In this document: positions 1 through 64,000 of the stretch, piece after piece
How positions within the stretch are numbered: position 1 is the stretch's first letter
How the letters are laid out: each line of letters opens with the position of its first letter
Origin: a phage
Reading direction: 5' to 3' (one strand)
Sequence record: NC_100327.1
DNA: 64,000 nt
Notes under the pieces: model-generated
The model's input: only the letters and a program-made list of their open reading frames with translations
Told to the model about the DNA's origin: nothing
The model's database searches: none
Translations under genes and position numbers: made by a program

Positions 1-798
1 TCTCGGGTTTTTCTTTTTCTTTTTAGATGTCGAACCACCTTTGGCAGCAGCTTTAGCTTTTCGTTTTTTAGCAGGTTCTGGATTTTTAGGGGTAGGAGAT
101 CCGTGCATCCCAGACTCTGCACTTATTTCAAACACAGAGTCTTTGAACCTTTTTCCAACCTTGGTCCAATACAAAGCCCCATCCTGAACGCTAAATGTTG
201 AGTTAGTCAGCCTTGCAAACCTGCGGAGGTTCTCTGCAGTGTTTCCAGAGAAAGCCATAGAGTATTGCAAAGTCTGGTTTCCAAAACCAACAACCCTACC
301 TTTTGGCAAGTTCATATCCTTCAGTAGATCATTAAGCACAGAGTTCAGAGGTGTGCCTTTCTGATAAGATCTTGTGCTTTGGCACTTAATGATGTTCTCA
401 GTACCATCCCCAAAGATGAACTTAGTTTTTCTGGTCGGACCTTCCCATCTGTCTTCAACAAACTCCACAGTTCCGGAGAATATCAACTGGTTCTCATTAT
501 CATAGCCAGCTTCAAACATAACTGCAAGGGCATCAGCCTGATGCATATCCAAATAGTTAACTGTATCGTCAGATAGGTTGTAAACTGTCACATAACCTTT
601 GTTTGGCTCTTTGGTATTGTCCTTTTGTATGTCAAACTCTATATTGGCAGCACCAGTGTCCGAGCTAACTTCATAAACTCCGGAATCACTCTCCCCTTTC
701 TTTTCAACAGATTTTGGGATATTGGTTTTTGATTTGCCGCCATGTTCTACAGGACGACCAAACAATAATCGCCATGTTCTACGTCTGTACTCTGCCAT
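1..798 (-). CDS. tail/baseplate protein, 3' end cut by window edge
   Basis: Minus-strand open frame from ATG at 796-798 (overlaps upstream stop, TAATG) running off the window start; absent from ORF track; lies downstream of tape measure. Confidence 0.45.
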   Translation of the reverse strand, partial: MAEYRRRTWRLLFGRPVEHGGKSKTNIPKSVEKKGESDSGVYEVSSDTGAANIEFDIQKDNTKEPNKGYVTVYNLSDDTVNYLDMHQADALAVMFEAGYDNENQLIFSGTVEFVEDRWEGPTRKTKFIFGDGTENIIKCQSTRSYQKGTPLNSVLNDLLKDMNLPKGRVVGFGNQTLQYSMAFSGNTAENLRRFARLTNSTFSVQDGALYWTKVGKRFKDSVFEISAESGMHGSPTPKNPEPAKKRKAKAAAKGGSTSKKKKKNPR

Positions 799-1178
799 TA
801 TTCTAACCCTTGCTGTTCCTTGTAAAGATCAACCGGGGTGCCGTATACAAGTTGTAGCTCAGATCTCGCCCCAAGGTTATATCTTCCAACCCTGCCCCAA
901 TATTGATCGTCTTTAAACGACAGCGCCATCAGTCTACCTTTCGGTAAATCATCTCTGTAATGCAGTCCGTCTAAAATATCTTGACAAGCTGTTACTTTTC
1001 TAGTTACTAAAGGGCTGTCACCTACTGGACCAAGAGATAACCACCAGGACTCATCCCTCTCATTCCATTGCATACGCATTTCATACGTTTCGTTGTCTAA
1101 AACAACACGCATGGTTTGGTCAGGAAAGCCGTCAATGTCCCACACAAAGGTTATTATGCACCAATCTTTAAGCTCCAT
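798..1178 (-). CDS. hypothetical tail protein
   Basis: ORF track 126 aa, ATG start; sits between tape measure and baseplate-like gene. Confidence 0.5.
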   Translation of the reverse strand: MELKDWCIITFVWDIDGFPDQTMRVVLDNETYEMRMQWNERDESWWLSLGPVGDSPLVTRKVTACQDILDGLHYRDDLPKGRLMALSFKDDQYWGRVGRYNLGARSELQLVYGTPVDLYKEQQGLE

Positions 1179-1190
1179 TATACGCTCCCC

Positions 1191-2075
1191 TTATTTCCCG
1201 TTAACTTTGTTGTAGTTTCCCTGCTCAGATGGGACTATGGTAGAAGGTCTTCCATATTCCTGATAATACCAATCCGCAGCCGATTGGGTAACACCGTTTT
1301 CATCTGTCCACATCATAGACTTGTATGGCTGCCACTCCTCTGCAGCGTTTGTGGATGCAGTGTCTGCGAATGCTCCTGTGTCCCTCTTGTTACCTACGTT
1401 ACTACCATTCTTACAGTCGTTGACAGCACCTTTTTGCTGGGTTTTGCCTACTTTCTTAGGATTGCTGTATACAGTTGCATTAACAACCTTATTCAAGTAG
1501 AATGTGCGGAACTCTGTAAGCTCTACATCAAACACCATTGCAGCGCCTTCACCAACAGACTTGTTGGCAGAAAGACTGGTTATGATGTAGTTCTCAAGAA
1601 GTCTCTCCTCGGTAACCAAAGAAACCAACTGTCGCTTATTGATAATCTCAGTCAAAGCCTCCAATGCAGCGCCTGGTCGCATAGATGCTGCAGGGTTTTT
1701 AGAGTCAGTATTCCTGTCAATGTAGTTTTGCTCATAAATTATGTGTGGGGATGTATTTACCCTACCAGTAAAAGAAAATACACCATCTTTAATTACAGCG
1801 TGGTCTGACAGGGTAGATTTATCTTCCACCGCAAACCCAGTCTTATCAACAGAATGTTTGAAAGAGTAATTCTCAACCTGATCGAAGATAATGGCAAGAT
1901 CGTTAGTAAAGTTTTTACCCTTCATCTCCGTATTGCGACCGCCATAGTTAAGACCGCTGACAAACATAGTGTACTTTACATCGCTTTCAGTTTGCTGCTC
2001 TGCCTTTTCAGCCTTTGGAGATTTAACCTCTTGAGGCTTGTACAGGTCTTTTTCATCAACTATATTGCTTGGCAT
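1191..2075 (-). CDS. tail-associated protein (post-tape-measure position)
   Basis: ORF track 1191..2102; start moved to internal ATG (codon 10) preceded by GGAGAGG. Confidence 0.5.
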   Translation of the reverse strand: MPSNIVDEKDLYKPQEVKSPKAEKAEQQTESDVKYTMFVSGLNYGGRNTEMKGKNFTNDLAIIFDQVENYSFKHSVDKTGFAVEDKSTLSDHAVIKDGVFSFTGRVNTSPHIIYEQNYIDRNTDSKNPAASMRPGAALEALTEIINKRQLVSLVTEERLLENYIITSLSANKSVGEGAAMVFDVELTEFRTFYLNKVVNATVYSNPKKVGKTQQKGAVNDCKNGSNVGNKRDTGAFADTASTNAAEEWQPYKSMMWTDENGVTQSAADWYYQEYGRPSTIVPSEQGNYNKVNGK

Positions 2076-2142
2076 AACCTCTCCAGGACACTCCGATACC
2101 ATCTAGATATTGTATCATAAAATAGCCGTTTTTACAACACCG

Positions 2143-2168
2143 ATAAAATAAAGGGGGCCGGAGCCCCC
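2143..2168 (-). terminator. rho-independent terminator after tape measure gene
   Basis: GGGGGC-cgga-GCCCCC hairpin with A-run on plus strand (U-run for minus transcript). Confidence 0.55.
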
Positions 2169-2179
2169 TGCACAGTTTA

Positions 2180-4516
2180 TTACCAAAGGTCGGTAGACAT
2201 GAAGTTGATATCTTTATTGTTCTCCCACTCAAGTTTTGCATCAAATATTTTGTTAAACTCACCCTCATCTATTGAAATCGTGATTTTCCCATCACTGATC
2301 TCTAAAGGTAGCATTTCCATAGTTCTTAATTGAGAAGCAAAACCAGGGCCACCCGGCAACGGAAGAGTCCCGCCCGGTAAGGTGTCCAAAGGATTAACAA
2401 ACCCGTTACCTCCCGATATGATATCTTTGCGAATCATATCGCTGATAGTATCCAGCTGCTGATTTCTTTCACTTAGTGGGTTGTAACGGTCATTAAATAA
2501 TTCCCCGGCGCTTAGTATTGTACCGATAATGCCCAGCTTACCGAGCAGACCAACTTTGCCACCAGGTGTCTTGAGGCCACCTCCACCTTTTCCTGCCGGA
2601 GCTCCACCACCAGATCCTTCTGTAGTAGCGGCACCCGCTGCTCCAGCTGCACCTCTTAGAGAGTTAAGGAATTTAAAGGTTTTTACAAGCATGGATGCCA
2701 TGACAAAACCTTTTGTTAGGGCGTTGACTACCAGCATGATGGCAGCAGCAAACCCTGCCCATTTAGCATAGCTAAAGGTGTCATGAAGCTCTTCAGAATA
2801 TTCCTTCGTCTTAGCTGTTATGAATCCCCATTTAATCCCCCATTCAAGGAAAAACATGCGGATCTTGACTATAGTGTTGTTTAGTTCACCAACTACCCAG
2901 TTAAGGCCTCTCACAAACCCGCTAACAAAATCACCAGAGGCATCCCACACAAATTGCAGAGTCTCACCCGTGCGGATCAGTGTATAATAGAACTCTGTTA
3001 GTTCGTCAGACCAACGGGTGAACAGTTTCTGACGAGTCAGTTCGATGAAGGTTTTCAGTCTGTTTTCTGCCAGCACGTTAGACTTCTGCATTCTTTCATA
3101 ACCAGCTGCAGATGCCTCGTTCATGTACTTAGCCACATACTTCATGATCTTGGCTGTTTTAACCTCACCTTTCTTCATCATGTCCATGAACTGATCCATG
3201 GAGAGTTCAGAAAGACCAAAAGCCTCTTTGGTGGCCTTGATAAAAGGTTCGTATGCACCAGGCAATGCTTCAGCAAGTTGTTGCTTCAGTTCTTCGGACA
3301 TTACTTGTCCTTTCCCAAGCATCTGTTGGATTGCCATAATACCGCGCTGGTATTTTACCTCATCGGCACCATAAGCAGCAGCATACTGTGAGTATGCAGA
3401 AAACAGCTCATGCACTTCCTGATTTGTCATCTGGTTTTTGGCGTTTACCGACATCTGGGCGTAACCTTGAAGACCAGATTTGAGATCAAAACCAAGACGC
3501 ATAGCCTCTTGCTGGACAAACGCAACCTCACTGTTGGCTTTGTTTGGATCTCCAGTAACAGCAGTAAGAGCAGCACTTGCCCCCTCCATCATGTGACCGG
3601 ATCTGTTAACCGCAGCAAATCCAGAAAAAGCTGTATACGCAGCTGTTGCATTAATAACAGATCTACGTAAGTCTCTCATGGCATCGCCTAGTGTAAGCGT
3701 TTGGCTGGTGGCGCTTTTAAACCCAGACTGCAGCGCTGACAGGTGGGCGTTAAAGGTTGACTTCTTCATCTCCCCGCGAGCAAACCTGGACTCTAACTCT
3801 GAGTATCCTGGCAAGCTTCCACGGAATCCGGCCCCATACTTGGCAGAAAGTCTTATCGCGGAGTTGTAGAGGTGGGTTCTCCTTGCCTCACGATCCGACA
3901 TAAGCCTATTATCCATACCAGCTTTACTGTCTCTTCTTAGCTGTCTATGATAACGATTCATAGCGGCTGTCTGAGCTTTCACAAGGTTAGGGTCGGAAGC
4001 TACACCACCCATATTAGGGTTACCGGGGATATATTTGAAAGCTTTGGCATTAGCCAGAACTCTTGCCTTAGGTGCCTTATAACCGCCGTAAGACACTGGT
4101 GCAGATTTGGCAGCCTTTTTGGCCTCTTTAGCTTGCTGCTGGTAGAACTTACGCATCCTAGCCATTTCTGGATTTTTAGCGGTAAGATTACCTACAGCTT
4201 GTTTACGTCTCGCATTCTCCCTACGTTCTATTGCAGCCCTTACTGCAGCCTCTTTCTTGGCCTGTGCTACGCTCTCTCTGTGCAGTTTAGCATTTGCCTG
4301 AGATTGCTGTCTGGCAACCCTCTGCATTGTCTGCTGGGTTTTAACAGCTACCGCCTGCCATCTACTCATGGGGTTGGCTGAGTTAAAATCCTCGCCCAGT
4401 TTCCTGAACTCCCTCCCAATACTGCGAATTTTCTCTACAGCTTTTTTGTAGGAGGAGTTCTCTATCTCAAAGCCAATCTTGTTGACTGTTGTGGCAACTA
4501 TTTTGTTTGTAGCCAT
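2180..4516 (-). CDS. tail tape measure protein
   Basis: 778 aa, ATG with GAGGA RBS; long alpha-helical Ala/Gln/Lys-rich N-terminus, Gly-rich segment, hydrophobic stretches; follows chaperone pair. Confidence 0.8.
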   Translation of the reverse strand: MATNKIVATTVNKIGFEIENSSYKKAVEKIRSIGREFRKLGEDFNSANPMSRWQAVAVKTQQTMQRVARQQSQANAKLHRESVAQAKKEAAVRAAIERRENARRKQAVGNLTAKNPEMARMRKFYQQQAKEAKKAAKSAPVSYGGYKAPKARVLANAKAFKYIPGNPNMGGVASDPNLVKAQTAAMNRYHRQLRRDSKAGMDNRLMSDREARRTHLYNSAIRLSAKYGAGFRGSLPGYSELESRFARGEMKKSTFNAHLSALQSGFKSATSQTLTLGDAMRDLRRSVINATAAYTAFSGFAAVNRSGHMMEGASAALTAVTGDPNKANSEVAFVQQEAMRLGFDLKSGLQGYAQMSVNAKNQMTNQEVHELFSAYSQYAAAYGADEVKYQRGIMAIQQMLGKGQVMSEELKQQLAEALPGAYEPFIKATKEAFGLSELSMDQFMDMMKKGEVKTAKIMKYVAKYMNEASAAGYERMQKSNVLAENRLKTFIELTRQKLFTRWSDELTEFYYTLIRTGETLQFVWDASGDFVSGFVRGLNWVVGELNNTIVKIRMFFLEWGIKWGFITAKTKEYSEELHDTFSYAKWAGFAAAIMLVVNALTKGFVMASMLVKTFKFLNSLRGAAGAAGAATTEGSGGGAPAGKGGGGLKTPGGKVGLLGKLGIIGTILSAGELFNDRYNPLSERNQQLDTISDMIRKDIISGGNGFVNPLDTLPGGTLPLPGGPGFASQLRTMEMLPLEISDGKITISIDEGEFNKIFDAKLEWENNKDINFMSTDLW

Positions 4517-4570
4517 GGTTTCCTCATAATAAAAAGGGCCAGATCCCAGAAAAGGAATCCGGCCCTTAGA

Positions 4571-4819
4571 TTATCCTCTCCTGCGCTTAGCTTTCGCAGC
4601 AGCTGCGGCAGCCTTCTGCTCCCGCTCCATTTCCCTGTTTTGGACGGTATCTAGGAATTCTTCGATATCAAGATACTCACAGAGCTTCAGGAAATACGCC
4701 ATATCTGCAAGATTTAGCGATTCAAAATTTTCCCCTTTGAAATTCTTGAGCACCCTACACCAAAGAAAGTCGAACCAGTTGAGTGAACTGTTCTTGGCTG
4801 CCCACTCACTGGCCCTCAC
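4571..4819 (-). CDS. tail assembly chaperone frameshift extension (candidate)
   Basis: 82-aa frame with no ATG (track M is GTG); frame stays open upstream into the 3' end of 4831..5304, the classic G/GT-type arrangement before the tape measure. Confidence 0.35.
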   Translation of the reverse strand: MRASEWAAKNSSLNWFDFLWCRVLKNFKGENFESLNLADMAYFLKLCEYLDIEEFLDTVQNREMEREQKAAAAAAKAKRRRG

Positions 4820-4830
4820 AACAACCTTGC

Positions 4831-5304
4831 TTATTCCTGCTCTTCCGGAGTCTGATCCAGGTTGTTCACCTGCTGAATCATACCCATCTGCTGTAACATC
4901 TCCAGAAGGCTTCCTAAACCGTCTTGTGTGAAAAAACAGCCGTAGTTAACCTCCAGAACCTTACCTGCCAGCTTAATCATCTCCAGCAGATGCCCTGCAA
5001 ACACAACATCTGGGTTAAGCTTATCCACACCATCTACGGTAATATCTTCGAACAAGATTTTAAATAACTCTTCAATAGAGCTATCATCAAGTTCTTGGAA
5101 CAGGTAAGCCAGAGCAGTAGGAAGGACCTCTGCCATATTCTGACCACCAGAGATAATAGATCCACCGATAGCACCTAGCGGGACAGCCACAATCTTACCG
5201 ATTTTAGGCATGTTTTTCATTGCTTTCATCGGTCCCCAGTGGGTGATCACAAAGTTGTGCCCTGCTAAATCAATCTCTGTTGTAGGTCTAAAGTTTATAG
5301 CCAT
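4831..5304 (-). CDS. tail assembly chaperone
   Basis: 157 aa acidic protein, ATG start, between tail tube and tape measure. Confidence 0.5.
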   Translation of the reverse strand: MAINFRPTTEIDLAGHNFVITHWGPMKAMKNMPKIGKIVAVPLGAIGGSIISGGQNMAEVLPTALAYLFQELDDSSIEELFKILFEDITVDGVDKLNPDVVFAGHLLEMIKLAGKVLEVNYGCFFTQDGLGSLLEMLQQMGMIQQVNNLDQTPEEQE

Positions 5305-5466
5305 TTTATAGCATCCTTATTAGTCATGTTGTGCACCATATTTGTGTATTTTACCATGATTATGGTGCATTGTCAATTTAACCTTTCAAGCAATTCAAGA
5401 ACGTGTGTCAAAACCATAAAAGCAAAAAGCCCCACCCGAAGGTGAGGCTTATGCTAAAGTGTGCCC

Positions 5467-5940
5467 TTAGATAATACCTGCAAGACCTGCGAGGCCAGTA
5501 AGAGCACCAGTGATGTTATCACGGTTGAGCCATGCATCCAGAATACCGATATCCCAGTCCAGCTGACCTACTTCGGTTCCGTAAGTCAGGTCAGGCTGTT
5601 TCTGGATCCAACCAATTGTGGAAATACCAGGACCCTGGCTACCTTCCAGCAGAACTGGGAAGAATACCAGACCAGTAATCGATGCCTGTTTCTGCCAGTC
5701 AGAAAGGTAAGCGTTCCATACAGAAGTGTTCTGCAAAGATACAGTCATAACACCAGATTGGTTACGAGACAGGGCCGCAGACATTTCGCCATCCACACCG
5801 ACGTGAGGGTAGATGTTGTCTTCGTTTCTTGAAACAACGATCTTGGTGTCAGCAGCGAAGCCAGTGACACGCTGCTGCATCAGGTACAGTTTGACCTTTT
5901 TAGGGTCATACGCATAAGGAGTTAAAATTTGAGTTTCCAT
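5467..5940 (-). CDS. tail tube protein
   Basis: 157 aa, ATG with AAGGAAG RBS; immediately downstream of sheath gene. Confidence 0.6.
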   Translation of the reverse strand: METQILTPYAYDPKKVKLYLMQQRVTGFAADTKIVVSRNEDNIYPHVGVDGEMSAALSRNQSGVMTVSLQNTSVWNAYLSDWQKQASITGLVFFPVLLEGSQGPGISTIGWIQKQPDLTYGTEVGQLDWDIGILDAWLNRDNITGALTGLAGLAGII

Positions 5941-5950
5941 CTAGTCTTCC

Positions 5951-7327
5951 TTATTCAGTCATTGCAACAGCATTGGTGGATTTAGAACCAACTTTGTCCA
6001 GAAGAACGTTGATCCGGATACGAACGAAGTGCAGGGCGTTGTTATACACCAGTTCCACTTTCACACCTTCCAGAACACGAGCAGCCAACTGATTGGTTGG
6101 GATTTCTGCACGTTTAGGAACTGTGATGATCGGGTCGTAGAATACATTATTGTCTTCGTCGAAACCTGTCAGGATCGCACCATTCTTAATGCCAGTGTTG
6201 ATTGGGTTGTTCATCAGGACAGACTTGATAACCGGAAGATCATCATCAGACATCTTCATGCTTAAACCCATGTTGGAGCGACGATGCATGTACCCAAACA
6301 TAGATTCTTCAGATCTGAACTTGATCCAGTGTGCAAAACGAATAGCGTCTGCATACTGACCTGAAGCACACTTACCTTCCCAGAAAGCGCCAACACCGTT
6401 AATCATTCTGTAGAAGTTAACGTGGTTTTCCCAAATAGCCATACGCTGAGTTAAAGTCAGAGACGGTGCAATCACACCTGGCATCTGTTTTAAGTGCAAG
6501 CTGTCGCCGTAAGACGGATCGTTGGATGCCATAGCACCTATGATACCACCCTCCGGGAAGTCCTTATCTGCGCGAGGATCGTACATGCCGACACTGTCAT
6601 ATTGTGCAGCTTTCAGTTTGGTGGCGATGTTATTATCTTTACCAGTCACATCTTCTGCAGTAGAGTAGACGTGCAGCTTGTAGTTGGCCTGAGCCCACTT
6701 AGCACATGCTTCAATGTCGGTGTGGTCTTCATGGCACAGGAAGTACCAATTGTCCCGCTCAGCATTGATCTTATCAACTACTGTAGAAGGTTTTTCAGCA
6801 TTGGCGATATTTTTAATTGTATAGTTACCAGTATGATAACCTACAGTGCAGTCACCAGTGATGGTGATAACACCGTCTTCAGCCGCTACAGTGATATCGT
6901 CCAAGTTATCATCTGCTTCGATTTTAGTCTTCATGGACTCTGCGATCTGAGTTGCAGCTGTCCCACCAGAGATAGGAACTATCAAAGAGGTATTGTAGCC
7001 ACCTTTTGCAATAGTCATTACTACATCGGTATCAGCTGCGGCAGCAATACCTTTAAAATCTACAGTGGTTTTTTCTTTGGCCTGTCTGCCGATCATAACA
7101 TATTGTGGAGGGAATACACCACCAAAAGCTTTTGCTGCAAACTCATACGCTGCAGAGCCTTGTGCGAAACCATCTTCCACCATCTGATCCAGCTCCGCAT
7201 ATACGCGAGCTCGCTCAGTAAAGTTGTTGTGGATAGCGATGAACAGGGGAGTTTCGAAACCTACAGTGTCAATAGGTTGGGTTCCGAGGTTAACTGTAAC
7301 ATCTACCACTTTATCTAAATATGGCAT
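5951..7327 (-). CDS. tail sheath protein
   Basis: 458 aa, ATG with AGAGGA RBS; size and sheath-tube-chaperone-tape-measure order typical of contractile tails. Confidence 0.65.
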   Translation of the reverse strand: MPYLDKVVDVTVNLGTQPIDTVGFETPLFIAIHNNFTERARVYAELDQMVEDGFAQGSAAYEFAAKAFGGVFPPQYVMIGRQAKEKTTVDFKGIAAAADTDVVMTIAKGGYNTSLIVPISGGTAATQIAESMKTKIEADDNLDDITVAAEDGVITITGDCTVGYHTGNYTIKNIANAEKPSTVVDKINAERDNWYFLCHEDHTDIEACAKWAQANYKLHVYSTAEDVTGKDNNIATKLKAAQYDSVGMYDPRADKDFPEGGIIGAMASNDPSYGDSLHLKQMPGVIAPSLTLTQRMAIWENHVNFYRMINGVGAFWEGKCASGQYADAIRFAHWIKFRSEESMFGYMHRRSNMGLSMKMSDDDLPVIKSVLMNNPINTGIKNGAILTGFDEDNNVFYDPIITVPKRAEIPTNQLAARVLEGVKVELVYNNALHFVRIRINVLLDKVGSKSTNAVAMTE

Positions 7328-7399
7328 TTGTTTCCTCTTAATATCTGTGCACGGATATCAAACACGCAGTGTAATCATTACACTACACAATTATAACGA

Positions 7400-7951
7400 T
7401 TACTGACCACTGTCTGTAACCGATTTATCAGAATTGGGTGAAGGGAAGTGTGTGGTTATTTCAGCCTTAATTCCCTGAAGATCCTCAAAAGCCCCAATGT
7501 CTGTCTCAACAAACCTTACGTTAAATGTCAGCATTACCGTGGCTCTATTTTCATACGTCTGCTTATTCAACGGCACTCTTTGAGGTGAGATTGTTGAATT
7601 GTTAGAGTAGGCAAAGCACGATCCCAGAGGGAAATACTTGTCATAAAACATTGGAAGGTTTATTGCTTGCAATACTCTGCTAAGTGCAGCATATGCCCTG
7701 CCGCGATAAGCTGTTAACAGATAAGTAACAGTGTAACTGTGGGTGACGTAAGCATTACCTTCCGCATCTTGAAACTCATTATCTTCCCAAGTGGTGGGAT
7801 TGATCGCCAGGGTTTGCAAAAGTACAAACTCACCTTCCGGCTTCGGTATGGTAGAGCTTTCTGCCAGAACTACAGTTCTTCCTGTGGCAACCTTGACAAG
7901 CTTAGCGATGGTTGTTTCAAGATCAGAAAAAACTTTTTCGAAAGCTTCCAT
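7400..7951 (-). CDS. tail completion/neck protein (position-based)
   Basis: 183 aa, ATG overlapping upstream stop (ATGA). Confidence 0.4.
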   Translation of the reverse strand: MEAFEKVFSDLETTIAKLVKVATGRTVVLAESSTIPKPEGEFVLLQTLAINPTTWEDNEFQDAEGNAYVTHSYTVTYLLTAYRGRAYAALSRVLQAINLPMFYDKYFPLGSCFAYSNNSTISPQRVPLNKQTYENRATVMLTFNVRFVETDIGAFEDLQGIKAEITTHFPSPNSDKSVTDSGQ

Positions 7952-8376
7952 CAGTTTTCTCCTTCAGGCTCTTCTACCACAAAAAATCTATATCTTCCAC
8001 CACCAGACGTGACATAAGCATCACATTTTAAAACGGTAAACCACTTCAGGTCACCACGGATGTCGGGCAGTTGAATTTGATCAGCCATTGCATATGTTCC
8101 TTCGTCTGGACTATACAACTTGGTTGAGGAGTAAACTGTAAAAGCCTCGTACTGTCTGTCACCCTCAGGATTTATCTGGGAGGAGTAATCTTTAGCTGCC
8201 CTTCCTGTCAACGGCTGCACAACACACTCTAAGACATCAAACTCTTCATACTCAAGTTCTAACCCCTCGTTAGCAAAAGGACCACCAACTGTTTTGTTAT
8301 ACACTCTGTGGCGACCTTTGAATGTTTTACGGGGTATTAGCCTGTTCTTTCCTATCAGCTTATAACCTGCTGCCAC
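7951..8376 (-). CDS. neck/head-tail joining protein (position-based)
   Basis: 141 aa; GTG start with GGGGG RBS. Confidence 0.4.
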   Translation of the reverse strand: MAAGYKLIGKNRLIPRKTFKGRHRVYNKTVGGPFANEGLELEYEEFDVLECVVQPLTGRAAKDYSSQINPEGDRQYEAFTVYSSTKLYSPDEGTYAMADQIQLPDIRGDLKWFTVLKCDAYVTSGGGRYRFFVVEEPEGEN

Positions 8377-8385
8377 TCAACCCCC

Positions 8386-8850
8386 TTATTTTTGCTGTCC
8401 AATTTTAAAGGTTGCAGATTCCAGCAGCACATCGTAATGCCGCATAGCCTCGTTGAAGCCCTTCTCTTGTGCCCACTGCTCACTAACAGTAGGGTTACTA
8501 AACTGACCAGCCTCAATAACAAACTGGATAGCTTTGGCCCCTGTGTCCCCCATCTGCTTAAGAATAGCCTCTGCACTTGATCCTCTAGCCATAGCTCTCA
8601 ACAATTTTTCTGTCAAGGTCTGTAGTTGAGTGCTGTGAAATGCAAAAGCTGTCTCCATGAAATTGCGAACAGGCAGCCCGTTCCAACCGAAGTTGTGAAT
8701 GGCTGCCAATGTTGCCATATTTAAGCCTGACGGGTGAGGTTCGTCATAAAAGCCGTAGGTTATTGTTTTACTTTCAAGTCTCACAAGTTCTTTGTAGAAG
8801 CGATCTAAACGCTTTAGGTTGAACCTTGTTTGACATTTAACCTTTAGCAT
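8386..8850 (-). CDS. neck/head-tail joining protein (position-based)
   Basis: ORF track 8386..8862; start moved to ATG at codon 5 with GAGGG RBS. Confidence 0.4.
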   Translation of the reverse strand: MLKVKCQTRFNLKRLDRFYKELVRLESKTITYGFYDEPHPSGLNMATLAAIHNFGWNGLPVRNFMETAFAFHSTQLQTLTEKLLRAMARGSSAEAILKQMGDTGAKAIQFVIEAGQFSNPTVSEQWAQEKGFNEAMRHYDVLLESATFKIGQQK

Positions 8851-8903
8851 TATATCCCTCACTAATGTATTTTACCACAAAGATACATCAAAAGCAACAA
8901 TTT

Positions 8904-9524
8904 TTAAAAACTGCGTTTGCGTCTTGGGTGGCGAGGAGGTTGGTTATTTAGACCGCTGATAGGTGTAATCCCCTGGACATCGAACGGTCCGTTGCTGTTT
9001 TCATTAAATTTAACCCGAATTCCTTCGTCTACACGAACACCACCAATGATAATCATTCTGCTGTAAGCATCTAGCTCAGAATCTACATAGTCTGGGTGTG
9101 CCAGCAGCCAATCAAGGAAATCCTTCCATTGGGCGTAGGAAGATCCACCACGAATCTCTATGGTCTCATCACCTATTTTTTCCAGACGGGAAGTTATACT
9201 TGCATTACCGCTGGACACTTCCTGCATCATCAGCCACCGCACAAGCTGCACAAGCACATTGTACTTAAGTAGAGGTAGCTTATCAGGATCTGCCGGATAA
9301 TTTAGTTTCAACTTCTCCATGTCAAGGAATGTTTTAATTACCTCATCAGGGAGGGTTTCCTCATCAACATTGCCAAGCAACAACCTCATAATATTAATAA
9401 GAGGTTGGTCTGGATCAGGTTCCGGAGGTACAGGATCTTCTTTTGGTGGTTCTTCTGGGGTATCGACTACACCATCATGGTTAGGCGGTGACGGGATAAT
9501 CTCTTCATCTTCATACCATGCCAT
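8904..9524 (-). CDS. head-tail connector region protein, acidic
   Basis: ORF track 8904..9581 (TTG); internal ATG (MAWYED) preferred because the extension would run through a hairpin. Confidence 0.4.
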   Translation of the reverse strand: MAWYEDEEIIPSPPNHDGVVDTPEEPPKEDPVPPEPDPDQPLINIMRLLLGNVDEETLPDEVIKTFLDMEKLKLNYPADPDKLPLLKYNVLVQLVRWLMMQEVSSGNASITSRLEKIGDETIEIRGGSSYAQWKDFLDWLLAHPDYVDSELDAYSRMIIIGGVRVDEGIRVKFNENSNGPFDVQGITPISGLNNQPPRHPRRKRSF

Positions 9525-9583
9525 TTGAAAATACCTCGTAAAAATAAAGCCCCATTCCTGATTTGGAAGGGGCCTTAACAAAA

Positions 9584-10429
9584 TTATGCCAGTGCAGCCT
9601 CAAAATCTTTCATCATATTTTGGAAAGTTTTTGCCTTACTTAAGATAACACCGTGCTCTTTGGCGAAGGTTTGGAGTGCATCTTTTGAACCACTTTTGTC
9701 ATCTTCGTTGTTAAGAGCTGCGGCCTGCTGCAGTATGGCATCAACATCACTGCGAGAAGATCTTGATTCTTGTGCCTGTTCAGGATCCTGCTCAGTGCCT
9801 CCCGGTGCAGCCGGATCTGGGGATTCTCCACCCCCACCACCTGGTTCAGTAGGACCTACAGGTGGCTCCGGCTCTGGTTCAGGCAGTGGAGCTACCGTAG
9901 AAACCAGCCCAAGATTTACAACCTGAGAACGTTTCTTAGGCCACTCGATGGTGAAAGTTTGGGTATCTTCTTCATAAACAATGTTGCATTGCTCATCGTT
10001 TATGGTCACTTTTTTAGGCATACCTTCAGGGTCCCACAGATGGCCCTCTGCCACGGAAACTTTGAAAGCAGCATCTACCTCTTTAAACACTGACGGAGTG
10101 AGTGTAATATTGACATCCCCGCTTTGCAGTGTTAAAGTGCTTTCATCAAGGTTCTCTGTGAAGAACAGAAGAATAACACCCATACGGATAGTTGAAATAC
10201 CAGTATCAATTGGCAGGCCTGTGTGTTTTGCAATCTTCTCGAAGAAGTCTACAATCGTTCTACATGGATAGTGAACACTGCCGATAACGAATTCTGTTGG
10301 TGGCAGCAGGGCTGATAAACCAACATTGATTTCTGGATTATATTGTGCTAAAAATTGATAAAAACTTAACTGATTGTTGAAAACTCTTAATAGAGGATCA
10401 TACTCAACTGGGTAGACGGTTCGCTTCAC
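9584..10429 (-). CDS. structural protein with Pro/Glu-rich linker
   Basis: 281 aa; GTG start with AGGAG RBS; PEPEPEPP/GGGGG low-complexity linker; follows major capsid gene. Confidence 0.4.
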   Translation of the reverse strand: MKRTVYPVEYDPLLRVFNNQLSFYQFLAQYNPEINVGLSALLPPTEFVIGSVHYPCRTIVDFFEKIAKHTGLPIDTGISTIRMGVILLFFTENLDESTLTLQSGDVNITLTPSVFKEVDAAFKVSVAEGHLWDPEGMPKKVTINDEQCNIVYEEDTQTFTIEWPKKRSQVVNLGLVSTVAPLPEPEPEPPVGPTEPGGGGGESPDPAAPGGTEQDPEQAQESRSSRSDVDAILQQAAALNNEDDKSGSKDALQTFAKEHGVILSKAKTFQNMMKDFEAALA

Positions 10430-10454
10430 GGGACACTCCTGTTAAACCCTAATA

Positions 10455-10487
10455 AATAAAAAAGGGGAGGGGGAGAACCCCCTCCCC
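10455..10487 (-). terminator. rho-independent terminator after major capsid gene
   Basis: GGGGAGGGGG-agaa-CCCCCTCCCC hairpin flanked by A-run (U-run on minus transcript). Confidence 0.7.
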
Positions 10488-10511
10488 ATATGGGATGAAT
10501 CACCTCAGTGA

Positions 10512-11522
10512 TTATTCACCACCTTTCAGAGTTGCTTTAACAACCAGCTCTGGACGGGTGTTAACTGCCAGCATGGAAGTTTCAGATTCAATCTTCTCTT
10601 CACGCAGGTATGCAGAGTGTTTATACCACATGTACAGTTCCTGTGCTGGAGTGTTTGCTTCGTTAACATCGTCTGCCGGAGCAAAGTGCAGCTGGAACAT
10701 CTGATCAATACCCATCGGCAGAATGCGAGCTTCTTTCTTAGGAATATTGCCAGAGATATCTTCGATAAAGGTGATACCTTTATGCTCAAACACACGGTAT
10801 ACGCTGTCTTGACCGCCAGCACCCAGACGGCGACGCAGAGGTTCCTGAGCAGAGCCGTAATAGGTATATGCCAGTTCTACCAGCGGGTGATGGGTAATAG
10901 CACTGAAGAACTCTGGTGAGCACAGGGCTACAATACGATAGCCAGCTGCGTTATCGCCAGCTTGCAGCGCGATGTGCAGACGAGCTTCTTCCAGAACCTC
11001 CATAGGATCCTGATCTGCTTTTGCAGGGTCAATCTCAACAGACTTCTGAGACACACCCCACAGAGTGTAGTAGTCATACTGACAGGTTGTGTCACCAGGT
11101 GCATAGGATTTACCCAGAATAGCCTGGAACAGCGCTTTCTCACGCAGTGCTTCATGAGAAACACGGATACGGCGAACAACGCGGGTTACTACATCCTGAA
11201 CAGTTTTCGGAGCATCTGGAGTGAAGTAACGACGGAAGTTCTGAACATCTGCTGCGGTGATGCCTTTGTCCAGAGGGAAGAACGGGATGTTCAGGTTTTT
11301 AACCTGAGCACGTTCACTACCAACGTAGTTACGCTCACCACCACGACGGCGTGCCGGAATATCGGTTACAACTTCATCAACACGCTCAATCTGAGCAATT
11401 GTTGAGGTGCCGAGACGGGTTTCGAACAGATCCATACCAGTAATCAGTCGGAATTGACGCGGAACAAGGTCCAGAGTAGCACCTAAATCAACAATGCCAA
11501 ATTCATCTTTACGAGTAATCAT
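10512..11522 (-). CDS. major capsid protein
   Basis: 336 aa, ATG with GGAG RBS, strong terminator downstream; position after scaffold; reminiscent of lambda-E/P2-N type coat proteins. Confidence 0.6.
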   Translation of the reverse strand: MITRKDEFGIVDLGATLDLVPRQFRLITGMDLFETRLGTSTIAQIERVDEVVTDIPARRRGGERNYVGSERAQVKNLNIPFFPLDKGITAADVQNFRRYFTPDAPKTVQDVVTRVVRRIRVSHEALREKALFQAILGKSYAPGDTTCQYDYYTLWGVSQKSVEIDPAKADQDPMEVLEEARLHIALQAGDNAAGYRIVALCSPEFFSAITHHPLVELAYTYYGSAQEPLRRRLGAGGQDSVYRVFEHKGITFIEDISGNIPKKEARILPMGIDQMFQLHFAPADDVNEANTPAQELYMWYKHSAYLREEKIESETSMLAVNTRPELVVKATLKGGE

Positions 11523-11570
11523 TTATTTCTCCAAAGTAAAACTTAAATATTTTCCCGAACAATTTAGGAC

Positions 11571-11960
11571 TTACTCTTCACCAAGAGTCTGGACGTGAAC
11601 TTTGTTACCCAGAGCTTCCAGCTTTTCAATAACAGCCTGCTTAGCTGCTTCACCGTTAGACCCCAGCAGCTTATCTTTTGCAAAGGTAACACCGTGAACT
11701 GCAACAACCAGTTTATATTTCTGACCTGTTTGCAGAGGCTCAGCAAGATGAACTTTTCCTGCATCTTTTACCAAAGCTCGGTCTACAAGAACACCATAAA
11801 CGTCTGAGCCATCATCGTTAGCGATAGTGCCAGTTTTTGTTACAACAGTACCAGCATGGTGGTGCTCTGTCAGTGTAATTTCCATCTCTTTAAAATTGTA
11901 GCCAGCATCGCTAGAATCAACTTTGCCGAGCACGATATCAGAATATTGAGCGGTAATCAT
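11571..11960 (-). CDS. head decoration/accessory capsid protein (position-based)
   Basis: 129 aa, ATG with GGGGGAAATAA RBS, between scaffold and capsid genes. Confidence 0.4.
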   Translation of the reverse strand: MITAQYSDIVLGKVDSSDAGYNFKEMEITLTEHHHAGTVVTKTGTIANDDGSDVYGVLVDRALVKDAGKVHLAEPLQTGQKYKLVVAVHGVTFAKDKLLGSNGEAAKQAVIEKLEALGNKVHVQTLGEE

Positions 11961-11980
11961 TTATTTCCCCCGTTAATGTC

Positions 11981-12958
11981 TTATTTGGTAGATTCTGCAC
12001 GTGCACGAGCAAGTGCTTTTGCAACGTTTTCAGCAAGAATTTCTTCTGCGGATTTTGCAATATCATCCACAACAGGTTCGCCATCATTACCATGTTCAGT
12101 GGTGGCAAACTCTTCTTTAGTTTTATGCACCTCTGCTTCCAGCTCTTCAATTTTTGCTTGAGCTTTCTCCAGCATAGCTACGATAGGTTCGTTAGCTTTT
12201 TCCAGCATGAAGTCAACCAGGGTTGCATGATCTTCTTCACCAACAAAGCTTAAAGCTTGAGCCTTAGTCAGCATTTTAGCTTTTTCAACTTCAACCTGGG
12301 CCTTGATGATTTCTTCAGCTTTACTCTGGGTTGCTTTCAGCTCTTCTACTTGCTTCAGCAGATCCAGATACTCTTTAGTTTTGGTTACGTCCACCGGATT
12401 CTCCTCGGTATTTGCGGATTTTGCAACATCATCCACCTCGGTAGTTTTATCCACCTCAGCAGGTTCCTGTACCGCCTTGATCAGGTTCCCTTCTTTATCG
12501 AAGAGATCAGCGGTTACTTGTTCAAAAATCTGTTGTGTTTTTAACAGGCTGTACTGATCTGCCACACTAAGCTGCTTGCCTTCTTTTGCAGCTTTATGAA
12601 TGGTCACGTTATCACAACGCTCTTCCAGCCATGCAATACAAGACTCTGCGTCAGCTTGCGCCCATTCCCAATCAGGATGCTCTTTAGCCCAAGCCTCCTC
12701 TTCAATCTCAAAACCAAGCATGTGTGCAAGTGCTTTAGCATCATCATACCACATATCGAAGAAACGACGCAGGTATTCTTCAAAACTAAGCTCCACAGTA
12801 ACTTGGCGAAGTGCCTTAACAATATCGTCTGTTAACTGCTCAGGCTTAAGATCACTCTTCATCAAAAGAGATACAGGTCTGTTGTTAGCGCTATAGCCTT
12901 GCGCCTTATGGCACAGGGCAATCCCCTTCTCTTTAATAGTAATCGTTTTTTCAGACAT
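11981..12958 (-). CDS. head scaffolding protein
   Basis: 325 aa, highly charged, predicted coiled-coil (EELEAEVHKTKEE...), ATG overlapping upstream stop. Confidence 0.55.
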   Translation of the reverse strand: MSEKTITIKEKGIALCHKAQGYSANNRPVSLLMKSDLKPEQLTDDIVKALRQVTVELSFEEYLRRFFDMWYDDAKALAHMLGFEIEEEAWAKEHPDWEWAQADAESCIAWLEERCDNVTIHKAAKEGKQLSVADQYSLLKTQQIFEQVTADLFDKEGNLIKAVQEPAEVDKTTEVDDVAKSANTEENPVDVTKTKEYLDLLKQVEELKATQSKAEEIIKAQVEVEKAKMLTKAQALSFVGEEDHATLVDFMLEKANEPIVAMLEKAQAKIEELEAEVHKTKEEFATTEHGNDGEPVVDDIAKSAEEILAENVAKALARARAESTK

Positions 12959-13377
12959 TATTCATTGCCCTCTTCTACAACACTGATCCCGAAGTTTACG
13001 TTGGTAATTTCACCAGTTTCTTCATCAACATTACCTGTTGCCTGAATGCTTAGGCCACCAACAATGCCAGCCTTCTTAGCTTCCCATAATTCAGGATTAT
13101 TGTATTTAACTTTAGCAACCCAAGAGCCAGCCTTGATGACCTGCTCAGTGCCAATTACTACAACATCAAACTCTTCTTGAATCCACGTCTTTTCAATAGT
13201 GAAAGCATCTGTAGAGGTCAAGTGAAAAAGGTTTTCAGAAACTAGGCCTGCGGCGTATGCTGCGTCCCAGTTATCTTTAGCCTTTTTGATGGTGTCTTTA
13301 CTCATCCACTCACCGTGAGCATCTTTAGTGTCAGGTTCGTAGATGATTTCGTAGGAAATCATTTCTTCCTGTGGCAT
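12958..13377 (-). CDS. head assembly protein (function uncertain)
   Basis: ORF track 12958..13533 overlaps portal 3' end; start placed at ATG (MPQEEM) with GGGGA RBS; no ClpP/U35 motifs recognised. Confidence 0.35.
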   Translation of the reverse strand: MPQEEMISYEIIYEPDTKDAHGEWMSKDTIKKAKDNWDAAYAAGLVSENLFHLTSTDAFTIEKTWIQEEFDVVVIGTEQVIKAGSWVAKVKYNNPELWEAKKAGIVGGLSIQATGNVDEETGEITNVNFGISVVEEGNE

Positions 13378-13444
13378 CTTATTCCCCATGTGGATTATTT
13401 TATCACGCCAAAGGAGGTTTTGCAACCCCCTGTGTTGATAATTT

Positions 13445-15001
13445 TTAATTTTCCATGTTGGATATGGAATTATCTCTGGTTGATGATATTTTAGAAGTGC
13501 CGTTTCCAGTGGATCCTGCAGCCATTCCATCACCAGCCCTACTGATGTCCTGGCCCAAGAGCTTCATCAGCTCTTCCTGATCCATGTCCTCGTCAAATCT
13601 TTCATCAAACCCGCCTACTTCAAGAATCTTATTAATTACTGCAGGAGTTTTTGGCAAGTAACCTACAGCACCGATCCTCTGGACAAACTTGGAGAAGCTC
13701 TCCATGTCCACTTCTTCGATCAGACCAGGTTTCAGTTTAGGCATATCATCATCTTCAAGGATGATACCATTCAATGCCAGAAGCTGTGGGATAAGATCTT
13801 TATTGAAGGCCTCAGTGATAATATCTATATCACGCTGAACAAAATGACCATGGATAGACTGTTTTGACTCAGACAGAGAGAAAGATCCGACGTTATCGTT
13901 ACCGAGGTTAATAAAGCCAGCACCGAAACGGTCAAGAATCGCCTTCTTACGGGCATCAATCAAATCTTTAGTGGAATACTGCTTACCCATACCGTCAACC
14001 CCCTTCAGGGTCATGGAGTAAAGCTCTTTACCAGACTTATCTCTATCAGACGGAAGTATAAAGAAACTTTGCTCACCACTATGGGCGTTTGCTGCGTCAA
14101 GCATAAGGTCTGCAACCATTCTCCCTTCCATTGAATTCGGGTCAATGCTGGCCTTGTTCAAAATATTGGAAGGAATTTTCAGCTCAAGCACACCACCAAG
14201 GTCTTTGGAACAGCCAACAACCTCAAGGTTTTCAATCAGAACTTTCTCACGGAAAGATCTGTAGCAACCTATCATTGGCGACACACCTGCAGGGTTAGAT
14301 TCTGTTCCTGACAGAGTCATGAGCATAAGCTTTTTAGCAGGGATGAAAATTTCAGGCTCATTAAAGCCTTTTGAAGGCATTGCAGCAAGAGGTCCAGCCC
14401 AGCGTGCATTCTGAGTGTTTAGAAATGCATTAGGTGACTGATAAATACCTGTCAGTGTTCTACTATTCTTGTCAAAGACAAACGGCTCTGATCTGGACAA
14501 ACTGGCCTGAGGTCGGAATGCAATTTTATCAATAAGAAGCATCCCGGCATATTTACCTTCTTTCTCTCTGCGGTATACTTTCTCAAACAGTGAAAAACCA
14601 TACTCGTTAAAGGTAGCTGCGCTTCTTGCAATATCTCGAAGAGTTTGTTGGTTTGCCAAATTACGCAAAGAATACTCTATAAGCTCGGCAGCTTTCTTAG
14701 AGTCTTCACTTTTAACATTATAAAGGATCTTAAAATCATTGAATGCTTTCGTGATGAAAACATACTTTGTATCTAAGGCAGTAGCAACTGTGGAATCACA
14801 TTTCATAGTCTCCACTGTAGCAATCAGCTGAGGCCAACGCAATTCCTCAACCATCATAGATTGCGATTCTGCCATAATTTGGGAAAGTGCGCCAGAACCG
14901 ATCTCACTCATACGAACATTATGAGTTGGTGCGCCTGCGTTCCCAGATTTATTCACAGTTTTGGCTGTGGCGTTGTGTTTCCTGCGGTTCTTTTTGGACA
15001 C
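13445..15001 (-). CDS. portal protein
   Basis: 518 aa, GTG start with GAGGGG RBS; size and position between terminase and scaffold. Confidence 0.7.
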   Translation of the reverse strand: MSKKNRRKHNATAKTVNKSGNAGAPTHNVRMSEIGSGALSQIMAESQSMMVEELRWPQLIATVETMKCDSTVATALDTKYVFITKAFNDFKILYNVKSEDSKKAAELIEYSLRNLANQQTLRDIARSAATFNEYGFSLFEKVYRREKEGKYAGMLLIDKIAFRPQASLSRSEPFVFDKNSRTLTGIYQSPNAFLNTQNARWAGPLAAMPSKGFNEPEIFIPAKKLMLMTLSGTESNPAGVSPMIGCYRSFREKVLIENLEVVGCSKDLGGVLELKIPSNILNKASIDPNSMEGRMVADLMLDAANAHSGEQSFFILPSDRDKSGKELYSMTLKGVDGMGKQYSTKDLIDARKKAILDRFGAGFINLGNDNVGSFSLSESKQSIHGHFVQRDIDIITEAFNKDLIPQLLALNGIILEDDDMPKLKPGLIEEVDMESFSKFVQRIGAVGYLPKTPAVINKILEVGGFDERFDEDMDQEELMKLLGQDISRAGDGMAAGSTGNGTSKISSTRDNSISNMEN

Positions 15002-15017
15002 AAGCTTTACCCCTCAA

Positions 15018-15054
15018 AACAGTATAACAAAATAGCCCTCGTGTTAGAGGGCTA
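15018..15054 (-). terminator. hairpin terminator between terminase and portal
   Basis: TAGCCCTC-gtgtta-GAGGGCTA hairpin with adjacent A/T-rich run. Confidence 0.45.
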
Positions 15055-15103
15055 GTATCTCCGATTACTCTATTCTACCACATCTAATTAAGATTGGCAA
15101 CAC

Positions 15104-15910
15104 TTAGATAAAACGCTTGAACATAGAAGGTGATGAGATTGATGGAATCACACAAGGAAGTGCTACCTCCTCTTTCTCCAGGAAATTAATCGCAGAAGCT
15201 ACACAGTCAGCCCAGTCGTCTTTTCTGTTAAATGTTGATCTTTCCCCGTTGAATTTTTCAAGTTCGGTCAGAAATGCTTCCAGAGTATCAGGATGGAAAC
15301 TGGATTTTACAATCCTTACCATTCCTTGTTGGGCAAGATTGGCAAAAGGTGAGAACCTTGTCAGTTTAGACTTGTTGGAAGGCATTGGGTCTTCTTCAAC
15401 CCTAAACCCTTCGGCGAGCAAGGATCTGGAGGAGGTTAAGAACTCACTCTTACCTGCCTGACCGGGGTCCACAGAGAATACGATTATACAATCATCACCA
15501 TCAAACTGCGCCTGTTTCCTGATGATCACATCTCGTTCACCAGCCTTTTTACAGAACTTGCCTTCCAGACCTGTGGAATACCTCCCGTCATCCACGTTCT
15601 CAGGACAATAATCACCGGACAGGTAATAAAAGCCGTCGCTATCTTTACTTACCTTAACACTGGCGGTAAAGTCAGGAAATTTATTACCGGAAGTTCTCTC
15701 GGTTCCTGCCTTATCCCATGCCCTGCAAGATACTGACCCAAGAGGTACTCTATCGGCATCACGAAGGAAAGATCTTTGAAAATAGTTTGCACCCTCAGGC
15801 TTTGCAAACCAGTTACCATGGAGAAGCTGAGCTTTTTCCAGCTCTGGTAGACCTTCGAGGAAAGCAAGGTATTCTGGGTTGTCTCTCAAACAGACAGGAT
15901 TATCGAATCC
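15104..15910 (-). CDS. terL: terminase large subunit, nuclease domain (coding segment 3 of 3)
   Basis: Frame open from 15910 to stop at 15104-15106; no ATG at 5' end (track M is TTG); AWDKAG and DDWADC nuclease-type motifs; 5' boundary approximate. Confidence 0.65.
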   Translation of the reverse strand, partial: GFDNPVCLRDNPEYLAFLEGLPELEKAQLLHGNWFAKPEGANYFQRSFLRDADRVPLGSVSCRAWDKAGTERTSGNKFPDFTASVKVSKDSDGFYYLSGDYCPENVDDGRYSTGLEGKFCKKAGERDVIIRKQAQFDGDDCIIVFSVDPGQAGKSEFLTSSRSLLAEGFRVEEDPMPSNKSKLTRFSPFANLAQQGMVRIVKSSFHPDTLEAFLTELEKFNGERSTFNRKDDWADCVASAINFLEKEEVALPCVIPSISSPSMFKRFI

Positions 15911-16883
15911 TTATATTCAAAGGTGGTCGCAACACCACCCTCCGCACCATTACGTGCTGCTGCATGTTACCATGCAGAGTAGACTATATCACCACCCATC
16001 TCAGGGTGCTTCGCTTTTCGAGCGCCATAAGCTTGCGCCCTACTCCCTCTCGGGATAGTCGTTGAACTACATTACCAATCGTAATTGTTTGAAATATAGG
16101 TGTAAGTCTTACGGTCTTTTATTCCTTTAACAACACTAAAACTTACTCCCCACTTCTTAGCTATTTTATTTACACACAAAACCCTATCACTAAGATCCTC
16201 GCAGATACCTATTATCTTGTGCTCACTTATCCTATTAGAGGTTGGCACTTTTCTAAAGTTAAACTCTTTAGAAATATCTGGGTATACTGAGCCATTCTTT
16301 ATACCACTTACAAGTGGTTGATTGACACCAAACATTTCACAAATGTCTTTTACCCTTGCACCTTGCTCTAACAGCCTACATATTTCAAGAGCAGTGGCAT
16401 CATCTAGGGACCTGTATTTATTGACATAGTCCTTTTTAAGTCCCATTTCATGAGCGTGATGTGTGTTTTCCTCAGGCGTTGTCCACTCAAGGTTCCATGC
16501 GGCGTTATTCAACTTATTACCATCCAGGTGGTTTACTTGAGTTTTCACGCTGGGATTATCATTATCAACAAAAGTCATAGCGATAACTCTATGGACTAGC
16601 ACTTGGAACTTTTTCCCGCCCTCGCACAAAGTGACCATAGCATAGCCAGTCTTTTTCTGCACATTAGGATGGAGGAATTTATTAGAATACAGACTGTAAA
16701 TTCTGCCATCGTATGTAGCACAATAATGATTGTAGCCTAAAAAGCCTAAATTTCTCATTTCAAACATCTCCCTACTACAGGTTCGGAAGGGTAATTATAG
16801 CTGCTGATTGTCCGTTTAGCAATCGGATTTTCCAGCAATTAACGAAGTTATTCGACGTGCATTTCTGCACGAAGCCACTATCA
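15911..16883 (-). mobile_element. intron-like insertion with HNH homing endonuclease ORF (candidate group I intron)
   Basis: About 970 nt between terminase segments 2 and 3; GC-richer non-coding flanks around a free-standing HNH ORF; boundaries approximate. Confidence 0.5.
16072..16767 (-). CDS. HNH homing endonuclease
   Basis: 231 aa, ATG start; NHLDGNKLNN...HH HNH motif and C-terminal DNA-binding helix region. Confidence 0.75.
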   Translation of the reverse strand: MFEMRNLGFLGYNHYCATYDGRIYSLYSNKFLHPNVQKKTGYAMVTLCEGGKKFQVLVHRVIAMTFVDNDNPSVKTQVNHLDGNKLNNAAWNLEWTTPEENTHHAHEMGLKKDYVNKYRSLDDATALEICRLLEQGARVKDICEMFGVNQPLVSGIKNGSVYPDISKEFNFRKVPTSNRISEHKIIGICEDLSDRVLCVNKIAKKWGVSFSVVKGIKDRKTYTYISNNYDW

Positions 16884-17207
16884 TTTAATGGTTGCGCCTA
16901 TAAACGAGAATGACAACGGTCTTGGCTTGATCTCCACACCCAGTCCGTTAACCGTGGTGTATTTCTCTATCAACTCTTCTTTAGAGTCTCCCCAGATAAA
17001 TTCACCGTCGCGTCGGATAAAATATCTTTTCTTACCGCATTTCTCCGGATCTGGATACCCTTCATCGTCCAACCACCATCTAACCAGTTTGGCAAGCATG
17101 TGTTCTGAATCGGGGTTACAGCTGATAACCATTCTTGATGGATACTTTGACTGAGATCGCAGACGAGACATCAGGTAGTCTATCTGCTCCCATTCGAACT
17201 GTGTCGT
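16884..17207 (-). CDS. terL: terminase large subunit (coding segment 2 of 3)
   Basis: Frame open between stops at 17208-17210 and 16881-16883; track ORF 16881..17171; VISCNPD motif-III-like sequence; boundaries approximate. Confidence 0.6.
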
Positions 17208-18087
17208 TTATGTTCGGGCAAGGTCGCTAGTCTTGCCCCGCCATTTTCAGGCAGCTGCATGTCTCCATGCAGACCAGACTATATCTTATGAATGTGCAAA
17301 TACTCTGCCGCTCTAAGAATAGTTTCCTCATCCTCTTGGAAGAAACCTAAAGCTCTGTTGCATTTATCACAAAGCAACCCTCTTACAGCACCAGTTTTAT
17401 GGTCATGATCAACACAAAAGAAATCTCTGTACCCTTGCGTCCTATACTCATCAAGAGATATTCTACAAATGGCACACTTATGATCTTGATCTGAGAGTAG
17501 ACGATAGTATTCATCTTTTGTTATGTGAAATTTCTTCTCAATCTGATAAAACTTTTCACACATCTTACACCTGTTCGTAACCAGATATACTTTACCATAG
17601 TCACGTTTTGTGTAAAAACTATCAGCGAGCATACTTTCATGACAAGATTTGCATTCAAAAAGTTCACCTTTCTTCAGCAAGTCTTGAATAAATAATGCTG
17701 CGTCATCTCTCTTAACCATATTTTTGTTTCTACGAGATCCACCATTCCTGTAGTACATATAGCATTCCTTGCATGTACCTGAGTATCCATCCTTGCTCTT
17801 AGATGATAAAAAGAAATCATCAATAGGTAGAACTCTTTGGCAATCCATACATTTTTTAGTATTACACATTCACCCTCCCGTTTCGAATCGCTTGATTCTA
17901 CGTCTTTCGACTAGTCGTTGAACGTTCATCCTCTCGGATGCTTCGCTGCGGATTATCTAAATTAACACACTGTTACCATACCTTCGATCTCTCTTCGAAG
18001 CCTCTATCATGTTACCATGACAGGTTGGTGGTGTCAATAATAAAGATTTCCCCGCAATTAGGGAGGTTTTACGAGAGCTACAAATTA
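17208..18087 (-). mobile_element. intron-like insertion with Endonuclease-VII-type homing endonuclease ORF (candidate group I intron)
   Basis: About 880 nt between terminase segments 1 and 2; structured non-coding flanks; boundaries approximate. Confidence 0.5.
17279..17869 (-). CDS. Endonuclease VII-family (His-Me finger) homing endonuclease
   Basis: 196 aa, ATG start; multiple CxxC pairs and CVDHDHKTGAVRGLLCDKCN motif. Confidence 0.7.
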   Translation of the reverse strand: MCNTKKCMDCQRVLPIDDFFLSSKSKDGYSGTCKECYMYYRNGGSRRNKNMVKRDDAALFIQDLLKKGELFECKSCHESMLADSFYTKRDYGKVYLVTNRCKMCEKFYQIEKKFHITKDEYYRLLSDQDHKCAICRISLDEYRTQGYRDFFCVDHDHKTGAVRGLLCDKCNRALGFFQEDEETILRAAEYLHIHKI

Positions 18088-18513
18088 ACCCTCATCGAAG
18101 CAAACCATGGTGTACTCAAGCCCCTGATGGTTAAGCTTATCTTGTACATACTCCATATGGCAGTATTTTACAACAGCTCCCTTTTTGCTTCTATCCCACT
18201 TACCAGTGTTCGGATCAAACCGTGGAAAAATGAACTTATGATCCTTCTCTCTGAACTTTGGCTTAATGTTTTCAGGCAGATCACTATAAATAGCTACTGC
18301 TTTAGGCCATAGTCCACCCTCACCTTCCAACTGTGGGGTTGTTCTTCGGAACATAACCACAGAGCTGTGGGGGTCATCAATAATTTTAAGTGGCATCAAC
18401 TGCAAGAGGAACGACTTGCCAGACCCTGCGGCACCGCCGATTACCAAAATATCTGCATCGTTTTCTAGGATCATCTTCTGCTTTTCAGAACACGGTCCGT
18501 AAATCTTAGACAT
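18088..18513 (-). CDS. terL: terminase large subunit, ATPase N-terminus (coding segment 1 of 3)
   Basis: ATG with AAGGAGAGAGG RBS; Walker A GGAAGSGKS; Walker B MVCFDEG followed at once by an in-frame stop. Confidence 0.75.
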
Positions 18514-18800
18514 TAACCTCTCTCCTTTGGAAACAGTGTTCTAATATAGTCTTGCAAAATGATCAATTTAGCTCTATCATTGCTACAAGACAGATTATTA
18601 TCCCTCATAATGCCAGAATTCACTGCATCTGGCGCACCTTTCTTCAAAGGCATAGCTTTAGCAGGTGGTTTCATGGCACCTTCCGGGGGTTTAACAATCA
18701 ACCTTCCTACATCCGGAGGGTCAATCTTGTATTCTCTCTCAACGCTGGTTGCACACCCACATAATAACAAGCACACAATAAACAGTGTAGCAACTCTCAT
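18513..18800 (-). CDS. o-spanin (Rz1-like outer-membrane lipoprotein)
   Basis: 95 aa; lipoprotein-type signal with LLLCGC; proline-rich mature region; ATG overlaps i-spanin stop (ATGA). Confidence 0.55.
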   Translation of the reverse strand: MRVATLFIVCLLLCGCATSVEREYKIDPPDVGRLIVKPPEGAMKPPAKAMPLKKGAPDAVNSGIMRDNNLSCSNDRAKLIILQDYIRTLFPKERG

Positions 18801-19195
18801 CTACCCTCCTGATTAATACTCTCATTATAAATATCTATAAGCTGATCAGGGAGTGTTGACTTCTTACCCTCAGGTGACTGGAGGTAAATAATCTGCTTTT
18901 CTTTACCTGCCTTCTCAGCCATATTTAATTTATCCTGTAGATCAGAAAGGGATTTTTCAAGGTTTTTAACCTCCTCTGCGTGGCCCATTTTAATTTTGTC
19001 GGCCTGCTTTTGTTGCTGATCAAGGATCCGTTCCCACTTTAACTCTGTTGCTGACACACCTTCTTGGTAGGCATCATTAAGCTTAGAGTTAAACCAATAC
19101 ACGGCCCCAAGATAAGCTGTACCTATCGCAGCTGCAAAAACTAAACCTTTTATGATCCCTCTATACCTGCTCAGCCATGTTAAAACTGAAATCAT
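18797..19195 (-). CDS. i-spanin (Rz-like)
   Basis: 132 aa; N-terminal transmembrane helix then charged coiled-coil; ATG with GGAG RBS. Confidence 0.55.
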   Translation of the reverse strand: MISVLTWLSRYRGIIKGLVFAAAIGTAYLGAVYWFNSKLNDAYQEGVSATELKWERILDQQQKQADKIKMGHAEEVKNLEKSLSDLQDKLNMAEKAGKEKQIIYLQSPEGKKSTLPDQLIDIYNESINQEGR

Positions 19196-19211
19196 TTTAA
19201 GGCTCCAGAAA

Positions 19212-19244
19212 CGAAAAAACCCCGCAGCTATACAGCTAACGGGG
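19212..19244 (-). terminator. rho-independent terminator
   Basis: CCCCG...CGGGG hairpin adjacent to A6 run (U-run on minus transcript). Confidence 0.5.
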
Positions 19245-19300
19245 CGGGTTAAAATTGAGTAACCTAAATAGATCGAAACTAACTAAAAGGAGACTAATAC

Positions 19301-19570
19301 TTATCGAGGCACTCGGTGGATGATTCTAACAGTAACTGCATTTTCATTCATCAAGTATGCATCTACATCTCTGTAAATATAAAACTTCTGCTCACTATCA
19401 ACAACACAAGCTACCGCCCCTTCAGAGTTGTCTTCAAAAAAGACCACCACTGCATCGCAGCTGAGTTCATGATATGACTCTCGAAGATTTACAGCCAGAG
19501 GATTGAAATCGTCACGAAAATCTACGGTATGGGTTGGATTTACACGCTCTACAATTTTAAGTGTATACAT
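19301..19570 (-). CDS. hypothetical protein
   Basis: ORF track 19301..19660 would overlap tRNA-Pro; start moved to internal ATG (MYTLKIVERV), 89 aa. Confidence 0.45.
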   Translation of the reverse strand: MYTLKIVERVNPTHTVDFRDDFNPLAVNLRESYHELSCDAVVVFFEDNSEGAVACVVDSEQKFYIYRDVDAYLMNENAVTVRIIHRVPR

Positions 19571-19616
19571 TTTAAAGGTTCCTTTTGTTTGTATATGTTT
19601 AAAGTATAACTGAAAG

Positions 19617-19693
19617 TGGTCTCCACGGAGTGATTCGAACACTCGACCTCCTGATCCCAAATCAGGCGCTCTACCAAGCTGAGCTACGCGGAG
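19617..19693 (-). tRNA. tRNA-Pro (anticodon TGG)
   Basis: Hand-folded cloverleaf: 7-bp acceptor with C1-G72, D-arm, anticodon loop TTTGGGA, T-loop TTCGAAT, encoded CCA. Confidence 0.75.
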
Positions 19694-19703
19694 TATTTAT
19701 TAT

Positions 19704-19779
19704 TTGGTGGCCCTGGGTGGAATTGAACCACCGTCTGGCGATTATGAGTCGCTTGCTTGAACCTTCCAGCTACAGGGCC
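19704..19779 (-). tRNA. tRNA with CAT anticodon (Met, or Ile if lysidine-modified)
   Basis: Acceptor GGCCCTG/CAGGGCC, anticodon loop CTCATAA, T-arm GGTGG-TTCAATT-CCACC, CCA encoded. Confidence 0.75.
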
Positions 19780-19780
19780 A

Positions 19781-19856
19781 TGGTGCTGATGGCAGGACTT
19801 GAACCCGCAACCTATTGATTACAAATCAATTGCACTACCGATTGTGCTACATCAGC
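19781..19856 (-). tRNA. tRNA-Thr (anticodon TGT)
   Basis: Perfect acceptor GCTGATG/CATCAGC, anticodon loop TTTGTAA, T-loop TTCAAGT, CCA encoded. Confidence 0.8.
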
Positions 19857-19860
19857 AAAA

Positions 19861-19959
19861 AGGTGCTAGGTGATGGAATCGAACCACCTATGTATTCAAC
19901 GACTACCTCGTCTATTTTCAGGATTAAAAATCCTCGCCCTTGCCAAAGGGCTTACCTAG
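19861..19959 (-). tRNA. aberrant tRNA-like element with Lys (TTT) anticodon loop and ~25-nt insertion
   Basis: About 99 nt: perfect acceptor GCTAGGT/ACCTAGC, D-arm GCCC-TTTGGCAA-GGGC, anticodon loop TTTTTAA, T-arm GGTGG-TTCGATT-CCATC; extra hairpin GACGA-ggtag-TCGTT between anticodon and T arms; 3' end ACC not CCA. Confidence 0.4.
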
Positions 19960-20057
19960 CTCAGTATGTTGACCATGTTGCTAGTCGGCGATGACGACTG
20001 TAACATTTGATAATCCGGTTCTGCTTCCGACTTTCGCTTAATTACAAGGTCAACAAT

Positions 20058-20148
20058 GTGGCGGAGAGTAATGGAATCGAACCATCATCGAGTCATCCTC
20101 AACGGGACGGTTTTCAAGACCGCTTGAGCACCATTGCTCCCTACCCTC
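20058..20148 (-). tRNA. tRNA-Ser (anticodon TGA), type II
   Basis: Acceptor GGAGGGT/ACTCTCC with one G-U, anticodon loop CTTGAAA, long variable arm, T-loop TTCGATT, CCA encoded. Confidence 0.65.
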
Positions 20149-20263
20149 CTTTATAAATTATACTGATAATGACACTGATTTTCGAGCAGTTAGTGACTAG
20201 TATAAACGACGATAAATATCAATGCCATTATCTGTATTATTTATGCATCTAAAAATATAAATT

Positions 20264-20350
20264 TGGTGGGGAGTGGTGGAGTCGAACCACCCGAGTCGCA
20301 ATGACAATAGATTTACAGTCTACACCGCTACCTCTACGGGATAACTCCCC
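20264..20350 (-). tRNA. tRNA-Tyr (anticodon GTA), type II
   Basis: Acceptor GGGGAGT/ACTCCCC, anticodon loop CTGTAAA, long variable arm, T-arm GGTGG-TTCGACT-CCACC, CCA encoded. Confidence 0.75.
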
Positions 20351-20354
20351 AATT

Positions 20355-20429
20355 TGGCACCCCGTACTGGACTCGAACCAGTGTCAACGGCTTAGAAGGC
20401 CGCTGCTTTATCCACTAAGCTAACAGGGC
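20355..20429 (-). tRNA. tRNA-Arg (anticodon TCT)
   Basis: Acceptor with two G-U pairs, D-loop AGTGGATA, anticodon loop CTTCTAA, T-arm ACTGG-TTCGAGT-CCAGT, CCA encoded. Confidence 0.75.
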
Positions 20430-20525
20430 ACTGGGTGGCTTTCTTTTACACCTTAGCCGCCAGAAAAGGTGGGAGACCATGTTTACAATATTACACTGTT
20501 AAGCAAAGTTTGTCAAGAAAATATT

Positions 20526-20864
20526 TTAGCTATTGCTAACAGGTTGTATTTCTGTGGTAAATGGCATAAAAGGTGCTGGTTTTTCAGCCTCTTCTACTAC
20601 CACCTCTTCCTCTTCACCAAACATCTCATCATATTCTTCCTGCATTCGGTCTGCCTTATCAAGAACATACTCTGCAATGCTTTGACGAATATTTTGTTTG
20701 GTTTTCGGGTCCAACATCAGCTCTCTTAGAACTTTGTGAGCTTCTGGAACCATCGCTATAAAAGATTCCTTCATATCGAGGATGTTCTTCTCTAGCTGAA
20801 TGGCGTTGGACTCCTCTTTCAGAGGTCTGCCTCTACGGCGACGCTTTTTAGTTGTATCCGCCAT
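20526..20864 (-). CDS. AT-hook-like DNA-binding protein with acidic tail
   Basis: ORF track 20526..21017; start moved to ATG (MADTTKKRRRRGRPLK) with GGAGG RBS; RGRP basic motif; Glu-rich C-terminus. Confidence 0.5.
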   Translation of the reverse strand: MADTTKKRRRRGRPLKEESNAIQLEKNILDMKESFIAMVPEAHKVLRELMLDPKTKQNIRQSIAEYVLDKADRMQEEYDEMFGEEEEVVVEEAEKPAPFMPFTTEIQPVSNS

Positions 20865-21212
20865 GTTTCCTCCATTATCACGTGATAGGTGGATTTTATC
20901 ATAGCAAATACTGATTGTCAAGTTCGCCGCAGGGTGGTATTCCCTGCGACTTGTCCAGCGTCCTGGACCAGCAAGACCCAACAAGTGGGTTTTCCAGCTA
21001 TACCCATTACCGCGCACAGGCTCGACCTTATTACAGGTTGGCTGGGGTCACATCGTCATGTGCTGGCTGCCCCTACCATTTTAAGTGTGGTGCACTATCA
21101 AGCCCTCTAAGGGGAACTCAGTCTTCTCCGAACCCTGTTTCAAAGCATCCAGAGATAAAGCCATCAAATTCATCTTTAAATTGGATATTCATCATGATAC
21201 ACGAAAACAACC

Positions 21213-21455
21213 TCATTGTAAAGCACAAATAAATAAAACATACTTAATTTGTTTGTTATCAGGCTCAGGGTAGAAGTAGAAGATCTTGCTATCACCGATC
21301 TGAACACCACCATCCCAACAACATAGCCCATAACCTGTATTCATACAAGCTAAGTCGTTGGCAAAATCTATTGCATCATCCAGTGCACGAAATTCACCTT
21401 CATCTTCTAAATAATCCTCATTCATGGAACGAAAAACGAGCTTAACCTTAAACAT
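21213..21455 (-). CDS. hypothetical protein
   Basis: 80 aa ORF, ATG start. Confidence 0.4.
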   Translation of the reverse strand: MFKVKLVFRSMNEDYLEDEGEFRALDDAIDFANDLACMNTGYGLCCWDGGVQIGDSKIFYFYPEPDNKQIKYVLFICALQ

Positions 21456-21531
21456 AGCATTACCTGTAGACCTCGTAAGTTAAAATTGCATCACATCATA
21501 TTGCAGATCTTATCAGGTAACACTATTTTTG

Positions 21532-21741
21532 TCAACAGATTCCGGCCTTATCCTTCCTGTCTGCGTATTCTTTAATCGCAACCTCATCTGCATTAGTGAC
21601 CAGGTCTTCAAAGTAACTCTCAAGCTCCTCGTCAATGTCAGGAGACCAGCTCTTTTTCCTGTCAGTGTGAATTGCAGACTTGTTGAACTTATTACAGTTC
21701 TTTGCTACCGGGTTGTTCATTAAGCGCTCCTCAGCGTTCAT
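21532..21741 (-). CDS. hypothetical protein
   Basis: 69 aa ORF, ATG overlapping upstream gene end. Confidence 0.4.
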   Translation of the reverse strand: MNAEERLMNNPVAKNCNKFNKSAIHTDRKKSWSPDIDEELESYFEDLVTNADEVAIKEYADRKDKAGIC

Positions 21742-22309
21742 AGTAAATTTTATTTAACATTACCTCATCTTTTGCAGAAAGAATACCGAGATATGCATCA
21801 CCGAATCTACCTGCAACAACCTCTGCATGATACATCACTTCGTTAATATCGTCAAGAGTGATAACTGGATGACCGTATCTCTCTGAGTATTGTCTCAGAG
21901 TGCGATGTAGAGAGTCATCATCATAGGCAGACTTTTTAATATCACAAACACGACGAATAGCCTTGATGTCGAAAAAACCTGTGCGATACCACCCAAGAAA
22001 AAGGTTTCGTGCAGTGTCAACATCTACATTGATACCATCAAGAACCTTATCTACAAGATAGCTGTCATCCTTTGGACCAGCGTCCTTAGTGCGAATGTAG
22101 TTGCCATCTTTTCCAGGCGACATCTCCTTCTCATCCCCAACCTGCATGCCATCATTTGGCGGTGTTAGCCACTTATCCGGATGCTTACGATCACGAGCGT
22201 TAGAATGATTACGCTGGAAACCGGGCTTCCACTTGAAAGTTTTCTCCATCTGTTCTTCATTCTGATAACGTTTTGCAATCTTTTCACGGTCATCTTTGCG
22301 TGAACCCAT
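21731..22309 (-). CDS. hypothetical protein
   Basis: 192 aa, ATG with GAGGAGG RBS. Confidence 0.55.
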   Translation of the reverse strand: MGSRKDDREKIAKRYQNEEQMEKTFKWKPGFQRNHSNARDRKHPDKWLTPPNDGMQVGDEKEMSPGKDGNYIRTKDAGPKDDSYLVDKVLDGINVDVDTARNLFLGWYRTGFFDIKAIRRVCDIKKSAYDDDSLHRTLRQYSERYGHPVITLDDINEVMYHAEVVAGRFGDAYLGILSAKDEVMLNKIYYER

Positions 22310-22689
22310 AGCTGCCTCCTCTTCAAGTTATAGAAAAACTCACTGTATCGCTTTGTAACGAGCTTTTCTATCAAACTGGTGCGATTGCATTACCTGGTAT
22401 AGTTTATATAGCTGTGGAGCGATTTAGGGGCCTTCTTGTCAGTTTCCACACATAAACTTCATCCAAGCTCGCGCGGGAGACTCTCAACCGACTCCTTACG
22501 GCGCTGGCAAGCTTTCGTCGGTGGTCCACATCAGTGCTCGGCCTTTGGCCTGCGCTATCGCTTCGCTCCCACACATGTTAACAGACCTGCATGTATGAAC
22601 TTCTGTTATTGTGTGCACCAAGGAGGCCCGGCATCTCGCCCCTCGTAGGCGAGTGCCAATGAAGGGCCGACACTGCCCATAGTAAGTAA

Positions 22690-22810
22690 TAAATTTAAAA
22701 CATGGTACTTAGGATCTAGTATATTCTACATAAGTTAAGTATATGTACTTAGTACCATAAGTACTAGATCTTTTATTTTTTATTATTTAGTTATTTTAGT
22801 TATATTCTTT
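22690..22810. promoter_or_regulatory. AT-rich palindrome-bearing region (candidate origin/regulatory DNA)
   Basis: Over 75% A+T with GTACTTAG/CTAAGTAC-type inverted repeats and T-runs, adjacent to iteron array. Confidence 0.4.
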
Positions 22811-22812
22811 AT

Positions 22813-22900
22813 GTGTCCGTATCACGGACAGTTAGTGTCCGTATTACGGGCAGATGTGTCCGCGTGACGGACAGTAGTGTCCGTATCACGGACAGTTAAT
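22813..22900. repeat. array of 4-5 palindromic operator/iteron-like sites at ~22-bp spacing
   Basis: TGTCCGT-atc-ACGGACA twice exactly, plus variants TGTCCGT-att-ACGGGCA and TGTCCG-cgtga-CGGACA and a degenerate fifth copy. Confidence 0.7.
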
Positions 22901-22969
22901 AGTATCCGTTCCATGACGAACATAAAACATACGAATCCTTATAGTACAGATATTTAAGTTTTTACTGGT

Positions 22970-23320
22970 CTAACCAGTTGTTGACATCCGAATAACTTCT
23001 TCTGGTGGCAAAACTTTGGAAAATGTGCATCTTTTACCTCTCCCTTGTGTGGATGTTTCAACCACTCCTGCACATTCTAAAGTTTTAACGCACGCTGCTG
23101 CTTTTGTTTTCTTTATCCCAACATCTGCTGCAATTTTCCTTGTGCTTGGTGTGAAGCGTGAATTTCCTCCAAGCTTATACCAGTTGTGCAGGTAGCAGTA
23201 TACGATCTTGTCATACAAGTCAAGAACAACAACCTCCCCAGTTGTGTCATTCAAAACTTTTGACATAGATAGTATTTCAAGGGGGACTTTAAGATATAGC
23301 AGCTTATCCCCATCTTTCAT
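22970..23320 (-). CDS. winged-helix/HTH DNA-binding protein (candidate binder of adjacent iterons)
   Basis: 116 aa, ATG with AGGAG RBS; helix-turn-helix-like segment STRKIAADVGIKKTKAAACVKTLECAGVV. Confidence 0.45.
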   Translation of the reverse strand: MKDGDKLLYLKVPLEILSMSKVLNDTTGEVVVLDLYDKIVYCYLHNWYKLGGNSRFTPSTRKIAADVGIKKTKAAACVKTLECAGVVETSTQGRGKRCTFSKVLPPEEVIRMSTTG

Positions 23321-23367
23321 ATCTCCTGATTCTCCTTGTGTGGCAATTTTCTTTAAAATAGCAGGGA

Positions 23368-23922
23368 TTACTCCCTGCTGTCAATATCAAAACTCATTGC
23401 AATACGGTATGCCTCTTCTAATGGTAAGAGTCTCCCCCACACATCCCAACCGACATCAAGCTGCCTGCCAAACAACTGTTGTGTGGTTCCGTGAGCATGA
23501 CCGAACAGTTGGACTGATCCGTGAGGCTTTCTGTTCCACTTTGCAAACTGGTAATGGCTCATACAGATCAAATTCTTGTTGTGGCGAAGCTCGTAATAAT
23601 CTACAACCTCATGACCGAACTCTTTCATAATTCTGACAGTCGTCCTTGTGTCATGGTTGCCACGAACAAGAATAATATGTCCGTTCAACATATTTAGAAT
23701 ATCTGGAAGTAAGTTGTTGATATTCTTATCATTAGTGCACGCAATATCTCCCAAGTGGAACACAGTGTCTGCAGGTGACACAACAGAGTTCCACTCGGCG
23801 ATGATTCCCGCATTCATACTGTCAAGATTGTGATCATACTGAGATCTGTGTTTTTGACATGAATCAAACTCCATGACCCGCTGGTGGAGAAAGTGTGTGT
23901 CGCTTGTTACAAAGTATTTCAT
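23368..23922 (-). CDS. calcineurin-like metallophosphoesterase
   Basis: ORF track 23368..24027; start moved to ATG (MKYFVTSDTHF) with GAGGAA RBS; motifs SDTH, HLGDI, GNHD. Confidence 0.7.
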   Translation of the reverse strand: MKYFVTSDTHFLHQRVMEFDSCQKHRSQYDHNLDSMNAGIIAEWNSVVSPADTVFHLGDIACTNDKNINNLLPDILNMLNGHIILVRGNHDTRTTVRIMKEFGHEVVDYYELRHNKNLICMSHYQFAKWNRKPHGSVQLFGHAHGTTQQLFGRQLDVGWDVWGRLLPLEEAYRIAMSFDIDSRE

Positions 23923-23929
23923 ACATTCC

Positions 23930-24340
23930 TCATTTAAGTTTAATGCAGTTTTTAAGCTGGCGTTCCATACGATCCACAACCTTGTCTGGAACATCATGAA
24001 TGCTTTTATTACCGTGGCGGTTTTCAACCACGATCACGGTATAACTATACCCATGACTGATTGCCATGTCAACATATTCCTGCACATGTTTTTCTTTTGT
24101 AAACGTATTACTTACCACGATACGGTCGTATCCCATACGCATCATATCTTCTACGTTATCTTTGCACCATTTTGCTGCGAGTGTTACTTTACTTGCATCC
24201 CAGTTGTAATTGCCGTCATCGTCATACCAGAACATGTCGTTCTCAAAATGTGGATACAGACCCTCTAAAGATAGCGCATTTGCCAGTGTTGATTTGCCAG
24301 ACCCTGGTAGACCACGCACGATATATAGCATTTTAGACAT
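23930..24340 (-). CDS. P-loop kinase (polynucleotide-kinase-like)
   Basis: ORF track 23930..24397; start at ATG (MSKMLYIVRG) with GGAGGG RBS; Walker A GLPGSGKST. Confidence 0.6.
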   Translation of the reverse strand: MSKMLYIVRGLPGSGKSTLANALSLEGLYPHFENDMFWYDDDGNYNWDASKVTLAAKWCKDNVEDMMRMGYDRIVVSNTFTKEKHVQEYVDMAISHGYSYTVIVVENRHGNKSIHDVPDKVVDRMERQLKNCIKLK

Positions 24341-24461
24341 AGTGACCCTCCGTTTTAATTTCAACGGTAGTATACCTAACTGTTTTGTTAATTTCAAGTG
24401 TTGACACTAGGTTATTTGTGTGGCAGGATAGACTGACAAAATGACAAATGAGGAACATATA

Positions 24462-25376
24462 ATGAAGTATTTTAATGCAGACGACCTAGTTGACAAAGGT
24501 CTTGTAACCAGTAGGTATTACCCAGATCTCGGGTTAAAGATCTATAAATATGCTAGAAAAGTATTTTACAACAATTTATGGCATTTGTCCCCTCGTTTAC
24601 TGGAGTGCCGAGGCATTGTTGTAGGTAATGAAGGAAATGTTGTGGCATGGCCCTTCACAAAAGTGTTTAACTTGGGAGAAAACTCCACCAACCTGCCTGA
24701 CAATAAGCTTGTGACTGCGGTAGAGAAAAAGAACGGATTCCTTGGTGTGGTATCATCTCATAAAGGTGACCTATTGTTCTCAACAACCGGGTCTCTTGAT
24801 TCTCCATATTGTAACCTTGCAAAGGAAACCATCCAAGAGCAATGTGGTAATTTAGATCTTATCAAGAAGGTTATGGGCAATGAAAACATGACATTCATGT
24901 TTGAAATTTGTCACCCTTCAGATCCGCATATTGTTCAAGAAGACCATGGCGCATATTTGATAGGTTGCAGATATAATGATTCTGGAATAATGCTACCAGA
25001 AGCCGCTTTAGATGGGATTGCCAAATACCTTGGTGCAAAACGTCCTCACACTGTGCGTGAAATTCCGTTCAGCTATGCAAAAGAGTTAGCTGCAGAAACA
25101 AGAGGTGAAGGATATATGATTCGTAAGCCTTACTACCCTTATGATCTGCAGTTGAAGATCAAGTCTCCATACTATCTGGCACGAAAGGCCGTAATGAGGG
25201 GTAAAGCTTGGAAGATTTGGGATGATGATATCTTTAAACGTGTTGACGAAGAGTTTTACGGCATGGTAAACTTCATTCGTAACAACTACACAGAGGATGT
25301 ATGGAACTGCCTCCTGGAGCAGGAACGCCGTGAGATACTTGACTGCTATTTCCACAACGAGGACTATATGCAATGA
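24462..25376 (+). CDS. RNA ligase-like nucleotidyltransferase
   Basis: ORF track 24441..25376; start at second ATG with GAGGAA RBS; ligase motifs EKKNGFLG (KxNG), EGYMIR, KIKSP. Confidence 0.6.
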   Translation: MKYFNADDLVDKGLVTSRYYPDLGLKIYKYARKVFYNNLWHLSPRLLECRGIVVGNEGNVVAWPFTKVFNLGENSTNLPDNKLVTAVEKKNGFLGVVSSHKGDLLFSTTGSLDSPYCNLAKETIQEQCGNLDLIKKVMGNENMTFMFEICHPSDPHIVQEDHGAYLIGCRYNDSGIMLPEAALDGIAKYLGAKRPHTVREIPFSYAKELAAETRGEGYMIRKPYYPYDLQLKIKSPYYLARKAVMRGKAWKIWDDDIFKRVDEEFYGMVNFIRNNYTEDVWNCLLEQERREILDCYFHNEDYMQ

Positions 25377-25723
25377 AGAAGTTGATTGTGTGGCTGGATG
25401 ACTTGAGAGATCCGTCAAATTACGAGCTCCAAGACGCTGTTTGGCTAAAGAATTCCTCCGAGTTTATAGATTTTATTAACGATAATAGAAAGCTCTACAG
25501 ACGCGTTTCTGAGTGGCACATGGACAACGACCTTGGAGAGTTGTTCGAAGGGTACGATTGCCTATCTATGTTGGAGGAAAAATTTGTATTTGGTAAGCCC
25601 CCTGTAGTTGACAACGTGAAGATTTTCGTGCATACTTCTAACCCATCAGCGGCTCGTAAATTCATGCTTGCAGCTGACTCGTTTAAAAAGTTTGGAATAG
25701 AGATTAAACAAAACATCTACTGA
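25373..25723 (+). CDS. small receiver-like (Rossmannoid) protein, translationally coupled to RNA ligase
   Basis: 116 aa; ATG overlaps ligase stop (ATGA); pattern IVWLDD ... DNDLGE ... KIFVHTSNP ... K. Confidence 0.45.
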   Translation: MKKLIVWLDDLRDPSNYELQDAVWLKNSSEFIDFINDNRKLYRRVSEWHMDNDLGELFEGYDCLSMLEEKFVFGKPPVVDNVKIFVHTSNPSAARKFMLAADSFKKFGIEIKQNIY

Positions 25724-25731
25724 GGACACTT

Positions 25732-26493
25732 ATGCGACGACTGATTATTATCTCCGGTGCTGGTTTGAGCGCTGAATCTGGTATTCCCACTTTCCGATCT
25801 GGTAGCACTGCAATGTGGGAGAATTTCAGCATCGATGAGGTGTGCAACATCCACACCTTTGCCAAGAACTACTACAAGGTGCATGACTTTTACAATGCAC
25901 GTCGTGTAGCTCTAGGCGGTGTTGAGCCTAACCTTGCACATCTTCGGATCGCTGAGTGGTATTCCCGCTGGTCTGGTCGTGTGATCAACCTTACCACCAA
26001 TGTAGATGATTTGCTGGAGCGTGCGGGTGTAAAACATGAAGATATTTTACATGTTCACGGGTATTTGCCAGAAATAGTCTATGAGGACGACGAAGGAAGT
26101 AACGTCATTAAGGACATTGGATACTCTGAGGTAGATGCAGGAAAGTATACCTGGGTTAAGCCTAATGTGGTGTTCTTCGGAGAAGTAGCTCCGAAGTATA
26201 CAGACATGTATGACCTGTTGACTTCTCTTACGAGTAATGATATGGTTATCCTTGTAGGGTGTTCCAACACAGTTATCAATTTTAACTGGGAGCTATTCCC
26301 TGCCTGCAATAAGGGAACCAAACTGCTGATCGTTAACAAATACGACTCACAGCAGCTAGGGGAGAATGGTATTTCACGTAGTGATATTTACCAATATGAG
26401 GATCGCGGCATCCCAGTTTGGTTTAACGGGGCGGTTGATGCTTTCTCTGATAAAACATTCATTGAGACCGTAGAAAACTTTATGGAACTTTAA
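25732..26493 (+). CDS. Sir2-family NAD-dependent protein (deacylase/ADP-ribosyltransferase-like)
   Basis: 253 aa, ATG with GAGGA RBS; GAGLSAESGIPTFR, TTNVDDLLERAG, HVHG, NVVFFGE motifs. Confidence 0.8.
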   Translation: MRRLIIISGAGLSAESGIPTFRSGSTAMWENFSIDEVCNIHTFAKNYYKVHDFYNARRVALGGVEPNLAHLRIAEWYSRWSGRVINLTTNVDDLLERAGVKHEDILHVHGYLPEIVYEDDEGSNVIKDIGYSEVDAGKYTWVKPNVVFFGEVAPKYTDMYDLLTSLTSNDMVILVGCSNTVINFNWELFPACNKGTKLLIVNKYDSQQLGENGISRSDIYQYEDRGIPVWFNGAVDAFSDKTFIETVENFMEL

Positions 26494-26506
26494 AAGGAGA
26501 CCTTTA

Positions 26507-27220
26507 ATGCTGAATACCAAATTAATTGACAACCTGGAAAAACTGTCCCAACCTGAAAACTACCTTTGGTCTGCCAACTGGGTGGAAAACTGGAACCGTG
26601 TGGCAGCTAAAGTGAAAAAATCATACACACCATTCGAATTACAGCTTAGCTTCATTGAGGAAGAGTTCAATGAAGTTTTGGAAGAGCTGGAGAAAGGTGA
26701 TGGCGGAGATCACCTGCTAAAAGAGGCCTGCGATCTTCACGTTGTCACAAGTTATGCCGCTTATCTTGTTAATGATAATCACGAAAAGTGGTCAAACCTG
26801 TTTGATAATCCACAGGGTCTTAAGTTCAAGATCGGTGAGTTCTATGATACACTGATCGCTGCGAAAAACACCTCTAAGCAAAAAGCGTCCGCTTACCGCT
26901 TAGCAGAGTTGTCAACAGCTTTGCTGTTCCAGCTTCGCGGCGATGTGTGCGGGATGATGCGTAAGGTTCTCAAATCGAATGACAGCAAGTTTGCACGGGT
27001 CAACCATCTACAGTATTCACACGGTGCCAGTGCAGATATGCCTGCTGAACAACTCATCGAGTTGGAGATTAAAGATCTTGAGCGTCGTTTTGGTGGTCGC
27101 TACGAAGGTTTCGTTGCTAAAGAGGAGTTCTACAACGGCAATAAAGTTATTATATTCCTTGACAGTAAAGGTAAGATTATGAAGCCTTCGAGCTTCAAGG
27201 ATGTAACAGAGTATATTTAA
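26507..27220 (+). CDS. MazG-like nucleotide pyrophosphohydrolase domain protein
   Basis: 237 aa, ATG with AAGGAG RBS; EExxE...D helical signature (FIEEEFNEVLEEL...EACDLH). Confidence 0.45.
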   Translation: MLNTKLIDNLEKLSQPENYLWSANWVENWNRVAAKVKKSYTPFELQLSFIEEEFNEVLEELEKGDGGDHLLKEACDLHVVTSYAAYLVNDNHEKWSNLFDNPQGLKFKIGEFYDTLIAAKNTSKQKASAYRLAELSTALLFQLRGDVCGMMRKVLKSNDSKFARVNHLQYSHGASADMPAEQLIELEIKDLERRFGGRYEGFVAKEEFYNGNKVIIFLDSKGKIMKPSSFKDVTEYI

Positions 27221-27227
27221 CAACATA

Positions 27228-27252
27228 GCCGGGATTACCCGGCTTTACTTAT
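27228..27252 (+). terminator. rho-independent terminator
   Basis: AGCCGGG-atta-CCCGGCT hairpin followed by TTTACTT. Confidence 0.55.
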
Positions 27253-27282
27253 TATGGAAAGTATGCAGTGAGGTAGTCAGTT

Positions 27283-27591
27283 ATGTACAAGCATTCCAGA
27301 GATCTTGAAAAAGATGCTGTGTTTGGCGACCAGATGAAGGAGCTGATCAAACTTATTGGTAGAATGGAAGATAAGTTTGACACTAAAATCTACATCGATA
27401 GCAAGGTCTTCAACCACAAAATATGGACAAATGTGTGTGTTGGGCTACATGGTGATAAAGATATTGTAAATTTGGTTGTAATAAAGTTCATAGTGTGGCA
27501 GAATAGGACTATACGTTATTACGACCCACACTTACTTGTTTATCCTATAAAAGACCTACTACAGAAGGAGGACTGCAATGCCGTTATTTAA
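27283..27591 (+). CDS. hypothetical protein
   Basis: 102 aa, ATG with GAGG RBS. Confidence 0.5.
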   Translation: MYKHSRDLEKDAVFGDQMKELIKLIGRMEDKFDTKIYIDSKVFNHKIWTNVCVGLHGDKDIVNLVVIKFIVWQNRTIRYYDPHLLVYPIKDLLQKEDCNAVI

Positions 27592-27847
27592 TCTTGCTAA
27601 ACCTGTAGAAGCACATCAGTTTGACGGAAGCTCTTCATCAGTATCTGATCTGCAACGGTGGATTGATACAGGTGTGTTTACATCGTCACCTGTTCGGACC
27701 AGAGATCTTCGTCGCATGTGTGAGCTTGTCGAGCCTTTTGGTAACCTTGTCTTGTACCAGGGAGATTGGCTAGTTGACTTTATGGGAGACTGGTTGGTAA
27801 TGAGTAAAGAAGAGATGTTTAAAATTTTTAAGGAAGAGGCCGAGTAA
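27578..27847 (+). CDS. hypothetical protein
   Basis: 89 aa, ATG with GGAGG RBS, overlaps neighbours. Confidence 0.5.
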   Translation: MPLFNLAKPVEAHQFDGSSSSVSDLQRWIDTGVFTSSPVRTRDLRRMCELVEPFGNLVLYQGDWLVDFMGDWLVMSKEEMFKIFKEEAE

Positions 27848-29130
27848 TGCATCAGATCAAAACAACACTGTACGCACTGAATAAAGATGGCAGCTACCAA
27901 CAGTGGAAAGTATTCACGGATGGTGATAAGGTTATCGTAGAGTTTGGCAAGCTTGATGGTAAACTGCAGTACAAAGAGACGGTATGCACACCTAAGAACG
28001 TAGGTCGTGCCAACGAGACTACAGCTGAGCAACAGGCCGAGCTTGAGGCTATCAGCAAGTGGGAAAAACAAGTCCGTCTGGGGTATGTTGAAAACATGGA
28101 AGATTGCGAGCAGGGTGTTGATCTTTTACCCATGCTGGTGCATGACTACCTGAAGCGTGGCAAGGCACTTAAATTACCTTGCTGGATCTTGCGTAAGTTA
28201 GATGGCCTTCGTCTGCTTGTTGTTTTCCAAAATGGTGAGCCTAAATTTATTTCCCGTGGTAATAAGTCCTACCCTATTCAAGGAAAGCTTTTAGAGCAAC
28301 TTCGTTCTTTCCATTCTACCACTGGGATTAAACAACTTGATGGGGAACTATACATTCATGGTCTTCCTTTGCAGAAAATAGTGTCTCTTGCTAAACGGTG
28401 GCGCACACAGGAAGAGATTCAGGCCGAGATCGATAAAGACTATGAGGCAGATAAAAAACGCCGTCATGCAGCAATTAAGGCAGGCTTATCAACATACAAA
28501 AACTTCAACAAGGTAGATATTCCTGTCGATGTTGAGCCTGTTCGTGATGATTTGCGTTACGGTGGGTACTGTAGCTACGATCTGGAGTATCACATTTTTG
28601 ATATTCCTAGCGACAAGGTGTGGTGGGATCCAGAAACAGAGTCTGGACGCTGCAAGGATCTTATGGATGCAGAGGATACCGTTACCACTCTGATGCTTGA
28701 CCATATCAAGGTTGTTGACGCAGAGCTTGCGTACACAGTTGATCATTGCGAAGAATCTGTTGGTATATTCATGTCCGAAGGATATGAAGGTACTATCATG
28801 CGTAATTTCTGCGGTAAATACGAGTACGGTCAGCGAACATCTGAAGCATTGAAATGGAAAAAGTTCAACGACGCAGAGGTGAAAGTTATTGACGTTGAGA
28901 AAGATAAGAATGATGAAGGTGTTCTTATCTGTGTTGACAAGGAAGGTGTTATTGTTAAAATGAAGATGAAAGGCACGCACGAGGAGCGTAGCTATGACAG
29001 GATGCAGGAAATGATCGGCAAGTTTGTCACCTTCAAATATCAATCAAGGACAGAAGACAACAACTACCAATTCCCTGTCGGTATCTGCGTCCGAAATGTT
29101 GACCCAGACACTTGGGAGGTTCTGGAATGA
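27847..29130 (+). CDS. ATP-dependent DNA ligase
   Basis: 427 aa; motif I RKLDGLR (KxDGxR), DGELY, EGTIMR, KWKKF. Confidence 0.8.
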   Translation: MHQIKTTLYALNKDGSYQQWKVFTDGDKVIVEFGKLDGKLQYKETVCTPKNVGRANETTAEQQAELEAISKWEKQVRLGYVENMEDCEQGVDLLPMLVHDYLKRGKALKLPCWILRKLDGLRLLVVFQNGEPKFISRGNKSYPIQGKLLEQLRSFHSTTGIKQLDGELYIHGLPLQKIVSLAKRWRTQEEIQAEIDKDYEADKKRRHAAIKAGLSTYKNFNKVDIPVDVEPVRDDLRYGGYCSYDLEYHIFDIPSDKVWWDPETESGRCKDLMDAEDTVTTLMLDHIKVVDAELAYTVDHCEESVGIFMSEGYEGTIMRNFCGKYEYGQRTSEALKWKKFNDAEVKVIDVEKDKNDEGVLICVDKEGVIVKMKMKGTHEERSYDRMQEMIGKFVTFKYQSRTEDNNYQFPVGICVRNVDPDTWEVLE

Positions 29131-29254
29131 TGTAGGAAGGTTTAGTAGGTAACGGTAGCCAATCGAATGATGGTTTTTCAATTGGCACCTACATAACCAC
29201 ACTGTGTAGTGTTGTTGATCTGGTTAGTTATGAGTAAACTGGAGAGTATGAAAA

Positions 29255-29725
29255 ATGAAACTTGATAAAAATGTTCAACGAAAAGCTTTCTTGGATATGA
29301 TCGCATATTCAGAAGGCACAGATAATGGTAGACAACCCACCAAGGATCGGGGCTATGATGTCATAGTTGGTGGCAAGCTGTTTAGCGATTACAGCAAGCA
29401 TCCAGGTGTGTACGTTAAGCTAAATGCTAAACTTACCTCCTCCGCTGCTGGGCGTTACCAGGTTTTGGAGAAGTTTGCTAAACACTACATGGAACAGTTA
29501 GGATTGCCAGATTTTGGCCCTGCCAGTCAGGACAAGATTGCGTTGCAACTGATCCGTGAGTGCAAGGCTCTCGCCGACATTGACGAAGGGCGTATCCACG
29601 AGGCTATCCATAAATGCCGTTCCCGCTGGGCTTCGTTACCTGGTGCTGGATATGGTCAGCATGAACAGAAGATTGAGAAGTTGATCGAGGTGTTTAAAAA
29701 GGCAGGCGGTGTTGTCCTTGATTGA
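29255..29725 (+). CDS. endolysin (lambda R-type lytic transglycosylase)
   Basis: 156 aa; near-colinear with lambda R as recalled (QRKAFLDM.A.SEGTDNGRQ ... GAGRYQ ... WASLPGAGYGQ). Confidence 0.85.
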   Translation: MKLDKNVQRKAFLDMIAYSEGTDNGRQPTKDRGYDVIVGGKLFSDYSKHPGVYVKLNAKLTSSAAGRYQVLEKFAKHYMEQLGLPDFGPASQDKIALQLIRECKALADIDEGRIHEAIHKCRSRWASLPGAGYGQHEQKIEKLIEVFKKAGGVVLD

Positions 29726-29728
29726 TCA

Positions 29729-29757
29729 TTGACATAACCACACGGACGTGGTATTGT
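29729..29757 (+). promoter_or_regulatory. sigma70-type promoter
   Basis: TTGACA - 17 nt - TATTGT. Confidence 0.5.
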
Positions 29758-29788
29758 TGCCTCATAAAATGTTTAGGAGGGTTTAACC

Positions 29789-29995
29789 ATGAAAGATTTT
29801 CTGTTGGCAATTTTGTTCATGGCAGCATGTCTGGCCTGTGGTGTCGTGTTTGCAGGTGAAACAGCGTATCTTGTCGATGTATATCGGGACAATGGTAAAC
29901 GTATTTGCCTTTATGAGACAAGCCAAGGTGAGCTCTACGAGCTTGTGAAACAAGGCGAGGCTGGATCTTGTCCTCGCACCCATTTCTTTGAATGA
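29789..29995 (+). CDS. small Cys-containing secreted/lipoprotein-like protein
   Basis: 68 aa, ATG with AGGAGGG RBS; N-terminal hydrophobic signal with Cys residues (FMAACLACG); directly after endolysin. Confidence 0.5.
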   Translation: MKDFLLAILFMAACLACGVVFAGETAYLVDVYRDNGKRICLYETSQGELYELVKQGEAGSCPRTHFFE

Positions 29996-30004
29996 GGAGA
30001 ATAC

Positions 30005-30469
30005 GTGGAAGACGGACGTTTAATGAAGTCTGAACGCAGGCTTATTGTGCAACTGATCCCAGAAACAGCTTGGTATAATAACCTACGAAACGCTGTGAAG
30101 AAGAGTGAGTGGGATAAGATCCGTAAGAAGTGCTACAGAGAAGCCAACTACACTTGTGAGGTGTGCGGAGGTAAAGGCAGCAAACACCCAGTGGAGTGTC
30201 ATGAACTTTACACTTTCGAAGATGGAGTGATCCGTCTTGTCGGACTGATAGCGTTGTGCCCGGATTGTCACACATCGGTGCACCCTGGGTTAGCAAATAT
30301 CCGTGGAAAGTATGCTCAGGCAGTTAATCAGTTGGCTAAGGTGAATAAGATCACCAAGGGCATGGCAGAGGCTTATTATCGAGACTGCTTTGCAGAGTGG
30401 CGGGAGCTTAGCAAGGTTCCGGAATGGAAGACTGACTTTTCTTGGATACATCAGTATTTGGAGAATTAA
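30005..30469 (+). CDS. HNH-type zinc-finger nuclease-like protein
   Basis: 154 aa; GTG start with GAGGAG RBS; CEVCGG...ECHELY...CPDCHTSVH. Confidence 0.45.
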   Translation: MEDGRLMKSERRLIVQLIPETAWYNNLRNAVKKSEWDKIRKKCYREANYTCEVCGGKGSKHPVECHELYTFEDGVIRLVGLIALCPDCHTSVHPGLANIRGKYAQAVNQLAKVNKITKGMAEAYYRDCFAEWRELSKVPEWKTDFSWIHQYLEN

Positions 30470-30471
30470 GT

Positions 30472-31326
30472 GTGGTATACTACAATGACAATGATAAAGA
30501 TGCAGTTGCTTGGTTGAAGAATCTAATATCTTTAGGACTACTTCCTCAAGGCGAGGTGGATGATCGTTCTATTACAGAGGTTACTGTAGAAGATCTTAGA
30601 GGTTTCACACAGTGGCACTTCTTCGCTGGCATAGGTGGATGGCCTTTGGCCTTGAAACTTGCTGGCATTCCAGAAACTTGGTCGGTATGCACAGGATCTC
30701 CGTGCTGCCAACCTTTCTCTCAAGCAGGTAAGCAACGTGGAAAATTTGACCCAAGACATCTTGCACCAACATACCTCCGGCTCGTTAAACAGCTTAAACC
30801 TGAGTTCATGTTTGGAGAGCAGGTTGCAAAAGCGATTGAATCCGGATGGCTCGACGATATGCAGAATGAAATGGAAAACGCTGGTTACAGCTTCGGGGCT
30901 TCCATACTTAATGCTGCAATCCTCAACGCCCCGCACCGCCGCGAACGACTTTACTTCGGGGCAGTTAGCAACGTGGTTAACCCCTACGGTAACTCAGGTA
31001 GGGTGCAGATCTCAGGAAGCGATGGAAAGGCGCAAGCAACAACGCTTAGCAACTGGCAGGAAGTCATTAAGTCCTGGGAATCTGTGGGAGCAGGTGAGGA
31101 TGTATTACGGGTGTGGGAGCATACAAGACAGTATCTATGCCGAGACGGAAAATGGCGTAAACTTCCTGAACCCGGCATTCCCTTGTTGGTTGATGGGCTA
31201 TCCACCCCAATGGGATTGTCTCGCCACAAAGGCTTCGGTAACGCCATAGTTCCTCAAATAGGGGCACTTTGGGTGCAAGAGTTTATGAAGTCAGTGGATG
31301 ATTGTGTGAGAGGTGAGCATGGCTAA
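30472..31326 (+). CDS. DNA (cytosine-5)-methyltransferase
   Basis: ORF track 30442..31326; GTG start just after upstream stop; motif I FFAGIGGW, motif IV GSPCCQPFSQAGK, RRERLYF, GNAI. Confidence 0.8.
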   Translation: MVYYNDNDKDAVAWLKNLISLGLLPQGEVDDRSITEVTVEDLRGFTQWHFFAGIGGWPLALKLAGIPETWSVCTGSPCCQPFSQAGKQRGKFDPRHLAPTYLRLVKQLKPEFMFGEQVAKAIESGWLDDMQNEMENAGYSFGASILNAAILNAPHRRERLYFGAVSNVVNPYGNSGRVQISGSDGKAQATTLSNWQEVIKSWESVGAGEDVLRVWEHTRQYLCRDGKWRKLPEPGIPLLVDGLSTPMGLSRHKGFGNAIVPQIGALWVQEFMKSVDDCVRGEHG

Positions 31327-31609
31327 GAAACCTGTAAAAGAGAAATTTGATAAGACAGCTTTTGTATTCGATACACCTCTGGACGACATCATTAGAGGTA
31401 TGCAATCATTGTATCGGAAGGCTGAATCTGAGCAGCTGTCGGAATCAGAACTTTACTGGCTCGGTTGGTGGGAGTTAAACCTGCCTAAAGCTGAAAGTTC
31501 TTCTCTGAGAACTGTTAAAACGTGCGCCCAAGAAAACGCTGCACTTGGAATCTACCACAAAAGGAAAAGATCAACAAAAAGCTCTCCAAGAAAGACTAAA
31601 AAGTCTTGA
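31319..31609 (+). CDS. hypothetical protein with basic tail
   Basis: ORF track 31313..31609; ATG at codon 3; C-terminal KRKRSTKSSPRKTKKS. Confidence 0.45.
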   Translation: MAKKPVKEKFDKTAFVFDTPLDDIIRGMQSLYRKAESEQLSESELYWLGWWELNLPKAESSSLRTVKTCAQENAALGIYHKRKRSTKSSPRKTKKS

Positions 31610-31635
31610 CAAAAGTGTTATTAATCTGATATTAT
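31606..31635 (+). promoter_or_regulatory. sigma70-type promoter
   Basis: TTGACA - 18 nt - TATTAT upstream of 31669 gene. Confidence 0.55.
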
Positions 31636-31668
31636 CAGTCAGATATTTATAAACTAGGAGAACTAGAC

Positions 31669-31977
31669 ATGCTTAAAATTTTTATTGTTGAAGATAAAGA
31701 TATTGTCCAGTTGTATGCAAACGAGAATCATAAAGGTATTATTCTGAAGAAGGAAAGCAACCTCTATGAAAACACAATTCAACCTGGTGATGTAATTAAG
31801 ATCTGTGGCTATCTGCTACCAGACTCATTGATGAAAATAACCCACCACTGGGGGTCTAATCCGTTCCTTTTTGAAAAGTATTGGGATGTTGAGTCACTTA
31901 TTGCAGAGAGTGATGATGCATTTCATTACAGCATCCAACCATCTTGCAGAATAACTAACAGGAGGGTCTTTGAGTAG
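31669..31977 (+). CDS. hypothetical protein
   Basis: 102 aa, ATG with AGGAG RBS, downstream of promoter. Confidence 0.55.
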   Translation: MLKIFIVEDKDIVQLYANENHKGIILKKESNLYENTIQPGDVIKICGYLLPDSLMKITHHWGSNPFLFEKYWDVESLIAESDDAFHYSIQPSCRITNRRVFE

Positions 31978-33109
31978 AGAATATCCACTTATTGAGTCCA
32001 TAGATTGTCTAGCTGATCTTCTTGAACCTGACGCTATAGTTTATTATGACTTCGATCAGGTTGCATATCAAGCTGCAGCAAGTTGTGAAAAAAGGACAAT
32101 TGAGGTAACACACAAAGCCTCCGGACGTAAGAAGATGTTTAAAACACGAACAGAGTTCTGGGGGCGGCAGAAGAACACCGTTGGTGGTTGGTTAAAAGCT
32201 GAGAATACCAACCGTGAAGCTGCATGTAAAAAGGCTGGCAAGGAGTTTATTCCGTGGACACGAGAAGATTTCGATGTCTTGGATATCCAAACCCCTGATC
32301 CTGTAGAGAACTGCTTGCACACAATTAAGTGTAAAGCTAATGCAGTCCTTAATTATCTCGGTATTCCGGAAGATCGGTGCGTGGGGGTACTTGGAGGCAC
32401 AGGTAATTTCAGACTAGATCTTCCCATGCCGGAAAGATATAAAGCCAACCGTAACAATACTCTTCGACCACTGCTGCTTGGAGATGCAAGACAGTATCTC
32501 CAAAAGCAGTATAATGCTCAAGTGATCAACGGTATCGAGGCTGACGACTGGTTAGCTATCCAGCAATTTGAAGGTTGGAACCACTACCAAAAAACAGGTA
32601 AGTTCAACAAGTTTATTATCTCTATTGATAAGGACCAAAGAACACTACCGGGGCTTGTGTTCGATCCCATGCGAAACGATAAGGGAGATTTTGTAAGGGA
32701 AACCCCTATGCTGATCGATAACGGTATGGGGAACATCTTCATGAAGCCTAATGGAGAGGTTGGCGGTTACGGGATGCTGTTCTTCGGATACCAAATGCTG
32801 TGTGGTGACTCTGCTGACAACATCAAGCCGTATCAAGGACTTATCGGTAAGGGTAAGTTCGGGGATGCCTCAGCATTCTACCTACTGTCTCAGTGCAGCA
32901 CTCCAAAGGAGATGTGGGTGGCTATTATTGATCAGTACAAGAAGTGGTTCCCGAAAGGTGTTGTTAAGTATACTGACTTCAATGGTATTGATCGTAGAAT
33001 TTCCGTAGGTCAATGGATGAGTATAATTTTTGACTGTTTGTATATGAAGCGGACATTTAATGACCAGACAAAACTTGTTAACGTTCTTAGAAATGTTGGA
33101 GCAATCTGA
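31970..33109 (+). CDS. 5'-3' exonuclease / flap endonuclease
   Basis: 379 aa; TTG start with AGGAGG RBS; H3TH-type motif CGDSADNIKPYQGLIGKGK. Confidence 0.65.
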   Translation: MSREYPLIESIDCLADLLEPDAIVYYDFDQVAYQAAASCEKRTIEVTHKASGRKKMFKTRTEFWGRQKNTVGGWLKAENTNREAACKKAGKEFIPWTREDFDVLDIQTPDPVENCLHTIKCKANAVLNYLGIPEDRCVGVLGGTGNFRLDLPMPERYKANRNNTLRPLLLGDARQYLQKQYNAQVINGIEADDWLAIQQFEGWNHYQKTGKFNKFIISIDKDQRTLPGLVFDPMRNDKGDFVRETPMLIDNGMGNIFMKPNGEVGGYGMLFFGYQMLCGDSADNIKPYQGLIGKGKFGDASAFYLLSQCSTPKEMWVAIIDQYKKWFPKGVVKYTDFNGIDRRISVGQWMSIIFDCLYMKRTFNDQTKLVNVLRNVGAI

Positions 33110-33441
33110 TGACTAAAAATGCTGTAGATAACGCAATTATGGAAGCTGTTTTTGAGGATGATCACACAACAGGGACACTTAAAACAAAAAATACATTCGT
33201 TGTTGCCACAGGTATGTGGCGGTTGTATGAAGATGACACCATTTCATACATCCTGTACACGGATGATTACGCAGATGACCGTGTATGGTCTGCTGTTTTA
33301 AAAGAGGATTGTGAGCTGATTGAGGGCGAGCGGTTATGCATGTTCACCAGTGTGGAAACAGATGTTAAGCTTTGCTCTCTCGTCTTGTTCAAAGATAAGG
33401 CTTATGCTCCTGATGAAGGAGAGGAGGACGAGGAAGCATGA
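33109..33441 (+). CDS. hypothetical acidic protein
   Basis: 110 aa, ATG overlapping upstream stop, Glu/Asp-rich C-terminus. Confidence 0.5.
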   Translation: MTKNAVDNAIMEAVFEDDHTTGTLKTKNTFVVATGMWRLYEDDTISYILYTDDYADDRVWSAVLKEDCELIEGERLCMFTSVETDVKLCSLVLFKDKAYAPDEGEEDEEA

Positions 33442-34067
33442 GAGAGCGTCTATTATCCATAGACCAGTCGTTGACACACACAGCTTGCGTTGTATGGGAC
33501 GATGGAAAGCCTGTTCATAAGGTTGTGTTACGAACTCAAAGCTCATCTGCAAAAGAGAAGAAACCAGGGACGGTTTCTTTTGCAACAGCTGCTGAGCGTA
33601 TTGACTGGATCTGCAAACAGGTCAGATATTACATCCACACGCACGGCGTTGACACCGTGGTTATGGAAGGGCTTTCCTTTGGATCACGCGGGGATGCCAC
33701 ACGCGAACTGGCTGGGTTGTTTTACGGTCTTGAAGTTATGCTTTGGGATGCTTTAGCTGATTGTGAAAATGACGGCCTGTTTAAGGTCCACACCGTGACA
33801 CCAACAACTGCCAAAAAGTTTGCTCGTAGTCATCTTCCTGAGGAACTTGCTTTTGAGGAGAAGAAAAAGCTTGACAAAAAGACAGGTAAAGAGCATACTG
33901 TGAAGAAACCTGTTACGATGGATAAAAAGTTGATGGTTAAGGCCTGCGAAGTATCTGAACCTGGGTTCCTAGATGGGATCAATTTGGTACAAGGTAAGGC
34001 CGATCTCGCAGATGCTTATTGGATAGGCAGGGCGCATCTGGAGGGGTTATCGCAAAGCGTAAAATAA
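33438..34067 (+). CDS. RuvC-like Holliday junction resolvase (RNase H fold)
   Basis: 209 aa; LSIDQSLTHTACVVWDDG N-terminus, VVMEGLSFG acidic motif, C-terminal Asp cluster. Confidence 0.5.
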   Translation: MRERLLSIDQSLTHTACVVWDDGKPVHKVVLRTQSSSAKEKKPGTVSFATAAERIDWICKQVRYYIHTHGVDTVVMEGLSFGSRGDATRELAGLFYGLEVMLWDALADCENDGLFKVHTVTPTTAKKFARSHLPEELAFEEKKKLDKKTGKEHTVKKPVTMDKKLMVKACEVSEPGFLDGINLVQGKADLADAYWIGRAHLEGLSQSVK

Positions 34068-34624
34068 GAAAGAAAGCTGTCAAAGCCCCCGTTCATAGCG
34101 GGTGGCTAAAAGATTCTAAGGACATAGCCAACTTTCGAAAAGAATTGTCAGAGGAGCAGGATGGTCTTGATCCGATCTTGTGCGAGCCACTTCGTAAGCC
34201 TTGTTTAGATCATGATCATCTGACTGGTCGTTGCAGGGGTGTTTTGTCTCAGTGCACTAATACCTTTGAGGGGTATGTGCTTAAATACTGGATGAAATAC
34301 TGTAACGAGTATACAGATTGCAGTTTATCAGAGGCGTTGCGCCGGATGGCTGACTATCTGGAGAAAGACTACAGCGACTTCCCGCTCCACAAAAACTACA
34401 GAGATGATATGACAAAGTTCTTGAGGAGATGCTCTAAAGCTACGATTATTGCACGAGCAGAATCAGATCTCAATCTTGTCATTAATCCAGAGTGCACCAA
34501 GCATGAGGCTATTGAGTCCTACATGCAGGAGTTTATAAAGAAAACTGAGGAGAGAGATTTCTATGGGGATGAAAAAGGTATTCAATCCTTGCGACTCAGT
34601 CCTGATCAGGATGAAATACCGTAA
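34019..34624 (+). CDS. Endonuclease VII-like junction-resolving enzyme
   Basis: Track ORF starts at TTG inside the RuvC-like gene; no in-frame ATG/GTG before the catalytic motif CLDHDHLTGRCRGVLSQC, so true start is uncertain. Confidence 0.55.
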   Translation: MDRQGASGGVIAKRKIRKKAVKAPVHSGWLKDSKDIANFRKELSEEQDGLDPILCEPLRKPCLDHDHLTGRCRGVLSQCTNTFEGYVLKYWMKYCNEYTDCSLSEALRRMADYLEKDYSDFPLHKNYRDDMTKFLRRCSKATIIARAESDLNLVINPECTKHEAIESYMQEFIKKTEERDFYGDEKGIQSLRLSPDQDEIP

Positions 34625-34784
34625 CTGGAAAGGTGTTGTTGCAGATCGCTGCGTTACTGAGCCTAATTTATGGTTTGGCTCTACAGAGTATCATAAAGAA
34701 GAGCAGTGGTTGATGCATGCCTTTGATGTAGACAAGGGCGAATATCGTGACTTCGCTTTAAAAGACATTCTTCAGTTTTACTAA
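34563..34784 (+). CDS. hypothetical protein
   Basis: 73 aa, ATG start, overlaps preceding gene. Confidence 0.4.
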   Translation: MGMKKVFNPCDSVLIRMKYRNWKGVVADRCVTEPNLWFGSTEYHKEEQWLMHAFDVDKGEYRDFALKDILQFY

Positions 34785-34796
34785 GGAATTTTGACG

Positions 34797-35780
34797 ATGA
34801 TGACAAAGTTAACTCTTGAGCAAATTTTAACACTAAAGCAGCAGGGATACACTAATAGACAAATTGCTCGTGAATTTTTAGGCCGTGAGTCACGTGAGAG
34901 TTGGATCCGACTACAGCTTAAACGTGCACAAGAGAATATGTCAGAGATTGTAGGAGAAGCAACGGAGCGCTTCCTTGAAGAACACAAAGGAGCTAAAGTT
35001 TGGGTGTATGATACAGAAACATCACCAACAAACGGCTGGTTCTTTGGGCACTATAAGACCAACATTCAAACCTGCGGTATTGAAATTATGCCCTATATGC
35101 TAACTTTCGCAGGTAAGTGGTTAGACAGTCCTAGTGTGGTTGACTGCGCTCTTCCCGATTACAAAATGTGGGATGAGGATATTCACAATGACCTCGAATT
35201 GATTCAGGACTTGTGGTATTATCTGGATAAATGTGATGTCGCAGTAGCCCACAATTCAGGTTTTGACTGTGGGTGGGCAAACCAACGATTTGCATTTCAC
35301 GGGTTGCCTCCAACAAGCCCATACAAAGAGGTTGACACCCTTAAAATGATCAAGAAGGCATTCCGTTTGAATGCAAACACTTTGGAGTATGCATGCAAAT
35401 ACTTCCAACTTGCCCGACAGAAACTGATTGACCACACATTTGAAATGTGGATCAAGTGTGTTCATGGTGATCTTGAGGCGTTTAAACAGATGCGGGAGTA
35501 CAATGTTGGTGATATCCTATCTCTGGAAGGCCTGTATTTGCTGGCACGCCCGTTTGCTAAGCAGCACCCCAACATGTCATTGTACTACCAGGATGAGGAG
35601 CCAAAAGTTCGTTGCCCACGCTGCGGTGGAGAACACCTTCACGAGGAAGAAGCTTTGGCGTATACTCAACTGAGTGCATTTAAAACATATCGCTGCGAAG
35701 GTTGTGGATCTGTTGTTCGTGACCGTAACAACATCCGTACCAGAGAAGAAATGAAAAACACCCTGATTCAGATAATCTAA
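34797..35780 (+). CDS. DEDD-family 3'-5' exonuclease with N-terminal HTH
   Basis: ORF track 34791..35780; ATG at codon 3 with AAGGAA RBS; Exo motifs VWVYDTETS, VAHNSGFDCG, YNVGDILSLEGLY; C-terminal CxxC...CxxC. Confidence 0.65.
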   Translation: MMTKLTLEQILTLKQQGYTNRQIAREFLGRESRESWIRLQLKRAQENMSEIVGEATERFLEEHKGAKVWVYDTETSPTNGWFFGHYKTNIQTCGIEIMPYMLTFAGKWLDSPSVVDCALPDYKMWDEDIHNDLELIQDLWYYLDKCDVAVAHNSGFDCGWANQRFAFHGLPPTSPYKEVDTLKMIKKAFRLNANTLEYACKYFQLARQKLIDHTFEMWIKCVHGDLEAFKQMREYNVGDILSLEGLYLLARPFAKQHPNMSLYYQDEEPKVRCPRCGGEHLHEEEALAYTQLSAFKTYRCEGCGSVVRDRNNIRTREEMKNTLIQII

Positions 35781-35785
35781 TCAAG

Positions 35786-35815
35786 TATAGGGAGGCTTGC
35801 GCCTCCCTTTTCCTT
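35786..35815 (+). terminator. rho-independent terminator
   Basis: GGGAGGC-ttgc-GCCTCCC hairpin followed by TTTTCCTTTT. Confidence 0.6.
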
Positions 35816-35826
35816 TTGGAGGCACT

Positions 35827-36645
35827 TTGAGCAAGAAAGAGTCCAACGACAAATATTACACAAACCCTGAGTATGCAGAATATCTTGTTGGTAAAGTAAA
35901 AGATAAGTATGGAAATTGTGCATACGTTGAGCCTTCTGCTGGAAGGGGTTCTTTTTCAAAACTATTTTCAGAGATACTGTCTTACGATCTAGTACCAGAT
36001 CCTGAATTTGAAGGACCAACACCGTGCATTCAGGCAAACTTCTTGGAGGTGCATCCCAAGGCAGATGTCTTCATAGGTAACCCACCATTTGGCAAGAATT
36101 CATCTTTAGCTTGCAAATTCTTTAACCATTGTGCATCATTGCTAGAGCTTGGAGGGGCTATAGCCTTCATCTTGCCACGGACATTTGAAAAAATATTTTT
36201 TGCAAACAAACTGGACATGTCGATGCACCTTGTCTACAGTGAAAGGTGCCCTAAGAACTCGTTTCTACTTAATGGCAAACCTTATGACGTGCCGTGTGTT
36301 TTCCAAATTTGGGAGAAAAAGGCGTGCAACAGGGATCCTGTAGAGATTGGGGAGAATAAGTTATTTTCTTTTAGCACTCCAGATGACTACGACTTCTGTG
36401 TAAGACGTGTTGGGTATAATGCTGGAAAAGTATTGGGGGAGGATGACCCAAAATCTGAAGAATCAACATATTTCATAAAATCTTTAGTTGACGGTGTTGA
36501 CAGAGTGTTTGCTGAATGCTATTCTTCTTTTCAAGAAGAAGCAGGTAAGACTGCCGGAATGAAGAGTATAGGTAAGAAAGAACTACAATACATTTTGGAG
36601 ACTAGGTATGATCAAAAGCATAGACTTGACCAAAGAACTTACTGA
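35827..36645 (+). CDS. N6-adenine DNA methyltransferase (gamma-class motif order)
   Basis: ORF track 35797..36645 begins inside the terminator; start placed at TTG after GGAGG; motif I VEPSAGRGSF precedes motif IV FIGNPPFG. Confidence 0.75.
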   Translation: MSKKESNDKYYTNPEYAEYLVGKVKDKYGNCAYVEPSAGRGSFSKLFSEILSYDLVPDPEFEGPTPCIQANFLEVHPKADVFIGNPPFGKNSSLACKFFNHCASLLELGGAIAFILPRTFEKIFFANKLDMSMHLVYSERCPKNSFLLNGKPYDVPCVFQIWEKKACNRDPVEIGENKLFSFSTPDDYDFCVRRVGYNAGKVLGEDDPKSEESTYFIKSLVDGVDRVFAECYSSFQEEAGKTAGMKSIGKKELQYILETRYDQKHRLDQRTY

Positions 36646-37066
36646 TGCAAAAGCTTTTGGTGAGACAGCGGTACAAAGGGGGCAGGCGATGGGACTGGCA
36701 CTACCTTTCGTATTAAAAGAGCACTTTACAGATTTTCAACTTATCAAGGGTGATAAGGGAATGCTTATCCTGGAGCATAAGTTGAGTAAGAAACGCTATA
36801 AAGTTGTTTTTAATTCTAAAGCTCCAACAAAACTGGGATTCAGAACTTACAATCTTAACCCATCCTACACTAAGGGTGTTGGAAGGGTAGAACAACAGCA
36901 TTTCAGTGCCAGAGCTTCTTTAGCCCCTTTGATGCTAAATTTCTCAGGGGTGGCTTTAGGATACCTTGATAAGAAAAGAGTTCTTCATGTCCGTTTCACA
37001 GACTTTGTAACGCTTCTAGCCAACAACGAGGTTGATGAAAAGGGACGTGTAAAAACAAACTTCTAA
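36608..37066 (+). CDS. hypothetical protein
   Basis: 152 aa, ATG with GGAG RBS. Confidence 0.5.
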   Translation: MIKSIDLTKELTDAKAFGETAVQRGQAMGLALPFVLKEHFTDFQLIKGDKGMLILEHKLSKKRYKVVFNSKAPTKLGFRTYNLNPSYTKGVGRVEQQHFSARASLAPLMLNFSGVALGYLDKKRVLHVRFTDFVTLLANNEVDEKGRVKTNF

Positions 37067-37093
37067 TAACGCATAGTATGATTGGAGAACGCA

Positions 37094-37285
37094 ATGACAC
37101 TAAAGTTAACAATTCCAGACAGCTTTTCAGAAGACTTTATCCCAGAAATGATGGGTAAGATGCGATCATTGCTTGATCAGATCGAGGAAGCTGTTTGGGA
37201 AGACGATGCTGTAGTGGCTAACGAGCTGGTAGATAAGTGTAAAAGTATTATTGATGCAGTTGAAGAATACCACGGAGGTTTTTGA
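37094..37285 (+). CDS. hypothetical small acidic protein
   Basis: ORF track 37082..37285; ATG at codon 5 with GGAG RBS. Confidence 0.45.
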   Translation: MTLKLTIPDSFSEDFIPEMMGKMRSLLDQIEEAVWEDDAVVANELVDKCKSIIDAVEEYHGGF

Positions 37286-37899
37286 TGGATATTATTGTTC
37301 TTAACGCCCCACCCAGCAGTGGTAAGGATCACATTGCAGATCTCTTGTTGGAAGCTATTCCTAACTCACACCACCGTGAGGTTAAGGAGATGCTCTTCAG
37401 TGTGGCAATTAAGGCAGCTGGTGTAACTCCTCAACTCTGGAATGCACTTTATGACCGCCACTACAAAGAAGAGCCTTGCCCTTTCTTAATGATAGACGGC
37501 AAGCATGTTTCTCCGCGAGAATGGATGATCCATTGTAGTGAAAATCTGATTAAACCTATCTTTGGTGAAGATGCTTTCGGTAAAGCCGCAGTCGCATCTT
37601 TGAAGAAAGATTTCCCTAAAGGTAAAGGGGTTGTTGTTTACTCCGATGGTGGATTCAAAGAGGAGCTGGCATGCCTTAGCGAGTACGCGTACAGCACAGG
37701 TGGAGATCTGTTGTTGTTCCGTATTCACCGTGTCGGATATGACTGGGGAAATGATTCCAGAACCTATCTAAGTCTGGAAAAGAACGGAATAAAAGGAATT
37801 GAGTTCGATGTTGTAAACCCTGAAGGTGCACCTTGGGAATGTGCATCGGAGATTGTGTGCAAGTATATTGATGCTAAAGAGGCCCAAGAAGAATGTTAA
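37285..37899 (+). CDS. deoxynucleoside monophosphate kinase-like P-loop kinase
   Basis: ORF track 37282..37899; ATG at codon 2 with GGAGG RBS; P-loop NAPPSSGKD. Confidence 0.55.
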   Translation: MDIIVLNAPPSSGKDHIADLLLEAIPNSHHREVKEMLFSVAIKAAGVTPQLWNALYDRHYKEEPCPFLMIDGKHVSPREWMIHCSENLIKPIFGEDAFGKAAVASLKKDFPKGKGVVVYSDGGFKEELACLSEYAYSTGGDLLLFRIHRVGYDWGNDSRTYLSLEKNGIKGIEFDVVNPEGAPWECASEIVCKYIDAKEAQEEC

Positions 37900-38486
37900 T
37901 CGGTATTGATGTAGATTTGACACTGGTAGATTCAGGAACAGCATGGTGGGAGTGGTTGGAGCGTTTATATGGTCCAGCCAGTAAGACAGTCACTAAACCT
38001 TCTAATGGGTTAATGTATTACGATCTGTCAAAGTATTGGCCTGATCGCCCCAAAGAAAACATCATAGGGCCTTTTGATTTCTGGAGTGACCCGTTCCTCT
38101 ACGACTTTCTTAAGCCTGAAGAGGGGGCTATTGAGGTTATGAAAGATTTGGTGGCTCGTGGTCACAAGCTTGCATTTATCTCGGTATGCAAGAAAGGTCA
38201 CCTTGCATCTAAATCAAGGTTCTTAAAGCGTTGGACTAGTGATTTTATGGATCTGGACGATCACACCCAGGGTCACGGCTTCTACGCCACGCATTTCAAG
38301 GGAAATGTGGCTGTAGATGTTATAATTGACGACAGGCATGAATACCTGAACCAATTCGCTTCACGCCCTGAAGTTATTAAAATCCTAAAAGATACGCCTT
38401 ATGAGCAATTTGAGGAGTTAAAGGTCAGTGTTGACTATACCGCTAATAGCTGGTATAAAATAGGAAAGTTTTTAGAAGGTATTTGA
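37893..38486 (+). CDS. HAD-superfamily 5'(3')-deoxyribonucleotidase-like hydrolase
   Basis: 197 aa; HAD motif I IGIDVDLTLVD. Confidence 0.65.
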   Translation: MLIGIDVDLTLVDSGTAWWEWLERLYGPASKTVTKPSNGLMYYDLSKYWPDRPKENIIGPFDFWSDPFLYDFLKPEEGAIEVMKDLVARGHKLAFISVCKKGHLASKSRFLKRWTSDFMDLDDHTQGHGFYATHFKGNVAVDVIIDDRHEYLNQFASRPEVIKILKDTPYEQFEELKVSVDYTANSWYKIGKFLEGI

Positions 38487-38487
38487 A

Positions 38488-38688
38488 ATGGGCAGATGTT
38501 CTAAAGGTGGCGATCCTGTAGTCAGATACGGTGACTGGCTAGAGGTGTATGATCTGGGAGGTAAGCTGGTGTATGCCTCCAGGATCACCCAAGACATGTG
38601 CTCCGATATGTTCAACAGATACCTTGCATTTAAGGCCAACATAAACCCAGACGAAATTTCCAAAATTAAAACAAGGAGAGCTAAATAA
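38488..38688 (+). CDS. hypothetical protein
   Basis: 66 aa, ATG with GAAGG RBS. Confidence 0.45.
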   Translation: MGRCSKGGDPVVRYGDWLEVYDLGGKLVYASRITQDMCSDMFNRYLAFKANINPDEISKIKTRRAK

Positions 38689-39671
38689 TGCTAAAACTGT
38701 GCACTGCAAAGATCATTGCTGACAGCATTTCCGAGAAAGGTAAGCGCATCACCACTTTTGAGCTAGAGTATCCTCGAATTATTCACTCAGAGCTTATGAC
38801 GCACCGAGTGTTCAGCCGAAACGCCATGTCTTCCCGTGCAGTGCCTGTCGGAAAGATGCTGCAACAGATTGTGGAGAATCCGGCAATGCCAGTTCGCTTC
38901 GGTGTAAATAAGCGAGGAATGGAAGATGGTGGGGAACACGATCAAAAGATCCGTGTAGAGTACACTGATATGGAGCTAACTCCGGAAGAGTTTTGGAAAG
39001 AAGCTGCAAAAAACGCCGCTTGGCATGCAGAGAAGTTTGCCCTTGCTGGTTACCATAAGCAAGTATGTAACCGCTTAGTGGAGCCTTTTCAGCGCATGAA
39101 AACAGTTGTAACAAGCACCGAGTGGAATAATTTTTTCCACCTCCGTTGCTGGCACGATGCGGATCCTACGATTCAGATGTTAGCTAATTGTATGTGGGAG
39201 GCTCTTGTGAATAGCACTCCTGAAATCCTTAAACCGGGTCAATGGCACACTCCATATGTAGAGCACGTTTATTTGGACGGGGAGTTTAACTACGCTGTAC
39301 GTGACACAGAAGGAAAGCTCTGCATTCTCGATACTAAAGAAGCTCTGTCTATCAGTGCTAGTTGCTGTGCACAAGTATCTTATCGAAATATTGACAGCAC
39401 GTTTGAAAAGGCAGACAGTGTGGCTAAAAAATTGATTGGTGGGGATCGTATTCATGCAAGCCCTTACGAGCACCAGGCAACACCTATGGATCACGATAAC
39501 GCAATGGAACGTTTAAACTACTACCTGTCTTCATGTGAAATCACACAAGACATCAGTACTTGGCAGGAAGGTGTAACCCATCAAGACCGTGATGGTAAAT
39601 TCTGGTCTGCCAACTTTTGTGGGTGGGTTCAGCACAGACAACTGCTTAATAACCACTTCGTGAAAGGTTAA
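38688..39671 (+). CDS. thyX: flavin-dependent thymidylate synthase ThyX
   Basis: 327 aa, ATG with AAGGAGAG RBS; ThyX signature ELMTHRVFSRNAMSSRA. Confidence 0.85.
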   Translation: MLKLCTAKIIADSISEKGKRITTFELEYPRIIHSELMTHRVFSRNAMSSRAVPVGKMLQQIVENPAMPVRFGVNKRGMEDGGEHDQKIRVEYTDMELTPEEFWKEAAKNAAWHAEKFALAGYHKQVCNRLVEPFQRMKTVVTSTEWNNFFHLRCWHDADPTIQMLANCMWEALVNSTPEILKPGQWHTPYVEHVYLDGEFNYAVRDTEGKLCILDTKEALSISASCCAQVSYRNIDSTFEKADSVAKKLIGGDRIHASPYEHQATPMDHDNAMERLNYYLSSCEITQDISTWQEGVTHQDRDGKFWSANFCGWVQHRQLLNNHFVKG

Positions 39672-39672
39672 T

Positions 39673-39698
39673 CCTATCACAGCGATAGGTAACTTTTG
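39673..39698 (+). terminator. hairpin terminator after thyX
   Basis: CCTATC-acagc-GATAGG followed by TAACTTTTGTG. Confidence 0.5.
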
Positions 39699-39700
39699 TG

Positions 39701-39729
39701 TTGACTAATAGTATTAGATAATCTATAAT
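39701..39729 (+). promoter_or_regulatory. sigma70-type promoter (consensus -10)
   Basis: TTGACT - 17 nt - TATAAT. Confidence 0.65.
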
Positions 39730-39757
39730 AATGGCTCACTTTGTTGGTGAGCCAGAA

Positions 39758-40231
39758 ATGGAGACAGATATGAGTAATGTTATGATTCCTAAAAAGACAT
39801 TTATTTCAGTTACTTTGGATTTCCTATCTACCGTTCCCGGGTTTAACGTTCGCACACGAAACGGTCTCCGAGCTGCACTCTTTGCCGTAGGGTTTGATTT
39901 AAAAAGTATTGATGTTCTTCGTGGAAAAAACGTTCGATGCAAAAATAAGCCAACACATTATCGAAAGGCAGATGTATTTGCTGGTGTCATGCGTGCAGAC
40001 TTTAGATACCCGCAAATGTATAACGGTGTAGATATTTTAGATGTGGATAAAGCACCTGGTGAGGCAATGCTTGTTCAAGATCTTCCGTATGATATTCCTG
40101 TAGAGGATCGTGTTAATGTAAGAAAGTATACAAAACAATCTGAAAAGGCTGAAGATATTCATATTGTTGATGAACCTTTCAATTTTGAAGATCTGCATCG
40201 CCTGGAAAAATTATTCGGTATTGAAAGCTAA
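39758..40231 (+). CDS. hypothetical protein
   Basis: ORF track 39731..40231 would begin inside the promoter -10; start moved to ATG at codon 10 (METDMSNV) with GGTGAG RBS. Confidence 0.5.
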   Translation: METDMSNVMIPKKTFISVTLDFLSTVPGFNVRTRNGLRAALFAVGFDLKSIDVLRGKNVRCKNKPTHYRKADVFAGVMRADFRYPQMYNGVDILDVDKAPGEAMLVQDLPYDIPVEDRVNVRKYTKQSEKAEDIHIVDEPFNFEDLHRLEKLFGIES

Positions 40232-40241
40232 GGTGGTGAAG

Positions 40242-40472
40242 ATGAGTCATAACTCCAAGTGGAAGGATCTTGGTTTTGCAAGTCGGTCAGAGTATGTTGG
40301 TTGGCTTTGGTTCAACGGCCTGACAAACGATATTAAAATGTATGATGATGTTTATTATGACGAGTATACAGGCAAAATTATAAATATCTCTGTAGAAGAG
40401 GATACCTTTATCCAGCAAGATACTGATACCTGCCTTGATAAATACGTTGATGAAGTGGAGGAAGCAAATTGA
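40242..40472 (+). CDS. hypothetical small protein
   Basis: ORF track 40164..40472; ATG (MSHNSKW) with AAGGTGGTGA RBS. Confidence 0.45.
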   Translation: MSHNSKWKDLGFASRSEYVGWLWFNGLTNDIKMYDDVYYDEYTGKIINISVEEDTFIQQDTDTCLDKYVDEVEEAN

Positions 40473-42784
40473 TCACCAAGGTAATTAAAAGCAACGGATG
40501 TGAAGTGGCATTCGATCCAGAACGTTTAAATAAGGCAGCTATTTTCGGTGACGACGGTAACGGCAATTGGTCACATATTGCACTGGATGCATACAAACGA
40601 CTGTATGATGGATGTACAACCAAAGAAGTTAACCAAGCTATCATAGACTCCTGTGTTAGCCGTAAAGACGAAGCACATTCCCGTATGGCTGGTCGTGTTC
40701 TTATTGGTCAGATTTATAAAGAGGCTTTTGGAGGGTTTACAAAGATCCCTTCCTTACCATCATTTTACAACGACATGGTTGAGAAAGGGTATTGGGAGGA
40801 TATGGGATATAGCTTTACCGAGCTAAACACTTTAGACGCTGTTATTGACCACAGTAAAGATCTCGGTTATGGCTATGCAGTCCTTAAACAGTTTCGCGAC
40901 AAATACGGGATCAAGGATACTCTTAAAGACACCTTGTTTGAATCTCCCCAGATGATGTTTATGGGGATAGCAATGGCTGTCATGAAGAATATGCCGAAAG
41001 AACGTCGTATCAACGATGTTGTAAAATTATACACTTATCTGTCCGACTTAAAGATCAATGCCCCGACACCGTACTTAAACGGGCTGCGCACAGGTAAGAC
41101 AGGGTATGCATCTTGTTGTGTAATAAAAGCTGACGATACAGCAAAATCTATTGGTGTGGCACGTGAAGTTGCGTACACAATGACGGTTAACCAAGCAGGT
41201 ATCGGCTACTATTTATCATCAAGATCTGCAGGTGATGGTGTTCGCGGTAACACTATTAAACACATGGGTAAGATTCCATATTATCGAGGTATTGATGCTG
41301 GTGTTAAGGAGAACAGACAACAATCACGTGGCGGTTCTGCAACAGTATCATTCCTTGCACTGGACCCGCAGATTGATGAGCTAATCCGTTTGAGAAACCC
41401 TATGACTGTTGCTTCAAAAAGAATCAACACCATGGACTACTCCATCGGTATTAATAGGTCGTTTATCAACCGTGTGGCTAAGAATTTAGATTGGATGCTT
41501 GTTTCTTATAAGCACGCTCCTCAACTGCATGAGGGTATCTTCACCATGTCTATGGAGGAGTTCGATGCAGAGGTTGAGCGTATTGCTAAAGATGACAGTA
41601 TTCCTAAGACATGGATCCGGGCTAGAGATCTTGCTGTTGAGCTGATCACGCAGCGTACTGAGGTGGGAAGGCTGTACGTATACTGGACAGATGAGATGAA
41701 TAGACATACACCTTTTAAAGATGTGATCTATTCAAGCAACCTGTGTGCAGAAATAGCCCTCCCGACAAAAGGCTATTCAGATATGCGTAATATCTTCAAG
41801 TACGATGTTGATGATGGTGAGGTTGCATTGTGCTTCCTGTCATCTCTTGTAGCTGGAAGGGTTACCCCAGAGGAGTATGAGGATGTTGCATACTACACGG
41901 TGCTTATGATTGACAATGTTATGGAAATCATGACATATCCGTATGAAAACATGGAGAGTACTGTTAAAAAACGCAGATCCATCGGGGTTGGCCTTACCAA
42001 TGTTGCACATTTTATTGCCAGCCACAAGGTTACTTACGGATCTCCTGAAAGTAAACAGCTTGTTCACGATCTTGCAGAACTTCACAGCTACAGCTTGCAT
42101 AAGGCAAGTTTACGGTTGGCAAAAGAGCGTGGTGTCTGCGAGTGGATGTATAAAACAAAATATCCAGAAGGTTGGTTACCAATCGACACTTATAACAAAG
42201 AGGTCGATAGTGTGGTGAAAGATCCTTCTCTTAAACAGGATTGGGAAGGGTTACGTAAAGAAATCATTGAAAATGGTGGGCTACGTAATAGCGTTCTTGA
42301 AGCATATATGCCTAATGAAAGCTCTTCGCTGGCAACAAACACCACTAACGGGGTTTATCCTGTCCGTGAGCACATTATCTTTAAAAAGTCGCCACAAGGG
42401 CAGGTGCTGTTTATCGTTCCTGAATACGATGAGTTGAAAGAGTATTACACTTCGGCTTGGGACGTTGATACTAACGACATGATCGATATGTATGCTGTGA
42501 TTCAAAAATTCACAGGTCAGGCAATCAGCGCGGATTTATACATAGACTACACCAAGTTGAAAGATGGTAAAATTTCAATGAAGGAGCAGCTAGGGTACCT
42601 TATCCGTGCCACTAAATTCGGGATGAAGACATGGTATTATTTAAACTCTAGGGTTGGTGCTGGTGACTCCTTGGCAGAGGAACTTCATGCCAAGAAACAG
42701 GCTGAAGATGAAACCAGAAAGAACTATCCTTTGATTGCAGATAGTTCAGTTGAAGATCCGTATTGCGAAAGCTGTGCACTATAA
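40469..42784 (+). CDS. nrdA: ribonucleotide reductase class Ia large subunit
   Basis: 771 aa; TTG start with GGAGGAAG RBS; N-terminal ATP-cone; catalytic-site motif SSNLCAEIALPT. Confidence 0.9.
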   Translation: MITKVIKSNGCEVAFDPERLNKAAIFGDDGNGNWSHIALDAYKRLYDGCTTKEVNQAIIDSCVSRKDEAHSRMAGRVLIGQIYKEAFGGFTKIPSLPSFYNDMVEKGYWEDMGYSFTELNTLDAVIDHSKDLGYGYAVLKQFRDKYGIKDTLKDTLFESPQMMFMGIAMAVMKNMPKERRINDVVKLYTYLSDLKINAPTPYLNGLRTGKTGYASCCVIKADDTAKSIGVAREVAYTMTVNQAGIGYYLSSRSAGDGVRGNTIKHMGKIPYYRGIDAGVKENRQQSRGGSATVSFLALDPQIDELIRLRNPMTVASKRINTMDYSIGINRSFINRVAKNLDWMLVSYKHAPQLHEGIFTMSMEEFDAEVERIAKDDSIPKTWIRARDLAVELITQRTEVGRLYVYWTDEMNRHTPFKDVIYSSNLCAEIALPTKGYSDMRNIFKYDVDDGEVALCFLSSLVAGRVTPEEYEDVAYYTVLMIDNVMEIMTYPYENMESTVKKRRSIGVGLTNVAHFIASHKVTYGSPESKQLVHDLAELHSYSLHKASLRLAKERGVCEWMYKTKYPEGWLPIDTYNKEVDSVVKDPSLKQDWEGLRKEIIENGGLRNSVLEAYMPNESSSLATNTTNGVYPVREHIIFKKSPQGQVLFIVPEYDELKEYYTSAWDVDTNDMIDMYAVIQKFTGQAISADLYIDYTKLKDGKISMKEQLGYLIRATKFGMKTWYYLNSRVGAGDSLAEELHAKKQAEDETRKNYPLIADSSVEDPYCESCAL

Positions 42785-42789
42785 TTTTA

Positions 42790-42812
42790 AAGGGGCTTCG
42801 GCCCCATTTTAG
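42790..42812 (+). terminator. intercistronic hairpin (attenuator/terminator) between nrdA and nrdB
   Basis: GGGGC-ttcg-GCCCC followed by ATTTT. Confidence 0.5.
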
Positions 42813-42822
42813 AGGTAGAATA

Positions 42823-43911
42823 ATGGCTGTATTTAATGCTGAGAACACCGCTCATAAAACTGGTGACTATCCGCTGTTTCTGGGACAGCAAATGGGTATG
42901 TACGACTCTATCAACAAAAAATATCCACAACTGTTTGAACTATACAAAAAACAAAAAGAGCAAGATTGGGCAGAGGATGAAGTGGATTTGTCGCAATCTA
43001 TTTCAGATTTTGTAACATGCTCAAAGTCAACTTATGACGTGATGGTGCAGACCTTGATGTGGCAATGGGAGGCTGATAGCGTTGCGGCAAGATCGATCAT
43101 CTGCCTCTTTTCACCATTCATCACTAATAGTGAGCTTTTCACTCTATTGATGAAACAGTCAGAGATTGAAGTTCTTCACGCACTAACTTACTCAGAGATT
43201 GTTAGACAATGCCTCCCCAATGCCCGTGAGATTATAGAAGAGATTCAGGAAAACCAAAACGTTCTGAGCAGATCTGGCGTTATTGTCAAATACATGCAAG
43301 AGCTTGAGGATATTGGTGCAAAATACCGACTGGATCCTTCTAGTGTTGAAGAAGATATTGTGCGGAAATGCATTCTTAGAGCGCTTTTTGCACTTTTAGC
43401 CCTGGAAAGTATTGAGTTTATTGCAAGTTTTGCATGCACTTTCGCAGTAGCTGAACAGGGTATTTTTGTTCAGGTGGCGCAGCTTGTTCAAAAAATCATG
43501 CTTGACGAAATGCTACATTCGAAAGGTGATTTTGCCATCATTGATATCTTGCTTAACGATCCCGCATGGGAGAAAAGCTTCCTGGAGATAAAAGGGGAGT
43601 TAAAAGAGATTCTTGATGAAGTACGAACCAAAGAGTACGGTTGGAGTGACTATATTTTCAGCGAAGGAAGAGCGATTATAGGTCTTAACTCACCGTTGCT
43701 TAAAGAATGGGTTGACTATAACTGTTCACCGATTTATGATTACTACGACATCGACAAAGACTTTGTGCCGCCAACAAAGGACCCGCTACCGTTTATGCAG
43801 GTGTGGATGAAACCTTCATTGCAACAGACGGCGAACCAAGAAATGTCGAACACTGACTACCGCGTCAACACAACTGTTAACGACGCTGAAGAAGAAATTT
43901 GGGAGTTTTAA
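42823..43911 (+). CDS. nrdB: ribonucleotide reductase class Ia small subunit
   Basis: ORF track 42763..43911; ATG (MAVFNAEN) with AGAGG RBS; ferritin-like helices with EExxH-type metal ligands. Confidence 0.85.
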   Translation: MAVFNAENTAHKTGDYPLFLGQQMGMYDSINKKYPQLFELYKKQKEQDWAEDEVDLSQSISDFVTCSKSTYDVMVQTLMWQWEADSVAARSIICLFSPFITNSELFTLLMKQSEIEVLHALTYSEIVRQCLPNAREIIEEIQENQNVLSRSGVIVKYMQELEDIGAKYRLDPSSVEEDIVRKCILRALFALLALESIEFIASFACTFAVAEQGIFVQVAQLVQKIMLDEMLHSKGDFAIIDILLNDPAWEKSFLEIKGELKEILDEVRTKEYGWSDYIFSEGRAIIGLNSPLLKEWVDYNCSPIYDYYDIDKDFVPPTKDPLPFMQVWMKPSLQQTANQEMSNTDYRVNTTVNDAEEEIWEF

Positions 43912-43914
43912 TAT

Positions 43915-44193
43915 ATGAGCTGCGAAAAATCTTTTTTCATCATCATTTACGGTAAGGATAACTGCCCACATTGTGTCAGAGCAAAAGAATTTGCAATCAG
44001 CAAAGGTCTGCCTTTTGTATATAAGACACTTGGCGAGGGATACACAAAAGAAGAGCTTATTGAGAAGTGTAGTCCAATCGTCCCCAGAACGTTGCCGCAG
44101 ATCTTCTTAGAAAGCGATCTTGACAGTATCCATATAGGCGGTGCCGACGATTTCATCTCTTTTGTTAAGAATGGTTTTGGAGAGAAAAAGTGA
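43915..44193 (+). CDS. glutaredoxin/NrdH-like redoxin
   Basis: 92 aa; CPHC active site; between nrdB and nrdD. Confidence 0.75.
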   Translation: MSCEKSFFIIIYGKDNCPHCVRAKEFAISKGLPFVYKTLGEGYTKEELIEKCSPIVPRTLPQIFLESDLDSIHIGGADDFISFVKNGFGEKK

Positions 44194-46313
44194 AAGTTGT
44201 AAAACGGGACGGTAGAGAAGAGTTCTATAACGGAATTAAGGTGATCAAGGCGGCAGAGTCCGCCTTACTTGAGTCTGGACATACTGAAGAAGAAGCTTAC
44301 CGGATCGCTTGTGCGGTTAATGAAGTTGTTGCTAACAATCTACCAACCGACCAGTGCACGATCTCTGTAAAAAATATCCATATCCTTGTTGAAGATGCTC
44401 TTATGGATATGGGTTTAAAATGTGCAGCCAGAGAATACATCCAGTATAGACAGACAAGAGATAATAACAGAGAGGCAGGTGGAAAACTGCTTGCAGATAT
44501 TAGTGGCTTCTTGGATCGAACTTGTGATGAATTTACAAAAGAAAACGCAAATAAGCCTACCAATCATGTACACACTCATCGTGACCTGCTTGCAGGCATC
44601 CTTAGCAAACACCTTGCATCAACACAGATCCTGCCAGACCGTGTCTCAGAAGAGCACAATAAAGGCTTCATCCATGTGCATGATCTTGACTACTTGATCA
44701 GTCCGTTAACAAACTGTTGTTTGGTAAATTATCCAGATATGTTGGAAAACGGATTCAACATTGGTAACGCCCATGTCAGTAAGCCGAAGTCAATAGGGGT
44801 TGCAACAACAATCCTTAGCCAAATCTCTAGTGCGGTAGCTAGTGCTCAATATGGGGGTCAGACTATGAGCCATATTGATCATTATCTGGCACAGTATGCT
44901 GAGGCGACTTATGAGAAGAACCTTAAATTTTGCCAGGAACATTGGTTGCCAGATGCTGAGACTGTTGCAATGCAGATGACAGATAAAGACGTATTTGACA
45001 GCATGCAGACTTTACTCTATCAAATCAATACGTTAACTTCTGTCAACGGGCAAACCCCATTCATCACATTAAGTTTAGGTCTGGACACCTCAGTCTTTGG
45101 TAGAATGATTACCAAAAACTACTTGAAAGTCCACAAAATGGGTCTTGGTGAAGAACGTATCACACCTGTGTTCCCTAAAGTGTTGTTCTTCCTAGAAGAG
45201 GGTGTCAACATGAACCCTGGAGATCCTAACTATGATTTGAAACGATTAGCTCTGGAATGCTCTGCAGAGCGGATTTATCCTGACTTTGTTTCTGTTCCAC
45301 TAAATCGTAAAGTGACAGGCTCGACAGATGGTAAAGTAACGAGCATGGGTTGCCGGAGTTTTCTTAGCAAATACAATGACTTGGAAACAGGCGAGGAGAA
45401 ATACCTTGGCAGATTTAACTTAGGCGTTGTTAGCCTTAATCTGCCAATGATTGCGGCAAAAGCTAAAACGGAAGGTGTTGATTTCTTTGCAGTTCTTGAC
45501 GAATACCTAGATCTTGCATACGAGGCTCACCTTGTAAGGGTTGATCGTCTAAAAGGGACAAAGGCAGGGCAGAACCCTATCATGTGGTGTGAAGGCGCTC
45601 TTGCTCGCCTGGGCCCTGAAGAGAGTATTGATAAACTCTTCTACGACGGGTACGCTTCCATCAGTATTGGGTATATTGGTGTGTATGAAACCTGTCAGAT
45701 TTTGGGCAGGGAGGGTGACAAGGCTTTAGCTCTTGGAATACTTCAGCACATGAGAGATGCTTGTGAGAGATACAAGAAGGAAAGTAGACTAGCGTTTAGC
45801 TTGTACGGCACCCCTTCTGAGAGTCTATGCTATAAAGCTGCAACCTGTCTGGATCGTGAATATCCTGAAGTGTTGAAGCACGAGCATGAATATCTCACCA
45901 ACAGTTTCCATCAGCCAGTATGGATCAATAGCTCTCCTTTTGATAAGTGGGAGTATGAGGAAGGTTTTGCTATGATCTCCTCTGGTGGCAACATCGGATA
46001 CGTAGAGACACCAAATCTGAAAAACAACTTAGATGCTTTGGAAGCTCTTGTTGATTTCGGATATAAACACATTATGTATTTTGGTATCAACCAGCCTGTG
46101 GATAAATGTCTCAAGTGTGGTTTCTCTGGTGAGTTCAGTGCAACAGCTAAAGGCTTTGTATGCCCAGAGTGTGGAAACCATGAAGAGGGAACGATCAGCG
46201 TAATTCGACGTGTGTCTGGATACCTTTCCAGTCCTAACTCTCGTCCTTACAATAAAGGTAAGCAAGCGGAAGTTATCGAGCGAGTTAAGCACTACGGAAG
46301 TTGTGGTTGCTGA
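44190..46313 (+). CDS. nrdD: anaerobic ribonucleotide reductase class III
   Basis: 707 aa; GTG start overlapping upstream stop; N-terminal ATP-cone; zinc ribbon CLKCG...CPECG; glycyl-radical motif RVSGY. Confidence 0.9.
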   Translation: MKVVKRDGREEFYNGIKVIKAAESALLESGHTEEEAYRIACAVNEVVANNLPTDQCTISVKNIHILVEDALMDMGLKCAAREYIQYRQTRDNNREAGGKLLADISGFLDRTCDEFTKENANKPTNHVHTHRDLLAGILSKHLASTQILPDRVSEEHNKGFIHVHDLDYLISPLTNCCLVNYPDMLENGFNIGNAHVSKPKSIGVATTILSQISSAVASAQYGGQTMSHIDHYLAQYAEATYEKNLKFCQEHWLPDAETVAMQMTDKDVFDSMQTLLYQINTLTSVNGQTPFITLSLGLDTSVFGRMITKNYLKVHKMGLGEERITPVFPKVLFFLEEGVNMNPGDPNYDLKRLALECSAERIYPDFVSVPLNRKVTGSTDGKVTSMGCRSFLSKYNDLETGEEKYLGRFNLGVVSLNLPMIAAKAKTEGVDFFAVLDEYLDLAYEAHLVRVDRLKGTKAGQNPIMWCEGALARLGPEESIDKLFYDGYASISIGYIGVYETCQILGREGDKALALGILQHMRDACERYKKESRLAFSLYGTPSESLCYKAATCLDREYPEVLKHEHEYLTNSFHQPVWINSSPFDKWEYEEGFAMISSGGNIGYVETPNLKNNLDALEALVDFGYKHIMYFGINQPVDKCLKCGFSGEFSATAKGFVCPECGNHEEGTISVIRRVSGYLSSPNSRPYNKGKQAEVIERVKHYGSCGC

Positions 46314-46316
46314 TAC

Positions 46317-46346
46317 TTGACAAAAGCCACAAGGATGTGGCATATT
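46317..46346 (+). promoter_or_regulatory. sigma70-type promoter with palindrome in spacer
   Basis: TTGACA - 18 nt - TGgCATATT (extended -10); spacer holds GCCACA-agga-TGTGGC. Confidence 0.45.
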
Positions 46347-46382
46347 ATTGACACACAGTGAGCTAGGAGTAGGAGGTGCAGT

Positions 46383-46499
46383 ATGTCTACAGGTATTTAT
46401 AAAATTTGCAAGTGCGGCTGTCATTGCAATCTTCGTTGGTGCAAGGCACTGGACGATTTTATTTGGCATTGCCCTGAATGCGATGCGGAGTACTTATAA
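46383..46499 (+). CDS. zinc-ribbon microprotein (38 aa)
   Basis: Found by hand (below ORF-track size cut-off); ATG with AGGAGG RBS; MSTGIYKICKCGCHCNLRWCKALDDFIWHCPECDAEYL has 7 Cys and 2 His. Confidence 0.5.
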   Translation: MSTGIYKICKCGCHCNLRWCKALDDFIWHCPECDAEYL

Positions 46500-46514
46500 G
46501 CATAAGGGGTCGAA

Positions 46515-46619
46515 ATGCGGAAATCTATCAAGAAAATCAAGATAAAATTGTTAGCACTGAAGCGTAAGTATAAAAAGTTATACGGCTTCATCAAATGGAC
46601 TTTTATAAGTTTATCTTGA
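46515..46619 (+). CDS. basic micro-ORF (34 aa), speculative
   Basis: ATG preceded by AAGGGG; Lys-rich peptide MRKSIKKIKIKLLALKRKYKK... Confidence 0.25.
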   Translation: MRKSIKKIKIKLLALKRKYKKLYGFIKWTFISLS

Positions 46620-46650
46620 ATAGAAGCACACCACAGAAGAGAGGTTCCTT

Positions 46651-46887
46651 ATGATAGGTGTCTGTGTAAAAGCTAACAGATGGTTTACATTCGGTAAGGA
46701 TTACGAAATTATCTTTCATTCGGACAGAGCCACAACAGTAGAAAGTAATGATGGGTGCTACTGGTTCGTTAGTTACCAGGGTGATGGGTATTATAGATCT
46801 ACTGATTCCAGAGGGGAAGAAGCTGTTTTCTTAGATAGAGCTTATTGTGGGCCTGAATATCCCTATCTCAAAGAGGGTAAGGCATGA
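46651..46887 (+). CDS. hypothetical protein
   Basis: 78 aa, ATG with GAGAGG RBS. Confidence 0.5.
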   Translation: MIGVCVKANRWFTFGKDYEIIFHSDRATTVESNDGCYWFVSYQGDGYYRSTDSRGEEAVFLDRAYCGPEYPYLKEGKA

Positions 46888-47357
46888 ATGTTGTCAATAT
46901 TATAGAGTGTAGCATGGTTGACGGCCCAGGTATCAGGACAACAGTGTTCTGTTCTGGTTGTCCACATCACTGCGTCGGTTGCCAAAACAAAAGTGTTTGG
47001 TCCCCCGCTAAAGGGGAACCGTTAACAAATGACACAATCGAGAGCATACTTAGCTCTATAGAACCAAACCATATTACCGGCGTTACATTATGCGGTGGAG
47101 AGCCTTTAGCACCTTACAATATTGATGGTATGTATTCAATCATTTGCGCTATCCGTGAACGCTTCGGCAACACAAAAACTATCTGGGTGTACACAGGGTA
47201 TTTGTTTGAAGAAGTCCCCGATTACATTAAAGATAGTGTTGATTACATTATGGACGGTAAGTACGAAAAAGATAACCCCACCAAAAAACCCTTTAGAGGC
47301 AGTGATAACCAAAGAATGTTTAAAAAGGTAGCAGATGGTTGGGTTCAGGTTGACTAA
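46884..47357 (+). CDS. nrdG: anaerobic ribonucleotide reductase activating protein (radical SAM)
   Basis: 157 aa; cysteine cluster CSGCPHHCVGC; adjacent to nrdD. Confidence 0.85.
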   Translation: MNVVNIIECSMVDGPGIRTTVFCSGCPHHCVGCQNKSVWSPAKGEPLTNDTIESILSSIEPNHITGVTLCGGEPLAPYNIDGMYSIICAIRERFGNTKTIWVYTGYLFEEVPDYIKDSVDYIMDGKYEKDNPTKKPFRGSDNQRMFKKVADGWVQVD

Positions 47358-47360
47358 TCG

Positions 47361-47390
47361 TTGACAAAGCTTTGTTAAGTCGGTTATAAT
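47361..47390 (+). promoter_or_regulatory. sigma70-type promoter (consensus)
   Basis: TTGACA - 18 nt - TATAAT. Confidence 0.65.
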
Positions 47391-47419
47391 TGTCGTAATG
47401 AAAGCAGAGGAGGTGCCAA

Positions 47420-47533
47420 ATGGCTAAAAAAGCCTTGAAGAAGGCGTACAAGAAAGAGATTGCGCTTGAGCTTAAGAAAAAACACAAGCGTGAAAATAAA
47501 CATCATGAAGATGAAGAGGGGGTGCAACAGTGA
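47420..47533 (+). CDS. small basic protein (37 aa)
   Basis: Found by hand; ATG with AGAGGAGG RBS 8 nt upstream; MAKKALKKAYKKEIALELKKKHKRENKHHEDEEGVQQ; stop overlaps next start (GTGA). Confidence 0.45.
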   Translation: MAKKALKKAYKKEIALELKKKHKRENKHHEDEEGVQQ

Positions 47534-47880
47534 CACAAGAACGTATCGATTTGGCTAATAAGTTTGTAGATCTCATTTTGCCACGGTTAGTTACTCAACA
47601 TGCAGATGCTATTTCTACTAATCTTGATGGCTTACGCCTAATGCTGAATCGCACAGATGACCCTCGTATTCGGGCTGATTTAGAAGCCTCTGCCAACAAA
47701 CTGGAAAAGTTCTTGCAAGTAGACACGCAAGAAGCCTTGCACAAGATTATGGTGGAAGGTTTCTCTAAAGAATTTACCATTAAAGAGCTTAAGGAGCTGA
47801 TCCACCAAGAAGAGATGAATATCCGAGTTCAGGCTGTTGCAAGCAGCATGGAAGCGGCTATTGAAAAACTGTTGCAGTAA
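47530..47880 (+). CDS. hypothetical helical protein
   Basis: 116 aa; GTG start with GAGGGGG RBS. Confidence 0.5.
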   Translation: MTQERIDLANKFVDLILPRLVTQHADAISTNLDGLRLMLNRTDDPRIRADLEASANKLEKFLQVDTQEALHKIMVEGFSKEFTIKELKELIHQEEMNIRVQAVASSMEAAIEKLLQ

Positions 47881-47918
47881 AAGTACTTGGCACATCTCAA
47901 TCTGAAAGGAGTCCCAAC

Positions 47919-48707
47919 ATGGGTCGAGCTAAAGAAACAAAACGCATGCGTGATGAAGCTAGAGAGGCTCGCAAATCTGATCGCCTGCGTAAGGCTGCTG
48001 AGAAATTTGCTGACGAAAGAGAGCACACCGCTCCAGCTCTCCGACCAATGAATAAGAAGCAGCAAAAGTATCTTGATTATCTAGGGTCACGTAAGATTAT
48101 TATTGTAAACGGTGTGTTTGGATCCGGTAAGACATTTATGGCATCTGCATATGCAGGTGATCTTCTGCGTAAGAACGAGATTGATAAGATCATTGTTGCA
48201 CGTCCTTACGTCCAGACAGGAAAGACTTCAGGATTTAAACCCGGAAATGCAATGCAGAAACTGTGGCCCTATCTTCGAAGCATGATGGACACGATTTGTC
48301 GTCGTGTTGGCAAAGGTGCTTTTACCGCAATGCTGGGAGACGGTCAGAACAGTCGTATCGAGATTTGTGAAGTTGAAAGCATTCGTGGTCGTAGTTTCGA
48401 TGAGCGATGCTTTGTCCTGATTGACGAGGCACAGCAAACTAACCCTGAAGAAATGTTGTCAATTATCACAAGGATCTCTGATCAAGCCACCCTTGTAATT
48501 ATGGGTGATAATAGCCAACGTGACATCCCTGGTAAATCTGGCCTCGCATGGGTGACGGATTTCTTTACTCGTCATCCAGATCCTGAGGTTGGAATGATTA
48601 GCTTTGATAGTCCAGACGATGTCGTTCGTTCCGGGTTGGGTCGTCAGATTGCACTCAATCTTATTGAAGATCGTGCAAATCATATTTGGACCCCTGTTTC
48701 CGAGTAA
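47919..48707 (+). CDS. phoH: PhoH-like ATPase
   Basis: 262 aa, ATG with AAGGAG RBS; Walker A GVFGSGKTF; Walker B CFVLIDEAQ. Confidence 0.85.
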   Translation: MGRAKETKRMRDEAREARKSDRLRKAAEKFADEREHTAPALRPMNKKQQKYLDYLGSRKIIIVNGVFGSGKTFMASAYAGDLLRKNEIDKIIVARPYVQTGKTSGFKPGNAMQKLWPYLRSMMDTICRRVGKGAFTAMLGDGQNSRIEICEVESIRGRSFDERCFVLIDEAQQTNPEEMLSIITRISDQATLVIMGDNSQRDIPGKSGLAWVTDFFTRHPDPEVGMISFDSPDDVVRSGLGRQIALNLIEDRANHIWTPVSE

Positions 48708-48752
48708 TACAGAAGGGTGGTTATTCCACCCTTAAAATATCTAAAACAGTTG

Positions 48753-48781
48753 TTGACAAACAGGTAAGCTTTAGATATTAT
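48753..48781 (+). promoter_or_regulatory. sigma70-type promoter
   Basis: TTGACA - 17 nt - TATTAT. Confidence 0.6.
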
Positions 48782-48811
48782 CATCGGACAAAACAAGGAG
48801 AAGGAGATAGT

Positions 48812-49123
48812 ATGGCTACAATACAAGAGAGACTGAATAAAATATACTGCCTGTTCGTCTACAACGGTGAGACAATTTTGGCAAATAAAGGATCCAAGAA
48901 TGTGTGGATCAAGGACAGTGGTGGTAATATAATCAACTTAGCGTTGCTACGTGAGCGCCGACACAGATTCTTTATCGAGTCTCGAATTATTGAAAGCAGC
49001 ACCTGCTACAGAACAGGCGATAAAGTAATTGTTGACAATGATACGTGGTATGTGGTAGACTGGCAATCATTGAGTTGTGATGCTTCTGACAATCGTAAGT
49101 ATTCCATAGTGATTGCTAAATAA
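48812..49123 (+). CDS. hypothetical protein
   Basis: ORF track 48686..49123; start moved to ATG (MATIQERL) with AAGGAGAAGGAG RBS. Confidence 0.5.
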   Translation: MATIQERLNKIYCLFVYNGETILANKGSKNVWIKDSGGNIINLALLRERRHRFFIESRIIESSTCYRTGDKVIVDNDTWYVVDWQSLSCDASDNRKYSIVIAK

Positions 49124-49183
49124 AGGTAAATGTGAATCAGGTTTAAATAAATAGCTTTCAACTTCCAATATTAAGGATTTCTC

Positions 49184-50230
49184 ATGAATTTAACACCTCG
49201 CAGCACCATGGTACACGGCATGAAAGAAAAACAGAACGGTTTCGAACCTATGAGTAATAAAATGTTTGGTATGCCGGGCGGTATCATGGAAACATACAGC
49301 TACCCAACACCTGTTGTTGACCACGTTCTTTATATCGACGATTTGGAAGACCTGCAGGATCATATGTCTCGTCTGCAGACGATCCGTATGGCTCAGCCGG
49401 AAGAAAGCATTCGGGTGATCATCAATAGCCCTGGTGGTTGCGTGCACATTGCAATGGCTTATCTACAGGCATTCCGCGAGTCTCAGGCAAGCGTTGTTGC
49501 ACATGCTGAAGGGATGTGCTGCTCTGCGGGAACAATCTTATGGCTGGGTTGTAAAGAACGCACTGTGGCTCCGGACACAGAATTTATGTTCCACTACTAT
49601 CAAGGTGGCACTTATGGTAACGGTGTGAACATGAATACTCAGGTCAGCTACTGGAAAAAACGTTTTGAACGCCTGATCGAAAAATACTACGGTGGGGTGC
49701 TGACAGAAGATGAGATCGCATCCATCACAGCTGGTGGTGAAGTGTGGTTGGACGGAGAGGAGCTGGCAGCTCGAACTGGAGCCATCATTCTGGATGAAGG
49801 TAACATACAGCGCATCCAGAACGGACAAAAACCTAAAAAGCTTCTGGCAAAAGGTGATGAAGGCGTGTTAGGTGAAGCAGGTCTTCCTGAGATTCACCAG
49901 TGCACCTCTTTAGATGAGCTAGTTCATGCTGTTGAATCTGCGAAAGCGGTTGGTTCGAAAGGTGATGTTCACACTGTGTTCCTAAATCTGCAGATGGAAA
50001 GTGGTGAGACCATTAAGATTGCCTTAGGTGAGATTACCTCAGAAGATCTGCAGCGATTCTCTGTCGTTGAACTTCAAGACATTCTGTCCCAATTGAAGAC
50101 AACCCTGAACGGCGGTGAAGAGGTTAAGGTAAAAGATAAGACTCGCAAGCGTCTGGTGGACAATATTATTAAAACAGCAAAAGAGCTCAATGAAAAAATC
50201 CTGGGTGCAGGAATTGTCGAAGAAGCTTAA
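49184..50230 (+). CDS. ClpP-like (S14-family) serine peptidase with ~150-aa C-terminal extension
   Basis: 348 aa, ATG with AAGGA RBS; INSPGG, CCSAGTILWLG (Ser) and FMFHYYQGG (His) align with ClpP catalytic regions. Confidence 0.7.
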   Translation: MNLTPRSTMVHGMKEKQNGFEPMSNKMFGMPGGIMETYSYPTPVVDHVLYIDDLEDLQDHMSRLQTIRMAQPEESIRVIINSPGGCVHIAMAYLQAFRESQASVVAHAEGMCCSAGTILWLGCKERTVAPDTEFMFHYYQGGTYGNGVNMNTQVSYWKKRFERLIEKYYGGVLTEDEIASITAGGEVWLDGEELAARTGAIILDEGNIQRIQNGQKPKKLLAKGDEGVLGEAGLPEIHQCTSLDELVHAVESAKAVGSKGDVHTVFLNLQMESGETIKIALGEITSEDLQRFSVVELQDILSQLKTTLNGGEEVKVKDKTRKRLVDNIIKTAKELNEKILGAGIVEEA

Positions 50231-50242
50231 ACATTAATTCTA

Positions 50243-50268
50243 AAGCCCTCTTCGGAGGGCTTTTATGA
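50243..50268 (+). terminator. rho-independent terminator
   Basis: AAGCCCTC-ttcg-GAGGGCTT followed by TTAT. Confidence 0.65.
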
Positions 50269-50281
50269 TCTGGAGATTTGC

Positions 50282-50815
50282 ATGACTTGTGCTAGAAAAC
50301 CTGATGAACAACGTAACGCTTACGATGAGTATGTGACACCGGAGTGGTGTGCAGAAGGGCTGTATGACCTTATTCCGTTCCCAGAAGACTGGACCTATTT
50401 AGAGCCTTGCAGGAATAGTGCCTCAGGTGTGTTCTACTCACGTATGCCGTTAGGATCTGCATGGGGAGAAATCCAAGAAGGTGTTGACTATCTGAATACA
50501 GAATACAACCATGTTGACTGTATTATCACCAACCCACCATACAGTTTGGCTCGTGAGTTTGTAGACAAGGCGTTGAAAGATGCTGACGTAGTTATTATGC
50601 TTTTGCGTCTTAATTTTCTGGAAAGCAAAGCCAGATTTGAATGGTGGCTTGATAATGCACCTACCACTGTGATCACAATATCTAAGCGTCCATCTTTTCA
50701 ATCAAATGGCAGAACTGACGGGCAAGCATATGCATATTTTGTCTGGGATAAGAAAAACCGTTTAGACTTGCCGCCATTTATGTGGTTGGCACCTCCAGAG
50801 GTAGACCTGAAATGA
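50282..50815 (+). CDS. small phage-type N6-adenine DNA methyltransferase
   Basis: 177 aa, ATG with GGAG RBS; motif IV DCIITNPPYS. Confidence 0.65.
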   Translation: MTCARKPDEQRNAYDEYVTPEWCAEGLYDLIPFPEDWTYLEPCRNSASGVFYSRMPLGSAWGEIQEGVDYLNTEYNHVDCIITNPPYSLAREFVDKALKDADVVIMLLRLNFLESKARFEWWLDNAPTTVITISKRPSFQSNGRTDGQAYAYFVWDKKNRLDLPPFMWLAPPEVDLK

Positions 50816-51096
50816 AAATGAGTGCTAAGGACAAATTACACCAGTTAGCGCTAAAACGTCCTGTAACGCTTCCTGACGAGCTTAACTCTATTTATGATGC
50901 GATTGTAGGGGAGATACAAAATAAAGCGTTAGCAGGCTTTCTGGGGTGCGGATTTTCGATAAATCTACCATCGCATCTCTCAGATTACTTCCCGCACATT
51001 GTTGGAGATTTAAGGGCAGGAGGTCTGCAGGTAGATGTTGTTGGCATCTCCCCAGAGAAAAATAATACGGTTGCCTACTTGACAGTAACCTGGTAG
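50812..51096 (+). CDS. hypothetical protein
   Basis: ORF track 50782..51096; ATG overlapping upstream stop (ATGA). Confidence 0.45.
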   Translation: MKMSAKDKLHQLALKRPVTLPDELNSIYDAIVGEIQNKALAGFLGCGFSINLPSHLSDYFPHIVGDLRAGGLQVDVVGISPEKNNTVAYLTVTW

Positions 51097-51132
51097 TTGT
51101 GTATTGTTGTTTTCAACAAGAGGGGGTCATTT

Positions 51133-51372
51133 ATGTACAAGTCATTTTCAATCTACTCAAGACAGTCGAAACACTACACAGAGATCCTGATCACTCAGAA
51201 AAAATCTGTGGAAGGTGAGTGGGAATATCACCATAAAATGTTGCGTCCAGACTGGGTTTTTGATAGACTTATTGCTATGATCCCTCTCGGAGAAGTATAC
51301 CCTCTGACAGCCCATCGCGATGCTTGGGATTTAATTGATTACATAGATTCATTTAAGGAGCCTAGATTATGA
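51133..51372 (+). CDS. hypothetical protein
   Basis: ORF track 51097..51372; ATG (MYKSFSIY) with GAGGGGG RBS. Confidence 0.45.
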   Translation: MYKSFSIYSRQSKHYTEILITQKKSVEGEWEYHHKMLRPDWVFDRLIAMIPLGEVYPLTAHRDAWDLIDYIDSFKEPRL

Positions 51373-51770
51373 AGATTGAGATTACTAAAGAAGGTAAGAA
51401 AGTGTCCGGCAACTATGCAACAGTAATTCGGGATTTAATGTTTGAAGCCACCAAGATCGGTACATCTAAAGTTGGTCAAACTGTTAGTGTGCAAAGTAAT
51501 ATCGCCACAGGAGAGAAGGTATTCATTGTGGTCAAAGGGCAGGATCCTGTGGAAGGAACAGTGGGCCGAGGAGGTTACCTGTGCATTTCTGAAGAGCCTC
51601 GTATGCTAGTGGCTGACTCCGCTACTATAGGTGGGAAACGTGTGTGCGAGGCGGATGAGGTGATGATTATCCAGCCTGTTGACCCAGATGATCCAGCAAC
51701 TTGGGTGGTAGGAAATGAAATCTTCTCTTTAGAAGAGTTATCCTTCCTAGCCCCGCGCTCTGTTCAGTAA
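51369..51770 (+). CDS. small-protein paralog family A member (longer form)
   Basis: 133 aa, ATG with AAGGAG RBS; shares MKIEIT start and KVFIVVKGQD motif with family. Confidence 0.5.
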   Translation: MKIEITKEGKKVSGNYATVIRDLMFEATKIGTSKVGQTVSVQSNIATGEKVFIVVKGQDPVEGTVGRGGYLCISEEPRMLVADSATIGGKRVCEADEVMIIQPVDPDDPATWVVGNEIFSLEELSFLAPRSVQ

Positions 51771-51809
51771 TAATTTATCTTACCAGGGACGGTAGAAGCA
51801 GGAGGTAGC

Positions 51810-52043
51810 ATGAAAGTTAAATTTCTTACAGATTTAGGGTACCCTTCCTTGGTTGACTGTGTTGGTAAAATTGTGGAAGCAAAACGGCTATCTGCAAACG
51901 AGAATGTTGTCCTGGTTAAAGGGAAGGATTTACTAGCTGCAGGTGCAGAGTCTGGCAGGATCTCTCCTGATTATATGTATTACCTATCTTTAAGTAATCT
52001 GCCAGAGCGAGGCGGTAAAGGCCTTGAAGTTGTGGAGGGGTGA
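51810..52043 (+). CDS. small acidic protein, paralog family A
   Basis: 77 aa, ATG with AGGAGG RBS; MKVKFL...VVLVKGKDLLAAGA. Confidence 0.55.
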   Translation: MKVKFLTDLGYPSLVDCVGKIVEAKRLSANENVVLVKGKDLLAAGAESGRISPDYMYYLSLSNLPERGGKGLEVVEG

Positions 52044-52048
52044 CAGGT

Positions 52049-52573
52049 ATGCTTCTGATTAACTGGGAAGACCTCTATGGGGACAAAGACCCTGTTGCGT
52101 TTGTTGATCGTAGGTGGAGATACACTGAAGAACAACTGGCGGCAAAAAATTTAACTGCAAAACGCAGAAAGATCATCCAGTGCAAGTACAAATACGCACA
52201 GTTTGCTGCAAAAGTGTCTCCACAAATCGAGAGCTTTGTGCTTAAATTGTATGACGAGTACCTCAAATTCAAATTGGATTTTGTACAGGTGTACCGTGCA
52301 CAGATACGACCAGATACCAACATATGTAGATGGAAGGTTGTTTGTGACGGTAAAGATTTGCCGCTCAGCTTGACAATTGAGTGGCGTTATGGGTATCATG
52401 AGTGTGGTCTGTATGATATTTGGGATGTCATTGTAGATCCTGCTAAGCATCTGAACACAGAGGAGCTGGAATATATCAATAAGGTTATTCTCGATATGTT
52501 TTTCAGCTACACCCATGAAAACTCTGAGAAAGAACGGGATAATTTTCTTGACACCCTCAGTTGCCATTTGTAG
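52049..52573 (+). CDS. hypothetical protein
   Basis: ORF track 52040..52573 (GTG); ATG at codon 4 after GGAGGGG. Confidence 0.5.
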   Translation: MLLINWEDLYGDKDPVAFVDRRWRYTEEQLAAKNLTAKRRKIIQCKYKYAQFAAKVSPQIESFVLKLYDEYLKFKLDFVQVYRAQIRPDTNICRWKVVCDGKDLPLSLTIEWRYGYHECGLYDIWDVIVDPAKHLNTEELEYINKVILDMFFSYTHENSEKERDNFLDTLSCHL

Positions 52574-52576
52574 TAT
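52548..52576 (+). promoter_or_regulatory. sigma70-type promoter
   Basis: TTGACA - 17 nt - TAGTAT. Confidence 0.5.
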
Positions 52577-52603
52577 ACAATTTAACCTACAAAGGGAGGA
52601 CCA

Positions 52604-52840
52604 ATGAGTATAAATGTTGTGCTAATAGGTTACCTGGTAATGTCCGTTATAACAGCGGTATTCTTGACAGGTGTATGCATCGTGTCCAGACGAAGGGTGA
52701 AGTTTGAGGATTTTATCACCATCATCACTGCTGCACCTTTTTGGCCTGTTGTTATCTTCATCGTGATAATGTGCCTTGTTGATTACTACAAGAATATCCG
52801 TAAGGAGAAAAAGGAGGGTAGGGATGGAGACCGCACCTAA
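52604..52840 (+). CDS. small membrane protein (two predicted TM helices)
   Basis: 78 aa, ATG with GGGAGG RBS; hydrophobic segments VVLIGYLVMSVITAVFLTGVCIV and FWPVVIFIVIMCLV. Confidence 0.5.
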   Translation: MSINVVLIGYLVMSVITAVFLTGVCIVSRRRVKFEDFITIITAAPFWPVVIFIVIMCLVDYYKNIRKEKKEGRDGDRT

Positions 52841-52976
52841 AACTGTTTATACTGTTCTTAAAGAGATTGCGTTCTACGCAGATCTTAGCCAGGCACCTTT
52901 ATGGGAAAAGAGCATGTATTTAAAATGGTGCGTTAATTTAGGGAGGCCTTCCAGTGTTTCAAGCCATGTTTATTGA
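52824..52976 (+). CDS. hypothetical small protein
   Basis: ORF track 52776..52976; ATG (METAPKT) with AAGGAGGG RBS. Confidence 0.45.
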   Translation: METAPKTVYTVLKEIAFYADLSQAPLWEKSMYLKWCVNLGRPSSVSSHVY

Positions 52977-53073
52977 GATGCTATCTGGGGTATTGTTACT
53001 GGTAGCCATCTTAGGTGGTGCAGTTCTGATGTATAACTATCTTGAAAAAGGAGACAGCAATGGTAAAAAATAA
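52954..53073 (+). CDS. hydrophobic micro-peptide (candidate)
   Basis: Found by hand; GTG after GGGAGG; ...MFIEMLSGVLLLVAILGGAVLMYNYLEK... Confidence 0.3.
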   Translation: MFQAMFIEMLSGVLLLVAILGGAVLMYNYLEKGDSNGKK

Positions 53074-53245
53074 ATCTTTAGAGCAGGCTGAAAACCTTCT
53101 CCACGAGCTGGTAAAGGAGTGGAAAGTTGAATACTCAGATTTTAATGCACGAGAGGGTGAAGATTATTGGCCTACGGAGCGCTCAGAGGGCGAATGGTAT
53201 CAAGATTTTATAGAGTGGTTATATCAGACGTGCGATGAGGGGTGA
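53060..53245 (+). CDS. hypothetical small acidic protein
   Basis: ORF track 53042..53245; ATG at codon 7 with AAGGAG RBS. Confidence 0.45.
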   Translation: MVKNKSLEQAENLLHELVKEWKVEYSDFNAREGEDYWPTERSEGEWYQDFIEWLYQTCDEG

Positions 53246-53247
53246 CG

Positions 53248-53712
53248 ATGTTTGTTAAATATGTAAAAACGTGCCTCAACAGTCTTGGCAGAGAGCATTG
53301 GTACACCTTGCTTGAAAAAGGGGAAATTTTAACAAAATCTGGAAAGATAACTTTGATACCTCTTGATAGTAAAGGTAAAGACCCGTCACGACTTGTTATA
53401 GATGATTACGTTACAGGTGTGACGTTCGAGGTCTCTGTGGAGAGGTTAATACGCAGAGCTGGCGGCCCTTATGACCGAAGAGAGTATGTTTTCGATTCCG
53501 TTACAGAGATGGGGGAGCATCCGTCTTTAATGTTCAGGATGGTAATCAGAGATATGAGGTCATCTATAGATAGGATCGTAAAGGACATTAAGGAACCTTT
53601 TAGAGTAAAAGTTAAGAAGTTTTTCGATTCTAAGATTAACATACTCGCCGTTGCACTAGGTGTAGTTCAACTTCTGTTAATTTTGCACTATTTTGAACTA
53701 CTATTTAAGTAG
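53248..53712 (+). CDS. C-terminally membrane-anchored protein
   Basis: ORF track 53242..53712; ATG at codon 3; C-terminal hydrophobic helix ILAVALGVVQLLLILHYF. Confidence 0.5.
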   Translation: MFVKYVKTCLNSLGREHWYTLLEKGEILTKSGKITLIPLDSKGKDPSRLVIDDYVTGVTFEVSVERLIRRAGGPYDRREYVFDSVTEMGEHPSLMFRMVIRDMRSSIDRIVKDIKEPFRVKVKKFFDSKINILAVALGVVQLLLILHYFELLFK

Positions 53713-53774
53713 TAGTTGAGATATGGCACAAAGGATGTGCCATAGTGAAATAAACTAAGAAAGAGGTAGAGAGA

Positions 53775-54122
53775 ATGCCAAAGATTAAAACGTTATTACT
53801 GTGGGTAGCTGTTTTAGCTTTTATAGGGTACTGGACTTGGGAAACTGAATTAAAAGATATCGGATATACCAGTCTTGAGAGCAAGGCGTGCATTGGCATA
53901 ACCGATGCGTTCAGGCAAAATGCTATGGATCACGAATGTGTTGATGCAGATATAGATGAGAAACTGTCTAAGGACAAAGATTTTTACCATGGGCATGCTT
54001 TACTTGATAGTGGTGACACTGTAGAGTTCTGGTCGTGGTTTCGTGAAGATGGAACAATAAAAACAGCAGTAAAGATTTCTAACAAAGAGTTAATGCTGTT
54101 GCAGCAAAAGGAGGCTCAATGA
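53775..54122 (+). CDS. N-terminally anchored membrane/periplasmic protein
   Basis: 115 aa, ATG with AGAGG RBS; N-terminal TM LLLWVAVLAFIGYW. Confidence 0.5.
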   Translation: MPKIKTLLLWVAVLAFIGYWTWETELKDIGYTSLESKACIGITDAFRQNAMDHECVDADIDEKLSKDKDFYHGHALLDSGDTVEFWSWFREDGTIKTAVKISNKELMLLQQKEAQ

Positions 54123-54406
54123 TTTGGATATCCTATGCTGATGGCACCATGCTGTATACTGCAGGTACCAGATATGAAGTTCAGGAGAACGATAAAAAAT
54201 TTATCGTAAAAACATTTGACAAGGACGACAACCTTTTGCTAGAATTGACTTACAAAGTTGGAGAGGTATCCAATATCCAGTTGGATTGTGGTCATAAAGA
54301 TAATTCACTCAAAAAACCTGGAGTAGGTAAGGCTTCAGAAGAACGTCTGTCTCGTATTGCAGAAAGCGTTTCTCCCCAAAAATCTAAGAAGAGGACTAGA
54401 AAATGA
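54119..54406 (+). CDS. hypothetical protein
   Basis: 95 aa, ATG with AAGGAGG RBS. Confidence 0.5.
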   Translation: MIWISYADGTMLYTAGTRYEVQENDKKFIVKTFDKDDNLLLELTYKVGEVSNIQLDCGHKDNSLKKPGVGKASEERLSRIAESVSPQKSKKRTRK

Positions 54407-54597
54407 AAAACTTACGTTTTAACACTTATTACTACAACACATTGAATGATTTGTATTATATTGTTCGAAGTAAAAGTCCTGAAACAGTCCTATTCTGCCG
54501 CGAACCTTTCAAAGGGGAGGAAGTAGAGTCTGAGATGAATGTTAGCCAGATCACCTCTTTGTTGCTCTCAGGCGCAATGGAAGAAGCAATATTCTAA
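54403..54597 (+). CDS. hypothetical protein
   Basis: 64 aa, ATG overlapping upstream stop. Confidence 0.45.
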   Translation: MKNLRFNTYYYNTLNDLYYIVRSKSPETVLFCREPFKGEEVESEMNVSQITSLLLSGAMEEAIF

Positions 54598-54615
54598 ACC
54601 AGGCGGGAGGGTTTT

Positions 54616-54801
54616 ATGAAGCACTATTGCCTGTCTGGTAGAATGGGTGCAGATTGTGATTGGGTTTTCTTAAAACTTGTCAGCATTCGAGAGTTCATCC
54701 CAGAGGAAGAGCAAGAAAGCGAGCTGATGTCATGGATCAACCATTACGGTAACACTTTTCGGCATGTTAAGGTAGAAGAGTTGCCAAGCGAGGCTGATTG
54801 A
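54616..54801 (+). CDS. hypothetical protein
   Basis: 61 aa, ATG with GGGAGGG RBS. Confidence 0.45.
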   Translation: MKHYCLSGRMGADCDWVFLKLVSIREFIPEEEQESELMSWINHYGNTFRHVKVEELPSEAD

Positions 54802-54803
54802 CT

Positions 54804-54893
54804 ATGATTGCATCAATATTAACGTTTATGGGTGGCGTGGCATTCGGATTCATTGTTTGCCTGTTTATAGTGATTATGTCTATGCGAGGCTGA
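54804..54893 (+). CDS. hydrophobic micro-peptide (29 aa, candidate)
   Basis: Found by hand; MIASILTFMGGVAFGFIVCLFIVIMSMRG; begins 3 nt after upstream stop. Confidence 0.3.
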   Translation: MIASILTFMGGVAFGFIVCLFIVIMSMRG

Positions 54894-54896
54894 ATT

Positions 54897-55193
54897 ATGA
54901 AACTTTTTGAGTGGTTTAAAAAGTTTAAATATAAAGCTGTAGCCATCGTGCCGTGGTCCATTCAGTGGGTTGATGAAGGTGGTCTACCGATACCTGGTGA
55001 CAAAGATACTGGGTACTGGATTATGATGGAGAACGGGTTTGGAAAGCGAAAGTATACGTGCACAAACTCTACTCGATCTGCACTTAATAGAGTGCCTGGT
55101 TACAAACTTATGGTTGTGTGGAAAATGTCAGGCGTGCCTCCAGCCAATGCTCAATTTCTTACTGACAATCCTACCACGGTAGAGGGAGATTGA
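54897..55193 (+). CDS. hypothetical protein
   Basis: 98 aa, ATG with GAGG RBS. Confidence 0.5.
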   Translation: MKLFEWFKKFKYKAVAIVPWSIQWVDEGGLPIPGDKDTGYWIMMENGFGKRKYTCTNSTRSALNRVPGYKLMVVWKMSGVPPANAQFLTDNPTTVEGD

Positions 55194-55195
55194 TA

Positions 55196-55477
55196 ATGAA
55201 AAAGATTAACAGTAGTGAAGTCGAGTTTAAACTTGTCGGAAAAGGCACTTACTGGGAAGTTCGTCAAAAGGTATATTTGTTCGGTCTTATTCCTTACTGG
55301 TCTAAATTCTACTGGGGAGCTAACGAGTGGGGAAGATACGCCACCAAATCAATGGCACTTATTGGTATAGCAGAGTACATTGCAGCCAGAGATAGGGTTG
55401 GAGACACTTATTACTATACTGCGGACGATATTCGTAACAGTGTTTACGTCCCACAACCACCTGATGGAGACCGTTGA
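55196..55477 (+). CDS. hypothetical protein
   Basis: ORF track 55190..55477; ATG at codon 3 with AGAGGGAG RBS. Confidence 0.5.
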   Translation: MKKINSSEVEFKLVGKGTYWEVRQKVYLFGLIPYWSKFYWGANEWGRYATKSMALIGIAEYIAARDRVGDTYYYTADDIRNSVYVPQPPDGDR

Positions 55478-55701
55478 TGAAAGTTAAAGTTTTAGATTCA
55501 AGCTTCTATATTGGTCAGGAGCCCTTAGTGGGGAAAGTGTTTACTGCTGTCCCTAACGAAGATTACCCCGACCTTTTAAAAATAAAAGGGGCAGATCTTA
55601 TTGCCGCTGGTGCATCTCAGGAATGCTTTGACAGTCAGTGGACCTACAACTTTGCCCTAGGTGAGGATGTAGAGATAGTGGAGGACAATCATGAAGGTTA
55701 A
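55477..55701 (+). CDS. small acidic protein, paralog family A
   Basis: ORF track 55474..55701; ATG; MKVKVLDSSFYIGQ...LLKIKGADLIAAGA...DVEIVED. Confidence 0.55.
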   Translation: MKVKVLDSSFYIGQEPLVGKVFTAVPNEDYPDLLKIKGADLIAAGASQECFDSQWTYNFALGEDVEIVEDNHEG

Positions 55702-55945
55702 AATTCTTGATTCTAACGTCTACTTGGGACAATCCTTCCTGAAGGGAAAGGTCGTTCCTGCGGTATACTTTGAAGGGTTGCCGTGGGATGATCCTGTTCG
55801 GCAACATCACAGTTATGTAGGCCACAACGTAGTGTTTATCTTAGGAGCAGACCTGATCACCGCTGGTGCACCTGAATATTATTTCGGGGAAGAGTCCTAT
55901 TATGCCTTTGGGGTAGGGTCAGATGCAGATATTGTAGAGCTGTGA
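55691..55945 (+). CDS. small acidic protein, paralog family A
   Basis: 84 aa; MKVKILDSNVYLGQ...VVFILGADLITAGA...DADIVEL. Confidence 0.55.
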   Translation: MKVKILDSNVYLGQSFLKGKVVPAVYFEGLPWDDPVRQHHSYVGHNVVFILGADLITAGAPEYYFGEESYYAFGVGSDADIVEL

Positions 55946-55957
55946 TGGGTAACCGTT

Positions 55958-56356
55958 GTGAAAAATAAACTGTTCAAAGTTACAATGAAAATTCGCGGAG
56001 CTTGGAGCATAAAGCAAGGGCGTATTCCAGAATTTGAGAAAGACTTCTACGTAGTCTCCACCTCGGAGGAGGCTGCATGCTGGCAAGCTGGCTATGCCTA
56101 TGCAAGAACCTGGTACGAAGGATACCAGACTGGGGGCTATGACGGAGAAATTATCAGCAAGGGTGTAGAAGAAATTAATGTGTTGACAAGTGAAAAAGTT
56201 TTTGTTATAGTGCATCCAGATTCCAGAGTGAAGCATTACTGGAATGCCAGAACAAAAACTTGGACACCGTTTGCAGATTCTGCTACACCACTTTTAAACC
56301 AGAAAGCTCTTGACTCTGTCCCGAGCTATGGGGTTGTTGAAGAAAAGCTAAACTGA
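55958..56356 (+). CDS. paralog family B protein (~130 aa)
   Basis: GTG start; C-terminal region HPDSRVKHYWNARTKTWTPF parallels 58163..58558. Confidence 0.5.
   Translation: MKNKLFKVTMKIRGAWSIKQGRIPEFEKDFYVVSTSEEAACWQAGYAYARTWYEGYQTGGYDGEIISKGVEEINVLTSEKVFVIVHPDSRVKHYWNARTKTWTPFADSATPLLNQKALDSVPSYGVVEEKLN
56183..56211 (+). promoter_or_regulatory. sigma70-type promoter inside coding sequence
   Basis: TTGACA - 17 nt - TATAGT. Confidence 0.4.
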
Positions 56357-56373
56357 AACAGTGGGGTACTAAC

Positions 56374-56664
56374 ATGATGGATTTAGTTCTGGACACTGAT
56401 AACACCGGAGCGTTTAAAAAGGATGGTGTAACAAGCGTTGACCAATCCTTCCCTGCCAAGATTGACTCAAAATGGACCTACAAGTTTGATGGAGAGATCT
56501 TCGCAAATGATGAGAAGGTTGTAGATGCTGCAGCCATTTTGAACGCTCTAGGGTACGACCCTGTGAATTCTTTGATCAAGGATCCTGTTGAGTTTGCAGA
56601 GTATGTTCGAAAAATGGCAGATCTTGCTGTGGATATTTTAAAAACTATCGACAACAATCTGTAA
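56374..56664 (+). CDS. hypothetical protein
   Basis: 96 aa, ATG with GGGG RBS. Confidence 0.5.
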   Translation: MMDLVLDTDNTGAFKKDGVTSVDQSFPAKIDSKWTYKFDGEIFANDEKVVDAAAILNALGYDPVNSLIKDPVEFAEYVRKMADLAVDILKTIDNNL

Positions 56665-56670
56665 AAACTG

Positions 56671-56699
56671 TTGACACAACGCTTCAGATTTAGTATCAT
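56671..56699 (+). promoter_or_regulatory. sigma70-type promoter
   Basis: TTGACA - 17 nt - TATCAT. Confidence 0.6.
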
Positions 56700-56746
56700 T
56701 GTTTTCAAAGAGGGTTTGGTTCCCTCTTCTTTAAAAGGAACACGTT

Positions 56747-57064
56747 ATGCAAATTGAAATCACTGGCAACGTAGAAATCACTGAAGGTATGGTGTCTTTC
56801 ATTTCCCACAAAATGTCTAAGCTGGAGCGTTTGCATCCCTCTGCCAACTATGCACGTGTGAGTGTAAAAGTTGAAAATGATCACCAGGAAGTTATGGCGT
56901 TCATTTTTGACAATTCTGGAAAAGAAGTTATTGCCAAAGCTAAAGGCAGTGATGCTTACGAGGCAACTGACCGTATGGTAGATGTTGCAGCACGTCAGCT
57001 GGCTAAATGCGGTGGAAAGAAAGGTAAGGGGAAAGGCAAAGTAAAGATTGACTTTGGAGAATGA
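56747..57064 (+). CDS. ribosome hibernation factor-like protein (HPF/RaiA/YfiA family)
   Basis: 105 aa; MQIEITGNVEITEG...KLER...VKVEN...AKGSDAYEATDRMVDVAARQLAK parallels E. coli HPF as recalled; Gly/Lys-rich tail. Confidence 0.7.
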   Translation: MQIEITGNVEITEGMVSFISHKMSKLERLHPSANYARVSVKVENDHQEVMAFIFDNSGKEVIAKAKGSDAYEATDRMVDVAARQLAKCGGKKGKGKGKVKIDFGE

Positions 57065-57073
57065 GGTGCTACA

Positions 57074-57175
57074 ATGGGTGTGATTAAGAAATTAGTCCCA
57101 AATGTAGAGATTGCATGCTTTGAAATTATGTTTGCAATCGCAGTTGTAGTTAATGTGTTAGGTTACGGCTATTAA
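57074..57175 (+). CDS. hydrophobic micro-peptide (33 aa, candidate)
   Basis: Found by hand; ATG after GAGGTG; MGVIKKLVPNVEIACFEIMFAIAVVVNVLGYGY. Confidence 0.35.
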   Translation: MGVIKKLVPNVEIACFEIMFAIAVVVNVLGYGY

Positions 57176-57201
57176 TATCAAATAATTGAGGAGACCTCTA
57201 A

Positions 57202-57471
57202 ATGAAAATTAAATTATTCAAAACTGAGCTGGCAGACAAAAACTGTGGACTGGTTGAAGGTATGATTGTCGAAGCACAACCAGTTGACTATATGAAGGTG
57301 GTTCGTGATGCCCTGGGTGAAGGTTTTGATCTGATGGAGCCAGCTCTGCGAGAAGATGTTATCGAGATGGCTAAAAAGCACACACCTGAAGGCATGGTGG
57401 TGTTTGTTGCACCGGGTAACGGAGAAGAGTTGATTGTAACTCCGGATGTGTATGAGATTGTAGAGGAATAA
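57202..57471 (+). CDS. small acidic protein, paralog family A
   Basis: 89 aa, ATG with GAGGAG RBS; MKIKLFK...MVVFVAPGNGEELIV...EIVEE. Confidence 0.5.
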   Translation: MKIKLFKTELADKNCGLVEGMIVEAQPVDYMKVVRDALGEGFDLMEPALREDVIEMAKKHTPEGMVVFVAPGNGEELIVTPDVYEIVEE

Positions 57472-57492
57472 CCCTGCTTGGATTAGCATACT

Positions 57493-57515
57493 TCCTCGAT
57501 AAGGAAGGTTTGTAA
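57493..57515 (+). terminator. hairpin terminator
   Basis: CTTCCT-cgata-AGGAAG followed by GTTTG. Confidence 0.4.
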
Positions 57516-57562
57516 TTATTTGTGGGAAAGGAATCCCAATCTCTTACCAGAGGTGATACTAT

Positions 57563-57826
57563 ATGATTGTTTATTTTAAAACTTCAGGTGGATACCCTGA
57601 TTCTCAAAGCTTGATCGGAAAAACGTGCACAGCATACTCACCTCTTGATGAGGAGGTAGGCGATATTCTACGAAATATGTATCGGATTGATCCTCAAGAA
57701 GCTTTTGATCAAAACCTTGTATTTGTCAAGGGCTCAGACATGAAGTCTTTGGGAGCATTCCCTGAAGCAGATGATGATGCCGTTTATTCGTTCATGACCC
57801 CTTTTGAAGCTATGGTTGTTGGGTGA
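57563..57826 (+). CDS. small acidic protein, paralog family A
   Basis: 87 aa, ATG with AGAGGTG RBS; LVFVKGSDMKSLGAF motif. Confidence 0.5.
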   Translation: MIVYFKTSGGYPDSQSLIGKTCTAYSPLDEEVGDILRNMYRIDPQEAFDQNLVFVKGSDMKSLGAFPEADDDAVYSFMTPFEAMVVG

Positions 57827-57830
57827 TAAT

Positions 57831-58163
57831 ATGAAAGTACGCTTTATTGGTGAAACAATTCCTGTGCATCTCCGGTCTCCTGAGGATTCTGCAGATCTTG
57901 CATCTCAAAAGGCGAGAGGTTATGATAAGAAAGTAACCTCAACCGATGTAGTGCTTGAGGCTACCAGTCTACCTGACCCTGCTGCATTCTTTAATCATTA
58001 TGGGTACTATTTCAGCAATCTGATGAATATCGGTGAGCTTGTGTTTATTAGTGGTGAAGAGATTGTTAGCAAGCTTGGCGGCGATCCAGATGTCTTTCAT
58101 GAAACCTGTCCTTTTGCATTTGTGGTAGGTTCAGATGTGGAAGTTATTGAGGAGGTGCGGTAA
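57831..58163 (+). CDS. small acidic protein, paralog family A
   Basis: ORF track 57804..58163; ATG (MKVRFIGE) with GGGTGA RBS; LVFISGEEIVSKLGG and VGSDVEVIEE motifs. Confidence 0.5.
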   Translation: MKVRFIGETIPVHLRSPEDSADLASQKARGYDKKVTSTDVVLEATSLPDPAAFFNHYGYYFSNLMNIGELVFISGEEIVSKLGGDPDVFHETCPFAFVVGSDVEVIEEVR

Positions 58164-58558
58164 TGGTAAGCCTATACCGTGTTGAGTATAGCTCAGATAC
58201 TGTATACAACGTAAGAAGCAAAGATCGCAGCGACAGAGTGCAAGAAATGTATGTTCTTGCCGACAGTCCGTTATCTGCAGCGTTCAAGGCAGGGGCTCTT
58301 GCATCTCGTTGGAAATTTGAAGGGGGATCTTTCTATGAAGAAACCCTTGAAGATTCTGTTGTTATTTCTTCTGTAGAGGTTTCAGACGACTACGAAGGGA
58401 AAAAGTTCGTAATGCGGCACCCACACAGCAACATTGCGTACTACTGGGATGTTCTGAACAACGAGTGGACCCCAGATCTTCAGAAGGCTACTGTGCTAAC
58501 ACCGTTTTTGGCAGATAAGTTCCCACCAGAAGGTAATTTATCCGCACTGTTTCAGTAA
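58163..58558 (+). CDS. paralog family B protein (~130 aa)
   Basis: 131 aa, ATG with GGAGGTG RBS; HPHSNIAYYWDVLNNEWTPD parallels 55958..56356. Confidence 0.5.
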   Translation: MVSLYRVEYSSDTVYNVRSKDRSDRVQEMYVLADSPLSAAFKAGALASRWKFEGGSFYEETLEDSVVISSVEVSDDYEGKKFVMRHPHSNIAYYWDVLNNEWTPDLQKATVLTPFLADKFPPEGNLSALFQ

Positions 58559-58576
58559 TTTTCTTGCACACAGGTG

Positions 58577-58605
58577 TTGACAACTCCAACCCTGTGTGAA
58601 ATAAT
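58577..58605 (+). promoter_or_regulatory. sigma70-type promoter
   Basis: TTGACA - 17 nt - AATAAT. Confidence 0.5.
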
Positions 58606-58637
58606 ACCTTCATCTTAACAAGACAGGAGACCGATTG

Positions 58638-58895
58638 ATGAAGATTAAATTGAAAAACCTTGAAACGGCAGAGATTCAGGACGGTGTTGATTTCCGTTCT
58701 AAAGATGGTGACATCTTAGAGGTAAATATTCCAACCTACGAGCTGATTAAAGGTTTTGGCAACGTTCCGGAAGAGGATATTACAGAAATTCTTATGATGT
58801 TGATTCTTGACGGAACTGTGTTTGTAGGTGAAGGTGAGAACGCTATTGCAATCCCAGGCCATTTTTATGAAGTAGTTGACGAAGAGGTGCTGTAA
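58638..58895 (+). CDS. small acidic protein, paralog family A
   Basis: ORF track 58635..58895; ATG; MKIKLKN...TVFVGEGENAIAI...EVVDEEV. Confidence 0.5.
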   Translation: MKIKLKNLETAEIQDGVDFRSKDGDILEVNIPTYELIKGFGNVPEEDITEILMMLILDGTVFVGEGENAIAIPGHFYEVVDEEVL

Positions 58896-59246
58896 ATGAA
58901 AGTAGAAATTACCGGTTTTGATGTGAATGTGGTTCCGGAAGATATTTTAGCTAAACTTCCAGAAGGTTTTGGTAACGGCGTTGTGGTGGATGCTGTTCCT
59001 CCTACCAAAGACATTCTGCTGCAGTATGGTGTAGCAGAGGAAGATGTCGATAAAGTTCTTACAATGATGGCAATCGATCGTGTTGTCGTTGTTAAAGGTC
59101 TCGATAATTTTGAGAGTGATCCCCTGATTATTCGTGGAGATGACTACAAAATCATCGATAATGAAGGCCAAGAGTTCTATGAGCCTTGTGCAGAAGATAT
59201 TCTTAACTTATTACTGGAAGCAGGCACCGAAGAGGAGGACGAATAA
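58896..59246 (+). CDS. small acidic protein, paralog family A (divergent)
   Basis: 116 aa, ATG with GAGGTG RBS; MKVEIT...RVVVVKGLDN...; Glu/Asp-rich tail. Confidence 0.45.
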   Translation: MKVEITGFDVNVVPEDILAKLPEGFGNGVVVDAVPPTKDILLQYGVAEEDVDKVLTMMAIDRVVVVKGLDNFESDPLIIRGDDYKIIDNEGQEFYEPCAEDILNLLLEAGTEEEDE

Positions 59247-59575
59247 TGAAGATTGACCCGTTACTGAAGGCTCGTGCAGAAAAAGCGTACACCATTAAGT
59301 TGACCAACCTGGTTCCTACTTGTCATCCGGATGTAGGTTGGCCCGAAGGTTTGGTGGAGGGAACTGTAACAGCTGCATACCTTCCTAACATCAAATACCT
59401 TATGGAAATCTTGGAGCTGGATGAGGAAACTGCAGAACAGTTCCAGTTGGATATGAAACAAAGTGGGACTCTGGTTATTCACGGGTGGTACAATACTAAA
59501 GATGCAGAAGACCCTCTGGTAACTTCTAATCTGGCATATGAAATCTTAGGACCTTTGAACCTGGAGAAAGACTAA
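59246..59575 (+). CDS. small acidic protein (family A-like)
   Basis: 109 aa, ATG with GAGGAGG RBS. Confidence 0.45.
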   Translation: MKIDPLLKARAEKAYTIKLTNLVPTCHPDVGWPEGLVEGTVTAAYLPNIKYLMEILELDEETAEQFQLDMKQSGTLVIHGWYNTKDAEDPLVTSNLAYEILGPLNLEKD

Positions 59576-59862
59576 TGAAAGATCTGGTTAAGATTAAGAT
59601 TAAAGATACCAATGGAGAACTCAGTCATTTTGGAATTAATGATGGTGACGAGCTGATCGCACACCTGCCTACCAAGGAAGTTGTAAGCAAAGCAGTTGCC
59701 GGAGAAGAAGATGCAATGCAGGCTGCAGGTGTGGATGAAAACTATGTAGCCATGTGCATGTGCCGAGATCAGGTTGTTCTGTATAAAGCGTATCGACCAA
59801 ACGGAGCCACGGAGTGGCTTGTATTCCGACCCGAAGGATATGAAATCTTAGAGGCACTATGA
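59575..59862 (+). CDS. small acidic protein (family A-like)
   Basis: 95 aa, ATG with GGAGAAAG RBS; MKDLVKIKIK start. Confidence 0.45.
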   Translation: MKDLVKIKIKDTNGELSHFGINDGDELIAHLPTKEVVSKAVAGEEDAMQAAGVDENYVAMCMCRDQVVLYKAYRPNGATEWLVFRPEGYEILEAL

Positions 59863-59951
59863 TAAATCTTGCCAAGGTTGCAACGGCACTGTTAATTATT
59901 TGCTGGTCTGTAACCTTAACACTGTGTCTTGTATTTCAGTGAGGTGCTTGT

Positions 59952-60215
59952 ATGAACATCCTGATGTGGGTTATAGCAGTGGCGTTTGTTGCATGTTTTT
60001 GCTGCTGGGTTGCGGTGAGGATTTCTGTAGCTACCCTTCGGAAGTTGGGGTTCTCAGAATGGGATATTAATATCCTTTCTTTTCGCAATGAAACAATCTC
60101 AGCCGCCCTGCTTTGTAAGAAATTCAAGTGGGAACCTTGTGAGGTCATGAGCTATCTAAGAACAGGCGATATCCCTGAAAGATTTAAAAAAGTTCTTGAC
60201 GGCAAGGATAAATGA
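59952..60215 (+). CDS. small membrane protein
   Basis: 87 aa, ATG with GAGGTG RBS; N-terminal TM ILMWVIAVAFVACFCCWVAV. Confidence 0.5.
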   Translation: MNILMWVIAVAFVACFCCWVAVRISVATLRKLGFSEWDINILSFRNETISAALLCKKFKWEPCEVMSYLRTGDIPERFKKVLDGKDK

Positions 60216-60243
60216 CAGTATAGTGACTAACAAGAGGTGAGGA

Positions 60244-60384
60244 GTGACTGATTTTACTGAAGCTTTAATGATGGCCTTGTCTGTTTTAGCGCTATCGGTG
60301 TGTTTTGGGGCGTTATTCACATCTCTGGTTAAAGTTTTACATACAGTATTATTACCCAAGGAGCGCAGTAATGACGAAGATTGA
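60244..60384 (+). CDS. hydrophobic micro-peptide (46 aa, candidate)
   Basis: Found by hand; GTG after AAGAGGTGAGGA; ...MMALSVLALSVCFGALFTSLVKVL... Confidence 0.3.
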   Translation: MTDFTEALMMALSVLALSVCFGALFTSLVKVLHTVLLPKERSNDED

Positions 60385-60622
60385 CTTGAATGCTGGCGAC
60401 CATGTTGTTGTCAAATGCATCGGAGATTATCTTGGATTCACAATCGGCAATACTTACGAGGCGGTAGTGGCGAAGGTTTATCATGATAAAGTCCTCAGTC
60501 TTGTATTTGACTGCGATGATGATGGAGATGACCGATACGTCTGTGAGGTGCTGGCACGAGACGACAGTGAAGACCAGAAATTCCTGGTTATTGAACTGAA
60601 CGGTATTTTTGTAGAACGTTAA
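60371..60622 (+). CDS. hypothetical acidic protein
   Basis: ORF track 60305..60622; ATG (MTKIDLNAG) with AAGGAG RBS. Confidence 0.5.
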   Translation: MTKIDLNAGDHVVVKCIGDYLGFTIGNTYEAVVAKVYHDKVLSLVFDCDDDGDDRYVCEVLARDDSEDQKFLVIELNGIFVER

Positions 60623-60650
60623 TTTAAAACAACATAAGGAGACTCTTACT

Positions 60651-60956
60651 ATGGCTAAATCTAAAGTTGAACTGTTCACCTCTCTTCCTTCTGACACTGC
60701 AGAGCGTGATCGCCTTCGCAAGACAATCGAAGAACTGGTGGAACTCCAACTTCAGATTAAAGATCTGAAAGATGCCATTAAGGATATCATTCTCGTTGAG
60801 AAGCAGGATCACCTGTATTCTCCTAAATTCATCAAATCTCTGGTGGCTACCGAGTTCGATATTCGCTATGAGGCTGAAAAACGTCGAGCTAAAATCGAAG
60901 AAGAGGTTGAGCACATGTCCGAGGCAGACATTCTGTTCAAACGCTCTGTAGAATAA
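60651..60956 (+). CDS. hypothetical coiled-coil protein
   Basis: 101 aa, ATG with AAGGAGA RBS. Confidence 0.5.
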   Translation: MAKSKVELFTSLPSDTAERDRLRKTIEELVELQLQIKDLKDAIKDIILVEKQDHLYSPKFIKSLVATEFDIRYEAEKRRAKIEEEVEHMSEADILFKRSVE

Positions 60957-60966
60957 TGACAAATAG

Positions 60967-60992
60967 AGGGGCTTGGGCCCCTCTTTTTACTA
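60967..60992 (+). terminator. rho-independent terminator
   Basis: AGAGGGGC-ttg-GGCCCCTCT followed by TTTTACT. Confidence 0.65.
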
Positions 60993-61011
60993 TCTATGAA
61001 GGAGATTTGAG

Positions 61012-61344
61012 ATGGGTATACCGATCACTGTAAAAGAATTGAATGAACGTGATGCAGGTGGTCTATGGCCTGCACGAAAAATACGCTGCATCCGTATGAA
61101 AGAGAACCTTGAGCATCTTGAGCAACAGAAACGGATTGAGGTTGGTGATATTTTCGAAGTATTTTATTCTGATCGCCGTAACTGGGAAACCATTCAACCT
61201 TCCGGTTTTGTTCTTGCTAAGCTTGACACTGGAGAAGTGATTGTTCCTGGGTTGGATATTGTCTTCGAAATTATCCAGGAGTGGGATCCGGACAAGATTA
61301 GATACGAAGAGCTATTCGGTGAAGGTATTATCAAACCTGTGTGA
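61012..61344 (+). CDS. hypothetical protein
   Basis: 110 aa, ATG with GAAGGAGA RBS. Confidence 0.5.
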   Translation: MGIPITVKELNERDAGGLWPARKIRCIRMKENLEHLEQQKRIEVGDIFEVFYSDRRNWETIQPSGFVLAKLDTGEVIVPGLDIVFEIIQEWDPDKIRYEELFGEGIIKPV

Positions 61345-61352
61345 GGTGGATT

Positions 61353-61652
61353 ATGTCTACAAAGGCGGCTAAATACTCCTACATGCCATCAACCTCTGCA
61401 GAGGTAGACTTTAGTTTCGATGTGTTTCCACTGTTTGAGGTGGTTCTGGCATACCCAACAATACTATCTACTCCTGAATCACTTGTGCCTGTTAAGTTGC
61501 AGAACGCTATGCATTCCATGCACTACAACAACAAATGTAGGCACAGATGGTGTCAGGACGAGGAAAAAGATTTGGATAGTTTGAGAGATTTTGACAGTCA
61601 CCTTTTGACACCTTTCAGCTACTCCAACCTTGATAAGCCCTCGTGGGTATAG
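61353..61652 (+). CDS. hypothetical protein
   Basis: ORF track 61341..61652; ATG at codon 5 with GAGGTGG RBS. Confidence 0.45.
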   Translation: MSTKAAKYSYMPSTSAEVDFSFDVFPLFEVVLAYPTILSTPESLVPVKLQNAMHSMHYNNKCRHRWCQDEEKDLDSLRDFDSHLLTPFSYSNLDKPSWV

Positions 61653-61669
61653 CAAAATATCAAATTTAA

Positions 61670-61700
61670 GACACCTAGGACGCTCTGTGGCGTCCTTTTC
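61670..61700 (+). terminator. rho-independent terminator
   Basis: AGGACGC-tctgtg-GCGTCCT followed by TTTCTTT. Confidence 0.55.
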
Positions 61701-61865
61701 TTTATCTGGTGCACGATTGCATACCTTGGGCAGTTAATCTCATTACAGAGCGTTTAAGAGCTCCCTACAAACAACTCCATATTTCGAGCGTAGCGAGAAC
61801 GCACGTCCGTTTTGACCCAAATCACCATACGCTCGGATTTTAACCAAACCCTCGCGGCGTTTCTG

Positions 61866-61894
61866 TTGACACATTACCGATCCAGTGATAGTAT
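61866..61894 (+). promoter_or_regulatory. sigma70-type promoter
   Basis: TTGACA - 17 nt - TAGTAT. Confidence 0.55.
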
Positions 61895-61926
61895 CCACAC
61901 ATAGTTTGTAGAATATGGAGTACACA

Positions 61927-62016
61927 ATGAGAACATTGTCCGAAGTTTTAGTGGTGATCCTGATGATCATTACGTCCATAGCGGCTGTTGCCGGAATACT
62001 CACGGGTGGAACATGA
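61927..62016 (+). CDS. hydrophobic micro-peptide (29 aa)
   Basis: Found by hand; ATG with GGAG RBS downstream of promoter; MRTLSEVLVVILMIITSIAAVAGILTGGT; stop overlaps next start (ATGA). Confidence 0.4.
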   Translation: MRTLSEVLVVILMIITSIAAVAGILTGGT

Positions 62017-62225
62017 TCAACACACATGTATCTGAAGAGACATCCGAAGGAGTGACCATATGTCCCTTGGATGAGCCAGTTAAAGAGGAAAACTTATATT
62101 CTGAGGACTCTTCATCTTCGTCCCAGACAGATCCTGAGGCTGATGACCTGACGTGGGAGGACATCGTAGATATCTGGTTCTCTATTATGCCTGAGCACGA
62201 AGAGTTCAGAGGTGGTAGACTATGA
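62013..62225 (+). CDS. small acidic protein
   Basis: 70 aa, ATG; Ser/Asp/Glu-rich. Confidence 0.45.
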   Translation: MINTHVSEETSEGVTICPLDEPVKEENLYSEDSSSSSQTDPEADDLTWEDIVDIWFSIMPEHEEFRGGRL

Positions 62226-62346
62226 AGCACCGAGCCCACACAGGTTCCTCATGCTAAAGCATGGCCTGAAGAGGAAAACGTGCATAATTCCTGTGCATTG
62301 GGACGTATAAAACCCTGTTCACACTCTCATTTCCAGAGGAGATTTT

Positions 62347-62562
62347 ATGAAGATAGAAATATTTGGTGGAGCTGACAACACTCGTGGCCTGATTTACCTT
62401 GAATTCGATGAATCATACCTGCCAGAGGTGTTAAATATAGACTCTGTTGCTGATGCTTTGGGAGTAAACCCTAAAGAACTCCACTCTTGTGCTGAGATCG
62501 ATGGTTGGGAGGAGACCATGAACATTGATTTCAGTGAAGTAGAGGATGAACCGCTGGACTGA
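62347..62562 (+). CDS. small acidic protein
   Basis: 71 aa, ATG with AGAGGAG RBS; MKIEIFGG start resembles family A N-termini. Confidence 0.45.
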   Translation: MKIEIFGGADNTRGLIYLEFDESYLPEVLNIDSVADALGVNPKELHSCAEIDGWEETMNIDFSEVEDEPLD

Positions 62563-62912
62563 CGCACAATTAGCTGCCCGGCCAAAGTGCTGGAAGCACC
62601 TATAACACATCTTTCAACTAAATTTCCCACCACCACAATCACTTACCTTCCACACATGACTGTTTGCTTGTTTAGTGAGCAGTCATGCCTTGACATTCTT
62701 GCCTATCCTGATAAAATTAAGTTCTTCTCTTTTCTTTTACCGAGTAATTCGGGTTTTCTGTTCTCTTCGGTTTGAAGGGGTATGGAGATACACCTGAGTG
62801 AACAGGGTGAACAACCGAACCATTGGCTATGGCATTAGCATGGCGAAGCGGACGGGTGACGAAAGAGGGGCCGGAGGACACCAGTCACTGCCATATGATA
62901 TATGGGTGATAA

Positions 62913-63473
62913 CCTGAAGAGTCTGAATAAGTGTTTAAGTACCAGTCAGAGGAAAAGGTGAATGGTAGCCGAAGGGGGGAGGGGGGTTTCTTGTATCTTT
63001 AATTTGTATATTATGTATACACTTGTAAACCAATCTCATCTGAATCTGTTTACCACACAAAGCGAATAGAGACAAATATTACCTATTAAACTTGAATTAT
63101 TTATAGAAAATACCACAACACCACTTAAGTCTTTGATTTTACACACAAATCCTACAGATATTCATCCTCCCTATTTAACATACCTGTAACATATTCCATA
63201 CTCTACCTGCCTGATCAATTTACCCAACCACATCCTCCATATTTTCCCTGTCTGTACTACCCCTGCCCCGCCGGGAGTCCCGTCATATCTGGCTTTCCAG
63301 CAAATATCGCACCCACAAATATCATTGCCTGAAGAGGGTTTCATCCCATAATACATGCCTTACCTGAAGAGCGCTTCATACACCACGTAAATTTTTTAAT
63401 TGACCTGCAATTTTCCCGTCATGACCCCATGCCCCGCCGGAGAGGTTGGCTTTTCCCACACAGACCTGAAGAG
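62913..63473. repeat. dispersed short direct repeats in non-coding DNA
   Basis: CCTGAAGAG at 62913, 63338, 63363, 63465; TGCCCCGCCGG near 63262 and 63430; TTGACCTG near 63400, 63505 and 63847; no credible ORF over ~1.4 kb. Confidence 0.55.
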
Positions 63474-64000
63474 TCAGCCAGAAATATCTGAACAGGCCCA
63501 ATTCTACCACGATTTTGACCTGACCTACAGGAGTGCTGCCAGGCGGACGAAATGGGAATACTTCTCATTCTTATAACAATTCTCAAATATCAAGGCAGTG
63601 AGGCAAATTAATAGGCTAGGCCGTTCACACAGTGGCACAACATTTGCAACCTATCTTGTGGGAGTGAATGAGAATACCTATCATTGTGAGAATAGTTATC
63701 ATTACGGGCAATTTAACATAATACCCATTATGCGCACCACTGGCGATACATACAGGGATTGATAACATGGGTTACTGTTTACGCACATAACAATTATATT
63801 TCTTATTATTTGTGGGGGATATAGTTAGCAGCCAATAGATTAGATATTGACCTGCAGACTTCTGACCGTCCAGACGTCTAAACGCCCACACAACAAGGAT
63901 TATACATACAACACTGAATGTAAACAGGACCGCAAAAATGCTACCATACAAGCTTGTAAATTTTTCATGCAGCACTTGACAAAGAGGAGAAAAACTTGTC

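What the first reader, a model, noticed from the sequence alone, without database searches (positions are those of the whole stretch)
30472..50815. Three DNA methyltransferases of different classes in one early region
A C5-cytosine MTase (30472..31326; FxGxGG, PCQ, RxR, GN), a gamma-class N6-adenine MTase (35827..36645; EPSAGRGSF then NPPF) and a small phage-type N6-adenine MTase (50282..50815; NPPY) are all present, none with an adjacent restriction endonuclease. Orphan methyltransferases in virulent phages usually self-methylate to evade host restriction. Three distinct specificities imply exposure to multiple restriction systems.
Basis: partly seen in the sequence, partly recalled or inferred. 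Interest (0 to 1): 0.5.

Follow-up and report, generated by a model that had tools for sequence, protein, structure and literature searches.

The report
Orphan DNA methyltransferases of an rV5-like phage
The three genes are real stand-alone DNA methyltransferases of a known E. coli phage (99.8-99.9% identical to phage CarlMeissner across the region examined); they are already annotated, and one was shown in 2025 to methylate GATC, so the finding is largely ordinary.

Summary
The window comes from a Vequintavirus (rV5-like virulent myovirus), 99.8-99.9% identical to Escherichia phage CarlMeissner (Bas48) across the region examined. All three ORFs exist at the stated coordinates. GenBank already annotates them as one C5-cytosine and two N6-adenine methyltransferases.

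- **MTase 3 (177 aa)** is 176/177 identical to the Bas51 enzyme. That enzyme was shown in 2025 to methylate essentially every GATC in phage DNA. It is toxic when over-expressed and triggers two retrons.
- **MTase 2 (272 aa)** folds like M.TaqI/M.BseCI. It is the likelier author of a second, fully methylated motif, GTAC, but this is inferred.
- **The C5 enzyme** is an accessory gene found in 3 of about 120 Vequintavirus genomes. It sits directly after an HNH endonuclease gene and is under purifying selection. Its specificity is unknown.

Self-methylation is real. However, CarlMeissner remains strongly restricted by EcoRI and EcoRV, so any protection is site-specific. The genome holds five methyltransferase genes, not three. 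The two adenine enzymes are distant homologues with the same gamma-type motif order, not different classes.

One side observation may be new. The C5 enzyme belongs to a large phage family in which motif I lies between motifs III and IV, and this lineage has Cys-Cys-Gln instead of Pro-Cys-Gln.

The parts
30005..30469 (+). HNH (homing-type) endonuclease gene immediately upstream of the C5 methyltransferase. It is a neighbour, not a restriction partner.
   Evidence: phrog_5200 'HNH endonuclease', E 7.3e-72; Pfam HNH is only sub-threshold. It is annotated as a putative homing endonuclease in CarlMeissner. It is present without the methyltransferase in rV5_ev168 and Bas51.
30472..31326 (+). Accessory C5-cytosine DNA methyltransferase, 284 aa, GTG start. 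Motif order is II-III-I-IV...X. Motif IV is PCCQ. The target-recognition region is short and poorly modelled.
30449..31318 (.). An 870-nt segment that is present here but replaced by 13 nt in rV5_ev168. This is the extent of the methyltransferase cassette relative to most Vequintavirus genomes.
   Evidence: blastn of window 29700-31900 against L002. Of 120 matching records, 117 or so cover only 88% of window 30000-37000, in two pieces.
35789..35808 (+). Terminator-like GC-rich hairpin followed by a T tract, lying between the DnaQ-like exonuclease gene and methyltransferase 2.
   Evidence: Consensus scan only: 8 pairs, 6 of them G-C, loop of 4. Function was not tested.
35827..36645 (+). Core gamma-type (M.TaqI-like) amino-methyltransferase, 272 aa, TTG start. 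It has EPSAGRGSF (motif I), GNPPFG (motif IV) and a C-terminal target-recognition domain. It is probably an N6-adenine DNA methyltransferase and a candidate GTAC enzyme.
50282..50815 (+). Core minimal gamma-type N6-adenine DNA methyltransferase, 177 aa, with no separate recognition domain. It has a degenerate motif I (EPCRNSASGVF) and TNPPYS. Its GATC specificity is shown in a 99%-identical orthologue.
   Evidence: It is 176/177 identical to bas51_0176. The Bas51 escape mutations D69G, D79G and T83P fall on D69, D79 and T83 of this protein. GATC 6mA drops from 1405 to 35 in the T83P mutant. phrog_799, E 8e-67. The family profile matches M.TaqI at E 9e-6. It is present in all 118 Vequintavirus records found.

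Best explanation
The three ORFs are stand-alone (orphan) DNA methyltransferases of an rV5-like virulent myovirus. They modify the phage's own replicating DNA at short specific sites.

**Shown**
- The 177-aa enzyme is a GATC-specific N6-adenine methyltransferase. It works like Dam but is not a Dam-family member. In the near-identical Bas51 orthologue it accounts for almost all GATC methylation of virion DNA, because host Dam does not compensate.

**Inferred**
- The 272-aa enzyme is an M.TaqI-like gamma-class adenine methyltransferase. It most likely writes the second fully methylated motif, GTAC. The alternative author is a type III Mod-like methyltransferase encoded outside the window.
- The 284-aa enzyme is an active 5-methylcytosine methyltransferase of unknown specificity. 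It is an accessory gene that moves between Vequintavirinae lineages. In two lineages it lies immediately downstream of an HNH endonuclease gene.
- The benefit is site-specific immunity against nucleases that cut unmethylated GATC, GTAC or the C5 target. It is not general anti-restriction. The costs are toxicity and recognition by methylation-sensing defences such as retrons.
For: **Identity of the phage and annotation:**

**C5 enzyme**
- The catalytic Cys79, Glu116, Arg157/Arg159 and the GN motif are invariant across 59 family members.
- dN/dS is 0.139/0.625 against an 80%-identical homologue that also carries PCCQ.
- It is present in only 3 phage records at 99% or more; the next best match is 58%.
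- The homologue P0002 sits after an HNH homologue in a contig whose flanking genes are only 56-60% identical, whereas the methyltransferase is 80% identical.

**MTase 2**
- Homologous to MTase 3.

**MTase 3**
- 99% identical to bas51_0176, with published nanopore and mutant data.
- My count of sites in the Bas51 genome gives 703 GATC (1406 adenines) and 258 GTAC (516 adenines). The reported methylated counts are 1405 and 509-511.
- GTAC methylation is unaffected by T83P.
- From my own knowledge, E. coli K-12 has no GTAC methyltransferase.
Against: - No methylome exists for a phage carrying the C5 gene, so its activity and target are unproven.
- In the C5 enzyme the Pro before the catalytic Cys is replaced. 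Pro occupies that position in 234 of 237 family members where the motif is recognisable.
- GTAC could equally be written by the Mod-like bas48_0070 enzyme.
- No restriction-evasion phenotype has been measured. CarlMeissner is as sensitive to EcoRI, EcoRV, EcoCFT_II and EcoPI as a relative without the C5 gene.
- Methyltransferase-dead Bas51 mutants plaque normally on laboratory hosts.
Confidence: 0.75

Rival explanations
1. The methyltransferases mainly serve the phage's own DNA transactions rather than restriction evasion. Possible roles include preventing MutH cleavage at unmethylated GATC, marking DNA for packaging or replication as P1 Dam does, or tuning gene expression.
For: - Vequintavirinae are highly RM-sensitive despite carrying four or five methyltransferases.
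- Host Dam evidently does not methylate phage DNA: only 35 of 1406 GATC adenines are methylated in the T83P mutant. The phage must therefore supply the activity if it needs methylated GATC.
- MTases 2 and 3 are strictly conserved core genes embedded among replication genes.
Against: - The D69G, D79G and T83P mutants plaque at wild-type level without retrons, so the activity is dispensable in the laboratory.
- GTAC has no known role in E. coli DNA metabolism.
- An accessory, horizontally moving C5 gene fits an arms-race function better.
Confidence: 0.2
2. The 272-aa protein is an RNA methyltransferase (METTL5/Erm/KsgA-like) acting on rRNA or tRNA. GTAC methylation would then come from the Mod-like enzyme outside the window.
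For: - JGI names some homologues 'predicted RNA methylase', and one homologue hits Pfam RrnaAD.
- No DNA-methyltransferase Pfam model reaches its threshold.
Against: - The longest alignments (230-251 of 272 residues, including the C-terminal domain) are all to DNA adenine methyltransferases: M.BseCI, MmeI, CamA and M.TaqI.
- It is homologous to the proven DNA enzyme MTase 3.
- Three adenine methyltransferase genes match three classes of 6mA sites in Bas51 (GATC, GTAC, other).
Confidence: 0.15
3. The C5 'methyltransferase' is catalytically impaired or performs a different reaction, because of its Cys-Cys-Gln active-site motif and rearranged SAM-binding motifs.
For: - PCCQ is found only in this cluster and P0002 among 237 family members with a recognisable motif.
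- The motif order is non-canonical.
- The NCBIfam dcm cutoff is not met: 55.7 against 100.65 bits.
Against: - All residues known to be catalytic in M.HhaI are kept: Cys, the Glu of ENV, RxR and GN.
- The motif rearrangement is shared by more than 3000 clusters that mostly carry the normal PCQ.
- dN/dS is 0.22.
- There is no specific sequence similarity to 8yf3 (E 0.7).
Confidence: 0.1
4. The HNH endonuclease and the C5 methyltransferase form a functional pair. This could be a restriction-modification-like or homing cassette in which methylation protects the phage's own copy of the nuclease target.
For: - The two genes are separated by 2-3 nt in two lineages whose backbones have diverged to 56-60% protein identity.
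- The high-identity DNA tract shared with L012 starts about 50 nt inside the 3' end of the HNH gene.
Against: - The same HNH gene is present without any methyltransferase in most Vequintavirus genomes, including rV5_ev168 and Bas51.
- In Seunavirus the 58% homologue of the methyltransferase sits at another locus, next to a phosphoesterase gene.
Confidence: 0.1

Closest known systems
Bas51 (Escherichia phage WalterGehring) N6-adenine methyltransferase bas51_0176, the retron Asa1/Squ1 trigger (Nakamura et al., PLoS Biol 2025, PMC12548924)
   Same: It is 176/177 residues identical to ORF 3. It has the same neighbours, a ClpP-like protease gene upstream. The mutated residues D69, D79 and T83 are all present.
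   Different: One substitution, V174A. The experiments were done on Bas51, not on this phage.
Phage and host Dam methyltransferases (E. coli Dam; T4, T2, P1 and T1 Dam)
   Same: They are orphan enzymes that write GATC N6-methyladenine on phage DNA.
   Different: ORF 3 is not a family member. Pfam Dam PF05869 scores 19.2 against a cutoff of 28.1, and TIGR01712 scores 16.1 against 97. It has the gamma-type order with NPPY, is only 177 aa long, and has no separate recognition domain. Its nearest solved relative by profile is M.TaqI.
M.TaqI / M.BseCI / CamA gamma-class N6-adenine DNA methyltransferases
   Different: Sequence similarity is marginal: Pfam Eco57I E 0.013, M.TaqI E 0.59 with the family profile. 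ORF 2 is much smaller (272 aa against 421-585 aa). Its specificity is unproven.
M.HhaI / M.HaeIII canonical C5-cytosine methyltransferases
   Different: The motif II-III segment precedes motif I. Motif IV is CCQ instead of PCQ. The variable region is about 85 residues and is modelled with low confidence.
Naturally circularly permuted C5 methyltransferases (M.BssHII, M.Alw26I, M.Esp3I, M2.BsaI)
   Same: They show a non-canonical order of the conserved motifs.
   Different: Those enzymes are circular permutations with motifs IX-X ahead of I-VIII, and this is the only natural type catalogued in PMC5944983. Here the change is an internal transposition of motif I to between motifs III and IV.

Membership tests
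C5-cytosine DNA methyltransferase (Pfam PF00145, Dcm/M.HhaI type) | Score above the curated family threshold | tested here: met
   PF00145 scores 73 bits against a cutoff of 22. The stricter NCBIfam TIGR00675 cutoff is not met: 55.7 against 100.65 bits.
C5-cytosine DNA methyltransferase (Pfam PF00145, Dcm/M.HhaI type) | Catalytic residues: Cys of motif IV, Glu of motif VI (ENV), Arg-x-Arg of motif VIII, FxGxGG of motif I, GN of motif X | tested here: met
   C79, E116 (EQV), R157/R159, F51-G56 and G256-N257 are present, and all are invariant in 59 homologues. The Pro of the Pro-Cys dipeptide is replaced by Cys.
C5-cytosine DNA methyltransferase (Pfam PF00145, Dcm/M.HhaI type) | Canonical linear order of motifs I to X | tested here: not met
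   The native sequence aligns to the profile only from position 63. Moving residues 39-68 ahead of residues 2-38 gives a contiguous alignment over profile positions 5-163 at 98.3 bits. Deletion, reversed and shuffled controls give 73.5-79.9 bits. The same test against M.HhaI gives 69.5 bits against 52.7 native.
C5-cytosine DNA methyltransferase (Pfam PF00145, Dcm/M.HhaI type) | Produces 5-methylcytosine at a defined DNA sequence | not testable with these tools
   No methylome of CarlMeissner, pangalan or Alma was found in the literature searches.
Gamma-class N6-adenine DNA methyltransferase (M.TaqI-like, Pfam Eco57I PF07669) | Motif I (SAM loop) N-terminal to (N/D)PP(F/Y), with the recognition domain C-terminal | tested here: met
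   ORF 2 has EPSAGRGSF at residues 35-43 and GNPPFG at 84-89. Its C-terminal domain superposes on the recognition domains of M.BseCI, M.TaqI and CamA. ORF 3 has EPCRNSASGVF at residues 41-51 and TNPPYS at 83-88, but no C-terminal domain.
Gamma-class N6-adenine DNA methyltransferase (M.TaqI-like, Pfam Eco57I PF07669) | Score above the curated family threshold | tested here: not met
   ORF 2 scores 16 bits against a cutoff of 25.3, and ORF 3 scores 13.3. The relationship is visible only by profile or structure.
Gamma-class N6-adenine DNA methyltransferase (M.TaqI-like, Pfam Eco57I PF07669) | N6-methyladenine product in DNA | tested here: inconclusive
   For ORF 3 this is shown in a 99%-identical orthologue by published nanopore data. 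For ORF 2 it is only inferred, from the T83P-independent GTAC methylation.
Dam family (Pfam PF05869 phage Dam; TIGR01712) | Family-level sequence membership | tested here: not met
   ORF 3 scores 19.2 bits against PF05869 (cutoff 28.1) and 16.1 against TIGR01712 (cutoff 97.05). It works like Dam but is not a member.
Type II restriction-modification system | A cognate restriction endonuclease gene adjacent to the methyltransferase gene | tested here: not met
   The neighbours are an HNH homing-type nuclease, small ORFs of unknown function, a DnaQ-like exonuclease and a ClpP-like protease. The HNH gene occurs without the methyltransferase in relatives.

The most novel reading that the evidence does not exclude
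The accessory C5 enzyme may represent an uncatalogued topological class of C5-cytosine methyltransferases. In it, the SAM-binding motif I (strand 1, glycine loop and following helix) has been transposed to between motifs III and IV, giving the order II-III-I-IV...X. This arrangement is shared by more than 3000 protein clusters of phages and prophages. In this lineage it is combined with a rare Cys-Cys-Gln catalytic motif, which could alter cofactor binding or catalysis. A second element of this reading is that the gene travels with an HNH homing endonuclease as a mobile cassette.
Probability: 0.3. Interest if true: 0.5.

Novelty: already known. Interest (0 to 1): 0.3.

Why it matters
As stated, the finding adds little. 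The genes are annotated, and one is characterised.

It is still a useful reminder that several methyltransferases in a phage do not mean broad anti-restriction. This phage family is among the most RM-sensitive coliphages, and its GATC enzyme is itself sensed by retrons.

Two questions are worth a bench test. The first is which enzyme writes GTAC, and what the accessory C5 enzyme methylates. The second is whether the rearranged motif order of this very large phage C5-methyltransferase family is a genuine new fold topology. That matters for methyltransferase classification and for annotation pipelines, because Pfam aligns only motifs IV-VIII of these proteins.

Tried and rejected
- **Curated families for ORFs 2 and 3.** Pfam and NCBIfam gave nothing above threshold. 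Some ORF 2 homologues carry a precomputed PF26055 hit, but that model is not matched in, or is absent from, the local library.
- **ORF 1 as an N-terminally truncated pseudogene.** I considered this because Pfam aligns only motifs IV-VIII. I rejected it because the arrangement is conserved in thousands of full-length proteins and the motif-swap test explains the partial alignment.
- **HNH plus methyltransferase as a restriction-modification pair.** I rejected this as the main reading because the HNH gene occurs alone in most relatives.
- **Specificity of ORF 2 from the gene neighbourhood of bacterial homologues.** Three contexts showed no recognisable restriction enzyme. An adjacent 199-aa ORF had no Pfam or PDB match.
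- **Structure searches.** A BFVD search for ORF 2 returned only unnamed or generic methyltransferases. The AFDB library was not available.
- **Literature searches.** Searches for a Vequintavirus methylome, for GTAC methylation, and for a description of the C5 motif rearrangement found only the Bas51 retron paper and the circular-permutation paper. Two papers on Druantia and O-island 172 held nothing relevant.
Full report
**What the window is.** A 7-kb stretch around the first two ORFs is 99.9% identical to Escherichia phage CarlMeissner (BASEL Bas48, Vequintavirus). It is also 99.8-99.9% identical to phages pangalan and Alma. Positions 40000-64000 are 99.8% identical to CarlMeissner. Window coordinates equal coordinates of the CarlMeissner locus L001 plus 19219. 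The phage is an rV5-like virulent myovirus. The region from about 24 kb to 62 kb is transcribed on the + strand (GC skew). It encodes DNA ligase, exonucleases, thymidylate synthase, ribonucleotide reductases, PhoH and a ClpP-like protease. That gene content fits a replication and nucleotide-metabolism module, but expression timing was not tested.

**Checking the observation.** The three ORFs are at the stated coordinates. They correspond exactly to bas48_0207 (putative C5-cytosine methyltransferase) and to bas48_0198 and bas48_0176 (both putative N6-adenine methyltransferases).

**ORF 3 (50282-50815, 177 aa).**
- Curated families are not reached: EcoRI_methylase E 4e-4, phage Dam E 1e-3, both below cutoff. 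PHROG 799 'DNA methyltransferase' matches at E 8e-67.
- A profile of 26 homologues finds M.TaqI (E 9e-6), Erm rRNA methyltransferases and type I M subunits. The protein is essentially a bare Rossmann catalytic domain with a degenerate motif I (EPCRNSASGVF) and TNPPYS.
- The decisive evidence comes from the literature. Nakamura et al. (PLoS Biol 2025, PMC12548924) selected Bas51 escape mutants of retrons Asa1 and Squ1. [quoted passage not shown] The enzyme was toxic when expressed in E. coli.
- Their nanopore data (S4 table, Fig 4f) give methylated adenines in wild type as GATC 1405, GTAC 509 and other 576. In the T83P mutant the numbers are GATC 35, GTAC 511 and other 349.
- I identified Bas51 as phage WalterGehring, MZ501111. 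Its bas51_0176 is 176/177 identical to ORF 3. D69, D79 and T83 are residues of ORF 3, whereas ORF 2 has Q69, A79 and I83 at those positions.
- I counted 703 GATC sites (1406 adenines) and 258 GTAC sites (516 adenines) in the Bas51 genome. Both motifs are therefore methylated essentially to completion.
- ORF 3 is thus a GATC N6-adenine methyltransferase. It works like Dam without belonging to the Dam family. It is present in all 118 Vequintavirus records found, and at 47-66% identity in related genera, usually next to the ClpP-like protease gene.

**ORF 2 (35827-36645, 272 aa).**
- No curated model passes: Eco57I E 0.013, and NCBIfam finds nothing. PHROG 5172 has no assigned function.
- The family has 791 hits and conserves D..YT, EPSAG.G.F, GNPPFG, FILP.TF.K, VPC.FQ.W, RRVG..AG and TAG..S.S..E.
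- It is homologous to ORF 3 over the catalytic domain (hhalign probability 97%, E 5e-11).
- It is a core gene: at least 90% identical in about 120 records and 54% identical in Phapecoctavirus.

**Who writes GTAC.** The T83P-independent, about 99% complete GTAC methylation needs a phage enzyme, because E. coli K-12 has none for GTAC (my own knowledge). However, Bas51 and CarlMeissner each carry two further methyltransferase genes outside the window.
- The first is a 441-aa beta-class enzyme (PF01555, E 4e-42). Its closest solved relatives are type III Mod subunits: 6k0w at E 1e-28 and EcoP15I Mod at E 2e-24.
- The second is a 254-aa 'Dcm-like' protein (phrog_757).

There are thus three adenine methyltransferase genes and three classes of 6mA sites. 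A 4-bp palindrome fits the TaqI-like enzyme best. About 350 'other' sites fit an asymmetric 5-bp Mod-type motif. I put ORF 2 = GTAC at roughly 60-65%, and this is inference only.

**ORF 1 (30472-31326, 284 aa).**
- PF00145 is clearly met (E 3.7e-20), but the profile aligns only from motif IV to motif VIII. phmmer against M.HhaI aligns residues 36-66 to HhaI 3-33 (motif I) and residues 66-170 to HhaI 69-176. The N-terminal 35 residues (VYYNDNDKDAVAWL...DDRSITEV) look like HhaI motifs II-III.
- I tested this directly. Moving residues 39-68 in front of residues 2-38 raises the Pfam score from 73 to 98.3 bits, with a contiguous alignment over profile positions 5-163. It raises the HhaI score from 52.7 to 69.5 bits, with a contiguous alignment over HhaI 9-176.
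- Controls gave 73.5 bits when the segment was deleted, 73.7 when it was reversed, and 75.1, 73.7 and 79.9 when it was shuffled.
- The predicted secondary-structure order is strand, helix, strand, short helix, strand, helix, strand. This agrees with an order of strand 2, helix B, strand 3, strand 1, helix A, strand 4. I could not inspect model coordinates.
- The arrangement is family-wide. Fifty-nine aligned homologues share it. The first 83 residues alone retrieve 3214 50%-identity cluster representatives at E 1e-10 or better, almost all aligned end to end at the protein N-terminus.
- A 2018 survey states that all natural permuted C5 methyltransferases known then are circular permutations with motifs IX-X first (PMC5944983). 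I found no description of the order seen here, but absence from a limited library is weak evidence.
- The catalytic Cys79, Glu116, Arg157/159 and the GN motif are invariant. The Pro preceding the Cys is present in 234 of 237 members with a recognisable motif. It is Cys only in this cluster and in P0002, and Ser in P0110.

**Distribution and mobility of ORF 1.**
- Only CarlMeissner, pangalan and Alma carry it among 50,697 phage records at 99% identity or more. The next best match is 58%, in Seunavirus and Krischvirus phages.
- Most Vequintavirus genomes align to window 30000-37000 in two pieces covering 88%.
- Compared with rV5_ev168, window 30449-31318 (870 nt) replaces 13 nt between the 3' end of an HNH endonuclease gene and the next ORF. 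In both phages the upstream ORF ends in ATGGCTAA, overlapping the downstream start codon.
- An 80%-identical homologue, P0002, which also carries PCCQ, sits in the same position after an HNH homologue in metagenomic Vequintavirinae-like contigs. There the HNH protein and the downstream exonuclease are only 59.6% and 55.6% identical to those of the window. The methyltransferase DNA is 81% identical over 887 nt, starting about 50 nt inside the HNH gene.
- dN/dS between the two methyltransferase genes is 0.139/0.625 = 0.22. That indicates a functional gene exchanged horizontally at this locus.
- In Seunavirus SalP219 the 58% homologue lies elsewhere in the module.

**Function.**
- Self-methylation is demonstrated for GATC and observed for GTAC. 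The anti-restriction reading is reasonable but unproven, and it must be narrow.
- Its raw data for CarlMeissner give these efficiencies of plating: EcoRI 4e-4 to 1e-3, EcoRV no plaques, EcoCFT_II 0.02-0.09, EcoPI 0.09-0.56 and EcoKI 0.5-0.9. The values are very similar for Bas49, which lacks ORF 1.
- Methylation also costs the phage, through toxicity and retron triggering.
- Within the window, GTAC is the most under-represented 4-bp palindrome (observed/expected 0.49), while GATC is at expectation (0.98).

**Verdict.** They are already annotated, and one is experimentally characterised, so as a finding it is ordinary. The one potentially new element is the internal motif transposition, together with the Cys-Cys-Gln motif, of the accessory C5 methyltransferase family.

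Noticed in passing
outside the window: CarlMeissner MZ501054 64234-65559 and 66820-67584; Bas51 L010 14456-15781 and 17042-17806: The same genome encodes two further methyltransferase genes next to the helicase and primase genes. One is a 441-aa type III Mod-like beta-class enzyme (PF01555). The other is a 254-aa 'Dcm-like' protein with FDGSGG and PPCT motifs that matches no Pfam model. The phage therefore has five methyltransferase genes, not three.
   Followed up: partly
window 1-64000 (whole-window statistic): GTAC is the most under-represented 4-bp palindrome (98 observed, 201 expected, ratio 0.49), followed by CTAG at 0.56. GATC is at expectation (0.98). GTAC is both avoided and, in Bas51, fully methylated.
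   Followed up: partly
window 30472-30720 (N-terminal 83 aa of the C5 methyltransferase): The conserved motifs run II-III-I-IV, an internal transposition rather than a circular permutation. More than 3000 protein clusters share this order. Pfam PF00145 therefore aligns only motifs IV-VIII of these proteins.
   Followed up: yes
window 30700-30711 (codons for S-P-C-C-Q): The Pro of the catalytic Pro-Cys dipeptide is replaced by Cys. This occurs only in this cluster and in one 80%-identical relative among 237 family members with a recognisable motif.
   Followed up: partly
GenBank records MG0656xx seen in searches with window 30000-37000, 35827-36645 and 50282-50815: About 20 records named 'Campylobacter phage' with host C. 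jejuni are 95-100% identical to E. coli rV5-like phages across these genes. The host label looks doubtful.
   Followed up: no
window 35789-35808 and 31606-31635: A strong terminator-like hairpin (8 pairs, 6 G-C, then a T tract) lies just upstream of methyltransferase 2. An 11/12 sigma-70-like promoter match with an extended -10 lies after ORF 31313-31609. Both are consensus matches only.
   Followed up: no
window 34791-35780: The DnaQ-like exonuclease has a C-terminal zinc ribbon with sub-threshold hits to several zinc-ribbon families, including the Lar restriction-alleviation protein (PF14354, E 0.004).
   Followed up: no
window 31669-31977: A 102-aa ORF matches PHROG 14449, annotated 'transposase' (E 5e-69). 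It lies two genes downstream of the methyltransferase cassette. It and ORF 31313-31609 are absent from the related contig L012.
   Followed up: no
window about 19640-27300 (from the CarlMeissner annotation): This stretch holds a cluster of six tRNA genes, followed by polynucleotide kinase, phosphoesterase, RNA ligase and a SIR2-domain protein. It looks like an RNA-repair and counter-defence module adjacent to the methyltransferase region.
   Followed up: no
L018 4805-5404 (Poseidonibacter ostreae contig): A bacterial homologue of methyltransferase 2 is followed, 10 nt downstream, by a 199-aa ORF with no Pfam or PDB match, and sits next to a type I M+S gene pair. The ORF could be an unrecognised restriction partner.
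   Followed up: partly

What the first reader, a model, noticed from the sequence alone, without database searches (positions are those of the whole stretch)
33438..34624. Two structure-specific nucleases side by side with an unresolved start for the second
A RuvC-like resolvase (33438..34067) is followed by an Endonuclease VII-like protein whose only upstream in-frame start candidates are TTG codons, the first lying 49 nt inside the RuvC-like gene. No slippery heptamer is visible at the junction. A phage carrying both resolvase types adjacent, plus a third Endo VII-type domain in a terminase intron, is unusual.
Basis: partly seen in the sequence, partly recalled or inferred. Interest (0 to 1): 0.4.

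Follow-up and report, generated by a model that had tools for sequence, protein, structure and literature searches.

The report
Phage nuclease gene starting at AUC
In this rV5-like coliphage the Endonuclease VII gene that follows a RuvC-like resolvase gene has no usable ATG/GTG/TTG start; comparison with relatives indicates that it starts at a conserved weak AUC codon behind a strong ribosome-binding site, which is a rare natural case and probably keeps a dangerous DNA-cutting enzyme scarce.

Summary
The window is an rV5-like Vequintavirus, 100% identical to phage inoa over the 2 kb tested. ORF 33438..34067 has a RuvC fold with its acidic residues intact. The next ORF is a full-length homologue of T4 Endonuclease VII. 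Its only canonical in-frame starts are TTG 34019, 49 nt inside the RuvC-like gene, and TTG 34145, inside the first conserved helix.

Across 35 distinct junctions from relatives, 24 carry GGAGG (GGGGG in two), then 4-6 nt, then an in-frame ATC or ATA. In the window these are GGAGG 34040-44 and ATC 34049. Nine junctions carry ATG, GTG or TTG at the homologous codon, giving M-A-K/R aligned with I-A-K/R. In a 93%-identical relative a stop codon lies between the TTG and the GGAGG. In another relative a stop lies between the GGAGG and the ATC. The basic N-terminal tail evolves as coding sequence. No RuvC–EndoVII fusion protein, conserved slippery site or conserved RNA structure was found.

Best reading: near-cognate AUC initiation at 34049, giving a 191-aa product, probably coupled to termination of the RuvC-like gene. 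This is inferred from comparison and has not been tested experimentally. GenBank records give at least five different starts for this gene. The third "Endo VII" domain, in the terminase intron, belongs to a known family of homing endonucleases. Interest is moderate.

The parts
33438..34067 (+). RuvC-like Holliday-junction resolvase gene (209 aa). Its ATG overlaps the stop of the preceding gene (ATGA), and its stop TAA is at 34065-34067.
   Evidence: PHROG 159 at E=3.3e-39. AlphaFold pLDDT 92.8. The top 13 Foldseek PDB hits are RuvC. D9, E77, D189 and D192 are conserved in 31 homologues, and distant homologues carry Pfam PF02075.
34040..34044 (+). Shine-Dalgarno sequence GGAGG for the EndoVII-like gene, lying inside the 3' end of the RuvC-like gene.
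   Evidence: GGAGG (GGGGG in two) is present in the 24 AUH junctions while the flanking spacer varies freely. It tracks the EndoVII start, not the RuvC alignment. GGAGG plus 4 nt is the modal spacing for canonical starts in this window, 9 of 20.
34049..34051 (+). Proposed initiation codon ATC (AUC), a near-cognate codon that would be decoded as fMet.
   Evidence: An in-frame ATC or ATA sits 4-6 nt after the SD in 24 distinct junctions. ATG, GTG or TTG sits at the homologous codon in 9 others. N-termini align as M/I-A-K/R. L009 and L025 carry in-frame stops that exclude any start further upstream.
34049..34624 (+). EndoVII-like nuclease CDS as re-called here: 191 aa, stop TAA at 34622-34624.
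   Evidence: Pfam PF02945. Profile match to T4 Endo VII at E=1.6e-12. Fold match to 1e7l, 1en7 and 2qnf only. D54, H55, H57, R63 and N71 are invariant.
34049..34105 (+). Basic, flexible N-terminal tail (I/M-AKRKIRKKAVKAPVHSGW) that is absent from T4 Endo VII. Its first 19 nt overlap the RuvC-like gene.
   Evidence: No secondary structure is predicted before residue 23, and pLDDT is 70-81. In relatives the equivalent stretch shows 11 purely synonymous codon columns in this frame against 1 and 0 in the other two frames. Window versus L009 differences after the ATC are all synonymous in this frame.
34208..34219 (+). Catalytic D-H-D-H motif of the EndoVII-like protein (residues 54-57).
   Evidence: Read directly from the sequence. 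Invariant in alignments A2 and A6. Aligned with T4 D40-H43.
34019..34021 (+). TTG used as the start in most GenBank records; rejected here as the main start.
   Evidence: No SD precedes it. It is a by-product of the Tyr-Trp codons of the RuvC frame. A TAG follows it in frame in L009. Seunavirus and Mydovirus relatives have TTT or CCT at this position.
34145..34147 (+). Next canonical in-frame codon, TTG; rejected as the start.
   Evidence: It falls at residue 33, inside the high-confidence helix 23-36. It lies downstream of the invariant R30 and of the conserved Trp.
34563..34784 (+). Downstream gene (73 aa, PHROG 3715, function unknown) that overlaps the last 62 nt of the EndoVII-like CDS.
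   Evidence: The overlapped EndoVII residues 172-191 have pLDDT below 50.

Best explanation
The EndoVII-like gene is a separate cistron whose translation starts at the near-cognate codon AUC at 34049, 4 nt downstream of a strong Shine-Dalgarno GGAGG (34040-44). Both elements lie inside the last 28 nt of the RuvC-like gene. Initiator tRNA would pair with AUC through a third-position mismatch, so the product would be a 191-aa protein beginning (f)Met-Ala-Lys-Arg-Lys. It consists of a flexible basic tail followed by a complete T4-Endo-VII-type fold with all catalytic residues. A weak start codon behind a strong SD should give a low rate of synthesis. The RuvC stop lies only 16 nt downstream of the AUC. 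Ribosomes finishing the RuvC-like gene therefore probably supply much of the initiation, by termination-reinitiation coupling, which would tie a small amount of the junction-cutting nuclease to the output of its neighbour. What is shown: the anatomy, the homologies, the conservation of SD, spacing and AUH codon, the coding signature of the tail, and the exclusion of upstream starts in relatives. What is inferred: that AUC is actually used, that coupling contributes, and that low expression is the selected trait.
For: (a) No canonical start is available. In the window only TTG 34019 and TTG 34145 exist. In KB57 no ATG, GTG or TTG lies upstream of the conserved Trp. (b) The stretch that would otherwise be untranslated is coding. 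The basic tail downstream of the RuvC stop has 13 of 23 variable sites at codon position 3. It has 11 purely synonymous codon columns, against 1 and 0 in the other frames, and no stops. (c) The motif is conserved. Among 35 distinct junctions, 20 have SD + 4-6 nt + ATC and 4 have SD + 4 nt + ATA, while the spacers all differ (ggtt, gttt, gtat, gagt, ggct, gatt, ggat, acct, atat, tttc, tata, cttt, aaaa, ttgt, gaat, caaa and others). (d) The position is homologous to canonical starts. The phiTE/CR8 group has GGAGG + 6 nt + GTG. L027, L022/L089 and L098 have ATG, and L046 has TTG, at the aligned codon. The N-termini MAKRN, MARTSK and MAVRP align with the window's IAKRK. (e) Upstream starts are excluded in relatives. 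L009 (93% identical) has a TAG between the TTG and the GGAGG that is synonymous in RuvC. L025 has a TAA between the GGAGG and the ATC, and in L097 the open frame begins 3 nt before the GGAGG. (f) The selective constraint switches reading frame at the SD/ATC. Window versus L009 differences are almost all synonymous for RuvC before it and all synonymous for EndoVII after it. (g) In L091 and L092 the GGAGG sits in a different codon phase relative to the ATC (5-nt spacer). It therefore behaves as a signal, not as Gly-Gly codons. (h) GGAGG + 4 nt is this phage's own modal SD spacing. (i) AUC, AUA and AUU initiate at roughly 1-2% (0.02-3%) of the AUG level in E. coli, and AUC-initiated protein carries N-terminal Met (10.1101/063800). 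(j) Coupling geometry: in all 24 AUH junctions the upstream ORF stops between -5 and +16 nt of the start, including AUAA, AUAG and UAAUC overlaps. Canonical starts occur where that stop is at +19 or further, or absent. (k) When the start is ATG in the same RuvC-adjacent context (L098), the SD is degenerate (AAGGT).
Against: There is no direct evidence of the N-terminus: no proteomics, toeprint or ribosome profiling. The rV5 paper contains no occurrence of the terms 'start codon' or 'initiation codon', and its only mention of an endonuclease is the homing endonuclease in the terminase intron. The junctions share ancestry, so the counts are not independent events. A 4-nt SD spacing is short by E. 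coli standards, although it is typical for this phage. In some lineages a canonical codon lies just upstream of the GGAGG (GTG in L010-13, ATG in L099) and could serve there. In the window a minor product initiated at TTG 34019 cannot be excluded. Part of the GGAGG and ATC conservation in Vequintavirus, Seunavirus and Mydovirus could reflect the overlapping RuvC codons (Glu-Gly, x-Ser), although the motif persists where RuvC ends before it.
Confidence: 0.75

Rival explanations
1. Initiation at TTG 34019, as annotated in most GenBank records (inoa, CarlMeissner and others), giving a 201-aa protein whose first 10 codons overlap the RuvC-like gene.
For: It is the first canonical in-frame codon of the open frame. 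Gene callers choose it. The L010-13 relatives have GTG at the same position.
Against: No SD precedes it. It arises from the RuvC Tyr-Trp codons, and the GTG in L010 likewise from Leu-Trp. L009 has an in-frame TAG 4 codons after it. Seunavirus, Mydovirus and other lineages have TTT or CCT there. Substitutions between it and the GGAGG are non-synonymous in this frame and almost all synonymous for RuvC.
Confidence: 0.08
2. A programmed -1 ribosomal frameshift at the end of the RuvC-like gene, for example P-site slippage on A_AAA before the UAA at 34061-67, stimulated by the upstream GGAGG. It would produce a RuvC-EndoVII fusion of about 390 aa.
For: The EndoVII frame is -1 relative to RuvC in all adjacent cases. 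The run A AAA UAA is in the right register. SD-like sequences are known to stimulate -1 shifts near stop codons (dnaX and B. subtilis cdd, from my own knowledge).
Against: There is no X_XXY_YYZ heptamer. The A-run is not conserved: it is absent in L010, L016, L024 and L025. L025 leaves only one codon between the EndoVII-frame stop and the RuvC stop. No stable or conserved RNA structure was found (z = -0.62, 0 consensus pairs). No fused protein occurs among 33 RuvC-like and 49 EndoVII-like homologues (lengths 157-230 and 129-201 aa). The same N-terminus carries ATG or GTG where the upstream gene differs or is absent. The GGAGG lies 16-17 nt from the A-run, further than known stimulators.
Confidence: 0.04
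3. Initiation at another near-cognate codon: ATA 34064, which overlaps the RuvC stop as AUAA, or, in rV5 itself, the ATT one codon upstream that RefSeq annotates.
For: AUAA and AUAG overlaps are the actual arrangement in pEp_SNUABM_01, KP13-16, L032 and L033. RefSeq rV5 uses ATT.
Against: The codon at 34064 is GTA in most relatives, and it lies 19 nt from the SD. The rV5 ATT is GTT in this window and sits only 1 nt from the GGAGG.
Confidence: 0.06
4. Initiation at the downstream TTG 34145 (or 34178), giving a truncated protein of about 159 aa; the upstream open frame would then be meaningless.
For: These are canonical codons. Several GenBank records truncate the orthologue in a similar way (KB57, pEp_SNUABM_01).
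Against: It would remove the conserved Trp, the invariant Arg30 and half of the confidently predicted helix 23-36 that corresponds to the N-terminal part of T4 Endo VII. The upstream stretch shows a clear coding signature. No SD precedes it.
Confidence: 0.03

Closest known systems
E. coli infC (IF3) and pcnB, the confirmed genes with a near-cognate AUU start
   Same: The start codon differs from AUG at the third base and is used to hold expression low. Hecht et al. list these two as the only confirmed non-canonical starts in E. coli and measure AUA, AUC and AUU at about 1-2% of AUG (10.1101/063800).
   Different: Here the codon is AUC or AUA rather than AUU. The gene is a phage nuclease, the SD is a perfect GGAGG, and the start lies within 16 nt of the upstream gene's stop. 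No IF3 autoregulatory logic is implied. Use of the codon has not been shown experimentally.
T4 gene 49 (recombination Endonuclease VII)
   Same: It is homologous over the whole T4 protein (E=1.6e-12; TM 0.71-0.74), with D40, H41, H43, R54 and N62 equivalents conserved (residue roles from PMC6083498). T4 gene 49 is also subject to special translational control that yields nested products (Barth et al. 1988, Genetics 120:329, cited; the details are from my own knowledge).
   Different: This protein has an extra basic N-terminal tail of about 20 residues. The zinc-binding CX2-4C...CX2C cysteines that are essential in T4 are not conserved in this subfamily. The start is AUC. The gene sits directly behind a RuvC-like gene, which is not the T4 arrangement as far as I know.
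Translationally coupled overlapping genes (AUGA / UAAUG junctions)
   Same: The upstream stop codon lies within -5 to +16 nt of the start, the SD is embedded in the upstream coding sequence, and the gene belongs to a chain of overlapping genes from 31970 to 34784. Relatives have AUAA, AUAG and UAAUC, the exact analogues of AUGA and UAAUG.
   Different: The restart codon is near-cognate. Coupling itself has not been demonstrated here.
Bacterial RuvC and the lactococcal phage bIL67 RuvC
   Same: The upstream protein has the same fold and acidic active-site positions.
   Different: It is about 50 residues longer because of an inserted beta-hairpin and loop (residues about 131-160). It has no Pfam PF02075 hit of its own and only 13-17% identity to solved RuvCs.
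DHHRN / F-CphI homing endonucleases
   Same: The terminase-intron ORF 17279..17869 (-) carries the Endo VII motif at its C-terminus, as this family does. The paper lists intron-encoded members in Escherichia phages JH2, EC6 and 2 JES-2013 and Salmonella phage FSL SP-010 (PMC6083498).
   Different: It is unrelated in role to the 34049..34624 gene, which has the motif near its N-terminus and aligns over its whole length with T4 Endo VII, as the paper's 'resolvase clade' does.

Membership tests
RuvC-type Holliday-junction resolvase (RNase H-like fold) | RuvC fold | tested here: met
   AlphaFold model with pLDDT 92.8. Foldseek PDB ranks 1-13 are all RuvC (4ld0, 4ep4, 7xhj, 6lw3, 4ktw, 1hjr), with probability 1.0 and TM(target) 0.70-0.76.
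RuvC-type Holliday-junction resolvase (RNase H-like fold) | Conserved acidic catalytic residues (equivalents of E. coli D7, E66, D138, D141) | tested here: met
   D9, D189 and D192 are at least 90% conserved and E77 is invariant in 31 homologues. Their equivalence to the E. coli residues is inferred from motif position and was not checked by superposition.
RuvC-type Holliday-junction resolvase (RNase H-like fold) | Sequence-level membership of Pfam RuvC (PF02075) | tested here: not met
   The window protein has no Pfam hit and no PDB sequence hit. Only distant homologues P0030 and P0032 carry PF02075. PHROG 159 matches at E=3.3e-39.
RuvC-type Holliday-junction resolvase (RNase H-like fold) | Junction-specific cleavage activity | not testable with these tools
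   Needs biochemistry.
T4 Endonuclease VII family (Pfam PF02945, resolvase clade) | Endonuclease_7 domain above the curated threshold, with alignment over the whole length of T4 Endo VII | tested here: met
   31.7-31.9 bits against a cut-off of 23.6. The profile matches 1e7d residues 13-148 at E=1.6e-12. The fold aligns over 157 columns.
T4 Endonuclease VII family (Pfam PF02945, resolvase clade) | Catalytic D40, H41, H43, R54, N62 (DHHRN) | tested here: met
   D54, H55, H57, R63 and N71 are invariant in 32 sequences. Their roles are taken from PMC6083498.
T4 Endonuclease VII family (Pfam PF02945, resolvase clade) | Zinc site CX2-4C ... CX2C | tested here: not met
   The cysteines are not conserved at these positions. 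PVP-SE1 has 3, phiTE 2 and KP13-16 none, and the window's four Cys have different spacing. This marks a zinc-less, or differently stabilised, subfamily.
Genes with a near-cognate (AUH) initiation codon | No canonical start compatible with the conserved coding region | tested here: met
Genes with a near-cognate (AUH) initiation codon | AUH codon at proper SD spacing, conserved, and interchangeable with AUG or GUG in orthologues | tested here: met
   24 AUH junctions against 9 canonical junctions at the homologous codon. The spacing matches the phage's modal value.
Genes with a near-cognate (AUH) initiation codon | Experimentally determined N-terminus or initiation site | not testable with these tools
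   No proteomic or ribosome-profiling data were found.
Programmed -1 ribosomal frameshift | Conserved slippery site | tested here: not met
   No heptamer is present, and the A-run is not conserved.
Programmed -1 ribosomal frameshift | Downstream stimulatory structure, or covariation supporting one | tested here: not met
   z = -0.62. RNAalifold finds 0 consensus pairs.
Programmed -1 ribosomal frameshift | Fused single-ORF homologues, or an open overlap window in all relatives | tested here: not met
   No fusion protein was found. L025 leaves a 1-codon window.
Translational coupling by termination-reinitiation | Upstream stop close to or overlapping the restart codon | tested here: met
   The stop lies at -5 to +16 nt in all 24 AUH junctions.
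Translational coupling by termination-reinitiation | Dependence of downstream translation on upstream translation | not testable with these tools
   Needs reporter experiments.

The most novel reading that the evidence does not exclude
The EndoVII-like nuclease of Vequintavirinae and phi92-like phages may be made only by ribosomes that have just terminated on the upstream gene and restart at an AUC or AUA codon. This would be obligate coupling at a near-cognate codon, maintained across lineages whose EndoVII proteins are now only about 40% identical. It would fix a very low EndoVII : RuvC-like ratio, with the start codon reverting to AUG or GUG whenever the coupling geometry is lost. If true, it would be a natural and evolutionarily tunable example of restart-specific relaxation of start-codon choice. 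It would also hint that the two junction nucleases work as a dosed pair.
Probability: 0.35. Interest if true: 0.6.

Novelty: new member of a known kind. Interest (0 to 1): 0.45.

Why it matters
According to Hecht et al., only two E. coli genes (infC and pcnB, both AUU) have confirmed non-canonical starts. A deeply conserved AUC/AUA start in a coliphage that grows on K-12 would give an easily tested natural model. It could show how a strong SD, short spacing and a nearby upstream stop allow a near-cognate codon to work, and why selection keeps it weak for a toxic junction-cutting nuclease.

There is also a practical consequence. More than 100 deposited Vequintavirinae genomes carry this gene, and the records examined use at least five different starts: TTG, ATT, ATC, truncated GTG and extended TTG. 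Gene callers truncate or extend it at will, so homologues in the protein database range from 129 to 201 aa. A single evidence-based start would correct them.

The finding also shows that RuvC-like plus a zinc-less Endo VII is the standard nuclease pair of this phage group, which raises the question of how the two divide their work.

Tried and rejected
(1) Frameshift fusion was rejected. I looked for slippery sites and for RNA structure. I also looked for fused homologues with two large protein searches. All were negative.

(2) A phage-encoded special initiator tRNA was rejected. The window's tRNA(CAU) at 19705..19779 (-) has a paired G1-C72. It lacks the three G-C pairs of initiator anticodon stems, and its anticodon arm resembles tRNA-Ile2 as I remember that sequence. 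It is therefore not an initiator.

(3) Other near-cognate starts in the window were sought. Seven further GGAGG + ATC/ATA/ATT candidates were checked, and all were explained by canonical starts.

(4) Sequence searches of the RuvC-like protein against Pfam and PDB found nothing. Only PHROGs and the fold comparison identified it.

(5) The literature was searched for an earlier description of this start codon: the rV5 genome paper, the Certrevirus CB7 paper, the phage annotation guide, and searches on PVP-SE1 and on ATC/ATA/AUC/AUA start codons in bacteriophage. None discussed it. The held library is incomplete, and the PVP-SE1 genome paper was not among the listed hits, so I did not read it.

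(6) Mapping window coordinates onto phage inoa failed upstream of about 33 kb. The window is not collinear with inoa in the terminase region.
Full report
**Identity of the window.** The region 33000-35000 is 100% identical to Escherichia phage inoa and 98-99% identical to rV5 and about 100 other Vequintavirus genomes. The gene order around the finding is conserved in Seunavirus (PVP-SE1), Mydovirus (KB57), Henunavirus (pEp_SNUABM_01), Certrevirus (phiTE) and a Stephanstirmvirinae phage (KP13-16). The order is:
- a FEN-like 5' exonuclease, 31970..33109;
- a small ORF, 33109..33441;
- the RuvC-like gene, 33438..34067;
- the EndoVII-like gene;
- a 73-aa ORF, 34563..34784;
- a DnaQ-like exonuclease.

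- The first protein has no Pfam or PDB sequence match. It does match PHROG 159 'RuvC-like Holliday junction resolvase' at E=3.3e-39.
- With an alignment of 31 homologues, AlphaFold gives a confident model with pLDDT 92.8. Its 13 best PDB matches are all RuvC, including phage bIL67 RuvC and E. coli RuvC. D9, E77, D189 and D192 are conserved.
- The second protein has Pfam Endonuclease_7 above threshold. A family profile aligns with T4 Endo VII residues 13-148 at E=1.6e-12. The model (pLDDT 87.4) matches only T4 Endo VII structures, over their full length.
- The residues that the literature defines as catalytic (D40, H41, H43, R54, N62; PMC6083498) are invariant here as D54, H55, H57, R63 and N71.
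- Both enzymes therefore look active. That is an inference from sequence and fold, not a measurement.

**The start-codon problem is real.** The open frame runs from 33998 to 34624. The in-frame canonical codons are TTG 34019, TTG 34145 and TTG 34178. There is no ATG or GTG before the catalytic motif.
- TTG 34019 has no Shine-Dalgarno sequence.
- TTG 34145 is residue 33, counted from 34049. It falls in the middle of a confidently predicted helix (residues 23-36) and after the conserved Trp19 and Arg30.
- Database annotators have solved the problem in at least five ways: TTG 34019 (inoa, CarlMeissner), ATT one codon before the ATC (rV5 RefSeq), ATC (PVP-SE1 RefSeq), a truncating GTG (KB57, pEp_SNUABM_01) and an extended TTG (KP13-16).
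- Gene callers give homologues of 129 to 201 aa.

**Comparative evidence.** I collected the junction from GenBank phages (L002-L008), 80 IMG/VR loci and eight further assemblies. That gave 35 distinct junction sequences of the long-form family.
- In 24 junctions an in-frame ATC (20) or ATA (4) follows GGAGG (GGGGG in two) by 4 nt, or by 5-6 nt in three lineages. The SD and the AT[C/A] stay fixed while the spacer is free to vary. In the window these elements are GGAGG 34040-44 and ATC 34049.
- Nine junctions have a canonical codon at the homologous position. These are GTG in the phiTE/CR8 group, ATG in L027, L022/L089 and L098, and TTG in L046. The encoded N-termini align: MAKRN, MARTSK and M/V-A-I/V-R against IAKRK, IARK, IAGRRK and IRRKR.
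- Upstream alternatives are excluded in relatives. In L009 (EndoVII 93% identical) a change that is synonymous in RuvC creates a TAG between the TTG and the GGAGG. In L025 a TAA lies between the GGAGG and the ATC. In L097 the frame opens 3 nt before the GGAGG.
- The stretch after the ATC is translated. In six Seunavirus/Mydovirus-like sequences, the 66 nt between the RuvC stop and the conserved Trp have 13 of 23 variable sites at codon position 3. They show 11 purely synonymous codon columns, against 1 and 0 in the other frames, and no stop. KB57 has no canonical start upstream of that stretch.
- Between the window and L009, substitutions before the GGAGG are almost all silent for RuvC and non-synonymous in the EndoVII frame. 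After the ATC they are silent in the EndoVII frame.
- The GGAGG follows the EndoVII start rather than the RuvC alignment, being shifted in pEp_SNUABM_01 and KP13-16. In L091 and L092 it lies in another codon phase. It therefore behaves as a signal, not as codons.
- Within this window, GGAGG + 4 nt is the commonest arrangement for ordinary ATG/GTG/TTG genes, 9 of 20. No other long ORF needs a near-cognate start.

**Mechanism.** AUC, AUA and AUU are the near-cognate class that E. coli ribosomes use at about 1-2% (0.02-3%) of the AUG level, and AUC-initiated protein carries Met at its N-terminus. Only infC and pcnB are confirmed natural cases in E. coli (10.1101/063800). I conclude that the gene starts at AUC 34049.
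- The geometry suggests coupling. In all 24 AUH junctions the upstream ORF ends between -5 and +16 nt of the start (+16 in the window).
- Several relatives have AUAA, AUAG or UAAUC, the near-cognate counterparts of the classical AUGA and UAAUG overlaps.
- Canonical starts are found where the upstream stop is at +19 or further, or where there is no overlapping gene.
- L092 keeps the ATC although its upstream neighbour is not the RuvC-like gene. Its stop is nonetheless at +14.
- L098 has ATG with a degenerate SD.
- These patterns fit selection for a low initiation rate fed largely by terminating ribosomes. They are correlations among related sequences, so the coupling step is less certain than the start site.
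- Because one transversion would turn ATC or ATA into ATG, its persistent absence in lineages whose EndoVII proteins are now only 38-60% identical argues that the weak codon is maintained. The plausible reason is the toxicity of a branch-cutting nuclease, which is an inference.

**Rivals.**
- A -1 frameshift fusion is unlikely. There is no heptamer. The A-run before the stop is not conserved. There is no structure. No fusion protein exists among 82 homologues. L025 leaves only a 1-codon window. The same N-terminus has its own ATG or GTG where the neighbour differs.
- TTG 34019, ATA 34064, the rV5 ATT and TTG 34145 are each contradicted by conservation or structure, as set out above.
- A phage-encoded initiator tRNA for AUH is not present.

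**The 'third Endo VII'.** The terminase large-subunit gene is split here, as published for rV5 (PMC3606486). One insertion carries ORF 17279..17869 (-), with a C-terminal Endonuclease_7 domain at E=2.1e-21. Another carries an HNH_3/HTH ORF at 16072..16767 (-). The first belongs to the DHHRN/F-CphI family of homing endonucleases, which was described with intron-encoded members in Escherichia phages JH2, EC6 and 2 JES-2013 and Salmonella phage FSL SP-010 (PMC6083498). It is a mobile-element nuclease, not a third resolvase.

**Novelty and verdict.** The genes, their adjacency and the intron endonuclease are already in the databases and the literature. What I did not find in any of the papers I could search or read is two things. 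First, the start of the EndoVII-like gene is a conserved AUC/AUA behind a strong SD next to the upstream stop. Second, it alternates with AUG or GUG at the same codon in lineages with a different geometry. Two RefSeq curators implicitly chose ATT or ATC. I file it as a new member of a known kind, namely near-cognate initiation with translational coupling. My confidence is about 0.75 in the start site and lower in the coupling. Interest is moderate at 0.45: it is directly testable in a K-12 phage, useful for annotation, and informative on start-codon selection, but not a new principle.

Noticed in passing
window 34178-34270 (EndoVII-like residues about 44-74); L004-L008: The zinc-binding cysteines that are essential in T4 Endo VII (CX2-4C ... 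CX2C; the C23S and C61S mutants are inactive, per PMC6083498) are not conserved in this subfamily. KP13-16 has none at these positions, phiTE has two, and the window's four Cys have a different spacing. The catalytic DHHRN residues are all kept. This may be a zinc-less Endo VII lineage.
   Followed up: partly
window 34563-34624: The last 20 residues of the EndoVII-like protein (172-191) are predicted to be disordered (pLDDT below 50) and are not conserved. They correspond exactly to the 62 nt that overlap the next gene (34563..34784, PHROG 3715, with weak WYL-like hits).
   Followed up: partly
window 16072-18513 (- strand): The terminase large-subunit gene is in pieces (Terminase_6N fragments at 16881..17171 and 18085..18513), with two inserted endonuclease ORFs. 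One is a DHHRN/Endo VII-motif ORF at 17279..17869 and the other an HNH_3+HTH ORF at 16072..16767. The window is not collinear with phage inoa in this region, so the intron or homing-endonuclease content varies among near-identical phages.
   Followed up: partly
window 19705-19779 (- strand): The tRNA called tRNA-Met (CAU) has a paired G1-C72, C4-G69 and C5-G68 pairs, and an anticodon arm nearly identical to E. coli tRNA-Ile2 as I remember that sequence. It is probably an AUA-reading tRNA-Ile after lysidine modification, not a Met or initiator tRNA.
   Followed up: partly
window 19862-19960 (- strand): ARAGORN reports a 99-nt 'tRNA-???' with a four-base anticodon call (atcc). Rfam's tRNA model scores it 35.5 bits, just above threshold. 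GenBank labels the equivalent in inoa 'tRNA-OTHER'. It could be an intron-containing, long-arm or degenerate tRNA.
   Followed up: no
L006 (phiTE) 903-1454; L092 903-1475: In Certrevirus-like phages an extra gene of unknown function lies between the RuvC-like and EndoVII-like genes (PHROG 12410 in phiTE; the L092 ORF was not identified). In phiTE the EndoVII start is then GTG, while L092 keeps the ATC and the inserted gene's stop lies 14 nt downstream of it.
   Followed up: partly
window 31970-34784: Five consecutive genes overlap or abut one another, including the ATGA overlap at 33438-33441, the 19-nt overlap at 34049-34067 and the 62-nt overlap at 34563-34624. The whole nuclease cluster may therefore be translated as one coupled chain.
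   Followed up: no
L099 1201-1215; L010-L013 about 3028-3042: In some relatives an ATG or GTG lies immediately 5' of the GGAGG (ATG-GGA-GGG-GAA-ATC; GTG-GGA-GGG-TAT-ATC). It is created by a Trp codon in the RuvC frame. Gene callers pick it, and whether it is ever used is open.
   Followed up: partly
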